NCBI GenBank assembly: GCA_905178155.1
Contig: CAJINV010000005.1
Coordinates: 2,668,054 to 2,732,053 of the forward strand
Reading direction: 5' to 3'
Origin: Amoebophrya sp. A120
Taxonomy: Eukaryota > Protista > Dinoflagellata
Length of the DNA stretch: 64,000 nt
In this document: piece by piece, positions 1-64,000 of the stretch
How positions within the stretch are numbered: position 1 is the stretch's first letter
Layout of the letters: every line of letters begins with the position of its first letter
Notes under the pieces: generated by a model
Databases searched by the model: none
What the model was told of the DNA's origin: nothing
What the model saw: the letters and a program-made list of their open reading frames with translations, nothing else
Made by a program: the position numbers and the translations under genes

Positions 1-2588
1 TGTTGCTGTTTTCCTTTTCGGTTTCGCTTCATGTTCTTGCTTCACTTTACACTTCGACAGACGTAGCCTGCAGAAGAGTAAGAAAAACTAAAACAAAGAA
101 ATCGAAGAAGAGAACAAGTAAGATGTTTCCGTCTGAGCTTGCACTTATCTGGAGCTACATTTGGGTTTCGCTTCTTTAGTTCGACGTGCATCAAAATTTC
201 TACAATTTCAGAAGTCTCCGCGTCGTGATCAAAACGCCTGCGAGCGCATCCTTTAGCTTGTGCGCTGTGCTGTCTGTAGTGGCCAGAAAGTAGAAGATCG
301 CACTCCCTGCCACTACTGCTACTAATGTTTTTCTTCTTGTTTTTGGCAAAAACGAAATCGAAACTTGCCGGCACTGTTTCTTACTTCAGGATAGTAGTTT
401 GCTCGTGTTTTATGTCGGTCGTCCTGGTCGCGCAATGTTGCAAATCCGCCGGAGCTGCAGCGTTGTTGGACCTAGGCCAATTGTGATTATTTCTACCTCC
501 ACACGTATAATAACAAGCTCAAGTAGAAGTGCCAGAAATCGAAGCTGTTTTCTTTTTTCTTTCGACTGGAAGATAGCAAGAAAGTAATTTCCGCCACAAC
601 CGAAAGCAGAGCTTGTTTGCCTTCGAGTGGAAGCACGTATCTCTTCCGTAGAATAAAAGAACTCAGCTTCGAATCACTTCATGGTTGTTGTGTCGCGCGT
701 ATCTGCAGCTACTTCCTTCCGGTCGTATTGCAGTGCCGCGATTTTACGTATCTCTGCACAGTTAGCTGCCTGCTTGAATGTAGCAGCGAAAATTTCGATC
801 TCTACACATAGACTACCCAGCTTTAAAATTAAAAATAGCGTTGAAATTATCACATTCTTTTTTCGGCCAACGCGAAGTTGTCGCTTGCCCCCATCTAATC
901 ATGCGGCATTGCTGCGTCTCCGTTTCTGAGCCAGCATAAACATCAACATTTCGCTGACTGGCATCAAGGTCTCACCTGTCCGGTGCGGTCCTTTTTGCAC
1001 TTTCGGCAGCAACGTTTCGTTACCTAGTCCTGCTTGTATGTTGCTCGCATGCTACGCGGCATCCGCATTCCAAGAAACAGAGCCAGCACTTGAGCTACAG
1101 TGTGAACATCTGCCCCCGTTGAAATGAATTCGGGCGCATTGGCAGTGCTAACTCTAAGACGCGAGCAAATACAGCGTTTCTACAGTGACTATGCTTCTAC
1201 TTCATGCGTGATCCGATTTTGATTTTCATAATCGCTTCGCTTGAGTACATGCGTTAGCGCCAGTAGTCGCGGCAGTGTGGGAGATATTGCGCGCTGGTCT
1301 CCACCTGGATCGCGATCCATGGTGAGGCCGTCACGTTGCGTTGATGTCGCAATCTCACCGAAGTGCAGTAGGATAAGGTGACGCTAACAATTATACTAGC
1401 ACTACCCTAGACGTTGACGCTTTCGACTATCAAAGAATAACAAATGCTCCCCCGCGTTTTAGATACCACTCTGACACTTGTGTGCCACGCTGCGAGTGGT
1501 GTTGATGAATGGAAGCTGAGTCTGAAACTGATTTCGAATTGCACTACCCGAGCAAACGTTTCTTATTGCACAGAATGCGCGAGCGTCTGTGTCTGTAAAA
1601 ATGCATCTCCTTGTGAATCAAAATCAAAAACAGAAAACAGCTGCTCGCTGCGAACGAGGCAGCAGACTGAATAGAATGCGTTAAGGGTGGCGGTCGCCCC
1701 CCTAAGATGTTCCAACTCGGGCGCATCTCCCTGCGTTGTCCTTGAGCCACATATCGTGAGCCTCAGCTTCACGCTCGCAGAGAAAGGCAAGCGCAAAAGT
1801 GAAGCAGAGTGATCGATTAGTGTGAGCGCTCTGAGGGAGTTGGGCGCTTCTTGCACTTGAGGGCTCCAAGGCTTTTGTGTTTTAGTATTTATGATTGTGC
1901 TTTTCATTTTCGTTTGCCTTTTTGTGGATATGAGTATGTGTACGACTATGAGGGTGAGGCGCGTTTTAGTTCCAGTGGGATTTACTTTTGGCTTTTGGAC
2001 TGTGCGCGTGCTTCCCACCAACGAGTCTGATCCCCGCACGACCACAAAGACAAAACTAAAAGCAAAAGACGGGAGTGCTCTACATCTAGATCTAGAACTA
2101 AAGCCGAGTCGTAGTGTAAAGATAAAAAGCAGAATCTGCACCAAGATGGCTGAGAATGACTGAGATGCATCAGTCCCGTTTTGCGAGCCGCAGCATCCAG
2201 GTGAGAGGGAAGGACCGCGAGACCAAGCACTACTTCGGGGAGCCGCTCGGCAGCATGGTGCTGCAATACACTTGTGGGAATCGCCGGACATTGTTGCGTC
2301 GCTTATTCTCGCCTTGGTCTTATTCTTAACGTAAGCTAAAGCTTCCACTTCGTGGTGGTTTAGGATTAGGCTTCAAAGTGAAAACTCAGAGAGGAAGTCA
2401 TGTGCCAACTCAAAACGAATGCGAAAGCTGAGACACAAGCTCGCTGTACTCTAGACATGGACTTCGCTCAAGAGTTAGACTTGCGACACAACTGCGTCTG
2501 TGATTCAGCATCAACAACAACGACAGCGCAGTCGCATTCGCTTTCAGTTTCACACCAAATAAGACGAGAATAAGCGCGATGGCAATGA

Positions 2589-3149
2589 ATGCCCGGCGTT
2601 TTTGTTTCTGATACACTGTCCCGGCATGGTCTGTCGTACTACACGAAGGTCGCGACTCCTTTCTCTTCTCGGCCAAACCGGTACAAGGGCGAGGACTACA
2701 CCACCTGGACTCTGCGCGACGGCGACACTCACTGGGAGAGTTTCCGCATCTTGCCCGCCCCCAACGAGAAGTGCTTTAGCATCGAGCGCGTGACGCGGGT
2801 ATAGCAGTAATTTCAGTTTTTGTTTTTCTTATTCTTTTTCGCTTCTTTTTTTAACTGCGTCCTTTTCTATTTCTTTATCATTAACATTAGCATTTGCATC
2901 ATCTCTAAGGGCCTTCCCCTTCGCCTTAATCGGAACAACGGCAGCACAGATGAAAAAGAAAACCACGCAGCATTGTGCCTGTTCCTGTTGCTGTGTCTTG
3001 GCGAAGACGCAAACTGATTGCAATTCTAAAACCAAACCCCATTGACACAGATCCCCAAGGAAGAGTGGGAGGGCACCGCGGATGGATTGATTACGCCGTG
3101 GGCCACGAACCCGGAGAAGAAGAGAAAAAAGGTAGCCGGAGTGTTCTAG
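2589..3149 (+). CDS. Small hypothetical protein (~102 aa), 2 exons (2589-2798, 3051-3149)
   Basis: ATG at 2589. A phase-0 intron GTATAG..ACACAG (2799-3050) joins ...SIERVTR to IPKEEWEGTADGLITPWATNPEKKRKKVAGVF*. Exons are GC-richer than flanks. No recognisable homology. Confidence 0.55.
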
Positions 3150-3577
3150 TCCGACGAATCAAACACGGACCAGTCTTCTCTGTCGCGGCTCTGTCGCGCG
3201 TCGACTGGTGAAAAAGAAAACGGATGTGGCGAAGAGGGCGTTGCGACTGATGAAGAAATAAAAACAGCCACAGACACGAGCCTGATGTAGATGAGGAGCA
3301 AGACAAACACAGAGTTTGAAACTTCAAAGATAGGCGGCTTTACTTGATTAGGCTTTCCGCTTTGACAACCTAGATGATGCCATGCGATCAAAGAATGAAA
3401 AGCAACAGACGTCCTATCCGGATCAAAGATCAAAAAAAGAAGATGGGCAGAGCCACAAAGTCAAAGCCAGAATGTAAATGGGCATGATGATGAAGAAGGT
3501 GTCCGTAACCACATAGATCAACGCCACGCAGTGCCTGCTCCTGCTGCAGATGCAGTGCAATTTGAATTCCATTTCCG

Positions 3578-4817
3578 TCAGGCGGACACCTGCCGCCGGA
3601 TTTTTCCGCTTAAATCAGGCTAAAGAATTGCTAAAAGCAAAAGACTAGGCCCCCGGCGGCGTTTCGCCAGTGCGCGCGCCGGGCCCTTGTTTTGTCCAAT
3701 GCCTTGCGCCGTGGCCGCGCAGGCATTGGGCCGGCCACCTAGCACCCCCCGGGCTTTGTTTGCCCTCCCTCTTTCAGTTTTGCTCGTCGGTGGCGCTTGG
3801 GTTCTCCCTGTGGAGTTTCTGCTTTCTCATGGCTTGGCCGGGGCGTCGCCAAAGCAGTCCCGTTCCATCCGTTGGGGCCGCCGCTACGTCCGTTTCATGG
3901 TGGATCGCCAGCTGCGGCATTTGCCAGCCGCCCGGAGCAAGGAAAGTGCTCCAAGCAGAACAACGCCTGGGTGCGGCCCGGGGCGACCTTCTTTGGCGGT
4001 GGAGACGTCGTCTGGGGTGAAGGTGTTTGTTGTTCTGCTCGGGTTGTTTTCTTGCTTCGGACGGCAAGGTTGCGGCCCCTCCGGAAAGGGCCGGAGTTGG
4101 GTCCGGAGTTGGTAGTTTTCGGCACTGCTAAAATCGGGATTTGGACTGCTAAAGCGATTGCTAATTTGAATGCTAAAATGCCTGACCCTTGAAAATCGGA
4201 ACGATTTTCAAGTTTTGGCATTTTAGCACAAAATTAGCAATTTTTTAGCAGACACTTTAGCACGGATTTTAGCAGACGAAAACTACCGCGGCGGGATGTG
4301 GTTCCAGGGGATTTAGCAGTGAATTAGCACTGAATTAGCAGACTTTTAGCAGAATTTTAGCAGACCGGCCGCCCCCCCAACATCTTGCGAAACGGGGGGA
4401 ATCGTTGGTGTTGGGGGGCCGTTCGCAGGATCGGGTGTTCGGGAAGGTTCTGTGGGGAGAACCGCTGCTCAAGTCTGACTGGTCATTCGGGGTGCGAATG
4501 GCTGCCGCGCAAGTCCGCCGTCGGGGAGGTGTTTCGCTTTCTCCCGCCCCAGCCCGTCGTCCTTCCGCCGGCCGGCGCGCTTGCGAGGCCCGCAGGGGGG
4601 CCGGCGCGCAAGCAGGTCTGACCGGGTTTTTCTGAAGGGGCGCCTGCCTTCGCCTCCTTCTTCCGCCTCGCCTGTCTTCGGGCCCGGGACAAGGCGGCCA
4701 TCTTCCCTTTTTTCCGGTTGTCGCGCGTGCTTCCCGTGTTGCTTTGGGGAAAAAATTTGTTTAGCACTTTTTCAGCAGCTTTTTAACGAAAAAGCCCGGC
4801 GCCCTTTGTCCGCCTGA
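3578..4817. mobile_element. Non-autonomous TIR DNA transposon (~1.24 kb)
   Basis: Perfect 11-bp termini TCAGGCGGACA/TGTCCGCCTGA extending as an imperfect ~65-bp inverted repeat. Flanked by TTTCCG at 3572-3577 and 4818-4823. Internal inverted array of TGCTAA/TTAGCA at ~4125-4362. No transposase ORF seen. Confidence 0.85.
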
Positions 4818-5310
4818 TTTCCGCGCGCGCGCTTAGAGTTAGATGCGTTCGCGTCCGCACCCGCAGTTCAACGCTCAGGCTCCACGTTGATGCTACACCT
4901 AGACCTAACGCGAAATGTCATCCCAATCTACAACCGGATCCCCTTCACATAACAAATGAATCAAAATTCAAATGGTCCCGGCGTTTTTGGCGGGGGATGC
5001 GAAAGCTTTTTTTACCAACTGCCGCCGTGTCTACGTCTCGCGGATCATAACTTTCATGCCCATTGATCAAAATGCTTCGCGATCATGGACCAGCTAACTC
5101 GTAGTCGCTAGATCCAAAGCAATCCATGCAAATGCTTCTTTTTTTTTTACGGGGGCGTGGGCATCCCATGTATTTCAACACCCACTGACTCGCATGCGTT
5201 CAATCAAAAAAATCGGGATTCGGAGATAGTATCTAGATTAGAAAACAAAGATTTGCAGTCGTTGAGCACAGCGGAGTCGGTGTTCCACCAAATTTGAAAT
5301 CGTTAATTAA

Positions 5311-6648
5311 TTGTTAAACCTAGCTATTTTTATCGCTAGCAAATTCGGAATTAAGCAACTCTGTCCGACCATAGAACATGTGTACAGAAAGTCAGAGGCT
5401 GATGAAACGACGAAAACTCCTATTACGCAGTTTAGTGTGCGACCATCAAGCAGCACTTATTCGGCGACGTCGAACAATATCCACGTATCCCCTTCTACGA
5501 AGTCCTCCTCCTCCCGCCGCCCTGCACAAGATAAAGACTCATCCTCTGGTGGCACTTCCACAGCTACTAGACCACTTTCACCGCAGCGAAAGCTCCAAAA
5601 TGAAGATCCCTCGTCAACATCATCCCCCTTTCCCTTTCCCGCCGAAAAAAACTTTCCCCGGTCTCTCCCCACGGTATTCGACAGTGCGAGCGGTCACGAC
5701 TTTGCACCAACCGCAGCCTTATCAAATGCAAAAATGTCTGGGTCTGGAAGGATGCAACTTGTGATGCATGTTGCGCATCATACAAAAATCTGTGTTGCGT
5801 GACTTGCAAAAGGTGCTCATTTCTGGCCATGCTGAGGGGGCATTTCTCATGCAGAACAGGCATCACAAAGGGGCTGCAGATCCTGTGATGCTAGGCCCTG
5901 CATTCCAGACTTGGTGGAGCTTGGACAAACTGCATGACAAATCTCGGAATCTTCCAGACCCAGACACTTTTCCATTTGATAAGCCTTTTCAGAAAGCGAA
6001 GTCTTCCGGGAAAAACGGCCACTGAACAATTCGGAGTTGCTCGCACACTTCCGGAGGAGGAAACGAAAACAGACCGCAGACAAGAGCAAACCCTCGCTTT
6101 CATCGCAAGAACGTAGTGCTCCAGGGATAGAACGACCACCTCGCCTGGAAGAAGATGCTTCTACTAGAACGGAGCTACAGGTGGAGCAGGAAACGACCGG
6201 CGCAAGAAGTACAACCTATCGCGATGTTGATGACCACACACCCACCGCTAGCACGAGTGCAACCACCGAGTCCTCCTTTTCCGAGCAGGAAGTGTGGCTC
6301 CCGGACGGCCTTCCCCTCTGCCTCTTCTTTCACCGGGCGGATTCCTGCCTCTTTGAGTATCAAAGTGTAACCTGGGAAGAGTTCTTCGAAAGCATGGAGT
6401 CCTGTTCCGGGATGAGCCTGTTTCCGCATTTGCCCCTCGTCCTGTTGCGGTTCGGCTACACAGAGGAGGTGAAGACGGGGGGTGGTCGCGAAGAAGATGG
6501 GCGTGTGCTGGTAAAGGCAGAGAGCAGCAACAGCCGGAACAGAAGAACGGAAGAAAGCGCTGATGTGACAGCTCGTTCCGCGGGGTACTTTGATTCTAAC
6601 AAGTGGATGAGGTACATGGTGGAGGTTCTGAACATAGCCTTGGCATGA
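5311..6648 (+). CDS. Hypothetical protein interrupted by an introner; true start uncertain
   Basis: Removing 5720-5981 plus one AGCCT copy fuses ORF 5311 (..FAPTAA) in frame with FSESEVFREKRPLNNSELLAHF.. of ORF 6037-6648. Confidence 0.5.
5720..5981. mobile_element. Introner family A (262 bp), exonic
   Basis: TATCAAATGCAAAAATGTCTGGGTCTGGAAG ... CTTCCAGACCCAGACACTTTTCCATTTGATA. 5-bp direct repeat AGCCT (5715-5719, 5982-5986). Confidence 0.9.
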
Positions 6649-7146
6649 AGCATAGAGCCTGTCATCTAGATGTTCAATGCAGAGCAGACACGACACGGTC
6701 GGCGTTCTCGGCGAGCTTGAGTGACGTTGCCTCATCTTGCTTTAAAAATACTCGAAGTCGAACCATGGTGGCGGCCTTGGTGGTCGTTGTAGCTGAGTAC
6801 TCTAGTACTGTTGCCAGCAGCTACATTGCTGTCTCGATGATCCGACTAGGAAAAGGTGTGCTGTCGAATTATTCCTAGTAATTGAAGCAGCAATCCCGGC
6901 AAAGAAGAACCGCTCTCGTAGTTGCTGCGCTGCATTTCACGGGCAGGAAGTGGAGTCTCTTTTTCTTCTTGTTAGATAGTGTATCAAATATCACATGGAC
7001 GTAGTTAAGCTCCTTCAATTATCCGCGTGCCCATCTTTATGTATGGTGTTCTTCTGCTCCAGAGCCCATTAGTGCATCAGTAGGACACACAAAGCTCTTT
7101 AGTACTAGTACACACTCACATCAAGAGAGAAAAGCTATGGTGGACG

Positions 7147-8645
7147 ATGCGACTCAGCAATGAGAAGGAGCTCGTCCTGAAAAGTTACATATGCGAGGTT
7201 GCTTTTGCATCAATTTTCCAAGAAGCTTCACGAAATTGCAACTTCCACCTACTGAGTAGCCACGTTGAGAGGATGAAGAAGAAGAAGCATAAATGTCGCC
7301 CAGCGGGGGGTGAATACCCCCAGCAAAAACTTTTCCACGAATCTTCAAAACTATGTGTCGCTTCTTCGAAAACTGATCAACAAAATCGTAATCGATCTGA
7401 ATTATCTCCGTTGCAGAAGGGTCCGCTTGTTGTCGACCATCTTCATCGCGCCCCTGTGCCGCCCGCGACGGTGCTCATGGCGTCTCGCACGGCGGGTAAG
7501 GAATGCTGTAGTGTGGCTGCAGAAGAGGAACCAGAAATGCAGGGAGCACAGACAGATGATGTATGCGAAGTTGTTGTAGATGCTGCAACAGCTGCTGCAA
7601 CCACAACTCGTGCGCGCCTTGCAGATGCAAAGGAGTCGGGACAGGAGACGCGGTGCGATGCGCAAGCTGACCAAAAAATGCGGAAGCGGAACCTGGAACA
7701 AAAGCGATATTTTCTCTGTAGCGGCACTGTCAGGCTCCGTGCTGCAAAAGTAAAGAAAAAAGATATCTATCCAAAGCATTTTGTTCCACTTACCCATGAA
7801 TTTCTATTGTCCTCGCACGCAATCGCAAGTGCAACAACATGTCGCACGCCGCGCATAATCACAATCATTTCTGAATAAATGGCGCCAGCTTGTTCCTCTA
7901 AAATGCATTTTACTTGCATATGGACATCATCACGGCAGAAGTAGATGATGAAGGTGTTGTTACATGTGATGATGGTAATATAATTCATTTTCAGGCGGAG
8001 GTCAAGCGCAGCAAGACCGGTATCCTATCACCAGTGGTCTTTTTCCAGGACCTGTACCGACGCATCTTCCCATCAGGACAAGGGATTTTGAATAGAACTA
8101 GATTCTGTCCTGTCCGATTTTTACGTCGCCGCGAACAAGCTGAAGCTGGCACAAGCCACACTCTTGCAGGACGAGTGGGCCAAGAAGGTCATGCTCATGA
8201 CCTGATGGTGGAGCTGGTGCCACAACACGACGCGAGTACTACAACCACGACACGCGACGCACCCAGTCCGTCTCGTCGTACAACTTGCTGTACGCGTGAT
8301 CGCCGCGAGGAGCCCGAGGTGGGAAAAAGCGTACCAGTGGACTCCAAGAAGGTGCGTTCTATCATCAAGGACACGATGTTGAAGAAGAGAATCAAGAATA
8401 AGAAACAGCAAAACGGCAACTCCGCGGCGGCAGCGGCGAACACTGCTACCACGGCTTTCACGCTGCTCCTCGAGAGTGTCTGTGCCGTGTTTCGCCGCGT
8501 GATCTGGAAACCATCCGTGGCTGTGGTGATGTACTTATCCTTGCAGGTGCGAACGTCACAACCCCACCATCTGGTTGTATCCTGTGTGGAATCTTCGCCA
8601 TCAGCAGCTGCATCTGCATGCGATCACTTTGCAGTGTGCGAATAG
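7147..8645 (+). CDS. Hypothetical protein, at least 2 exons; start uncertain
   Basis: ORFs 7147 and 7914 join in frame through GTAAAG..TTTCAG intron 7750-7994 (..LRAAK|AEVKRSK..). No recognisable domain. Confidence 0.3.
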
Positions 8646-10726
8646 AAACATCAAGAGCGATCCTATTGATCTTGACCGACTTATTTGCAGAGATATTTCA
8701 TGGGGAAGTAAACATGTAATTGCATGCACCAGTACAAATTGCCTCAGGAGATCAGCTTGCTGAGGATCGTGTTACACATGATATCATAGTCATACGACCT
8801 TCTGGCTCTTTGTAGGCTCCTTAACCGAGGAGCAGTTCCTACCCGGCTCGCTCGCTTACCGACGCAGCATATCCGAGATGCTACGAGCCTCACGAAGCGA
8901 GGGCAGTAGTGCCATGCGACAAGAGGGGTCTGTACTTATGCGGGGGATCGCTTTCACTGGCGCGCAGGCGCACCTCTTCACCACAGGAACAAAGTCACCG
9001 CCTGCAAGGCTAGTCATGCTCCTAATGCTGTAAATTCAGGAATGCAAAAGGCGAAAACGCATCGAGACATAACGCATGATGTCCTGTTTCTGTTGTTATG
9101 CCTCTTCGTGAGTTTCCGCGTTCGGATCCGATTTGAAAAAAAAGCTTCACAGCTGCAGGTGCGACCTGTCATCTGTACTTATGTGCGCGGGTACTTCGTA
9201 AATCGTTTTGCACCGAACAGGCAGTACTAGAACAAGATAATTAGAAAATATTAGAGGCATTCATAATTATATATGTGCAGTTTAACGAGCAACGAAGACT
9301 CTTGTGTAATTTTCGAAGAGTATTTGCGTCTACCTCTACCCTTTGTAAGTGGAAACCTGTTTCTCGCTACTTCTGCCTTGCTACTCAAAACCGCGCGGTG
9401 GTCATCTACTTCGTGACCTGTTCCCATAATGGTCGGTGCGGTTGACTTTTCCTTGGCGCGCCGGTGGTTTCTTTTCGCCCTCGATGCTGCAGCTAGATCC
9501 CGATGGGGCTGTGAAAAAGTCGCGAGAGTTATTTCATACATCATGCGTTTTCTTTTATAACCACTGGGCTTCGGCGGGCTGCTCAATTTGTATTGCGGAA
9601 AATGCCACAAACCACAATCAACTATTTCTATCATAAAAAAATGCTGTGAAAAAATGCAGATTGAGTTTATGTACAAAAATGCATCCTCGTCCATAAATCC
9701 TGGCTTAGCTGCCTCGACGACGCTGTAGCCAGGCATTTATATCTCTAAGCCGCAGCAAAGCCATGCGCATGATGATGAAGTAGTTTGTAGTGTATCCACA
9801 CGCGGCTGAGCAGCGATGAGGTGCAGTGCGTATGAAGTTTGTAGGTAGAAGTGGAGTTTCGTGTGTCCTCACCGATGACCAAAGCTCACGGTCACGAAAA
9901 GGTCAGCTCAGATGACTACTGACAAGTTCAAGCTGTATTGAAGATTCGAAGACGTATGTACGTGTTGGTCTGATCTTGGCAGTCTTGCATGATTTCACCG
10001 AGCACCCTGAGCGGCCGCTAGACGACTACACGAGCGCTCCCTTTACACTGAAGGTGCACCACCTTGAGCACCTCCATGAAGGTTGTCAGAAACTACGCAA
10101 ATTGAGCCCGACACTCGTCCTGTAGCTATCCTTATCCAACCACGCATGATGTTGAAATGCTTGCAACTGGATCCAAGTGGGAGGAGGATTTTCGGAAGCT
10201 GTATGGTCTCATCAAGTGTCGAGTTTTCATGTGTTGCTGTTTTTGCAACAATTTGGCAGACAATTTGAATTTCTCACTTCACGTTCACCTGCATGACCCT
10301 TTCAAACAACGCGGCTGCTCTGCAATACAAATGGTCATAGGAAGTGTGCGTGTGTCTAGCCGCATTTCTCACATTCTTGACCTGAAATTCTATACTTGTG
10401 ATGGTTTTTCATGAACACGTAAGACAAAGATTGACATATTTATATAAAATTGAAATGCAAACTTAGAAATATAAAAATTTCCTGACGTTTATTCCCCTTT
10501 TCTTGCAGCAGAGTCACACAGACGCACGAACAGAAAGCGTATTTTTTTCCTTTACGCGCCGCATTGAAACGTCAGCCTGAGGAGCTACAATTGGTAACGT
10601 AACACTTGAGGAGGCCATAGAGTCGAGCCGTACATGATCAAATCAAAGGAGGGCCAACATCTGGTGGGCGAAAAGCAAACTACCCCCGCCGCGGCGCGGA
10701 CCACGGGTACGCTGGAAGGACACACG

Positions 10727-13700
10727 ATGGCGGACGAGATGAACGCGAATGGGAAAACGACAAACCAGAAGACTGCCCGGGGCCGCAAAAGCGGTCAGGA
10801 TGCGCGCGGCGGAGGTGGCACCACCAACACTCCCGTGGCTGGTTCACCCCGTCGTGGCTCGAGAACAAGTTCTTCTACTAGCTCTACTGCCTCAAAAGTG
10901 CAGCTGGAGCGCTCCTCGTTGGAAGAAACGACGGATGAAACATCTGCCATTCAGATGAAACCCACTATCACCTCCGACGCCGCCTTGGGTGAGACGTCGC
11001 AGAAACCCAGAACTACGACGGGCTCTACAGCGGACAGCAAGGGAGCGGCGAGTGGCGAAACCGAAAACGGCGTTGAGAAAAAATATGAAATGCGAGAAAG
11101 AAACGAGAACAGCGAGCAATGTCATCCTTTTGCTTTTTTACTCCTTTGCATGTTTTTTCCAAAGTAGATCTGTCTCTTTTGTGATGACGAGAAAAAGTAG
11201 AACAATCTAGAACATCAAACATTCGCGCACGCCGGAACAGCACATTTGGGAGCGGTGCTCTCTTGGTTTTGCGTTTGCCGTCTTGGTATGACATGGAAAA
11301 TAAGTAACCAAGAAGACCAATTGACACTGTAATTCCCGCCCCTGGAGGGAAGGGAAGTCGTGATAAGGGCCTGGCGCCCAGATGCGCTACCTACCTGAGG
11401 TAGACGCGTCAAGTCTCGCAAACTAAGCGGCAGCACGCCGCTGCTCCTGGTGAGTAATGTAGGGCGGCGCCCGCAGTCCAGCGCGCGCCCCCTCGACCCT
11501 GGTGGGCGTTCTCTTCTTGAGGACGAGCCCAGCTCTGGAAGCTGGTGCGCCCTGTACTATGCTCCTGGCGAGTGAGACGGCGGAGGGCCGTCCGCGTGCT
11601 TAACCTGAGCAGCACAGCGCCACACCGCGCCCGACCAGTCCGAGGCGGGCCCTTTAGTGTGTTGCCGCGTCGTGTGCAAGGAGGCCCGGCATGGCGTGCC
11701 CCTCCCGGCGGCCTTGTGCCGTATTGGTGGTTGGAGGCGCGCCGTCGTAAACCCTACTGCCCCACGTAGTGCGCAGCACGCAGCCGGCGGCACTTGCCGA
11801 AGATTGGCGAAAACGGTGGGGCCTGCGCTATTCTGGAAAGCCTCGGCTGGCACCTTACCCCCCTGGCGGGGCCGCAAGACCGTTCCCGGGAGGCGGCGCA
11901 AGAGGCGGCGGTGGCTCCGCCTGCGTGAGCCGCCACCGCCACAGCTTGCGCCCTACATTCTCCCCGTCCGGCAATTGCCGGATGTCCGTGGAGCCGCTCT
12001 GGAAGCGCACCTCCCTACGCACGTAGTGCAATTATTCTGTGTTAGTGCGCCCGGTGTGCACCCTCTGAATAATGCTGCTATAAGGAGCGAGTGCTCGAAG
12101 CAGGGCAGCACAGCGCGCCCATTTCCCTTCATGCGCGTTGCTCTCCTTCTGCTTCCACGACTTGAGGCCGTGTGTCGCGTTGAAGGGTTTTCGCACGTCC
12201 TGCTCCCACAGCCGTGTTGTCAGACGGATCATCGCAAGTATAGCCTGGTCAAAGAGCGAGCACCGCTTCTGTTTGAAACAAGAGCGGGTCAAATACAATA
12301 CAATACAATTGACACTGTAATTTACCTTTGGTAGTCGCTCGCAACTTCACGGCTCTTTATAATTTCCGTTTGCGTACACAATGAACAAGTTTGGAGTTGT
12401 CACAACTGGACACACGCACAGTTGACAGCTTGTGTAGTGTAGTTTTGTCCTTTCTACTATCACCAAATCAAGCACAAAGTGCCACACCATGAAGAGCAGA
12501 GCGTGAGGTTGCTTCCCAGGTGATTGTCATGTCTACAGCTTCTGCCTGTGCAGTTCTACTTACAACGGGACGCACATTTCAAGGTTCGGAATCAAGAGCG
12601 TTAAGCGGCAAATTTGCATTTACAAAAATCGCGCACATCGAGAATCAGAACAGAGTAAATGAGCGCACATGTTTCTTTCTCGTACGAGGTACGTCCGTGC
12701 ATAGTTAGACTCAGAGCTCGACGACGAGCACGGGCGGCGACGGGCAGCTAACACCAGCCGCTGAAACCGAGATAACGGCGCGCAATGGTGGGGTTGGTTC
12801 CTCCTCCACCCTGGAAGACGGTAGCAGGAGCGCAACGGATGGTGTGACGACGGATGGAAAAATGGATCTTGGTCCCCTTGGTGCACTGCATGACGTTGGT
12901 GACGGTATCTCATCTACAACGGGACGCGCCTCATCTACCACAAACGCTGGAACAACTTCTCCGTCAGGCACTGGACCTGGCGGCGTGACGCTGGAACATG
13001 AAGATGGTGCTGGTGCGCGGACCGCAGAGTCACAGGATACTGCAGCTGCAGATCGCTCCGTGACCGGGGACCGTGACCAGCATATGACGGACGCCGGCGC
13101 AGCGGAGGGTGCAAGAAGTGAAAAAGTTACAGGGCAAGGAAAGTCGAAGTCGTCAGAACCTAAAGCTGCATCTGCGACTCCTACAGATTTGCCGCGGATG
13201 GAAGCGAAAGGAGAAGAACAGGATAATCAGCACCAAAGCAGGTCCACGACAGAAAGCAGGAGTGCGTCGGGGGATAGTGGGCACGTAGCTCCTGCAGACA
13301 GCACCTCGTCTCACAGCACCGAAGAAGTAGCTGGCGCAGCATCTGAAAGAGGAGGTGGAGAGGCGAAGCTGGTGAGGCCGAGCCGGGGCTACTCGGCTGG
13401 TGGCGTTTCTACTTCCGCAACTGGTCGCGCGGCACCACCAGCGGTCGTAGATCCGAAAACGAAGAAAGTTAAATTCCCTGATCAAGATGCGGACCAAAGT
13501 GGTGGAGCTCCTTTGCAGGCAACTCCTGAAGAGCGCGAGCAACGCGAGCAGTTCGAGGCGGACGGAGGCTTGAGTTTCCTTTCCGAGGAGGATGTAGACG
13601 AAGCGTCGCTGCGTCGACCTTCTACGTCTACGTCTGCAGCTGCTTCCGTAACCTCCTCTACTCCAAGAAAGACCTCGCACGGGTATCACCAGGTGGAGCA

Positions 13701-16700
13701 GCAGGAGGAAGTAACTCCACCCTTTCCACTCACAGAAAAATTACCGGCCGCAAAAGCAGGGGAAAACCCGGGCCAGGGGTTGCCACGCGATCATGAAAAT
13801 GATCACAACCATGCTGAGAATGATGAAGTCTTCGCGAGCACTTTCGAGGGTGGCACAGGTAGCCCGGCGGCGACCACCGCGACAAGAAGCAAATCGAAAT
13901 CTTCTGAGTTTGATACAATTGCCGAAGATTTCGAACTCGAAGCGAAAGCAACAAGCCAAACACATGCCCCACAGCTGGCAGAAATTGCGACTCCTTCTTC
14001 GGCAATGGCGCTGCGAGACGAGCAGGTTGATCAGAAAACCCTCGCAAGCGGCAATGATCTTCATCACGCAACAGGAACTAGCACACGCCCCAGCGGTCCT
14101 GCAAACGGGTTGACGGACTTTCTTGAAGGTGATTCGCCTGCAACGACTGAAATAGTGGAAACCGGCGACATCGGTGGGCGCATGTCTAGTGAGGTTGCTG
14201 GCGGTGCGACGAGTGCAGGTGAGGAGCGGTCGCCGCACGTAGTGGAGGACAACGCTCTGAAGACGGATGCTGACGACGACGAAAACCAGCAGGAGGGACC
14301 TCCATGCACGTCGTCGCGGCATCTCGAGATTGCTACTCCTGCGCCAAAGGCTACACAAAAGCCACGGGGTGCTGCAGCGACTCCTGTGCCCTTAATGTCT
14401 CAAGATGTGGAACCGCCGGAAGCGATTTCCGCCACGGAATCGGGCGCCGCTGCGCAACCCGAAGCTCCCAGCAATCTTGATCCTGGCGCGTCGGTTTCTG
14501 CTCTTCCAGGAGGAGAGCCGCCACCGCAGCAAATTAGCGCAAAGGACGAAGAGAAGGGCCGGCCGGCTGTACTCGTAGGTTACAAGGACAGATACCCAAC
14601 GAAATACAATGCTGGAGATATTGCAGCGGACGCGACGTGGAAAAAGCAAGCGACGTGGGATCTCATCAACGGCGCCTACGTCACAACGTTGGACCCGTGT
14701 ACGGAAATGGATTTTCTTCGCTGTAGCGGCAGTGTCGAGCTGGGGCCTGCTTCGGTTCATTCCTCAGGCACCCCTGTGCCGGGAAAAGAAGGTGCGTCTG
14801 CACTGCCCATATCTGTGCGGCATACTTTTAGCAGTGCGGAACTAGTATCAGACATAGGGGAGCCGTCAATGACATGCGCGGTACTAACGAAAGATTGCGC
14901 GGCCGAAGAAACCGATGCAGGAATAGCACGCTTTCTCGCAGGGAGAAATAGGGAGTGGTACCATGACACACAGTGGATGTGCCAAGGTGAAAGTGGCGGT
15001 CTTGTTGCCTATTGCGGCGGGCTGCCACAAGAACCAGCCCAAGCGGCGTGGTGGTCGTGCTTGTCTTGTTCTCCCTTGACGAAGCCGGCGGTTGACGGTG
15101 GAGAAGATGCGGAGAGGGGAACTTGCCTGTGGAAGGAGACGCTCGTTGTACCACCAGGCCAGACGTCGACCCCGGCCACGAGGAGGTATTGTGGCCATGT
15201 CGCTAACGTTGAGCCGAGTGCCAAATTGCAGAACATCCCGGACTGTTTGGAATTGTCGCCCCAAACCCGGAGCATCATGCTGACGCTTCGGCCATCGGAC
15301 GGAAGCAGCCAGAGCCCCCCAGCAGCAACTGATGCCAGCGCCAGGCAAGAATGCACCTCACCAGCAGAAGGCAGCAGCGGAGGTCAGGTCGATGTCATAA
15401 ACCACTACAAAAAATCGGCACCGGGCGGCGGGCATGCGCGGGTATCGTTTGGGGCTTTTGAGGTAGCTGAAGCTGCGCACTTTTCTACACAAGAAGCCCC
15501 CGCGCGCGCGGCCGAGGCTGCCTCGGTACAACAAATAAAAGGAAGTGCCGCGGGCGCGGCGACGTCGCTCTTCTGCAAAATACTCCTTGACGGGGTTCAG
15601 TTCAAGCCCCCCGACCTCCCTTTGGGTTTGACCGACGTCGCGCGGGGGATCATCTTCCAACAGTCGAATACCGGCGAGTGCGAAGTTGGGAACTTTGTGC
15701 ATGGATACCCCCCGCAAAATGGGAGAGTTTACTACCAGTTTTGCTGCGACGGGGGCTTTAGTGTGCGCGAGCCAATGATGCAGACACGGCACGAAAATGC
15801 CGACGCCGAGACGAGGACGCTCGGCCCCTTTGCTTGTCTCGCCGCTAGAGATGTTCTGGGCAAGGAGCGGATCGCCAGGCTCTTCTCGAAGCCCGACACC
15901 GCAAACTGGCGCGCCCTGTGTGGTGTCAAAATGCGTGGGGACCTGCTTGACTTCCTCCCGAGCTCTGCCTCGATCACTATCTCGAAAAGCCCAACAAGTG
16001 CGGGAGAGCAGGCTGTACGTGTACTGAATCTTTTGCTGGGAATCATGTTGCAGGTCTATTTGCAGTTGCTGAAGATGCATAGAGCTGGCCTGATGCACAG
16101 GGACGTGAAGGCCGAGAACATCCTTCTGTATTTCACGGAGGATGGCGTTTCGAACTTGTTCCAAATGGCGTCTGCATTTGCGCAGGAAAAAGGTGGTCGC
16201 GCCCCAACCTCAGTGACCGCAGTTCTGATGGATTTTGGCTTCGTGTGTCGTGCCTCTCAAAAAGCGTTTGTCGACAAAAGTTTGGCAACCAAGGTAAGGG
16301 AGTGCTCAGCAACCGGGGGTGACGTGGGGTCGGAGTTATCCGTGTCTCCGGATCATTGGTGGAACATCCGCCCTATAGGTTCTCCCATCGCAGGGGCGAT
16401 CTGCTTTCCTGGGCAAGAACGACGGCAAGCCTCGTCCGCCTCATCTTTCTGCAGACGGATCCGTCGAGTGCTCCAAAGAACACAGAAAAGGTACAAGTGG
16501 GCGAACAAAGCTCGTTTGCCTGGCCAAGAAGCACTGAAAAATCTTTCAGGGATATTTTTCAACTGCGCAACAAGGATCTGGCGATGCTTCAAAATAAAGT
16601 ACGATTGATCCCGGAGACCGAGACCGAGCAGAGGAAAATTATTTGGAGTGAAAAGACCGTGGTCGACCTCTGCAAGTCCCCAGAGCTGGCTTTTCTGAAC

Positions 16701-16958
16701 GAGTCGGGCTGCAAGAAGGTTGCCAAGCTGAAATTTGACATGGAGCAATTCAGGGCAGAGGCTCGCAAGTTCAACATCAACATCCAGACGCTTGAGGATT
16801 TTGAGGGAACCGCGGTCGCCGAAAAGTCTCTTCTGCAGATCGTGTTCGAAGCCTTACTCGGGAAGCTCGACCGGAACTCGGACATCAAACCTGCGCCGAA
16901 AGATAGCTACGCGGATTACGATGAGTACGACTGGGGGCAGGAAAATCCAAAGAACTGA
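10727..16958 (+). CDS. Large protein with C-terminal protein kinase-like domain; apparent frameshift near 16350-16380
   Basis: MHRDVKAENILL (catalytic loop), LMDFGF (DFG), GS..VSPD (APE-like) in ORF 12844. GDLLSW (subdomain IX-like) is in a different frame (ORF 16356). The upstream S/T-rich exon (~10727-11083) joins in frame to 12709 across an intron containing a SINE (inferred). Confidence 0.65.
11335..12305 (+). mobile_element. SINE-like or internally deleted non-LTR retroposon (~970 bp)
   Basis: 17-bp target-site duplication CAATTGACACTGTAATT (11318-11334, 12306-12322). GC-rich body with a 3' (AATAC)n tail from ~12292. Confidence 0.85.
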
Positions 16959-17468
16959 TGAGTCGGGACGGAAATCATCATCTCGGCTACCTTTGCCTAT
17001 CCACCAGGAGCTGACCAAAAGATCAGCACACTATGCCCCCGCACGCACATTTGATAACCATCTTATTGATCTTGAAAACAATACGGTTCTGTTTGGGTTG
17101 CAATAAAGATGAAAGTATCTGTAAGTTTGAGGTGTCTGTAAGTACAAGATGGATTGTCCCCGAGTGTTCTAACGTCCGGTCTTGTTAAGACGTGTCCTGT
17201 CGCTCCTCAGCGCGACTCTCTTGTCTTTCGTTCGCCCAGTCCCGACATCTCGTCAACATCTTCCCGTTGCGGATTTGCTCGTTCGTTGCGGCGTTGTGGA
17301 GAACATCGAACCCACGGGCAGCAGCATTGCGAAGTAAACGCATACGGAGGCGGGCTGGGGCAGACGCGGGCTGAGAGGATCACGCACTAAGCGGCCCGCA
17401 CGTGACAGAACCGCCCAGTACCACGCGGCCACCGGTATCGCGACAAAGGAATACAACCAGGGATCCAG

Positions 17469-18033
17469 AGCAGGCCGTCATAGTCCGAGCAACCAGGATA
17501 GGGAGCTTGGGGACTGCTACTGGTGATTTTATGCACTTTCCTTTGAGTCGCAGCGACGTAGTGCTTGTCACGCGACCACGCGAGGAAGCCCCTCAGACAG
17601 ACCACAACAATACCGCACACCACCGCGACAACGAGCAGTGCGACAAAAGAGTACGAGCAGGGATCCAAAGCAGGCCGACATAGTCCGGGTGACCGTGGCA
17701 AAGGAACCCGGGGCCTGCTTCTGGTGATTTTCCTCTGGGATCGCGACGGGCTGCTGTATTTGACGCACCCACACCAACAACACCTCCAAACAAACAGTAG
17801 CAACGAACCTTGACCAAGATCCGCCTGCGCCAGCCCCTCAGCGAAACCATCCATGAGCAACTTCCGCTGCAACTACTTACCGTTCCCCCAGACCCCAAGG
17901 AAACGATAAAAGGCCAGTACAGCTACGACGCGACGCGCCGAACAACACCGCACGACCACCAAACGCACCAGTGAGACCGCCAAGGCCGGTCGTCATAGTC
18001 CGGGCGCCCCTGGCAAGGACGCTCGGGACCAGC
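17469..18033 (+). ncRNA. Three copies of a bulged stem-loop RNA motif in the LINE 5' UTR (17469-17518, 17668-17720, 17985-18033)
   Basis: Lower stem, 8-nt bulge G(T/A)CATAGT, upper stem CCGRGY and a 14-15 nt cap. Stem sequences differ between copies but keep pairing. Confidence 0.55.
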
Positions 18034-18342
18034 GGGCAGCACTCCTGACGGCGGGTCGGCAGCCGTGGAAGAAGCAGGTGGCTTCATCGAGGTGCAAATA
18101 GCACGTTGCAACTAGCAAGCAAGACCCCCACTTACAAGATCCCAAAAAAGTAAAAGACGGCAAAAAGGGACATCTATACACATAGCCGCAAATAAAAGAC
18201 CCCGGAAAAAAGTAGAAGAGTGGCAAAGGGGCAAAATAAGAGAAAAGAACAGCCACCGGGGGTCTTGTATAAATATTTTTCTGGTTCTTAACCCTCGCCT
18301 CCGGGACGAGTCGCGGCACCGGTTTAGCCGGAAACCCCGCCC

Positions 18343-18570
18343 CGTCTGAAGACGAGCAGTAGTGTCGTTGCTCTTCAGACACGAGCGGAAGCCGATTTTT
18401 TCGAGACCGCAGCGGTGTCTTTTCCGGCTCCGGACGACCATGCCGTCGCGTCTGAAGACGAACAGTGGTGACGTTGCTCTCCAGACACGAGCGGAGACCG
18501 GCTTTTTCGAGTCCGCAGCGGCGCCTTTTCCGACTCCAGACGACCACACCGTCGCGTCTGAAGACGAACA
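18343..18570. repeat. 106-bp tandem repeat (~2.2 copies) in the LINE 5' UTR
   Basis: CGTCTGAAGACGA recurs at 18343, 18449 and 18555. Each full unit contains a GTCTGAAGA..TCTYCAGAC hairpin. Confidence 0.9.
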
Positions 18571-18749
18571 CTGTGCTTTTCAGGCTTGCAGCGCGGACAC
18601 TTTGCCCTTCTGGTGATAAAGCTGCAGTGTCCGGATTCCCATCCTGTTTTGCGCCTCGCAGGAGCAGACTCCACAAAGGACCCGGCTGATAGCTCTACCC
18701 CCCCGATCCTGTAGTATCGCCGCGCTAGCCGGCGCGATGCACCGACGAG

Positions 18750-19455
18750 ATGCCTGTTGTGATCCCGAGAAGGTGGCGACCGGCACTCACGCTTCTTGAC
18801 GAACTGGAGCAGAAAGGCGTCGTCAGTGCCCGAGAACTTGCTGAACACCGAGAAAACACGACGGAGACCCGCGCTGCGTTAACCAACCTGGCCCACGTAG
18901 CAGTGCTGCTCCGGTACCTCTATTGCCCGACGGTCATCCTTCGAAAGGAGTTAGACGAGCAAGGTAGCTGGCAAACCTACATCTGCCAGTACTACAGGAC
19001 CAGCGCAGTGCTGGAGCTCGCACACACGGCCCCGACTCCGCGTTTTACTGTGGGGGGACGAAAACTCCGCGACAGGCTCGCGGAATTGCTCGAGGAGCTG
19101 GACGAGAAGTGTGAGAGCTTCTTCATCCGCGTCGACCTGGTGCACGCCGCCTGGGCGGACATTCCGAAGCGGTTCGCCTGGGCGGACATTCCGAAGCGGT
19201 TCATCGTGTCGATCATCTACGATCCCTTCGGCGGTGATAACGACGCAGTGCGCCACCTGGTGGCGTCGTTAGCGCCACCTGGTGGAACAAGCAGAGAGGA
19301 AGGCGGCGGCCGCAGTGCGCGACCGCATCTTTGACGTCGAGGAAGAAAACAGGCAGCTCCGCGCGGAGAGCCAGCGCTTACGTTTCGAGAGCGACCTCCT
19401 GCGACACGTCGGGGACACTGGTGGCACGGCGAGACGGGTGGTGGACGAAGAGTAG
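18750..19455 (+). pseudogene. LINE upstream ORF (ORF0, ~218 aa reconstructed, C-terminal coiled coil), frameshifted
   Basis: ORF 18750 carries a 27-bp tandem duplication (19148-19201) and a 22-bp insertion (19264-19285). Removing the latter extends it to ..VRHLVEQAERKAAAAVRDRIFDVEEENRQLRAESQRLRFESDLL..DEE* (TAG 19453-19455). Confidence 0.65.
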
Positions 19456-19470
19456 GAACCGTAACTACGA

Positions 19471-22400
19471 ATGAAAGGTGGAGGAAAAGGAGGCGCCGGC
19501 GACGCCCCAGCATGGGGCCACACAACTGGCCAGCTCCAGCATTGGGGGCAGTATCCCGCGAACCAACAGTACAGACCGGTAGCGGCGCAGACGGGGATGA
19601 GAACAGAGCAAGGACAACCCCCGCAGCACTGGCAGAACGGGAACAGCAGCTGGCAACCTGCGCAACAGCCCTCCAACGCTGCTGTGGCCCAATTTGGGAC
19701 ACAGCTAAGCAGTGCAACAGCTGAACAGCAAGCCGGCAACCTGTGCGGCTTTGGGAGCGCGATGAGAGCGGGAAACAGCAGTAGTCTTGGTGGGGGCGGG
19801 GGAAGCAGCAGCAGCTTCGGCGACATGGCCACGACGGCGTATGCCAGCTCCCACGCTGGCCCTAGCCTGAGCGCGCATTTCAACAACCCGATCCCGCGCC
19901 AGCAGTACAGCGGCCCCCCAGGCGGGGGCATGACCGGCTTCGGGGGGATGGGGAGCTACCACGCTGCGAACGGGGCGGGGCCGCCAACCATTGCAGACCA
20001 CCTGCTCCTCCAAAACTTGCAACAGCAAAACAACCCAGCATACCACCAGCCCAGCAGCCCAGCCATACCTGTTCAACAACCACAGTTCCCTGCCGGAGGA
20101 CCAGCGCCTCCGCTTTTCGGCCTCCCGGTGCAACAAACGCTCTTCGGGTGCCCGCAGCAACACCATGCTCTCCCAGCGCAACAAACGTTCACCGCGGAGG
20201 AAGTCCAGCGACTCCTCGCGGCGCAGCAGCAACAACTCCAGCCAATGAGACCAAGCGCGCCCATGCCTGTCAACATAGGCGGGCCCATGTCACAGCTTGC
20301 ACAGTCAGGCGCCGACGCTTTGGGGGGTGCTGGAGGTGTTGTCCCCGCCCTCCAGCAAAACCACAAAGACATCTGCCAGCTCCTGGGCCAGCTGCAGGGC
20401 AGGGAGATAGCAGTGCCGCTGATCACCAGGAACGCGCTGACCGGGGAGGGGACTGACGTTGAACACCTGTTGACATTGTCGGAGCAGCTGCGGGAAGTCC
20501 GCAAGGCAGTAGAAGATCTTGCCAAGGCACGCGACGAAGCCGCACAGAACAGCACTGACACGTGCCTGCGGCAAGTTGTGCAGCAGAGCCACCCACAGTG
20601 CCCGGACGAACACCAGCAGCAGCAGCAGCGCCAGCAAGCTGCTGTACGAGCGTCCACGATCCCGACTTGTGCCCAACACCTGCCTACGCAGACGCAGCCG
20701 GCGAAAGCGCAAACAGGCGCGGAGGCACTTGCACCACAGCGGCCGGTCGTAGAACAGCAGAACCCCACCCCCAGGCAACATCCCGCGCTCGGACACCCCC
20801 CGCTCCCGCCGAGCCATCTTGCGCAGCCGATCCCGAATTGGCCCGCCACCGTAGAGCAACGTCCCACCCATCCCCGGACGGACACGTACTCACCGTGCGT
20901 CCGTGATGGAGCAGTCGCACTGGCCGCGGACGCCGGGAACTTCCTCTGGGAGCTGATCACGCAGCGCTGGGTGCTGGTGTTGTTTGGAGCAGTGCTGCTT
21001 GTGGCGCTCGGCATTGCGAACACGCAAGTGCACAGCCCGGGAGCCCTGGAGGTCGGTCCGAGCCCCTTCGCCGAAGTCGCCGCGATCCCCAACACCGCCT
21101 TGCTGCTACAGGAAGGAAACGCCGCTGCTTTTCGAACAATAAACACGGGCCGCGCGACGAAGGCGCGACGCGGTCTTGTGCCGCAAGATGAAGATGATGA
21201 TCAAAATATTTTCACCTTTCCCAACGGGGAACCGCTCGACCTCCGCATCGAGCAGGCAAGGCGGCAGCGCCAGGCGTGCCGCCGGTGGTTGTCGGACCGG
21301 CACGACATAGAGCTGTCGCTGCCGATGGTAGTTCTAGGGGTGGCGCTCCTCTTCGCGGGGATAGCGGTGTGCCACAGCGCAGTGAGCACCGCCCTCAGCA
21401 CGGCAGCGGACGCCTTGCGCAATGCGGCGGTGCGCAGGTACGGGGCGCTAGGGGCGAGGAAGGCGGGGGCGCACGAAAGCAAACCGCAACCGCAGCCCGG
21501 AGCACACCAAGGCAGAACGCCGGGAACACACCTAGACCAGGCGCAGCTGCAGGCACGCGCCCTGCCGCTGGGGAGCGACACACCAAGCGCCCAAAACGGG
21601 GCGGCACCACACCCCCCCGAACCGCCGCTAGCAGCACAGCCGGCGGGAACGAGCGGCGCGGGAGGTCAGGGCGGTGGAGAAGGGGAAAAAACACGAACCG
21701 GGCCCGGCGAGTCCGGGCGCGGCCCGACGGACGCGAGCCTACGCGAGCAGCTAGGCGCAGCACACGACAGACAGGTCGCACAAGTGCGGCGACGCACAAT
21801 CCGCCCGCCCCCAGGTCTAGCGCCAACGCCACAGGCGAAGACATTCGCAGGATTTCCACCCTAACGCAAAAAGTTTCGGAAAATCCACATAGCGCAAAAA
21901 CAAAATCCAAAAAAAAGCCAAAAAAAATTTTTTGAATTTTTTTGCTTCCCCGACGGTCTGGCCTATGTGAGGCATTTCCCGAGTCTGTTCTCGCCCCTGT
22001 TTGTCAGAGGAGGGCCGGGCGCAGGTGTCGCATACTTGCCCGCTTGGGTGGTCCACATCTCTTGGCCTCCACTGCTGGCGATGAGAACCCAGAGTGGCAA
22101 ACCCGTGTGGGGTTGCGCCTTCTTCTGTCGGGGAGCAGAGGCGCCCTTGTGGCGCATTGCCGCCGTAGAAGATTTTTCTTTGGGTTTGGCAAGGAAAAAT
22201 CGCAGAAAAAATTTGAAAAAAGTCCGGGAAAAATCAAGAGGCGCGCAAAAAAAATTTGAAAAAAATTCTAGAAAGTGGCCAATTTGCAAAAACCAATGGG
22301 ATTTTGCTAATGTGGCCGATTTTCCGAAATTTTTTTTGGCCATTTTTCGCACCTCTTGAAATTTTATCCGGCCAAATTCAAATTTTTTTTGGGCAAATCG

Positions 22401-25400
22401 AAATTTTTTTAAAATTTTTCTTGGCCACACGCAAAGGAAATTCTGCACTTCAATTCGAACGCATCCGAGCGCCCGCGTTGTCGAGCAGCCACGTCCATCA
22501 TGCCTGCGCGCCGCCTCCCGCGCGCTCCTGAGGCATACCGAGCCCGTGTGGCGTGGCGCCTTTGTGTTTTGCTTCATCCCATTGCGAAGCACCGAAGGCA
22601 GCGACCCAAATCCCGCCAGCCTTCTTGTGCAGCCTGCAGGACGGGCCCCAACCCGCCCCCGGCCCAAGAGCCACCCCGCTACCCTTCTCGGAAATTTTAA
22701 AAAATTTCAGGAAAAAAGTGGACTTTTCGGCCCAAAAGCGTTAGGGGCAAAATCCGGCAAAAAGACAGCTCCGAACACGCAAGAAAGAGGCGCTGCGAGT
22801 AGCAGTAACAGTAGTAGGAGCGGGGCACAAGACGCGGGCTCCCTGGCCCCCGCGTCACAGGAGCCACCGAGCCAGACCTGCGCACAGGAGTGCGAGATCG
22901 TGCCGGTGAACGAAGGACGCGGTCGACCACGTCAGCGACCTGTGCGTCCTGGCAGACGTGAAGGATACGTTGAAGAAAAACGCAAACGAAAGGCGCTTCA
23001 AGTGCACGGCGCCGGGGTGTGACTGGGCGAGCGGCTACCAGCACCGGGTGGACTCGTTTGGCAAGCACCTAGCGAAAGCTCACCCCGAGTGCACGCATTT
23101 CCTGATGCCGGAAATCAACCGGCAGAAGGAGATCACGCGCTACCAGAAACACCCGGCCCCGAAAAAGCCCCAACCAGAGGCAAGCCAGTACGACGCAAAC
23201 CACAGGCGTCCACTGGTGCAGGGCGCGACGCGCGTTCTGCAGTGGAACGCGCAGTCGCTCAACGCGAGCAACGAAGAAGCAGCAGCGGCAAAGGGCGCCG
23301 CTTTGAGGGAGACGCTAGAATTCCAAGATGCGACGCTCTGCCATCTCCAGGAAATCTGGTGCGACGCGGAGTACCTGAAGTCGTTCGTAGATCGGCACCT
23401 TCCGGAGTGGGAGGTAGTAGATGTCTTCCCGTCGGACGGAGTAGGAGGTGGCGCCGCCACGATAAAGCACGAGAGCCTGCGGGGCGCCATGCGGTCGAAC
23501 GAGGGCTGCAGGGTAACGGTCACCTCCGGAAGGAATGTCGCAGCAACGTGCGCGACAATCTTCGACTGCGAAACCGGAGAAGAGTGGGCAGTGTCCGCGG
23601 GAGTGTACACGCCCCCGGGGATCCCCGCGCTCCCGTACGTAGAGGCCCCGGCGAACGTAGAAGTAGCAATCTCCTGGGATGCGAACCACACCCAGGAGCC
23701 AAGAACCAGCGCAGTGCAGCACTGGGCAAGGGCGGAGGCGTTGGAGTTCTACACCGCGGCGGCGGCAACGCGGCCGTGCTCCCAAACGTCGCCAGATGTA
23801 GTCCTGCTCTCAGCAGGCCTGCACACCGCGGCGTCCGAGGTCGATCCGACCGGACCCAATGTTGTCCTCATAGGGGGGGACCACGCAGCACTGGTGTTCG
23901 ACCTGATCCGCCCGGCGACAAAAGAGCACCAAGCAAAGGGCAAGACCTCCGTAGCGGTGGTAAAGGAGCACGAAGAAAGGGCGGCAAAAAAGGACGGAAA
24001 CGCGACAAAAGCAGCGGGGACAAAGGACGACCCAAAAGCACCGAAAGAGACCCCCGAAGGTGGGGTGAAGCTGACAGGCAGTCAGAAAAGGGCGTTGCGA
24101 AAAGAAAAGCTCCAGCGGATCCGGGAGCTGCGCGCGGCCAAACACAGGCAAGCACGCGCCGCCGCCGAGGGGACAACGACGCCGCCAGCAAAGCAAGACC
24201 GACTCCGCTCGCTACCCGGCCTAGGGGCGGTGCTGTGCCTAGCGTCCGGCGCAGTAGCGGCACTGTGCGCAACAGCAACACAGGACACAGGCCTTCCGGG
24301 GGCCGTGGAGAGCACCAGCACAGAGAAGGGGACGAAGGCGGAGGTCGCGCGAGAGGCGAACAGCACCGGCGCCGCACAAGAGGGGGCGCCCCTACCGGAA
24401 GACCCGACGCGACTACCCTGGGACCCCGCGCTGTGGCGCGACCCCGCGCCGGTCGTGCAAAGACGCACACGACTGAACCTGAAGCGGGCGGACTGGACGT
24501 TATACCGGGAAGACCTCGGGCGCTTCCTAGCACAAAACGCACCCCCAGCAACCGTCGAGGGGAAGGTGGAGTACGTGAGGGCCGCGATCTTCGAAGCAGC
24601 ACGCAGAAGCATTCCGCGCACAAACGTCGCGCGGAAAAGACACAAGCGCCCAAGGGGGTCGGCGCCCGGCGTCGGCACGGAGCTAGACCTCGCCTTGAGA
24701 GAGCGAGGGGAGTGCATGCGCAGGCTAGCACTCTGCCCGCCGGGACAGAAGCTGTTGTGGCGCACCGCGCTACGGCAAGCCACAAAGAGGGTCGCGCAGG
24801 CGGAGTACAGCAGGCAGGACGAACGCTTCGCGGACAAACTCGCGGAAGCAGAACAGAGCACAAGCGGCGCCTTCAAGCTCTTGCGCGAGCTGGAGGGGCG
24901 GCCCCCACCGAAACAGCACACCGGTGCGCTGCGCTACGCGGGGGGCTACGCGTTTAAGAAGCTCGCGTGTGTACCCGCGCACTTCTACGGCTCAAACCCA
25001 GCTCTCGACCCAGCATCAGAGCAAGGGGCGTGGGCAACGTACAGCAGCACCCTCGCGGCAGAGCTCGCACCGGGCACGGCGATGCGGCTGGACCTAGACG
25101 ACGTGGAGTTCGCTCGACGGGGACAAAAACCAGCGGGGGCCGCGGGGCCGGACGACATCCTGGGCGGGCGCGATGTTGAAGAACTTCACACAGGACGGGA
25201 AGAAGCTCTTGCGGGACACGTTCTCACAGGGCATCACGGAAGGCGTCACGCCCGAAGCGTTGCGCCTGGAAGTGTGCGCGCCGGTGCCAAAACCCGGACG
25301 CCCCGGGGACTTACCCAAGTCGCTAAGGCCGGTAGCACTAACGTCCTGTCTCGCAAAAGTGTGGGAGCGCGCGGCGCTCCGGAGGCTGCGAGCAGTGTTC

Positions 25401-27601
25401 CAGGCCGAGGACCTATCCCTGTACGCACGAAACCAGTGTGGGGACACCCCGGGGAGGAGCGCGACCGACCACACGGCGACCCTAGCGGCGGCAGCCGCGG
25501 ACTCGCTGCGGATGGAAGGGCAAGAGGCGCGCAGCGTGCTTCCTGGACTTGAGCTCTGCATTCGAAAGGGTGCCGATCCCGCTGTTCCTCAATGGGCTGC
25601 TACGCAGGAGCGCCGAGTTCAAAAACGCAGCGAGAAGGCAGGAGCTTCTGCTGCTCACGCGGTGGGTCCGCTCCTTTGTCACCGGGCGTTCGAGGGTCGT
25701 GCGGTTCAGCGAAGAAGTGTCGCAAGCGGTGCCACTCCGGCAAGGGGTGCCCCAGGGCACGTGCCTAGGGCCGTTCGTCTGGTGTAGTTTTGTAGACGTG
25801 CTACTCCAGGAACTGGCAGAGCGGTGCCCGAAGGTGCAGGTGCTGGCGTACGTGGACGACCTCGCGCTGACCTGCGAGTACGAAGAGAACACAAAGAGCG
25901 AAGCACAGGCACAGCTCCAGCACGCGTCGGACATCGTCTCAGACTTCTGCAAAGCGAGCAATGTGGAGCTCTCCCCCGGGAAGTGCGCGTATACGGTCTT
26001 CCAGACGGAGTTCGCGTGCGAACTCGACGAGTTGCGCCTCACAGGCTCCGGCGAATCACTGGTCTATGAGGCCTGCCCCAGATTCCTGGGAGTGTGGTTC
26101 GACCGGCGGCTTACCTTCAGCAAGCACTACCAGGTGATGAGCGAAACAATCACCAAGCGAATGGCTGCCGTGCGGATCCTCAGCAGATCCACGCACGCAG
26201 GAACCAAATCCGTGAGGATGTTCTATCAGCTTTTCGCCGAAAGTGTGCTGACCTATGGCTTGCCGACGTATTGGCATGGCCTCGGCGCGAAGGAAAAGGC
26301 GGCGCTCAACAGCGTGCAGCTGGAGGGGGCGACGGAGATCCTCGGGCTTCCCAAGTTCCGGCGGGTCAACCGCAGCTGCGCGTTGATGACCGCGGGGCTT
26401 TTGCCGTTGGAAGCACTGTACAAAGTCGAGTCCGTAGCACTGGCAGCGAGAGCGTTCGCCCGGCCCCCGGCGGATGGGCTGAGGCAAATCGCGGAAAGCA
26501 CCGAAGCGGACTGGTTGACGACTGCGCTGGAGGTCATCGAGGCTTCAAACGCGGCGACGGCCACAGTCCTACCCGAAACCGGAGCCCTGCCGGGCATCGG
26601 CGCCAGCCTCCTCCACGAGGCGGAGGAACAGGGCCGGCTCCGCGCGGTCTGGCAGAGCGAGGGGCTGCCTTCGCTGGTGGACGCATTACAGCCCTCGGAC
26701 CTGGTGTTCTATTGCGACGGCTCAGTGCGCGAGTTTCAAGGAGCGGCCGGAGTCTTTGTCCACGGCTTCGGCATCCAGGGCGGGGCAGCCTGGCCCGTGG
26801 GAGTGCACACGGACTCGCTCGAGACCGAGCGCATTGCGCTGATCGCAGCCCTCCGGGGGGTGGCAACCAAAGCACTGCGAACAGAGTGCGCCACCATCTG
26901 CGCCGACAGTCAGCCCAATGTGCGCGCACTACTCAGCCCGCGGCTGCGGGACGACCTGGGCACGGAGCTCTACACCGCGACACGCGACGCGCTCGCGTCC
27001 TGCAGGATGCTGGTAGTCCGGTACGTGCCCGGCCACGCAGGAATTGCGGGAAACGTGGTGGCCGACCACCTCGCAGGGTTGGTACGCCAACGAGCCAGAC
27101 CTGCAGGAAGAAGGGGAGCCAATCACACACCGCCAGTGCAAAACCGAGGCCAGGAGAGTGGTGCGGAACGCATTGCGCCAGGACCTGGAGGACAAACAAC
27201 ACCAAGCAGAAACCCGGAGCAAAACCGCGACCACCCTCGCAACAGCAGGGGGGTGGGGTCAGGACCTCACCGCGGACGGAGTGGGCCGAACCGGCCAAGC
27301 GCTGTACTACGCTCTCCGCTTCGGCCTGTTAGCCGCGGAGGCATCGGGGGAGGACATGCCGCGCGCCCTGTGCGGGGCACCCTGCGCAACGACCGCGCAC
27401 TTCGTCCAATCCTGCCCAGTAACCCGCCCACTCTTCGAAGCCTCCGGGGTGCAGGGTTTAGAAGAGTGCAAAAAGAAATGGAGCGGCGCAGCCCGCGCGC
27501 TAACGCAGGCCAGCGAACTCCTCACGCCCCTCGTGGGCCCGTTCCCGGCGGTGCGGCACCTCTGCTGGGCAGGAGGCCGGTCAGACAGCGCGGAGGCGTA
27601 G
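19471..27601 (+). pseudogene. LINE polyprotein: Q/P-rich and hydrophobic N-terminus, C2H2 finger, APE endonuclease, reverse transcriptase, RNase H, C-terminal Cys/His motif; disrupted
   Basis: C2H2: FKCTAPGC..FGKHLAKAH. APE: LQWNAQSL, LQEIW, GVYTPP, WDANH, GDH. RT: AGPDDI, PKPG, RPVALTSCLAKVWER, FLDLSSAF, GVPQGTCLGP, YVDD, FLGVWFD. RNase H: YCDGS, ETERIAL, ADSQ, YVPGHAGIAGNVVAD. C-terminus: LCGAPCATTAHFVQSC. Interrupted by a 918-bp element and four 4-bp insertions. Confidence 0.9.
21844..22761. mobile_element. Non-autonomous TIR element (918 bp) inserted in the LINE ORF
   Basis: Imperfect TIRs TTCGCAGGATTTCCACCCTAACGC.. and ..GCGTTAGGGGCAAAATCCGGCAAA. 6-bp duplication AAGACA (21838-21843, 22762-22767). 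A/T-tract-rich interior. Removal restores the frame (..PQAKT|APNTQER..). Confidence 0.85.
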
Positions 27602-27793
27602 CACACAACAGAATCAAAACACAAGACAACTCTCTGACCATCAGAAACCCGCTGGCGCTGTAACAAATTAGTGATCCACCCTGCAGAAGCAACCAGACGC
27701 AGGCCATGGCGGTGATTTTACATTCGCGAAGTTCTATCGGACGTTGAAGGAGTACGAGCCTGCTGCTATGCTCCTGCACCACGCGCGAAATTT

Positions 27794-28233
27794 CGGAGCA
27801 GGGTTGCGCCCTCCTTCGGGGAGGCGTTGAAGGGGGCGCACCCCTCAGGTACTCTGTTATGCGTTCCGCTAAGTTTACGCCATGCTTCAGTAGTGGTCCG
27901 AAGTTGCAACCTCAAGATTCTTGCAGTAAGTGCGGCCCCGTTCCTGTTCTTTCCCTGCCGTTACAACGCAGGTTTTTCCCCGCCCACGACCGCTGCCCCG
28001 CGTAGCACACGCTGCTCCACACCCTCCCGTCCCCTACCGGCAACAACGACGCACTCTGCTCTACGACCTCCACTCCGTACCCAGCACACCAGGCCAGATG
28101 CGGGAGCCAGTACACCGTCGTGACCACACCCCACAGAAGACACCCGCACAAGCAAGGGGAGCGGGACCGGGTTGCATCTTTCCCCTGAGGGCGGGGAGAG
28201 GTGCACCCCTCAGGTACTCTGTTACGCGTTCCG
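27794..28233 (+). repeat. Two copies of a structured motif in the LINE 3' region (27794-27868, 28158-28233)
   Basis: GCACCCCTCAGGTACTCTGTTAYGCGTTCCG is conserved. The preceding GGGTTGC...GCACCC hairpin differs in sequence but pairs in both copies. Confidence 0.7.
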
Positions 28234-30259
28234 GTTTCTCATCATGATGCGGTGTGAAAGATGTTACGACGATACTAGCGACATCCTGCATTACTCTCTC
28301 TGCCCGGTCTGCCCCCGCCCACACACAACCCACAGGTATGTGGGCCCAGAGCTGTCAAGCCCCCTGCAGTCGCTCGTGGAGATCCCAACATGCCCGGCGA
28401 GGCAACAGAAAGAAAGCTGATTGGGCTTGAAGTTGAAAGAAGAAAATTTGAAATGCGTAACTTTTTGATCTTTCGCAAAAAACTCTAATTCAGACCTTGA
28501 ACCTTCTCCAGACATGTAGTTGACTTTCACGGAAAATCCAGAAACAGAAACACTCGATGCGAAAGATAGGAAATTAAGTTTTTATTTTGAAGACAAGCTC
28601 GTGCTCCGTATTTTGAAGATCGAAAGCTCAAAAACAGAAAACGATCAAAGCATCGTGATTCTCGGGGTAGCCAGACGCAATTTATTTCTTTTTACCAACG
28701 TAGTAGTAGTCGCAAGCAGGTGCAATTTTTCAGCGAAATCGCAAAGAGGCGTTTTTCAAAAAGTTTTTCTGTAGCGAAAAGTAGAAGTAGTCTAGGGCGT
28801 CTGTAGTTGTCTTTTTTTCAGAGCAAGCTCTCAAAGCAAGAGGTTTTTTGTTGAAATAGCTCTAGAGAAAAAGGTGCGTAAACGCGTTCCCACCTTCTCG
28901 CATGAACACAAACAAACAAACAGCAAGTCGATGACCTGTTGTTGCAAGTGGAAGTCTTATGATCGACGTATTTCATACAACAAAAAAAGATATGCAAAAA
29001 GAGCATCTGAACTCACTTCAGTGACGGCTGCTTGTTCGGTTCCCTAGTTTAGTCAGGGAGGCAGGTAATATCTTCCCACATTCATATCGCGAGCCATTTC
29101 AACAAAAGCGTGCTCAGCAGTTCCACGTCGCGAAGCACGCTGGCCCCACCTGGGGTTGGGAGACGTAATTTCGGTGAAGACCCGTTTGTCAAACTACATG
29201 CCTCCCTAGCTAGCTAGTGGAAGATAAAACTGAAGCAGCCGCTAGCTAGCTGCGTGTGCCTTGCCTGAAACATTCATCAGCCAAAGAATAAGCTTTCACA
29301 ACCTTCACATCGAAAAACTTCTTTCTGCGCGATGCATCACAACATCAAACGTTATTTCCTTTGCAATGTGTAGCTGTAGCTGCAGCACTTTTTTTCTTCG
29401 ATGCTTCTAGTTGTTTTTTTTTTCAAATCAACAACATTTTTTTTAGTTGTGATGGAGTATCACTTTTTTATTTTTCAAGTTCATGTTCAATCAAAAGAAA
29501 GTACGAATAATATGTACTAGACTACTACGCCGGCGTCCTTTCAAGTTCAAAAGAAAGTACGAATGATATGTAGAATGTTGATCTGGATAAAGGAAGGAAC
29601 CTGTTAGTTTGTCGTCAAAGGAACACTTTGTAAATTGAAATTTGACAACTTGAGACTGGGGGAGCGTAATGACCGCCGCCGCTGTTGCTTTCAAAAGTTG
29701 TAAATGAAACCGAACATTTGGAACGAAAGAGAGAAGCACTTCCGTGATGTTGATGTGTCCAAAGAAAATCAAGGCGGTTCCCGAACCGACTGGAGCGGTT
29801 GTTTCTTCCGGGTGATGCGTCGGCTTCACCCACATCACCATAATCTTGAGCAGTTGGAAATAGAAGCGGTGCCATTATTTGGTGTGAGGAGAGGCAAACT
29901 GATTTCGAAGTCGAACGTCGAAAGACGACCAAAAGAAAGAGTAACGGACGCAAGCAACCCCGTGTGCGGTTTTTTTGCAGCCTAGCAAACTGGTGATGCT
30001 GAAGGTGCATTGATTTGTATTTTCTAGACTGTATGGTTGCCAGTATACCATGACGAGTGATGCCGCTTCACTCATGCGTCAGCAGCTTGTATGTGAACTC
30101 GCTCTCACTGGTGATCCGATAAACGTTTATCATTGATCATGCACTCGACTACGGCTGCTGGGGCTGCCGGCTCTATTGGCATCTTGTTTCCTTGTTCATG
30201 ACTAGCGTGGAAGGGATACCCATTTTGCTCAGAAAGTCAGTAAACACAAAGTACTTATC

Positions 30260-30946
30260 ATGGCGGGCTACAACTCCTATGCAGCGCAGCGTCGTATTGG
30301 CACGAGCGGCGCACCACCTGACAGAGGGTCTTTCCCCCTCGACCACTGGAACGATTGCACGTTTTTGAAAGACGACTATTTGTCCTGCCTCCGACGCAAT
30401 AAAATGGACAACCTGTCCTGCCGATATTTGACGAAGCAATACCTGCAATGCCGCATGGAGCACAACCTCATGTCGCAAGAGGAGTATTGTTATACTTGGT
30501 GTTTTTGATGAACAAGGTCAAGAAGAAAAGACTGCATAGTCCAGATTTCACTTTGATTTTCGCCACCAGCGATACAGTGTAGAAATGTTTTTCACTGGAG
30601 ACGATTTCTTCATGCTCCTCCTGCTGCGTTACTAGTGTTAGACTTTACACTTTTTTTAGATGATCTGTTTCCCACTTTCAGCCTTCCCTCCCTCGGTTTC
30701 CGGGAAAACGCGCAGGAAGTCGAGAGAGAGCCCCGTAGCCAGGAATCCGATGCGCAGAGACGACAACGAGACGGCTACATGCCAGGATACAACGCACTGG
30801 TGCTCGAGGATCGGGATAAGTGGCGAATTCTTCGGATTTTCAGCATGCCAGACGTCACGACAGCGAGGCAGTGGCTACAAGCGATGTTTCTGCTGGAGCC
30901 AGAAAGGCGGGATAAGGAGTTGTCTTCGGGGAAACCAAAAACATGA
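30260..30946 (+). CDS. COX19: Cytochrome c oxidase assembly protein COX19 (twin CX9C), 2 exons
   Basis: PPDRGSFPLDH..C-x9-C..C-x9-CRMEHNLM. GT-AG intron 30484-30681 gives ..SQEDLPSLGF. Confidence 0.9.
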
Positions 30947-31280
30947 CAGCCATTCGCATGATAGATAAGATTAAAACGTCATCAAGCGCTGGAATTTAAT
31001 CCAACAGATACAGATAGCTTCATTCACTTCGCACGGACTTCAAAACCTCTGAACCGTGGCACGGACAGCGCCGCGTTTTCGTTTTCCTGTTCATGAGGAG
31101 CAGTGAGAGAGGACAATTACCATACTTAAAATTTACACTGTGACTGTGCGAGGAGAGGTATTGAACTGAACGGCACTCGACGTTCTTGTTGTGACGAGAT
31201 GATCACGATTGCTGTTTACTTCTTGGCGAGCTAAGAAGAAGACCCGGACTAAATATACCAAAAACATCATCATCATCAAA

Positions 31281-32837
31281 ATGTCCTCGTCCTCCAGTTC
31301 CTCCGGTCAGTCCCTGCAGTCCCGGCTGCTCGCCGGTGCGGGCGGTGGTTTTATTGCGGAGTCGATCACTTTACCCACTGATGTCATCAAGGTCCGCCTC
31401 CAGCTGCAGCAAGCCACGTCGAGCGCAGGCGCGAGCACGGCGGGCGGTGCGCCAGCAAACGGCGTGTACTACAATGGAATGTTGGATTGCGGGATGAAAA
31501 TTGCCAAGGCCGAGGGCGTGGCGGGGTTATGGAAGGGCTACACGCCGGCGATTCTGCGCCAGGTGTCCTATTCCAGTTTGATGATGGTGCTGTATGAGCC
31601 GGTTCGCAACGGCTTGTCCAAAATGTCCGAGTACGCTTGCCCGTGTACTAGTGGTGGAGGGACAACAAGTGCAAAAAATGGTGCTCCGCAGAACTCATCG
31701 TCAAGAAACACCTCTTCGACATCCGGGTCAAGTTCGTCATCCTCTAATGCAACAGCAAACACCACCGCAAGAACCGGCGTTCAGTCATCCCCGCCCGCAA
31801 CAGCAAAGCCATCGTTTCTTTTCCGCCTCTGTGCCGGGGGCATTGCCGGCGGCACCAGCATCGCCATTTTCAATCCCTTCGAGGTTGCGAAAACGAAAAT
31901 CCAGGGGCACCTCGGCGGGCGGCTGTCGATTTTTTCCGTCTTCCGTGACGTGTACAAAGTGGACGGGATTCCGGGCTTCTGGAGCGGGGTGAAGCCGAAT
32001 GTGATGCGGACCTTTCTCGTGAACGCGGCCGAGCTGGGAACCTACGACCAAGCCAAAACCGAGTACTTCGTCCCCTATTGTGGGGACGGCCTCGCGGCGC
32101 ACGTGGGCGCGTCGGGCGTAGCGGTATGAAAGCCTCAGAATGGAAGTCCTCAGAGTGGAAATGATTTGCGATGCATGAAATGCGACGCAAAAAAGACTGC
32201 ATTGCAGAGGACGCAACGGAGGCCGACTATTGTCCTCCTAGGGGTGAAAAATTGGAGTGCTGCTTAGCACGAGAGAAGGACACCACTTTGCCATAACCTG
32301 CATGACAGACATGCTTTGAGTGCCCGGAAAATTTGTCATGCGCCGACGACAAATGGCGCTTCAACTGGAGTCGTTTTTTTGCATTACAAATCATTTCCAC
32401 ATTGAGGATTTCCAACCTGAGGCCTTTATAAGCGGGATTCGTGTCGGCCTGTGTCAGTACGCCGGTAGACGTAGTGAAGACCAGGTTGATGAACTCGGCA
32501 GGTAGATCTTGATCTGCTACTTTCTTCATCATGTGTCATCATTACATACATGAACATCAACAGTCACAATTCGTATCGCATACGGAAAATAAGGCTGTTT
32601 GTGCTTCTGCTTCCCATGCTGTTTATCATCGTGCTGCAATAGGACTAAATCATATCGAAATGAACCACAGGTCTCGCCACGAAACAGTACTCCGGTGTCA
32701 TTGACGCCACCGTGTCAATTGTGAAGGAAGAGGGCCTCGGAGCGCTGTACAAGGGCTTCACCCCGATCTGCGTGCGCAAGCTGATTTGGGTGACGGCGTT
32801 CTTCGTCTCGTACGAGAGGATACGGCTATTGGTTTGA
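31281..32837 (+). CDS. Mitochondrial carrier (SLC25), uncoupling protein/dicarboxylate carrier-like, 3 exons
   Basis: Three PxD/ExxK motifs (PTDVIKVRLQ, PFEVAKTKIQ, PVDVVKTRLM), VNAAELGTYDQAK and EGLGALYKGF. One introner intron (~32124-32434) and one GT-AG intron (32502-32670). Confidence 0.92.
32125..32430. mobile_element. Introner family B (306 bp), exonic
   Basis: TATGAAAGCCTCAG..GTGGAAATGATTTG and CAAATCATTTCCAC..CTGAGGCCTTTATA form a ~60-bp TIR. Direct repeat AGCGG. Removal gives ASGVAGFVSACVSTPVD. Confidence 0.93.
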
Positions 32838-33478
32838 TCTTGGTAAAGATGGTGTAGGGTTGCTACGTCTAACTTAAGTATCCCGGCTGGTAGAACCGCT
32901 GACCGAAACTTTTAGTGCGTGATGAAGGACAAACAGCCGAGACAAACACGACCGCTCCGCGCTGGAAGTAGCGATCGCAAAGGAGGTGGAAGCAAACCTT
33001 GATTTGCTTTCGCTTTTGTCAATATTTGAGCGTGCACAGCAGATTCCCCATCGGATATGAATTCTTCGCAGGAGCATCTTGTGATCTACATGCTGCCCTT
33101 GATGAATGTTTCATGCCAGAACAAAACATGTAACATAAGCACTCGCCGACCTGACAAAGATATATCGTAATTGTAGGCGTATTAAAACTTCTTGTTGAAG
33201 TCTTTGTGACAGTCGATCGTCTGTCACTGTTCCTGTTGCTGTTCAGTAGTTTTGAATAAAGTGTCCTTCGACGAGGAGTAGCTACAGGCACTTACTTTAC
33301 AAGAATGAAACAACGAGCGCATGAGAATGAGAGGACAGTACAGAGCGAGCGCGTATGTCTGTTTTTCTAGCACCCACCACCTGCAATTAACGTAAACGTA
33401 CTTATCTTGAAAATTATTGGATTACCTGGTGCCCGAAAAAGGATCCGAAGAAAGTAAAAATTGTAAATACCAAAGATC

Positions 33479-36400
33479 ATGTTGCAGCGAGCGCCATCTT
33501 CCCCCAAGCCCGGTGCAGTCAGCTCTCTCAGTGCGGGGGAGCGGCATCTGTTTACGTTGGCTGCACTGTGCCTGATTCTTTTCATTGTCTTGTTTTCGTT
33601 GTTCCGGCTTTCCTCCATCTTCATCCCTTTCCTCGTCGCGTTTTTCCTCGCCCAACTACTAGAGCCCGTCGCGCTTTACTTGGCGACGCCGCGGGGGTGG
33701 CTGGCAAAGTGGATCTGGAAGCGTGAGTACGACGAGCGAGTAGCCGCGAAGGAATTCTTGGCATTGCGGGACGCAGTGGAAGAACGACGCAGAAGTAGTA
33801 CAACACACGACGCCGATAGTGATGGTCTTGGCAGTTGCGCGCAAGGAACTCGAAGAACATCAGAACCGCCAGGACCAAGACACGCTGCTCAAGATCGCGC
33901 CAGGAAGAACGGCGACCATTGCAGCTTGGCGATAATAGAGGATGCAGAAGGTGGGTGTGATCTCGGTAAGGTAAACACTCGCGACGGAGGTGTCGCAAAT
34001 CCTGGTAATACGACGAGAAGGACATCATCTTCTACCTCTTCCTCCTCCACCAGTAGGCGCTCAAGAAGGAGTCTTCGAGGAAGCGGTGAGATAGCAAGAC
34101 GAGAAGCTGCAAGTGCACACGACGAGGAAGATGCTGCGAGAAATAGCGATGTGGAGAAGGTGGAATACGACCGTGTAGTTCCGGACGTGCTTGCAGACAC
34201 CCAAGATCATCTGCAGGAGGTGAACCTCGAACTACATGCTGGCAGAAAAGAGCAAAGTCGAAGAGGCAGAGCCTCTGCCCGCCCCCGACGTGCATCCAAT
34301 ACAACAAACCTAACGTACCAAGACCTCGATCCTGAGCGGTGCTGGGTGTGCCGGGAGGTGGGGCGCAAAACCTTTCTCGTCTTCACGGACGCACTGATCC
34401 TCATCTTCTGTCTGGGTCTGCTGTTCGGGTGCGTTATCTTCCTCTATGCATTGCAAAAGTATCGTACTCGTATAAATGCAATACAAATTTCCTAAGCAAC
34501 AGCATGAGAAATACAATTTGTAATGCGGATTTGACTTGGAAACAAGATTTGTAAATGCATGACTGCAATACAACGAGTAAGATACTTTTGCACAGGATAT
34601 CCTCGTCATGGGATTGACGAACGCGTTGCACGACGCCCCTGCGGTATGTTGGAAGCGTCAGGTTTGAAATCGTCAGAGTTGAAATGATTTGCCATGCATA
34701 AAATGCAAGGCATGAAGTGCCTGTCTTGCCGGGATGGCAAGTGAGGCCGCGCGTCAGCCTGTTTAGGGTTTGAAGTAGAGCTGCTAAAGGAGCATGACAA
34801 AAGCAGTCGCCTGTGCCGAAACAGCATGACAAATTGGATTCCGGTGCTCGGAAAATTTGTCATGCGCCGCTTGGAAATTGGGCTTCCAACTGGTATCCAT
34901 TTTATGCATGACAAATCATTTCAACTTTGTCGATTTCAAAACTGACGCTTCCATACGCGGTGTTTCAGGAGTATCTGAAGGGCGAGAAACTGAAGTCTCT
35001 CATCGACTTCCTTGACAAGCACGGAATTCACAACATCACGCCGGAAACCATCATCCAGAAGATCGAGGGCCCGCTGGAAAACATCATCGGCGGACTGCTC
35101 AGCTTTCTCACCACCAGCATCTTGGCCATCATGATGCTGTGCTTTTTTCTGGTGGCGAGCCTCAGCGAGGCCCACCCGCCGTTGGCGGCGAGCTACGTGC
35201 AACTGGTGTCGCTGAAGTATGGCGCTCTCAACTGTTACATTCTCAACTGTTACATGATTTGTCATGCAAATTCACCACCAAGATCGCCACGATTAAGCTG
35301 CTTCGCATGACAAACATCCGAAGGGCTAAACAGGATCTAAATCTGTGCCAAATCTGTAATGCAAAAGGCGCATCCTTCCTCCTTTCACTTTCGCCGTTCT
35401 TGCATTACAAATCCATGTAACAGTTGAGAATGTAACGTTTGAGAACGCCATATGGAGCGGAAACTCTGCGAAGAGTGGAACTACCGCACTTCTTCGTCCT
35501 CTGGCGGAGGTGGGGACGGGTCGTATAGTTCATCTGGTGGAGCCGCAACGAGAACAAATAGAGGTGCCGGGGGCTTCGGCGTTGCCGGAGCCGCAAGTGG
35601 ATTCATCCCCTTGGAACTGCGGCGTGGCCCCGGAAGCACGCCTCTGTTCGATTTGTACAACATGGCTGGGCGCAGCGACTGCTCTACCACCTCCCTCCCG
35701 CCGTTAGCCCGTGGCTCCTCGCTCTCCTCCGGCCGGAAAAGTGCGCCGCCGGTGCTCGCGGCGGCGGACGAAAATTTACAGGAATTGCAATTCATGGCCG
35801 AGCAACAGAAACAAGGTTCAAATTGTCCTCGGAAAAGCAATTTTGTGTCCGGCACTGGCGCAACCGCGTACTCACAACACGAACTCCAATCTGGAACAGC
35901 ATCTGCTGGAGGAGTCTTTGCGCAGGATTATTTTGAAAAAACGACCATATCAACCGACGACGATTCCTCCACTGTTGCACCCTCAACGCTGGTTGAACAG
36001 CAGGGGGAGCTTCTGGACCACCAGCTACAGGTAATCACGTTGGAGGAAGTTGCTGGTGGTGCAGTTGCTGGCCCACCTTGTTATGCTCCTGCAGAACAAC
36101 TCGGCTGCACCGCAGCCGGCGGGAACTGCAACGCTACAAAAGACCCTGCCGCGACGACCTTGCAGATGCATTCTAAGAATCGGGACCCGCCCGGCGCTAC
36201 CACGACCAATAGCAAGCAGACGACCGCCCCTGCGAACAAGTCCTCTGCATCTTCTAGCGAAGAGGCCGCAAAGGTTTTCGCTGGCCAGTTTCTGAAGCAG
36301 GCCCGGCACACGATTCAGCTTTTTGTCGTGCTGAAAACCTTTCTCTCCGTGCTCGAGGGCGTGCTCGTCGGGATGCTGCTAGCCGCAGTGAAGGTCGATT

Positions 36401-37210
36401 TCTGGTTTGTCTTCAGCGTGATCACCTTTCTCATGAACTACATCCCTGCCATCGGTGGAGCCATTTCGCTGATCGGCCCCGGTGTGTTCTGCTTTTTGGA
36501 TCCCAAAAAGACGTTCGCGGACCTAGTCTTAATCACCGCCGGCGGGGGCGTGTTGCACACCTTCGTCGGGAATATCATCGAGCCGATATGCACTGCAAAA
36601 GTATCGTACTAGTATAAATTGGATTACAAATTTTCCCAGGAACAAAAATGCAATTTGTCATGCTATCTCAGGTAGAAAGTTGGATTTGTCATGCATGTCT
36701 GCAATTAGTACGAGTGCGATACTTTTGCACAGGATAGCCGAGCATTTTTGGCAATGCGTTCGAGTTGGATCCGGTACGAAATGATGGTTTTGCTTTTCAC
36801 GAGAACAGGAACGCCAACACATCAGTTTTGTATCGACCGCGAATCGTCCTGGTCTTAGAAATGAGTAAACCTGGAATGTAGTCGAGCGAAGATTCACTTA
36901 AAGTTGAAACACACGGCGACTGCTCACACATGATGAGTAATGCAAGATATAGAATTTCAAATCTTATCAGATCGTCGTCCTATTCGCTCTCGTAGTCTGG
37001 GGCGCCTTGTGGGGCGTGGTTGGTGCGATTCTCAGCGTGCCGCTGACCTGCTGCATCAAACTGGCGCTCGCGCCCTTCATCGACCGGCACGCGTACGCCC
37101 TGGTGTGTTTTTACGCCTTGGAATTCTCTTTGCCGCCACCCGCGGCGTGGAAAAGATTGGAGGACCGACAGAGAAGGGCGGAAATGGCGATAGGGTCTTG
37201 CAAGGTGTGA
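33479..37210 (+). CDS. AI-2E family (PerM/TqsA-like) membrane transporter with low-complexity insertions, 6 exons
   Basis: IFIPFLVAFFLAQLLEP, ITFLMNYIPAIG and GNIIEPSIFGNAFELDP|IVVLFALVVWGALWGVVGAILSVPLT. Four introner introns plus GT-AG intron 36774-36970. Confidence 0.88.
34445..34599. mobile_element. Introner family C (155 bp), exonic
   Basis: TATGCATTGCAAAAGTATC..GATACTTTTGCACAGGATA. Direct repeat TCCTC. Removal gives VIFLVMGLTNAL. Confidence 0.9.
34645..34955. mobile_element. Introner family B-related (311 bp), exonic
   Basis: TATGTTGGAAGCGTCAG..GAAATGATTTG and CAAATCATTTC..CTGACGCTTCCATA. Direct repeat TGCGG/CGCGG. Removal gives DAPAVFQEYLK. Confidence 0.9.
35218..35452. mobile_element. 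Introner family D (235 bp), exonic
   Basis: TATGGCGCTCTCAACTGTTACATTCTCAACTGTTACATG and CATGTAACAGTTGAGAATGTAACGTTTGAGAACGCCATA. Direct repeat TGAAG/TGGAG. Removal gives VSLKRKLCEEW. Confidence 0.9.
36587..36736. mobile_element. Introner family C (150 bp), exonic
   Basis: TATGCACTGCAAAAGTATCGTACT..AGTGCGATACTTTTGCACAGGATA. Direct repeat GCCGA. Removal gives NIIEPSIFG. Confidence 0.93.
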
Positions 37211-38175
37211 CGACTGTGTTTTCTTTTCTCACCAACTACTGGCGAGTTAAGTACTTACTTTCTAATGGAGAAATACAAGTAAGCATGTCATCGTGTATAC
37301 ATAAATGGAAAATTCTTCCGAGACCAAGAGCTGATGTAGTCCGGTCTATGTTTTGCAACGACATTTTGCACCAACACCTAAGAAATGCAATTTTTTGCGT
37401 CTGGTAGATCCTCCTCTCCTGGAAATGAATGTGTAGAAGAAAGAGAAACAAAAGCAACGAGTGATAAAAGAGAAATAAGCAGACGAGGACATCTGCTACG
37501 CCACCAATTACTTTATATTACTTCTGTCTCGACAAGTAGTCAAATCTTGTGGTTGGCCACCGGATTTCGAATGTTGACCACATAAACTCGCTATCGCTTC
37601 TTCTTACCCGCCCAAGCATTGCAAACACCGTCCGAAACGTTCGACTTAAGTCTGGTTTTGCAAACACCTCAACGTGGATGCTTTGTGGTACTGAAAATCA
37701 AACACAAGCACATTTGACGCAGCTGCACTCGACGCGGCAGCAATATCCGTTGTTGCAATTCGTCTTTCGATACGTTGTCTGCTCGTGACTCCTGCTCTAG
37801 TACCTCGCAGTTTCGATAAGCTGGCCTCTTCTATCTGCCAATCGTGCCTAGTGCTTTCGTCCGTGCAGAGTGTTATATATGATCCGACTCCGAGTGAGTA
37901 GTACGACGCTTGGATAAGACAGATGAAGCGTGACGAGGACCACGAGCGAAGTTTCCCGAAGGGGGATCGCAGCTGCTTCGATGTTAATGTTGCGCTCTTT
38001 ATTGAGATTGAGTGGCAGATGATATGATGAAGGAATTACTACTTCTACGCGACCTTATGATCCCGATACAAAAGCGCGAAGGCCCGGACTTCTTCTTTTC
38101 GGACAGAAGTAGAATCGCAAAGTTCGCCGGAAAACTGCCACAAAGTTAGAACACAAGTAAAACCAAACTTCCACA

Positions 38176-39483
38176 ATGTCGAGCTCCTCTTCCTCCTCCG
38201 GCGGCAAAAAAGTGCCGCGCAGGGGGCGGCAGCGGCGGTCTCAAATCAACAAACCGCCCGAGCAGCGCTGCTTGAATTGCGATGAGGTCATCCCCGACCC
38301 GGATGCCTGTGCCCTGTACCGGGGCCGCCCCTGCTGTGTCCGCTGCTGGCAGCGCATCGAGAAACTCGCGGAACGCAACGACCCGGCGTTGCTCAAGTTG
38401 TCCGCGAACTTGCAGCAGACCGGAATGTTCAAGAATCACCAGGGTGGTCAACAACACGCCGGACCCTCGCGGTACTACAGCAGTCTGGTCGTGAGAGCCC
38501 CTCTGTACCTGGGTGGCACGTACTTTCTCTTCGCGACGGTTTTCCGCAACGCCTCAGACGCCTTCCAGCTCTTTATCCTCCGTGCCTACCTGGACTTGTC
38601 GGATTACTGGCTCGACAAGGGGAGCTGGATCCGCTTCCTCGGAATCGACGACTTTCGGAAGTGGTGGCTTGACATCCCCCCTCCGCCCAGCAACGAAAGA
38701 ATCTACCGCGAGTTAACCGGTGAAGAACCGCCCTGGTCCCCGTACTTCAATAGCGCCGACGGGCGGGCGGTTACTGGAGAGCAAGAAGAAGGGGCTGGTC
38801 CGAGCAGTAGTACAACGTCGCCGGACGAGTACAGCAGCAACAGTACCAGCATCGGAACACAATTCCCACCGGCGTATCCACGTGCAGTGTAAAATGTTTT
38901 TGCGTGGTCTGTCGTGCTCGCGCTCAACGCAGCTGCTGTTCGACGATTTTTGTGTTACTAATTTGCGTCAGAATTATTGTTTGTTGTCATGATCTGATCA
39001 TCTCGGCGCCTGGGTCTGGTGGCATGCTGTTTAATAGTACTTCTATCTAAATTCGAGACGAACCGACCTTCGCAAAACACGCAAAAACTCTTTTCCACCC
39101 TCCATATTCAAAACGCCATTCCAAACTTGAACCTCGGGGGTGGCGGACGGTACCCGTACGAGACCAACACTGGTCCGAAGTACTACCCGCCTGGCAACGC
39201 GCCGGCGAACATTTTCGACCTGCTCCCCAAGATGCCGCCGCCGCTGACGCCGCCGGGAATGAAGGCCGAAGCGAACAACGACGCCGCAGGACTGCTCAAC
39301 ACGGGAGATGCAACTGCAAATGCCGCTTCTGCAAAGGGCGTGGTGTCTTCGTTTGGGAGTTACGTATCGGGTTTGCTGAGTGGGGACATCACTGTGGAAG
39401 ACACGCTGTCGCCCGTTTTGGATCAGGTGAAGGAGTTTATGTCAGGCTTCTCCGGAACATCCCGAAAAATGATGTACGCGTGA
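38176..39483 (+). CDS. Hypothetical protein with a CxxC..CxxC (LIM-like zinc) motif and a hydrophobic segment, probably 2 exons
   Basis: CLNCDEVIPDPDACALYRGRPCCVRCW. ORFs 38176 and 39019 share a frame and join across ~38874-39110. Confidence 0.55.
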
Positions 39484-40740
39484 TCGGGAAGACAGTAGAG
39501 TTCGAGGACTTAGAAAGTCGTGTGTCGTCGATCGCTTTCTGGTCTCGGGCGTTCCAGTTCTTGAAGGATGCGGGGTGATGCTCAAATTCGAGTTGTTCCT
39601 CTTCTATACAACTGTCTATAGCGTTTACGTTGGTAAAAACGCGTCGTGATGCAGAACTGCTTTTTGTTTCGAAGAAATTAGTGACTCATTCTGAAGTTGT
39701 GTGCGTGCCGTGCCATCAGCTCAGTGTCACTTCTTAGCTGTGATGAACAAAGTGTTTATGTTTGAAAATGACGAGAATGCGTTTCGTAGTGCCCGCAAGT
39801 AGCACCTCGACCTCCAGCAGTACGTACTTCTTCAGCAGTCAGGCTGATGAAGATGAAGACGATGAATATGCTTCATAACCGTAGGTACTTACTGCGACGA
39901 AAAGTATAGCTTGCTTCTACTTCCAGATCAAAGGGAAAGCAACCAATGGGACTGTTACCATGCCTGGGGGCCTGTTTCCACCGTTTCTTCGTTGATATCG
40001 AAGGGCGGATGATCCAAGTCCCCGTCTTCCTAGAAGTTGTTCCCTTCGTCTGATGTCCTGCGTTGTTTGATGGCCTGGATGAAGATCAAGATTCTACTCG
40101 GTTGGAATGTTGAAGTTGATAGGACGACTGTCGATGAACTCGAATATGCTGTTCGAAGTCAAGAAGTGTACACGCTCATCTCTTCTCGGTTGTTTCTCAC
40201 ATCAACATCATAAATATCCGAGTGGTTTATTTTCAGCACCACGGTCGTCCCTCCTCATGTAGTTCCTGTGAATCCCCATTGATGTTGGTCCGTATGGGAC
40301 GCTTGCAAAGCAAAGCAATGTGTCACTCAAAAATCCTCGTAATGTAGCGAGGATCGACTACGTCTTCGTCGTGGACACCATAAATGAAAATCGAGGATCG
40401 TCTGCATATCACAAAGGAAAAATGAAATCTTCTCGCACCAAGATTCATTGTTTTTTGTCTCCATATTAGGACAGCATTGCTTAAATGTGATGATCATGTA
40501 AAAACAGTAGCTTTGCAAGGGAAAGAAAAAAAACCTTCTTCACGTAGTTCTCACTATCCACAGTTGCAATTTTGTATAAACGAAGAACAAATAATACAAA
40601 GTTGGATGACACAAGAAGGCCACTGCTGGAAGAACGAGTGAGGTAATGCTAATGTGCACCAAGCACCATACAAAAATTCTAAAGCAAAACAAAATCAAAA
40701 GTCTTCTACCAAGTTAGAAGCAAACACACACCTCCAATGC

Positions 40741-43066
40741 ATGGTCGGTGGAACCGGTGCGGGCGGTGGCAGTAAAAAGCCCCTAAACAACAAGCAGCAC
40801 CAGCGACACACAACTACTACTGCTTTCAAACCCGGCGACAAGTCACCTTCGTCCCCCCAAGGCAGTAGTACAGCAAGTGGAGTACTATCTCCAAGCCACC
40901 TGAACAAGGCGAAACACCGACCGTCAGCCATGCCTAGCTCCTCCACCTCCTCCACCAAGTTACCACTAAACTCCTCCACGGCCGCAAGTGCCACTTCGGC
41001 CACGACACCCAATAAAGCAGCGACAAGCAGCTCCTCCACCATGCCGCCTTCGCCGTCTAAAAACCGGCTGCGGGCCGTGGCGGCTACCTCCCAGGCGACG
41101 TACATTGGCGGCGGGGCAAGTTCGGACGAAGATGAAACAACCGCGAACAGCAAAAGAATGCCGGTAAAGCTGAAAAGACTGCTGCTCGGCGCCCTGGTGT
41201 TCGCCTCCGTTTTCGGCCAGATCTGGTTTGCCTACTACCTCAAGCGACGCTACCGGGCGGCGGCAATGGTAGCTGCCGCGGCGAAAAATGGAGCGGCAGC
41301 GACAACTTCTGATGGTACCAAAGCGATCCTACCAGAAGAAGAGGATGACACGAGCTTGCTCGCGCGGCCACCCCCAGGCTACACGGACGGCTACGCGTTC
41401 ATCTACGATCTCGCCAAGTGGAGCTTGTTTTACACTGTAGTGCAAGTTCTGTTTTCCTACGTCGTCCGCCCGTTATTTTTCGCCATCATCCAGAAACAAC
41501 GACACTGGTCGGAGGAAAGCTACGAGATGCGGGTCTCGCGGGCGACCTCGGCGTGCTTCAAATTCTTCTACCACTTGGCCTGCGTCACCTACTGGGTGTA
41601 CCTGCTGACCAAAGAGTCCTGGAGTACGGACTGGCCAATGATCGCGTGCTTTCGGCAGAGCGACCCGCGCTGCTTCGTGACCGACGTGGCGCGGGGCATG
41701 TGGCGTTCGAACGGAAAGACGGGTAGGAACGAGCTGGAGGAGAGATTCTGGGCAAATTTTTGGAAGGAACCTGCCATGGTCGGGGACGAAGTGAAGTGGT
41801 AAATAGGTTGTGTTTTTTGTCGATTTGGAGGAAGCATCAGAAGAAGACTGTGCTTCTTCGCTCATTGATTTTGATGGTTTTTTTTGCTCATGGAAATGGT
41901 AATTTGGATTGTGGGATGGCGGAGAGTAATATCGTCCTGACCATTCTTCATCATGTTTATAATGATTTATGTCAACCTCAACATGAGCCTTAGTCAGTGA
42001 CAACACAAATCTCAAATCATGAAACCATTTTTTCAGGTTTTACGTAGCGGCGACGGGCTATCTGATTTCAGAGATGATTCTCATTTTTCCGGAGCGTGCA
42101 AGATCAGACTTCCTCGAAATGTGTCTGCACCACACCATTGCTATCGGTCTGTCGCTCTTCAGCTACGGATGCGGGTATAGAAAGAAGACTTGTTTTGTTG
42201 AAAGTCTAGATCTAGTACGTACTTGTGCTTTTTTGCAAATCTAGTTGGCGCTGGAAACAGCTTCTGAGGAGGCCTTGTTGAAATTATTGTCGGCGATGAA
42301 GATTTTTTGATTTGCTTTTATCCCACAGAGTTGTAAGCCAGTACGTGACAATGATCGAATTATCCTTTTTTTATGTAGTATTTTATCTCGACGACAGCTT
42401 CATCCGAATCGGAAGCCTGGTGATGTTTGTGCACACCCTCTCCGACGTGTCCATTTACCTGAGCCGAACAACCGTTGACGTCCGGTCGACCGGCGTGGTC
42501 GCGGTCTGCTTTGTCGCCTTGTGCCTGTCCTTTTTCTGGCTCCGGCTCTGCGTCTTTCCGCTGGTGCTAGTCAGGAGTGCGTTTTTGGACGGCCCGAGGT
42601 ATCTGGTGAACCCCGTGGACTCAGGTACGTACCTTCTGATGGAATGTTTGCTCTTCGGGAATGTGATGATGTTGCAGCTGTTTTTTCTTGTACTTGAAGA
42701 TTTATTTACCACGCTGTTTATACTATGCTGCAAAGCACAAAGATATGATAAAATCTACGAAAATCATTATCATATCTCAAAACAGAACTGATCCGGCCAT
42801 TTTGCCTGATGCTCTCGGTCCTCGTCATGCTACACTGGTACTGGTGGTGCATGATAGTCCGCTCAGGGTGGAACTTTGCCAGAACGGGGCAAGCCAGAGA
42901 TCTGGCCTCGCAACTGTCCGTCTTCAACCTGAAACGACTTTCCTCCGCCCAGTTGCACGGCAGTAGCACGCGGAAAGGCAGCTACCCTTTTGCCGGCAGT
43001 GGCGGTGCAGGAGGAGGCGCCAGCAGTCCGGGCTCCCTCGCTGGCAGGAAGGTGAAGAGTAACTAG
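40741..43066 (+). CDS. Ceramide synthase (Lag1/TLC domain), 4 exons
   Basis: Spliced Lag1 motif RSDFLEMCLHH..FSYGCGFIRIGSLVMFVHTLSDV, plus FFWLRL and VLVMLHWYWW. GT-AG introns. Confidence 0.88.
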
Positions 43067-44156
43067 TTCTCTTGGGGCTAGCAGGGGTGTAGTCGAGGGC
43101 GGCAGCGCCGAAATTTATAACTAAAACCTTGTGAAGAAAAGTAGATGCTGCATCGTCTACACTTGCAGCTCTTTGTGTAACCAACGTGTCGACGTCCGCA
43201 ACATCCGAATGCGAGTAGTTCTTGTTTTACCAGCAAACATAGTCACGACCTCCAGGTGGATCATCATCATGTGTGTCATACTCAAAGTACTGATGAGCAT
43301 GCGAGCATTGGCACTCGGCAAAGCGAAAGCTGAGCAGGAGGATGCGGCTGTCATACCCCGACCGCATGAAGCAGCTGCGTCTTCCCGCGACTGGAGATCC
43401 AAATGACCGCGAAACGGTGGTGGAAAGCACGACTTTCTTTCCGCAGCTGGCATGAAAGCGGTGTTCTCGTTCCTAAACCCGCTCCAAGATATTTTTGTGT
43501 TCGATCGGATAATTATATGCCGACCTACAGAAAATGATACGGCATATGCCAGATTCGCCGCACCACTATCCACAAAGCGGGAGTAGAACAACATTATGTT
43601 TTCGAGACTTTCACTTGACACCTGCAGTCCAAGGCGTACGGTAGTAACAGTCTAGAGTAGAAAAGGAAGCACAGATCATCATCCCTAGATCACGTTCACA
43701 TTTTTGATCGTCTTACTCGAAAGTGACAACTCGCAAAGTCGTAGTTTTTACCGCGCGCCCAGTAGGGCAACTTGCTTTACCAGCTTTTGATATGTGAAGT
43801 AAATTTTTGAGTTTATCAGTTTAGAATTTTTTGAAAAAAGCATGATCTTCGAACTCCAGCTTTTCTATTCCCTTTCCTGTCGCAAACAAAACCTCCAATT
43901 GGAGCAATGACCACCCGCCGTAAGTCAGCCAGCTTCTTTGGTTTCTTCTCGTGCAGCAGTGCAGCATAGCCCGACGCACACGGCACCTTCTACAACTAGG
44001 AGTTTCCACGACCCTGTCTGAAGCAAACACTCCGACGGAGACGACAATATAGGAAACGGAGCGTCGCAGCAAGAAGTACTACCTAGGAGCAAGGCCGGAG
44101 CGAGCTGTTGTGGGCGCTGTTTTCGACAAGAACACGAACGAACTGCCAAGTAGAAA

Positions 44157-44294
44157 GCTGTTTTCAGCACCAGGTCAATAAACTGAGCAGGGTTGCTCCG
44201 CAGATTCCGCGACTGAGCAGGGTTGCTCCGCACTAGAGCGCTGTTTTCATCACCAGGTCAAATTTAGCAGGGTTGCTCCGCAGATTCCGCGACT
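44157..44294. repeat. Local mosaic direct repeats upstream of delta-COP
   Basis: AGCAGGGTTGCTCCGCA x3, GCTGTTTTCA(G/T)CACCAGGTCAA x2 and GATTCCGCGACT x2. Confidence 0.8.
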
Positions 44295-44616
44295 TCTTTT
44301 CGCGTCGAGATTGCGTCGAGCCGTTAGTACTCTGCAGTTTGGTGTAGTTAGAAGTTGTGGTGGGATTTTAAAACCGGTAGACGACGAAGATCAAGGACAT
44401 CAATTTACTTTCGTCGAACACTATACTACCATAACCACCGACATTCTCGACCGCGACTACCCGACGAGGACTACACCGTTTTTCTACACGACAAAAACGC
44501 ACGGACGAGGGCCTGGCTCGGTGTGTAAAATCTACCAGCAACGGTGGACGAGGCCCACACGACGTTGCGAGTGAACATAATCCATCCCAAAGGAGCCGCG
44601 CCCAAAACACGACAAG

Positions 44617-47600
44617 ATGGTGGTCCTCTCCGCGGCAATATTGTCGAAAAAGAAGACCCTGCTTGCCAGGCAATTCGTCGACATGACCAGACTACGGGTC
44701 GACGGCTTGCTGTCGGCCTTCCCAAAATTAGTCGACTCAGGTACAGCGACCTTCTGGAGATATATGAACATGAACTTTTCATTTTCTTTTGTTCCTCACT
44801 CTTTTCGGTTGTTTAATCCCCCACTGCTTCTGCTGCATTTTCGAAAACAATAGGTCGAAGACTTTCCTCTCGAAGTTCTTCTGATGTGTGGAGACATTTG
44901 TGAATCTTTGTTTTTTCAAATAAATTATGATCATCCATGCATACCTAAAACAGAGAAGGGCAAGGACCATACGTACATCGAGACGGAGTCCGTTCGGTAC
45001 GTTTACCAGCCCATGGAGAAGCTGTTTCTCCTTCTGATCACGAACAAAACCTCCAACATTCTCGAAGACATCGAGACCCTGCGACTCCTGGCAAAAACCG
45101 TGCAGGACGGGTGCAAAAACGTGGCGGTCAGCGAAGAAAGCGTGTTGCAGAATGCTTTCGACATCATCTTCGCCTTCGATGAAGTTATTTCCTTCGGGTA
45201 CTATTTATCATACAGTTACAGACAGGATTCTGAAAACCTTTGAACAAGAAGATCAAGATGATACAACTGATGCGACTCGTGCATGTAGTACAAGGTCATG
45301 GCGCGGGGACAGAGTCCCCGCGCTGCGACCTTGCAGCGAAGAAGAGCCGCACGCGGTGGCTTTTCTTGTCCATGATGCAGAAGGTTTTTCTGTCCTGTGA
45401 GACAGAAAGGGGTGGGCCTGGCGCCCGTGGAGCCGGCGCCCTCAGTAGGGTAAGCGTGCGCCCCGTGGGCTCCGGCCCTATAGGCCATGGCCCGCCCGCC
45501 GGCGCTGTAGGCCACGGCCCGCACATAGGCTACGGCCCGCCATAGGCTACGCCCCGTAGGCTGCGGCCCGTCCATTGGCTGCGACTGGTAGCTCGGCAGG
45601 CTACGGCGCGGCCCCGTAGGCCCTTCGTTCTCCTGTGCCCCGTTGGCGGCCATACAGGAAAGGACCCACCCCGGCGGGGCTGGCGTGCGTACAGGAAAAG
45701 CAAGAGCCGACGCTTCTCGGGCTCCCTCGTCTTTTTGTTTTCTCCTCCCTGTGCCCCGTTGGCGGCCATACAGGAAAGGACCCTCCCCGGCGGGGCTTGT
45801 GAGTGTGGGCGCGCACAGGAAAACAACTGATGCGACTCGTGCATGTAGTATCTGCCATGCAGGACGAGCCAATGTATCAAATGCAAAAATGTCTGGGTCT
45901 GGAATGTTGCCGGCTTTGTCATGCATATTCTGCATGACCCAGGATGTCTGTAATGCACGACCTAGCATCACAGATTTTTGGCGGGCTTCCTGATGCCTAC
46001 TCCGCATGACAAATGCCCTCCCCGCGTAGCACAAACTAGCCTCCTTCTGCTGGTCATGCAATACAGATTTTTTTAGAATCCAAAGTTAGCATCACAAGTT
46101 CCAACCTTCCAGACCCAGACACTTTTACACTTGATACAATGCCAAAGAGAGAAACTCACATCTCATCTCGCTGACCCTTCCTCAGGTACCGGGAGAGCGT
46201 CACTTTGTCGCAGATCAAGCAGTATTTGGAGATGGAATCAAACGATGAAATATCCAGAAAAAAACACCCATCCACATCCAATTTGTCATGCAAAACATAC
46301 AGAAAGTTCTGTGTTTGTCATGCAAAAGATGGATGTGGATGGGTTTTTTTCTGTGGATATGAAAAGCTGGCGCAACGAATCGAACAGAGCAAGATAAACG
46401 AGGCGAAAGAGCTCGCAAAGAAGAAAGCGCTGGAGCTCAGCCCGGACAGGAAAGGCTTCGGCTCAGCCAACATGCCAAAACCCGTGGAAAACGAAATTCA
46501 CAGTATAGCATCATGGAATTAATAAATGATGTTTTGTATCTCGAAGCCCTTGATTTGCGTTTGCGTCTTCTCGATTGTAGTTTTTGTGATACGCAATCAC
46601 AAGATTCTTGGATGCTGCCAAGAAGCTTGATGATCTTCTACTTGTCATTTACAAACCTGAACTTTCTTTTGCCAACTTCTCGTCAGCGCAATTGGAGCAG
46701 ATGAAGCCACCAGTGCAGGAGGTGGAGACAAATTTCGCTGCCGCTGCCGCCGCGGCAACACCAGGAGCGACGAACGCCATTCAGGCAAGCCTGCCAAAAC
46801 GAGGTACTAGAAAAGAACTTAACAATTCGAAAAACTACCTGGATTTCATCAATTTCATCTGTTGAGTCACGTGCTCATTTGATGGCCTGTATTTTGGTTG
46901 TCTGGTGTTGCGTCGTGTGTCCAGCGTAAGAAAACGAAAAGCGTATGAATGCGTTAATAAAGTTCTTATTGCGCCGCAAAAAAATCTAGGTATGCAGCTC
47001 GGCCGAAAAAAGCCAGCACCCGCGGCAGACGCCTTCTCAACAGCAATGGCAACGAACGAGGTACCTGCGCAAGTCGCGGGAAATATGCCAGTTGCACCAG
47101 CAGGCGGGGCGGCAGCTGCGATGGCACCAGGTACACTGATCCCTCAGTACTTGATTTTATTGTGCGTGTTTACCCCCGTGTATAGGTAGATTCGCCTTGC
47201 TTAAGACAAGCACGTGAAAGCAAAACTGCTCGGCAAAAAAATGCATAAAAATTCCAGTTGAGCCACCAAGAGCGCCAGTAAACCCACTCCAAGAGCCAGT
47301 TTCCATTCTTGTGGAAGAAACAGTAGAAGCTGCGCTTGGGGCAGAAGGCGGCCTGCTCGGCGATTTGACGCTGCAAGGAAAGTTCGAGGTACAGGTTTTG
47401 TCTTGCAAAAAAAAATTTTCATGTCGTATCCAAAACTACGATTTATTTGACTTTCATCAAGCGATTGCGTAAGAACTTTCATTCAAGTACAACTGGATAG
47501 CATCTTCGCACCTCTTGCTCTTCGCAGCAAAACAATATTGTCTCCTCAACACTCAGATAACCGTCCACGACGACGCTAAGGCGGACCTTGCGTCCTTTAA

Positions 47601-48530
47601 ACTGAAGCAGCTCAGTCCCAAGTTCAAGTACCGGCTGCATCCGAATCTCAACAAGGCGGCACAAGGGAACAATCTGCTGGAGATCCGCGACCCCACAAAG
47701 AAATACCGCCCCAACGCGGCAGCGGCGCTACTGAAGTGGCAATACAAAGCGGAAGAAGAGGACCTCGTGCCACTTTCGGTACGAAAAGTTTTTTTACGAC
47801 GTAGCCAGCACCCCCCGCTGTCGCACCGATGGATCTGAGTAGCAAAAGCGAATCTGTAGTTAAGCGTGGCTTTCTTGCTGTATCATGCGAGAAAGCCTTG
47901 CTGTTTCGCAATTTTTCCATCAAACGAAACTCAGGTAACCTGTTGGCCAAGTCCAGAAGCCGATGGAGTGCAAATGATCATCCAGTACGAACTTACGGAT
48001 GATAACGCCAAACTCGAGAACATTGTCATGCGAATCCCGACGTCAGGTGGTGTTCCGCAAATAAAGTCCGTCGAAACAGGCGAGGCGTCAATGGTCGGGG
48101 CGGAGTGGCTGCAGTGGTATATGACATACGATGTTGTTTGTTCTTCTATGTGCTTCTATCACAGGACAGTCGATGTGAAGAACACCGTCATGTGGTGGAG
48201 TTTCAACCGGTCATGCTCATGCAGTGGCTACACGACATTCCTTTTTTCTTTTGCGCGCACAGCATGAGAAATCGATACTTCAAGCTCGTAAATTATTCCA
48301 TCCTCCCCCACATCAGGGCCATCCCCAGCATCGACGCGTCCTCGAACGCGGGCACGCTGGAGTTTTTCGCCCGCGTCGACGCCGCCAACATGCTCCCGGT
48401 GCAGGTCCGAGCGTACGCGAGCAAGAGCGTCTGCCCCATGGACATCGAGTCGGTGTACCACCAGTCCTCGCAAGAGGTACTGAAGTACGCGATGACGCAG
48501 CGCTGCGAGTACCAGCTCACCATTGGATAA
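44617..48530 (+). CDS. ARCN1: Coatomer subunit delta (delta-COP), multi-exon
   Basis: [83 protein letters not shown] and PLSVTCWPS. Confidence 0.95.
45291..45822. mobile_element. 532-bp GC-rich insertion with a 28-bp flanking duplication, in delta-COP intron 45198-46185
   Basis: ACAACTGATGCGACTCGTGCATGTAGTA at 45263-45290 and 45823-45850. Internal GGC(C/T)ACGGCCC repeats and a duplicated ~50-bp block. Confidence 0.75.
45875..46136. mobile_element. Introner family A (262 bp), intronic copy
   Basis: Same TIR and length as 5720-5981. Direct repeat CAATG (45870-45874, 46137-46141). Confidence 0.9.
46251..46359. mobile_element. Introner family E (109 bp), exonic
   Basis: TATCCAGAAAAAAACACCCATCCACATCCA and TGGATGTGGATGGGTTTTTTTCTGTGGATA. 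Direct repeat TGAAA. Removal gives [16 protein letters not shown]. Confidence 0.93.
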
Positions 48531-49371
48531 CGAACCGCGTACGCAGCTCCTGCTTGTGCAGCTTCCTGGTGGCAGTGATGGTGTTGCCTGTGCGCAGCAC
48601 GACGAAGAATTGAATCGTGACGCGACAAATAAACAAGCGCTCATCAAAATGATGACTGGGATTCCAAGAAAGTTCCAACATAAAGGTACGAGTAACTGAC
48701 CTCAGCGCGACCACGGTCTGTGTATCCCACAAGAAGTGTGCTGAAACTTCCCGCCATAGTTTCAGGTCTACCCCGCGACAAAAACGACCAATTGTGCTGC
48801 TCGTTCTCATGATGATCTGTAAGCAGCATCAGCATGGGTTGAGAAGTAGAAAACTACGAGCACCACCAGTGCCGAATGATCGCCCAGCACGATGAGAGCC
48901 ACCGTGAGTGTCTATGTGGGCGCAGCTCTGCGACTTGCGCAGTGGTTGTCGAGGCAAGTTTCTTTTGTGTTCCTTCGCAGCTCTTTGGTTTTGTCCGCCT
49001 GATCAGGCTCTTCACCTTTTGCATGTGCCCACTTTCTGTTATTGGCGTCGGTCTCAATCGCATTTCGCTCTGGTCTATCAATTTACTCGTCATCTTCAAC
49101 AACGCGAAGCGGCGGTGGAGAAGATTAGTTTATCTTTCCACCTACATCTTCATTTGTTCCTACTTTGTTTCATGAGCACGATTGTGGAGCACCTTGCAGG
49201 GGTGACGCCGAGGAACTTCTGCACCGTATTTAATTTTTTGAAGTTATCCAGATCCAGAATTTATTTAAGTCGACGTAACTTCTAAGAAGTTGAAGTGGTA
49301 GTACTAGTAGTTGTATTTGCATTACTGAATTTCGTCCCGCACCAGAGTTTTCATCTCCGTCGCAGCCCAGT

Positions 49372-51362
49372 ATGTTACCGCTCCACCTGGAGGACCGCGA
49401 GCCGCCGGACTTCGGCGGCAGCCGCAATCTCACCGAGTATTTGAAGATGGCACTCCGGTACGCCCAACTAGACATCGAGTACACGTTCGCGCAGATGTGG
49501 TACATCCTCGCGAACCCGCGGAAAGTCTACCAGTTGACGAGTTACAGGTACAGGTCGCAGTTATCAGTGGGTGTGTGTGTGTCTTGATGATGTCGCTTTT
49601 TTCCTTACTCAAGAAATCTTTTCCGTCATTCCGAAATAGGTGGTGTCGTGTTATTGTTTTTCACTGATAAAGGTAAATAAAAATAAGCTGCAGAGAGGTG
49701 CAACAAAAATCCATCCTGAAAAAAATTATCAGGAAGCAAACGAAAAACCACTGGAGCCGGGACGACCCAGCTTTTGTGGTTCTCACCGTGCTTTTTCTCT
49801 TCGTCGCAAGCGTCGCCTACGCGTTGGCGTTTCGCGCAAACCTGTTTCGCGTTTTGTTCTACACCATCGGGGTGCACTACGTGCTGCTTGGGCTCGCAAT
49901 CGCCTCGGCCTACACTTACGTCTGCAACAACCATTTGCGGGAAAGGGGCTACAGCCACCACGGCTCCATGGGGGGGCATTACGTAAGGCAGGTAAGGGAG
50001 GAGTCGGTTGTATTTTGAACATATCATCTACATCAATATGATTGGCGCCCTTGATCGAAATGTCTTTTCGTTACCATGAACAATGGCTGCGCCTGCGTAA
50101 GCGTAAGCGCATTCTTGAAATTCAAATTTCGTCATACCACAGAACTACGAGAGCCTGTTCTTATTTGTCTGTCTACATCACAGGAACTCGAATGGCAGTA
50201 CGCGTGGGACGTGCATTGCAACGGATTCATTCACGTCCTGTTGATGGTCTATGTGTTGCAATTTCTGCTCCTCCCGATACTCTACGACGACCAGGGAATA
50301 GGCAGTTTGCTAGACGAGGCCCAGGAGCTCGCCGCAACGGGAACAGCTTCTGCGGTAGCAGGCGGCGCTGCAGCTGCCGGGGTCTCTAATAGTCCCGACG
50401 CGGCAGCAGCCGCGTCTTCCCCCGATCTCGCCGCCGCCGGGATTGGAGCACCAGCAGCCGCATCTGGGGGGACCGGCGCCACGCTGCGTGTTCTGTCTGC
50501 AGCTTCGTCCTCGGCCGTGCAGGCTGCTGCTGGATCGGCGATGGTGGTCGCGCAGAACTATTTCAAAACAGGAGATGGCGGTGCTAGCAGAAGCAGCAGC
50601 AGCTCAGTGCAATCCTCATCTGCTCGCGAAGCACCTTTATCTTCCGGCGATAGAAGCACACTTCAGAGCGAGTCCGGCGCCGGGATTGAACCAGGCACGG
50701 ATTACCTCGTCGATTCTGAGGGCGGCATACCGAGAGAAGTTGGCGAATCTGCAGCGACGACGAAAGACGTAGCTGCTGCGTCCTCACGTGCAGGAGTCGG
50801 ATCCTTTGCTACAATAGCAGCAAGTATCCGCAATCGCATATACCCCGAGGAAAGAATATCAAGACCACGTCGGAGATTACAAGAAGGAGCGGCAAGTAGT
50901 GGCGGAACTGTGCTCGTGGATGCAAGAAGCGATGCAGCTGCGCATTTCGACCCTACTAAGATACGGTCACCGTCCCTGGTATTGATCTGTTAGGTTTCTG
51001 CTAAATGGTTGCATCCAAAAAATATTGAGTGCTGTTTAGCTGAATCGTACTATTAAAAGTGTTGTCATCTTCTCCATCGTGCTCAGAGATTCAATATTTG
51101 GAAGCAGGCAACTTGATCGATGCGTGAAGATCGAATTTTTCATTTTCATGATCAGACCTCCTGTTTCCTCTCGAACCTGCTCTTCGGCTGCTCGCTGCTG
51201 GCGTATTTCTACGTGACAAGCATGGGGTACGCGATGCTGCCCTTCCTCGAGAAGACCGAAGTGCTGCTGTATCCCTGCATCCTATTAGCGCTCCTCATCG
51301 TGCTCTGCGTCTTTCTGCGGATAAACCTCACCGTCTGGTTCGTGTGGATGATATGCGGCTGA
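49372..51362 (+). CDS. UNC50: UNC-50/Gmh1 family Golgi membrane protein, 4 exons
   Basis: QLDIEYTFAQMWYILANPRKVY..RKQTKNHWSRDDPAF, ELEWQYAWDVHCNGF and YFYVTSMGYAMLPFLEKTE. Confidence 0.93.
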
Positions 51363-52403
51363 ACAGCACAGCGGGACGAGGACGACGAGCTGTCCCCGAG
51401 AATAGAAGTTACTTAGACCAGGCATGCATCATGAAGCTGCTGCTGCTGCTGGGCAATGAAACAGCAATAAGGACAACGCAATCGCCGCAGCCGCTACTCC
51501 ATGCGAGGTCCTCGTGCTGTCTGCTCCGTAGCTGCCCTTGGTCACGGACGCTGATCAGACCGCTTGCGCTTGTCGATCGCCAGGCAAGGATAAGAGATGC
51601 GGTTCGAGAATCATGCTGGCGTTCGAGGAAACCAAAACGGGAAACCGCCGCGCGACCAGGCCGAGACTCCGCGCAGCGCATAAAGCAGAAATCGCAGTTC
51701 GGTCACTTCTTGCCACGACAATTTCCTGCTTCCGAGAAGATGGTGATCGATGGCGCAAGCGAGAGGCGGTTGCTCGGGTCGGTGCGCTTCTCAACTTACT
51801 TAGTTGTATCTGTCTATGTAGTAATTGACCGCAAAAGCGCCGCAGTGGTCACACACACGCTCGATGGGACTACAGGTACGGAGAGTGGTCAATTGTTTGC
51901 GGCTGAGTGCAGGACCATATCATAATCATGCACGCACGACAGCTGAATATACCTATTTCTTCAACTTGAACTTCTGCAGCGGCATGCGCTTCTTTCACGT
52001 TCACCCCTGGCTGTAGTACTGCAGCTGCTGTTCCTTAGAGTAAACGTAGGCTGTATTGAATCATGAGACCATTTTCCTTCATTTTCATCTTTTTCTCGAG
52101 CGACAACGTTAACGACGAGGAAGTAAAACCAATGGACGGGGGCAAGAAAAGAAGCTAAAGCCCGGTTTGCGTCGGCGCGTTTTTCGACGGTGAACAGTTC
52201 GCACAAATAAATGCTGAAGATCATTATGATCAAGAGCCCCCAGTGCGCTGATCTAGGGACGGCGATGAATCCTTTTAGCGGAGTAGAGTGAAGAGAAATA
52301 TTTCCAAGAAATAATACGAAGAGCTCAATCTCGTCGTCGTCCAGAAAATCCATTTCGTCACAGCCGAGACAGCGCGACAACTTCGACTTCCTCGCCAAAC
52401 GAC

Positions 52404-53894
52404 ATGGCCGGCGCTGCAGGAGTAGTTGCAACGACAACGAAAATCGGTTGGGTCGGGCTCGGCCGCATGGGGCACCCAATGGCCGCGCATGTCGGTCGGA
52501 AAATTGGATGGGACCGGCTGAAGGTGTTCGACCCGTCTGAAGCAGCAAGGAAGCTGTTTCACGAGAAGCAGAGCGCTGCTCGCATAGAAGGCGGAGCTCC
52601 TGGTGGTGAAACAAACAGTGAAGCAGGAGGTGCGAGTAGAGCGTGTAGTTCTAGTTATGCTCCTGCATCATCGCCGTCTTCGTCGGGTTCCTCTTTTCAG
52701 CAGCACTGCAAAACGGTCATTGCAGATTCGTTGAAGGAGTTGGACGACTGCAAGGTCGTGTTTCTCTCCGTCCCTACCTCGAAAGAGGTCGCCCAAGTCG
52801 CCGCCGCACTCTACGGGTTGGGAAATAAAGAAGGTGGAGCGAATGCTTCTGGTGCATTCGACGGGCAAAAAGTCCCATCACGATCAGCGGGACAGCAGGA
52901 GTTACAGTCTGAAGCAGCCGACATTAATACCACAGGCAGCCACAAGATTCAGACTCTTCCCCCGCCAGACGCAAATACCAGATTTCTGATCGACTGTTCC
53001 TCGGGGGATTTCGCGGCTACCTGCCAGCTCGGCGCGCTTCTGAAAACTTCCAGAAACGTTCAGCTGATTGATTGCGCGGTGTCCGGGGGGCCGCGGGGCG
53101 CGGAGGCCGGAGAGCTGGCGTCAATGATCGGGGCACCGCGGTTTTCCACTGAGGACGAAAATTCCATCGTGGACGAACTGATTTCGTCTTTTTCGCCCGA
53201 GGCCAAAAAGCACTACTTGAACTGCCTCGGCGCCGGGCACGCGGTCAAATCGGTCAACAACGCGATGAACGCGACCAAACTCGTCATGGCCATGGAGGGT
53301 TTGGTTGCGCTCCAGAAGATTGGCGTCCCGTACGAAACCGCGGTGACGAGCATCAACAAGTCGAGCGGCCGATCGCTGCAGTCGGAAGTGCGAATCCCGG
53401 AGGAAGTCCTGACAAAGCGCTACAACTACGGCTTCGCGGCGGAGCTGATGCACAAAGACTGCCGGCAAGCCCGGTATCTATTTGAGAAAGCGGGGATGAG
53501 AAGTTACGACGTGTCTTTTCCGGTTGTAAAAACACCAGCGACTACTAGCGGCGAACATGTTGTTGACTGTGAAAAAACGACAGCAGCTGCAGCTTCGGAG
53601 CACGAAGAAGATGTGAAAAGTGTCAAGTTGAGAAGAGAGTACGTTTTACCGCAGATCGAGAAAGTCTACGATTCAGCGGTGGAAAAAACGAACGGGGAGA
53701 TTTGCAAACAAGACTACACGAAGATCTGCGAATTTGTGGAAACGGAAGCTGCGGGCGAGAGGGATAAGTTTCAACAAAATCTTCAAAAGATGGCGAACAG
53801 TACTACCCGAGTTGCTCCTGCTGACAATACCGCTTGTGGTGTCAACAGAAACACTGACAGAATCGCGTCCTCCTCTGCTCAGGTGGCGTTGTGA
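52404..53894 (+). CDS. NAD(P)-dependent beta-hydroxyacid dehydrogenase (3-hydroxyisobutyrate dehydrogenase-like), intronless
   Basis: IGWVGLGRMGHPMA, IDCAVSGGPRGAEAGELASMIG, GAGHAVKSVNN and FAAELMHKD. Confidence 0.9.
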   Translation: MAGAAGVVATTTKIGWVGLGRMGHPMAAHVGRKIGWDRLKVFDPSEAARKLFHEKQSAARIEGGAPGGETNSEAGGASRACSSSYAPASSPSSSGSSFQQHCKTVIADSLKELDDCKVVFLSVPTSKEVAQVAAALYGLGNKEGGANASGAFDGQKVPSRSAGQQELQSEAADINTTGSHKIQTLPPPDANTRFLIDCSSGDFAATCQLGALLKTSRNVQLIDCAVSGGPRGAEAGELASMIGAPRFSTEDENSIVDELISSFSPEAKKHYLNCLGAGHAVKSVNNAMNATKLVMAMEGLVALQKIGVPYETAVTSINKSSGRSLQSEVRIPEEVLTKRYNYGFAAELMHKDCRQARYLFEKAGMRSYDVSFPVVKTPATTSGEHVVDCEKTTAAAASEHEEDVKSVKLRREYVLPQIEKVYDSAVEKTNGEICKQDYTKICEFVETEAAGERDKFQQNLQKMANSTTRVAPADNTACGVNRNTDRIASSSAQVAL

Positions 53895-55055
53895 TTAAAT
53901 GCAAGAGGCGAATTTGGACCTAAAAAGTGCCTAAAGACATCACGCAGCTGTTTGGACATGATATTAGAATCACTAGGATGTTAGCTTGTGCTCTGTAGAG
54001 CCTGTTCTGAAAGAACCGGCAACTGTTCATGTTCAACTTCAACAGACGATCCCGCATTACCATTGGAAGATCCAGCTGTGAAGAACGAATTGCAGGCAAA
54101 CGCGCGGCCAATAGAATTAGTTGAGATTGAGCAGGGTTCGGGCTCCTAGAATTGGTTCTCAAAGATCTTTGCTGTTTTACTACTGCTCAACGCGGTGGTT
54201 TATACTTGATTTTTGTCTTTGAAATTTTGCACCCGTAAGTACAATGGTGAGATCCTCCCGATCTTCGCACACAGTTTCAGGGTCCTCAACATCACGACCA
54301 GCCGCAAATTATCGAATCAAAATAACATCCGTTCTTTTTTTAAAATCTCTTGGGCTTGTGTCATGTGGCTGTATTTCTATTTGATCCTTGTTTCTATCCA
54401 AATTGGTAGCTCGTCGAAATCGATTCATTAGATTCTCCTCTACGTTTTCAAGTTCCACAGAAGTAGATTGATCCGAGATACAAAAATGAAGTTGAAAACC
54501 GAAAACGATATAACAGGCACGAGCGCGACGGTATTAGGTTCTGTAGTTCCAAGAACATGATCATGAAGATTTAGTGAGATCTTAGATGTGTCATCGTCAT
54601 GTATGAGCCCAAATAGTATCGTCCAACACCAACTAAACCGGGCCTGGAGTTGTACGACGTTGCCGTCGCTTGCAACAAGCACGACAGGTACGACGACGAG
54701 GACGACCACGACGACGCTCATACTACAAGAATTTGGTATCTTGACCGCTACTGACCATTCCAAATCTTCTATGCGACATTGCCTCATGTACATTCATGAA
54801 TGCAGCGACAGCCACGAGCACGCGAAAAGCTCCCATGCGCCGCCGTCTACCGGGGAACACGAAGAACAACCGCCGACACACGACACGACAGCTGCGTCCC
54901 GATTGTACTACATGCTCCCTCGTGCAGTACGAGAATTAGGGGAAATTGCACTTCTACCTTGGAACAATTCAGAACCACACCACTGTGACTTCATCACCTA
55001 CATTTTGCAGTAAACGACCACTTCTGCGACGAGGACCGTCTACCATCGCGTCACC

Positions 55056-58000
55056 ATGGCGTCCTCTTCTTCCTCCTCCTCCTCTACGTCCTACCAGGCC
55101 AACCGGTTTGCCAATCTGCACGGGCGGCTGGCAAAGGTGTTGGCCGACGGGGAACAGGTAGACGACGACTTGCTGAGCGATTTGAAGCAGGCGCGCAGCT
55201 ACTTCCTGAACGGGGTTCGGAACCAGAGGTCGCGGGAGTCCGCGCTGTCGCTCGAGAATTTGTACGAGCACGTGAAAAGCGCGAAAAGCCACGAACTACT
55301 CCACGCCCAAGTGCAGACCGGCGGGCAGGCGTTCGTGAAACGTATACATAGATTTATTTGTTGTAACTGCTTCTGCTTGAGGCTGAACCAGCCAGCGGCG
55401 CCCCTGTGCTTTACAACCTCTACCACATGGTATGGCGAGGATGAAAGATCGCGCCAACGATACTGTAGTTTTGATGTCCTGCAGCTGCAAGCGTGCTGAG
55501 CAAGAAGGAACAAATATAGGAAAACCGAAAGCGACCAACTTGTCTCTGGGTTCCGCAAGAGAGGCTTTATATTTCTATCTGTTTACCGCCTCTGGAATGG
55601 ATATGCATGAGCATACTGCATCAAAAGATCCGAAATTATCTCCTTCCACAGGTCTCGTGTCCCAGATTGACGAACTAAGTCAAAAGCTGCGGCTGCACCA
55701 GCACGAGTGTTGCTTTCTGGTGGAAGAGTACCTGCAGAACTACCACCAGGGTGGTGCTTCTTCTAGTGCAGGATCCAATGCCGCAGCAACGAAAGATTTG
55801 GTGAAGGACTGCCAGAACCTGTTTTACAATGAGCAGCAGCACGCCGCCTGTGTCTTGCTCGACCTGGCGCAGCAGCTCTCGAGCTACATGCGCGCCAGGA
55901 CCGCAGGGAACAGCTACAAGGGTGGTGCGAGCAGCTCCAGTTCGGGCAATATCAACAACTACCGCGACATATCCTCCGCGGTTTCTTCCCACGCTGGGGA
56001 TTTTCCCGTCTACGGAACAGCGCACCCTTCCGGGGCCAGCACCGCCCGAGGCGGCGGTGCGCACAGCACCACCATGGCGCAGCAGCAACACGAGCTTGCA
56101 ATGCAGCGGCAACAGGAGCTGTTTACCGAAGAGGTGAAGCTCGCGGCGACATTTTTCGACCATTTGGGTTCGCAGTTTGCGGCGAACCTGGTGGAGGGGC
56201 TGCGGTTGCAGCTGTTGTACCTGAGCGGGCAGGCGGAGGAAGTGGACCACGTCCGGAAAATCTTGCGCTTTTCCGTCGACACGCTGTTGCACTATTTTTC
56301 CTTCTACCAAGCAACCAGCGCGACATTGGATTTGTTCTTCTCGCTCGTGCCACAGGTATTAATATAATTGAGGATCTACTACTTCTTTTCAGCTTATTTC
56401 GCTGTGATTCTAGCCCACGACGCCTTGAGGTGTTTCCCGCACGCGTTCTTGCGCCTTTCATAGTCATACGCATGATTGTTCGCTGCATATCATGATGCAA
56501 GAACCGCACGATGAGTCACTCGTCTCGTCACTATGTCTGACAAAACATTGTACCAGGTCGTCATGCCCGCCGCCCTTGCGGAGCTCCTCCCAGCGGACGG
56601 AATACCGAATCGCTCCGTCACGCTCCAGGATTTCGACGTATACTTCCGGGAGGACACAGCCGACCTAACCTTCCGCATGGTGCTGCTCATCATTCTGGCC
56701 CTCCAGGACGAACACCACTTGAAGCGGCAAATCGGCACCGGGGCGGCAATCGCAAACAGCTTCGGCGAACTCGCCCCGACCTCACCAAGACCCATGGACA
56801 GTTCCGGTGGTGCAGCTTCGCAAGGCGTGCATCTCAGTGCCTCAGCCGGCGGAAGCAAGAAAGCTATACGTATAAATATGGAAGTTTTGATATAATTTGT
56901 GGTATCTTCGCTGTTTGTGTAGCTTGCTCCCTAAAAATGTGATGAAACAAGTGCAGAATCGGCCACGCAACACAATACAACATCCCCGCGGCCATGGACA
57001 ACCGCACTACTAGTTGTCCTTGTCTTGATCTTTTTTGCATTCCTCCTCAGGTCCTTCCGCCCTTCTCCAGGAGTACAGGGAAAAGTTCCTGAAATACCCC
57101 ACCACCACCACCTCCGCCGAGCACGAACACGGGCAAACGACCTTTTTCAACGAGCACATTGTGCTCGGGCAGTTTCTGGCGTTCGTCGTTCTTGGTGTGT
57201 ACTGCGAAGAGCAACGGGCGTATTTGTTAGGCGTCTCCCAGTGGCACGTCTTCGACTTCGTCACCGCGGAGGCGCTGGGCAGCTACCACTCCTTGAACTT
57301 CGGAATTGACGACGGTCGCAGTGCGGTCGAGGCCAGACCTCTCAGCTCCTCGGCCGCAAACGCAAACTCGCTCTTCGGAGCGGGCGCGAGGGGACAGGTA
57401 CTCGTTGGTCGTTACAAATCAAATTTACTACCCAAGAAGAACAAGAACACGCACGAAATGCACAAGCATGCGACTTGGACTTGTTGTACTGAATGAAAAT
57501 AGAATGGTGTCGTGATTGATTTGTCTCGCATGGTCGTTGCCAACATGATGAGAACGAAATCATACTAAACAGCTTCCCGGTTTCGACTCCATAACGGGCC
57601 GCCCCCTGTACGGAACAAAATACGACCGCGATCTGTCCGCCGCCACCGCGACCGCCCAGGGCGAGAGCCTGTACCGGTACGGGGCTGCACCGTTCAATAA
57701 CATGCTGAGTCAGCAGTACCCCATGACGTCCTCCAGCCTGAATTTCTCCACGACGATGGGCATCAAAAACCTGTCCAAGCACGGCTTCCCGGAAATCGTC
57801 CACTCGACGACGTGCGTAGCGGTTCTGAAGGACGTACTGATTCGCGCGCTCTCGCCGAAGCACTGGACTGTGATCAAAACCTACGAAGCGCAAACGCAAA
57901 GGAAGGAAAAGGAGCACTTGCAACGTACTAAACGGGTTGATGTGTTTTTTCTTTTGAGTTTTCCCTTGAAATCTGTTTCTATCTTCGTAGTTCTGTGTGT

Positions 58001-61000
58001 CTCTACTGCGCAGGTTGAAATTTGAATTTTTTGACTCCTAGTTTTCTACTTGTTGATCTGAACCGCTTGATGTGCTCTCCCTTCAACCACAGGCGCCGCA
58101 GCCACCTCCCAGTCGACCTCTTCCTCCAACAACGCACGGACTAACCGTCTGCGCGAGCGCCGGCTTGCCCTGCTAGAGGAGCACTGGATGCAGATCGCCG
58201 CCCTGCGCTGTGTCAACCGGCTCTGTCGCGTGGAGCCGAGTTACTGTGCGGAGTTCGCGTCTTTTGGGATCCAAGTCAGCGAGTCTTTCAACATGAACCC
58301 CATAACCACGTCGAATCCAGCAGCAAATAGCTTCGGTTCGTTTGGCGCCGGACAGCAGCCGCAAAACCTCTACTCGACTGGTCGCGGTGGTGGACTGCAG
58401 GGCGCAAACAGCCAGGCCCCCGCTGCAACGGTCTTGTATGCGGAAGTGCTGTTTTTGCTCGCGACTCTGATCTCCCGAGCACCCTACGCTACCACGATTC
58501 GGGTGATGCAGAGACTCAACGCGCATGCGAATCAATGGTATAAAAAATTTTGAGCAATGAATTACATACTTCTTTGCAACAGGAGAGCCAACGTGTTTGT
58601 TCTAGGTGAACGCGAGGCAGTTGATGTCATCGTGCAATAAACTACAGTACAAATTTCAGCAACTACACACGAAGCAAGTGTATTGCACTTCGTATGCTAC
58701 ATCCGGATGAAGGTCGAACGGTCAAGGATAGCATTTTCACCTCTGGGTCTGGTGTCCTCACGCAACAAGATTGCCAAATGTATCAAAAAACCAAATTCAG
58801 GTTCAATTTCGGGTATCTTTTCGAACTTCTTCCCCAGCATTTCGAGCACTACGTTCACATGAAAGCTCGGAATCCGGACCTGACTAGCGAAGAGTCCCTT
58901 ATCCTGAGTAAAAACGTACCCACACCAGAGTCAGGATGGGGATTTTGCAACACAAACCTAGGAGTTTTGTGAGTGACGCATGACAAGTTGCACTCTGCAG
59001 TGTAGTGCAGGTTAGCAAGTGCAGCCGCATCACGGATTCATCTGCTCATCCTGTTCACAGCATCACAAATTCCAAACCACGACTGGAAATGGCTCTCATG
59101 AGGATGCGCATTACAAGTCTTCCTGTCTTTGCGAATCCGCATTACAACTCTGGCGTGGGTACGTTTTTACTCAGGATATCCCTCGACAGCATGACGGCGC
59201 AAGAGACCCGGGCCAGGGTTCTCGCGATGACCGCTTTGGTGAAGCTTATCGGAGCGGCCTACGGCGACAAACTCGCGTGCGCGGCCGTCTTCGCGGAATC
59301 ACGGGGGACCACCACGGCGAGCAGCTTCGATTTGGGCGTTTCCGGGGATTCAAGTGCAAGCGTTGTATACGGGGAGCAACAGCAGCAGCAGCATCCTCTG
59401 CATTCCGCGCGGTTATCCACCGCAAGGGAACACCAGCATCAACATCAAACCGGGAATATGAACTCAAAATCCACATCTAATTTCTCTGGTGGAGCAGGCC
59501 ATCATCATCATCACAATCACCTTCGGGGAGGACACCTCGACTCCCAGCCGCACATCACCAACCCCTACTGCGACACGCTACGATACGGCGACATTCTGTT
59601 CCCGGGGAGCATCAACCACGCGAAACTGATCCCCTCGAACACCCACCTGATGCAGGACCACCGCCCGGCCTTGATGGAGTACTCCGTCCAGCAGACGTGG
59701 CGACACACGCTGGTGTTTCCGACGAAAAATTTACTTCCGGCCGCCGCGATGGGCGAGGAGCAGCTGAACGCGAACCAGGGGGCGATGGGCAACAACACGA
59801 CGCTGGTGCTGAACAACCCGGTGTTGCAAACCGTCTCGAGCATCCTCCCGGGCACGACGCCGTCGGTCTTGTCCTGGAACCAAAAGCTGCTGCTGGGCTA
59901 CCGGCTGTTACTCATGCTGAAATCGGAAATTCCGACCCTGCTGAAGGCGGCCTGTGTGGGCTCCCTGGCGAACATGTGCGACTCGGATTGGTTCGCCTCT
60001 GAATTTTTCAATTCCGTGGCGCTGTTGTTACCTCAGTTGTGCGAGGTCGAGGGCACGGCGTACAGTGCGGTCATGCAAACGGCGAGCAGAATCGTGCAGA
60101 AGGAGAACGGAGTTGCAGGAAGTACAGTAACATCATCGTTGAACGGCGGGACAACCGCGACAACATTGAACGACGGCGCACACGATCCGACGCAGATTTT
60201 GTCTTTGCTTGTGGATGCCACGGGGTCGGTTAACGCCGAGGGGCTGCACTTGATCACGGAAATTCTCAACTTCGCGCTGGTCTGTCTGTACGCCGTGCCG
60301 TTGAAACGAAGGTTCAAGAACCTGCAGGTTTTGAAACTGACCCGGTTCGTCGTGGAGAAAGTGTACTTATCCATCTGCTGCTTGTCCCCGAAGCACTTCG
60401 TCGACGAAAAGCGGTACTGGAGAATCTGTCTACTGTGCTCGAAGATCCTGCGCGTCGTGATGCGGGGTCCGCTGGTGAACAAGGAAACTTCGCAAGTCGA
60501 CGCCTTGGCAGTTGTGGGCCAGAGCGAAGTGTTTGACGAGGACGTTTACAACGAATTCACGAGTGGCGGGCGAGCCGGAGAGAGCCTTTATTCGGGTGGT
60601 GGTGGTCCTACTTCGGGGATTTATTACGGTGGAATGGCAAACAGCATGAACAACAGCACCTACCCAGGAGCAACTGGTGGTCGTGTTGCTACTAGTGGCG
60701 GAACTATGGCCGCGGACAACAACTACAACCCGTACACATCGACAACACCAAACTCGACAACATCCAGGATCCCCGGCGCCCCGCCAACCGAGGAGCTTTC
60801 CCTGCCTACCTCCTGGCTGTTTCGGTGTTTTCTCGTGCGGCCGAGCGGCATCTGCATCCGCGTGTTGATGCAGATGATCAGTTTGCACGGCCGGCTGCTG
60901 GATGAGAAAAAGGGGATTCTGTACCACCGCGACCTGGAAAAACATCGGACGAACGTGGTGGCGACCAGCTTGGATTTGTTGCGAATTCTCTTCCAAAGAG

Positions 61001-64000
61001 ACCATTTGTTCCTGCAGCTGCACCAATCGCAGTCGCTGGTGGGTTCTGCATTGCAGCTCCCGGATTTTGGGAATTCCAACGCGGGGTCAATGTTTTACAA
61101 CGGAATAAATACGCCGCAGAATCAACAGCAGTACGTGCGGGACGCGTATGGAAATCTCGTTCTCGTGAACGTCGCTGCAGACCTGCACCAAGATCATGTG
61201 AATAACGGTCTGGGAACTACTACTTCCAAGAAAAACGCCGCGCTCTCCTACTCCGGGCTGGAAATTGAGCACGTGACCGCGATTGACGAGCTTCTGAAGC
61301 AAGACTACGCACTCCAATGGCCGCCGGAAGATTTTCTGGGCAATAGTTCCGCCGGGGAACAAGGCAACGCGGAAGACCACGAAAACCCGAACAACACGAA
61401 CAACAACGAGAACCCGTTTGTTCCCCGCACCGGCACGTTTGGGGACCGGTTGCGGAAGAATTACCAGCAGTTGCTGGAGTTGAGCAGGAACAGCAACAAC
61501 GCGAATTCGAACAACATTATGGACAACAACATTTTGAACCAGAAACCCTCGAATTTGACCTTGATTCTCTTCTACATCTGCAGCATCAACCGGCTGTCCA
61601 GTGTGAGCAAAAAGGCGATGTTTGTTTTGTTGCAGATGATGAACCGGAATTCCTCCGTCGTGGCGGAAACTCTGGAACTCTGCCCCATGCTGAAGGAACT
61701 ACTCAGTTACGGCTTGGCGCACAATCTCTTCGAGCTCAACGCCGCGGAGGAGATCGAAAACGTGTCCGGACAGCAGGAGTTCAGCAGGTATTTGGTGGAA
61801 AAGCTGTCGACAAACAACTTAGCGTTGGATTTCCTGGAGGAGTGCAAACAGCACTCCGACGCGGGCTTCGCGATGCAGGAGGCGTATTCAGTTTCCACCG
61901 GTTTTTCCATTCTCGCATCTCTCGAGCAGCAGCTGAACCTGCACGACGACAAAGCGGTGGAGTCCGTGGATATGCTGCTCGCACGGCTCTTAGCGGTGAA
62001 CTCCTTGAAGAGTGTATCGGCGGTGGGCGGGGGAGGAGGTGGTGTACAACTGGGTGGATCAAGATCTACTTCCAACACGACGAGTTCTATGGGCAATAAA
62101 CCACTTTTCTTCGCCCGGGAACGGTCGATCCGGACGGGTTACCTACAGGATTCCACCCTCACCGCGGAGAACTTCGGGTTTGAAACCGCGGGCGACGAGG
62201 AGATTTTCCAGCTGCTCCAGGACCAATACAAGGAAGAAGTCGTCCCCTTCGACCAGGCCGCGCTCGCCGCGGGCAGGACGCCGGGGGTGCTACCCGGCTC
62301 CGTTGCGGACGTGAACTTCGCGATGGGAGGAGGTGGAAGTGGAACTACATCAAACTACAAAAACAGCACGCAAAACTCCTCGTCGTCCGCGGGCAATATG
62401 CTGAACTACAACACGTCGCAGAACCATTTGGGGTCCTCCTTTCTGCAAAACACAATGGCAGACGTCTCCGGGCCCTACCGGTCCGTGCGCCAGATGCAAA
62501 CCCCCCAGCACGTCGGGCCGAACGGCGAACTTTTAAATCTCGCCGGCGCTCAATCCAACCCGTATCCTGTGCAAAAGTATCGTACTCGTACAAATGCAAG
62601 TCTTGCATTACAAATCTTGTTTCCAAGGCAAATCTGCATTACAAATTTTATTTCTCATGCTGGGGAAATTTGTAATGCATTTATACGATTACGATACTTT
62701 TGCACTGCATAACCCGGGCAGTCAGCCCAACATCGGGTACAAGCCCTACTTGCCGGCGAACTCCACCGCCATGCCGGAGTTGACGAAAATACAGAGAATC
62801 ATCCTCCACCGATTCCAGCAGGACCAGCCGACCAAGCTCTTCCCCCATGCGTACCGCGTGCCCGCGTTGAACAGAACACCTCTGCGGGAGCTGGTTCTCC
62901 TCGTTTTGAAAGAAGCGCTCGCAGTGTTACCGAAAGACCAGGACCACGCGGAAGCCCCGGCCAGCGACAAGCAGAACGAGAAGATCCGCTTGGCGATCGC
63001 GGTGTTAGGTTTGGCGAAAAACTACCAGGAGGAGCACATCGATTTGGACCCAGCGAGACAGGGCGGGACCTACTTGACGAACAGTTGCTTCCAGGGCTTG
63101 TACTTCCTGGCGGAGAACTACCCGGACAACCTGGACTCAGTTTCTGATTTGTACCAACGGTTGGATGAGGTCGCGCTCGCGCCGGTCGTGATATCATCAA
63201 CCTCTTCAGGCGATGTAATTGGTGGAGGACGTAGCAGGACCACTGCGGGACAGCAACATCATCATGGCGCGATCCCACATTCCCGGTCGAAGTCTACCGC
63301 CGGTTCGCAGCACGAACCTCATAGTTCCGCCCGGTCAAGCGGGCGGAGGCACTCCGGAGACAGAACCGCACTGCAATCCGGAGGAGCCCAGCGCTCCGTT
63401 TCCGCCACTTCCGGGGCGGGTGGCGCTAACAAAAGCCGATCGCCCCGACTGTCCTCCGCGTCGCGCTCCGGGTCACCCAGACAGCCGCATCTTTCGCCGC
63501 GGTTGCAGGCTGCGGGCAGAGCAGGAGGACATTCTAGGAGTAAAACGACCAGACAGGAGAAGCGCACGAAGATCCACCCGTCCTGCCTCCCGTCGCGGGC
63601 GCAGCTGAGACAGTACAGCGACTTATCGATCGAAAGGAACCACAAAGAGTATTTACTCGTTCTGGAATTGATTCTCCAGTGCGTCCGGATTGCGGAGTTC
63701 CGCGAGGTGGGGTTGAGACTGCTCTCGACCAGCTTCAAATCTAGATACCGTGTGTTAGACTCCATCGCGGACAGCCGGACGGAGTCCTTCCGCTACCGCC
63801 CCGCCTTTCTGCACCGAATCCTTCTCTCCCAGGCAGTGACGCTGTTCAAACTGCAAACCTTGGAATTGTCTCTCGTCCACAAGCTCGCCGCGGAGTTCCG
63901 GACTAAAATGCTGCTCGGGATGAGAACGACGAACAGCGGAATCAATAGTAGGAAGAAGCTGTTGCACAAACAGTTCGGAATGGTGCAGGAGCACGAAGAC
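55056..64000 (+). CDS. Very large alpha-helical protein, probably Nup205/Nup188-family nucleoporin; multi-exon, runs off the window end
   Basis: Exons link through GTAY..AG introns and two introners, and the frame stays open from 62717 onward. N-terminal ELSQKLRLHQHECCFLV..LFYNEQQHAACVLLDL resembles the Nup205/192 N-terminal pattern (family call tentative). Confidence 0.55.
58900..59178. mobile_element. Introner family F (279 bp), exonic
   Basis: TATCCTGAGTAAAAACGTACCCACACCAGAGT and ACTCTGGCGTGGGTACGTTTTTACTCAGGATA. Direct repeat TCCCT. Removal gives TSEESLDSM. Confidence 0.93.
62563..62711. mobile_element. Introner family C (149 bp), exonic, inverted relative to the 34445 and 36587 copies
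   Basis: TATCCTGTGCAAAAGTATC..GATACTTTTGCACTGCATA. Direct repeat ACCCG. Removal gives QSNPGSQPNIG. Confidence 0.93.

Follow-up and report, generated by a model that had tools for sequence, protein, structure and literature searches.

Introners with TAT...ATA ends in Amoebophrya sp. A120: common anatomy, absence from mRNA and a likely position of the cut

Introduction

In the part of the published account considered here, about two thirds of the introns of Amoebophrya sp. A120 are described as non-canonical and their splicing as an open question (PMC7789003). The introners of this strain are reported there to start with TAT, to contain inverted and direct repeats and to have non-canonical borders, and one family is listed elsewhere with a 5-bp target site duplication (TSD) and TA/TA ends (PMC12130899, in part). 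The window, i.e. the whole stretch of 64,000 nucleotides analyzed here, contains ten elements of this kind. It raises two questions: what mobilizes them, and what defines the position at which they are removed from RNA?

Anatomy of the elements

The ten elements named by the original prediction are present at the starts it gave, and all of them run from TAT to ATA:

5720-5981, family A element, 262 nt, TAT..ATA, repeat AGCCT, with four strict copies of the motif treated below
32125-32430, family B element, 306 nt, TAT..ATA, repeat AGCGG, inside a mitochondrial carrier gene (PF00153)
34445-34599, family C element, 155 nt, TAT..ATA, repeat TCCTC
34645-34955, family B element, 311 nt, TAT..ATA, repeat matching at 4/5 positions (position 1 differs, synonymous)
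35218-35452, family D element, 235 nt, TAT..ATA, repeat matching at 4/5 positions
36587-36736, family C element, 150 nt, TAT..ATA, repeat GCCGA
45875-46136, family A element, 262 nt, TAT..ATA, repeat CAATG, within an ordinary intron
46251-46359, family E element, 109 nt, TAT..ATA, repeat TGAAA
58900-59178, family F element, 279 nt, TAT..ATA, repeat TCCCT
62563-62711, family C element in opposite orientation, 149 nt, TAT..ATA, repeat ACCCG

BLAST grouping of the ten elements yielded six families, in agreement with the predicted minimum of six, and all six recur in the related loci described below. A 5-bp repeat had been claimed for every copy; it is perfect in eight of the ten, the exceptions being 34645 and 35218. 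The description of the terminal inverted repeats (TIRs) as largely unrelated misses an A-run common to most families (at about positions 11-15) and a common internal motif. On the + strand, none of the ten elements revealed U2 intron ends, GT (or GC)...AG, and no register gave GT-AG. As predicted, the copies flanked by TCCTC and TCCCT lack a G in any register, since none of their terminal dinucleotides contains one. The statement that GT-AG never occurs does not extend to all copies, however, as 26 of 578 orientations have such a register; in the related loci it is available to 15 of the 198 exonic copies. One minus strand register of 5720, whose assignment to the + strand is weak, would read GC-AG.

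The elements show the features of MITEs: they are short, carry TIRs and a TSD, occur in many copies and have no coding capacity. In DNA run X5, 74-189 contigs with unrelated flanks terminate exactly at the element ends, i.e. the elements are repeated in the genome, and in raw-read run X9 coverage was confined to relatives of the elements and included no exon of the window. A scan for TIRs with a 5-bp repeat that ignored the terminal bases detected eight elements in the window, all beginning with TAT, and five matches in 20 shuffled windows. Predicted pairing between the ends comprises 18-29 bases in all ten young copies, compared to 0-2 in 12 GT-AG introns. An Rfam search of the window gave no match.

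For comparison, 143 loci of a related lineage were scanned for duplications of up to 10 bp, which gave 262 candidates, 37 of them 4-bp palindromes lying mostly within such elements. TAT is the start of 222 of the 225 elements with a duplication of at least 5 bp; the duplication measures exactly 5 bp in 220 of these 222 and 6 bp in none, and the target bases are close to background composition. When both flanks are coding on the same strand, 123 of 129 elements require 5 (mod 3) bases to be left between the flanks (306 had flanks and 369 were used in the frame test). Up to a dozen copies lie within one 290-codon frame, and in a gene of locus L051 removal of the elements restores 56% identity to an outside homologue across 254 residues. 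Exonic inserts occur in both orientations (95 vs 103), under strand calls that are imperfect, as one scheme mis-stranded 34645 and a stricter one left five window copies uncalled. No base is fixed at the 3′ end, nor is there any enrichment of G beside the ends. Within copies, the two arms hardly showed co-evolution: except in one family, a copy's own arms barely outmatched the arms of other copies.

Host genes and RNA joints

The elements had been described as MITE-like introners of Amoebophrya that are removed from RNA with one repeat and without GT-AG, and whose excision restores the reading frame. Both statements were borne out. Two further features are needed here:

33467-36880, + strand, region of a host gene that holds four elements and has an AI-2E transporter domain (PF01594), equal to A120 protein P0001 over 809 aligned residues
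45198-46185, + strand, GT-AG intron of 988 nt with an RNA joint, enclosing element 45875

Excision of the four elements joins a frame of 847 codons, which aligns without gaps to P0001, a protein of Amoebophrya sp. A120 that is 100% identical to a window exon. A frame of 1646 codons is joined across 58900 and 62563, and excision of 5720 joins an open + strand frame with 136 codons upstream and 220 downstream.

RNA contigs skip the elements together with five bases rather than retaining them. All of this evidence consists of assembled, cDNA-based contigs from one sample, which is presumed, rather than recorded, to be RNA. One contig is short by 716 nt, corresponding to elements 34445, 34645 and 35218 plus three times five bases. 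The joint at 46251 omits 114 nt (109+5) in X1 and X3, on a contig that also skips eight GT-AG introns at the same depth, and the joint at 62563 omits 154 nt (149+5) in X1. For two copies the upstream side alone is seen: the RNA piece at 32125 ends at 32119, immediately upstream of the repeat, and the piece at 36587 ends at 36580. At 35218 the RNA picks up again at 35456. RNA coverage was low at 58900, where no joint was seen. Thus, for six window copies there is direct or summed evidence that the element and five nucleotides are absent from mRNA, and in general this is very probably so. With the element and five nucleotides missing from the mRNA, the protein is left unaltered.

Position of the cut

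In copies with perfect repeats the cut may lie in several equivalent registers. The register can be read in a decayed copy. Two sequences of this kind, one of them a candidate, were missing from the original list:

38874-39110, + strand, eleventh, decayed copy with TAT at 38875 and ATA ending at 39106, joined in RNA
8578-8783, + strand, candidate twelfth, decayed copy; a coding-like frame becomes open once it is excised with 5 nt

RNA contigs of X1 and X2 jump from 38873 to 39111, and the frame is continuous. The flanking 5-mers of this copy agree at 0/5 positions, the intron borders are GT..CA, and there is a single possible register, namely one base + TAT ... ATA + four bases. The sequence is confirmed by DNA run X5, the likeness of its arms was equalled by 0 of 5000 shuffles, and it holds two copies of the internal motif, each with one mismatch. 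The original prediction had proposed removal defined by structure or by the termini. Since a decayed copy with repeats at 0/5 is still joined in RNA, definition by the termini is supported; that a stable fold is required is doubtful, because this copy is no more stably folded than shuffles (z -0.4).

Three further copies fit the same cut. Element 35218 requires a cut at position 3 or later, as the mRNA retains the upstream base at position 3 and the junction residue in P0001 is Lys, not Glu. At L017 the upstream base is retained at position 1. At L051 the conserved M-R-G-G-E is obtained only with cuts 1-4; among its homologues, Met occurs at -2 in 71 of 100 and Arg is the commonest residue at -1 (19). 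The register at L009 could not be read from homologues P0002-P0004, which stop short of spanning the junctions. From one direct and three indirect cases, and presuming one register for all copies, it is quite likely that the cut is fixed at N-TAT...ATA-NNNN and is counted from the ends, not set by matching of the repeats. A shorter intron, N-TAT...ATA-N, by which one codon would be added, was prompted by published border counts and is contradicted by the RNA lengths in the window and by P0001; the frame test cannot tell the two apart. A mapper that picks among about 6.5 equivalent cuts reproduces the published diversity of splice sites. The repeats mismatch at a rate of 0.047 in exonic and 0.049 in non-coding copies. 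An excess at the third codon position, which raised the question of whether both repeats are used in mRNA, was fainter in the larger set (26/47).

Internal motif and mobilizer

Every family contains the motif GCAT(G/C/T)ACA, in its extended 9-bp form GCAT(G/C/T)ACA(A/G), often in copies 31-33 bp apart; in the same orientation, this spacing is one of the most frequent in 10 of 12 families. The strict motif occurs 32 times in the 2218 nt of window elements and four times in the 61782 nt outside. Families absent from the window carry it in 51 of 53 copies, compared to 65 of 1060 shuffles. It is missing from four of the 222 intact copies and can still be found in decayed remnants. The motif is not biased towards either strand (271 vs 306, p 0.16), which leaves a role in RNA possible since it is nearly palindromic. 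As a simple strand-specific branch point it was rejected, since the strict sense form is missing from 43 of 198 exonic copies and the reverse form from 38, and 46251 is joined in RNA with only the reverse form. The elements show no obvious branch-point consensus, CTRAC being missing from the sense strand of nine of the ten. In exonic copies the motif stands at 0.58 of the interior rate vs 0.55 in non-coding copies, and the ends are likewise no better kept in exons, a comparison of low power with only 37 non-coding copies; selection for splicing on the ends or the motif was thus not detected. Judged from sequence, the motif is likely to be a transposase-binding site.

A single transposase type, as proposed originally, gains likelihood from a duplication that is uniformly 5 bp and from the motif common to the families, and it stays a conjecture about an enzyme that was not found. 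No autonomous TAT..ATA element with a DDE transposase was detected in the window or the 143 loci, and none of 62 long open reading frames, out of the 82 listed from the loci, matched transposase or integrase families. Candidates of greater length with TAT..ATA ends, from L070 and L054, turned out to be host DNA between short copies. In viral contigs the end pattern of family A was absent; the motif pair had 13 viral matches, apparently by chance, and the three of them that were inspected lacked element structure. For A120, the sections of PMC7789003 cited here likewise report that no putative transposase was found.

The suggested membership in IS3EU fails on the length of the duplication. IS3EU/GingerRoot shares the TA..TA termini, but its duplication is usually 6 bp (PMC10045372). 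The ends of IS481EU of Trichomonas (TNT..AYA) fit TAT..ATA, whereas its duplication measures about 4, 15 or 25 bp. Conversely, the 4- or 5-bp duplication of Ginger2/TDD (5 bp in TDD-4/5) fits, while its ends are TGT (PMC2836005). Hence, no named integrase-like DDE group compared here combines TAT ends with a 5-bp duplication.

Removal machinery

The account that we put forward, tentatively and with slightly less than even confidence in the whole, is that one transposase bound at the motif spreads the elements and that a relaxed spliceosome cuts N-TAT...ATA-NNNN. Insertion would most probably be by a cut-and-paste transposase that makes a 5-bp stagger and does not favor any target, in keeping with the observed anatomy. 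This enzyme probably recognizes the TAT ends together with the internal motif, whose spacing of 31-33 bp is approximately three helical turns; the remainder of the inverted repeat would then be free to drift between families. Removal of the element with five nucleotides from mRNA can be regarded as very probable, and measurement of the cut from the element ends as likely. It is an evenly balanced matter whether N-TAT replaces the local donor GTA(C/T) while the paired arms draw the far end near, so that no AG would be needed. All 13 RNA-joined GT-AG introns of the window begin with GTA, 12 of them with GTA(C/T), and N-TAT equals this donor at positions 2-4. Our best guess for the machinery is a relaxed host spliceosome. 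Nearly all spliceosome proteins are reported from Amoebophrya, U1 snRNA being undetected, and elements of strain A25 begin with TTA and two purines (PMC7789003, in part); in our view this start, too, looks like a donor with an altered first base.

The lack of a fixed 3′ base and of G enrichment strays far from spliceosome rules. It is conceivable, if somewhat doubtful, that elements of the same transposon origin and with the same fixed cut are removed by a separate nuclease and ligase recognizing ends or hairpin, as proposed for the nonconventional introns of euglenids. The absence of a conserved splice-site base at either end and the long predicted pairing of the ten young copies would suit such enzymes, and euglenid TIR introns are released as circles without a lariat (PMC11282704, in part). 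On the other hand, N-TAT agrees with the local donor, and the weakly folded decayed copy is removed nevertheless. The motif might instead, or in addition to serving a transposase, be bound, on DNA or nascent RNA, by a host protein that tags elements for removal. Its presence in nearly all copies of all families, its survival in decayed remnants and a near-palindrome able to act in both orientations speak for this reading, which we nonetheless consider improbable: exonic copies show no extra conservation (at the low power noted above), the strict motif is absent from the four intact copies, and the RNA-joined decayed copy has one-mismatch versions only.

Short repeats next to strong hairpins are the usual setting of reverse-transcriptase jump artefacts, and all RNA evidence is cDNA-based, so that the joints could be jumps between the 5-bp repeats over elements that remain in RNA. 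This is extremely unlikely in view of the joint at 38874, which lacks a repeat and is weakly folded, and of genes holding up to a dozen elements whose conserved frames appear only upon their removal. Ciliate internal eliminated sequences also have ends starting with TA and leave one repeat behind; elimination from DNA in some nuclei, merely mirrored by RNA, would produce the same joints. It is nevertheless highly unlikely, since X5 DNA contigs cross from exon into element without differences, although the X5 joints, among those listed, are swamped by repeats and rare DNA-level joints could escape. We know of no germline-soma split in Amoebophrya.

Comparison with known introns

The elements are already published A120 introners, and the TAT..ATA grammar is largely known. 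The implied novelty of the original prediction cannot be upheld, as TAT starts, direct repeats of 3-5 nt, likeness to MITEs and non-canonical borders are all found in the consulted part of PMC7789003. With the parts of PMC7789003 and PMC12130899 compared here, the window elements share the TAT start, the A-run, inverted and direct repeats and MITE likeness, and the family lengths listed there include the 109, 150, 235, 262, 279 and 306-311 nt seen in the window. What differs is that the direct repeats are given as 3-5 nt at variable position, with no clear splice signature, whereas here they are uniformly 5 bp and the cut looks fixed. The common motif, the decayed copy with a single possible cut and the account by mapper ambiguity were not encountered in the published sections consulted; the logos of Fig. 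3 and S19-S25 may show part of them. A120 family 38 (PMC12130899, supplementary file 8, in part) is different, with about 808 nt and Copia/Gypsy-like ORFs, compared to 109-330 nt and no such ORF in the elements treated here.

It is possible, and no firmer claim is intended, that A120 and a sister lineage harbor transposons, with TAT ends, a 5-bp stagger and one 9-bp binding motif at three-turn spacing, that belong to none of the named superfamilies, together with a second splicing rule, N-TAT...ATA-NNNN, that is counted from the element ends and needs no splice-site base. If so, insertion into exons would be silent in either orientation, and thousands of reported "diverse" non-canonical sites would be one rule blurred by mapping ambiguity. 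Scarless removal at any exon position would account for the scale of the invasion. A single cut rule would reduce a seemingly patternless set of splice sites to one testable substrate, from which the exact junctions of lariats or circles follow, and would guide the annotation of about 30,000 intron borders, while the common motif could serve as bait for the missing transposase or a binding protein.

Among other systems, as far as the excerpts cited describe them, the nonconventional introns of euglenids are alike in their TIR-paired ends, TSD-like repeats, lack of GT-AG and proposed MITE origin; their ends differ, with CAG/CTG at +4-6 and -8 to -6, and circular products are reported there (PMC11282704). 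In Fritillaria, transposon-derived introns without GT-AG are removed by a changed spliceosome (PMC13326754; PMC11282704). Those introns retain the preferred sites AG-AC and AG-AT, whereas three of the four terminal bases seem to be free here. The introners of Micromonas and Aureococcus, in the portions of the literature consulted, are also non-autonomous TIR transposons with a TSD that turned into introns. These introners carry or co-opt canonical splice sites, while the elements studied here have a random duplication that provides no such sites.

Introners of the window and of a related lineage

In the sections of PMC7789003 available to us, the A120 elements are described as TAT-starting inverted repeats with direct repeats of 3-5 nt and a likeness to MITEs; a clear splice signature was absent, an A120 transposase was not found and U1 snRNA was undetected. 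In the accessible part of PMC12130899 (supplementary file 8, 58 rows on A120), a 5-bp TSD and TA/TA termini are given for one A120 family. The core finding, noted as inverted-plus-direct-repeat introners already described in Amoebophrya, is thus known, and the system is real. Four additions were not found in print, namely a duplication that is uniformly 5 bp throughout the families, the common motif with the distances between its copies, a probable fixed position of the cut and a mapping account of splice-site diversity; they turn an open question into a directly testable one. The available portion of PMC11453091 holds nothing further on mechanism. Concerning the host strain, an exon of the window is 100% identical to a protein which its source names Amoebophrya sp. 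A120.

All ten predicted elements were recovered at their starts, each beginning with TAT and ending with ATA:

5720: family A, 262 nt
32125: family B
34445: element
34645: family B
35218: element
36587: element
45875: family A, 262 nt, located within a GT-AG intron
46251: element
58900: element
62563: element

BLAST sorted them into six families, the minimum originally predicted. The 5-bp repeat claimed for all of them is perfect in eight, while four of five positions match at 34645 and 35218. A TAT-blind scan for inverted repeats flanked by a perfect 5-bp repeat gave eight elements in the window, each of them with TAT, compared to five matches in total in 20 shuffled windows. No register on the forward strand, i.e. 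position within the repeat at which excision could fall, provides GT-AG in any of the ten, as had been stated.

For comparison, 143 loci (L001-L143) of one metagenome assembly were picked by the family A pattern, which is therefore over-represented. Judged by the single orthologue compared (85% identity to A120 over the query), the loci seem to come from a related lineage, in which all six window families are present. A repeat of at least 5 bp flanks 225 of the 262 candidates; 222 of these 225 start with TAT, 220 of which have exactly 5 bp. Target-site bases are near background, with no marked preference. Chance supplies a GT-AG register in 15 of the 198 exonic copies. Among 129 elements with separate coding calls for the two flanks, both on one strand, 123 require 5 (mod 3) bases to remain between these flanks. 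After excision, L051 encodes a Polysacc_synt_2-like protein, and an outside homologue is 56% identical to it over 254 residues. About a dozen elements, some few bases apart, lie within a single 290-codon frame at L051:2948-7022.

Absence from transcripts

Three contig runs of one sample (X1-X3) were treated as RNA, a presumed status, because GT-AG introns are skipped, 54061-54724 is uncovered and a poly(A) end is present. Within 44101-64000, where 58900 is without contig cover, they contain 15 joints, 13 of them GT-AG; the other two omit elements 46251 and 62563, each plus five bases. In one contig 716 nt are missing from the stretch with 34445, 34645 and 35218, corresponding to the three elements plus 15. 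That excision restores the frame, as predicted, is borne out by a host gene with an AI-2E transporter domain, whose frame freed of four elements aligns without gaps to the A120 protein P0001 over 809 residues, and by the coding-flanked loci. Elimination at the DNA level is unlikely; contigs of the DNA run X5 pass from exon into element, and many unrelated flanks terminate exactly at element ends. In the raw-read run X9, 254 RNA reads of a family B relative at another locus, lying over 32125-32232, end at 32232, which suggests an RNA end within the element. The sequence at this stop resembles a template-switch adapter.

Position of the cut

Perfect repeats conceal the cut (mean of 6.5 equivalent registers). 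Contigs of both X1 and X2 skip an eleventh intron, 38874-39110, which allows a single register, with one base before TAT and four after ATA. Its arms are decayed yet real (likeness in 0 of 5000 shuffles), its flanking 5-mers match at none of five positions and its fold is no better than shuffles. Reading it as a GT-CA intron is likewise possible and leaves the excised piece unchanged. Three mismatched copies agree with this cut: 35218 requires position 3 or later, a copy in L017 retained the upstream base at position 1, and for one in L051 cuts 1-4 alone yield the conserved Met-Arg-Gly-Gly-Glu. Further copies with intact ends and one or two of five repeat matches keep the frame in four cases and lose it in one. 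At L017:282-591, three extra bases separate ATA from the repeat; this copy is in frame, with one extra residue relative to the A120 orthologue. From the mismatched copies and the spacer it follows that matching repeats are dispensable and that distance from the element ends likely sets the cut. Of the predicted structure- or terminus-defined removal, the part concerning the ends is supported by 38874-39110, which is joined in spite of its unmatched repeats; a need for a stable fold is doubtful, as this copy folds no better than shuffles.

The stretch 8578-8783 is probably a twelfth, decayed TAT..ATA copy, whose excision plus 5 nt gives a coding-like frame. Like 38874 it would start with GT, a G preceding TAT in both decayed window copies; young copies are without such bias. 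Over the exonic copies of L001-L143 and the window, duplication starts are uneven by codon position (42, 67 and 89; p 0.0002), which with a cut after position 4 makes phase 0 the commonest (89/198).

Mechanism of removal

Applied to 147 exonic copies, a model in which the register closest to GT-AG or CT-AC is taken wherever several are equivalent, the best of seven tried, gave values close to the published border counts of the largest A120 family (model vs published): GT 0.28 vs 0.27, AG 0.28 vs 0.27, NT starts 0.71 vs 0.69 and AN ends 0.73 vs 0.68. Eight of the nine 'predominant' A120 pairs of Table S4 rank in its top 14. Given this fit, the published splice-site diversity is likely a mapping effect, and the border tables are uninformative on the true cut.

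A cut one base before TAT would give the 5' end N-TAT. The 13 RNA-joined ordinary introns of 44741-58800 all start with GTA, 12 of them with GTA(C/T), and 12 end with CAG; no clear branch-point consensus was found in them. N-TAT beside these local donors and the strong pairing between ends in predicted folds of young copies favour removal by a relaxed spliceosome, to which we assign an about even chance and for which Fritillaria, according to the accessible part of PMC13326754, is a precedent. Against a spliceosome speaks that the elements lack a fixed 3' base and a visible branch point and that their ends are not enriched in G. The main rival is a separate nuclease-ligase, which might act here by analogy to the one proposed for euglenids (available part of PMC11282704). 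A reverse-transcriptase artefact is unlikely to lie behind the joints.

A common internal motif

GCAT(G/C/T)ACA occurs in every window element (32 copies in 2218 nt vs four in the remaining 61782 nt). As it was discovered in these elements, it was tested on families absent from the window, where 51 of 53 copies contain it, compared to 65 of 1060 shuffles. The motif, whose extended form is (A/T)GCAT(G/C/T)ACARRT, often lies 30-50 nt from an element end. For same-orientation pairs, 31-33 bp is among the commonest spacings in 10 of 12 families, which common ancestry of the families could also explain. The motif is better conserved than the interior, alike in exonic and non-coding copies; a sense-strand bias was not found, and families are inserted both ways in exons. 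The equal conservation and the missing strand bias fit a DNA-binding protein, and we infer that the motif is bound by a protein acting during transposition. Sequence logos of PMC7789003 aside, the literature accessible to our search contained no paper linking the motif to introners.

Transposon class and other repeats

An integrase-type transposase seems to have produced the elements. According to the available parts of PMC10045372, PMC6839031 and PMC2836005, IS3EU/GingerRoot shares the TA ends but usually has a 6-bp duplication, IS481EU has TNT ends and duplications of about 4, 15 or 25 bp, and Ginger2/TDD duplicates 4-5 bp but has TGT ends. Compared by these descriptions, the elements would fall outside all three groups, and the suggested affinity to IS3EU fails on its duplication length. 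No autonomous copy was found in the window, the 143 loci, the long ORFs of the loci or viral contigs. Copies of 457-972 nt (L062:5792-6763, L041:3862-4492, L040:571-1051, L064:8961-9456 and L021:5314-5770) have intact ends and 5-bp repeats; their inner sequence is unrelated and contains no long ORF. Private changes in the L001-L143 copies show a slight excess of A/T to G/C (0.050 vs 0.044 per site for the reverse).

Other repeats were seen as well. L037:2011-2333 (323 nt) has TTG ends, an inverted repeat that is perfect over 20 nt and a 5-bp repeat; it is without the motif and represents a different family type. At 3578-4817 lies an inverted-repeat element of 1240 nt with TCAGG and not TAT at its ends; its flanks match over 6 nt, and TTAGCA is repeated inside it. 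The GC-rich region 17400-27700, with long ORFs and reverse transcriptase and RNase H at 25486-27660, is likely a non-LTR retroelement.
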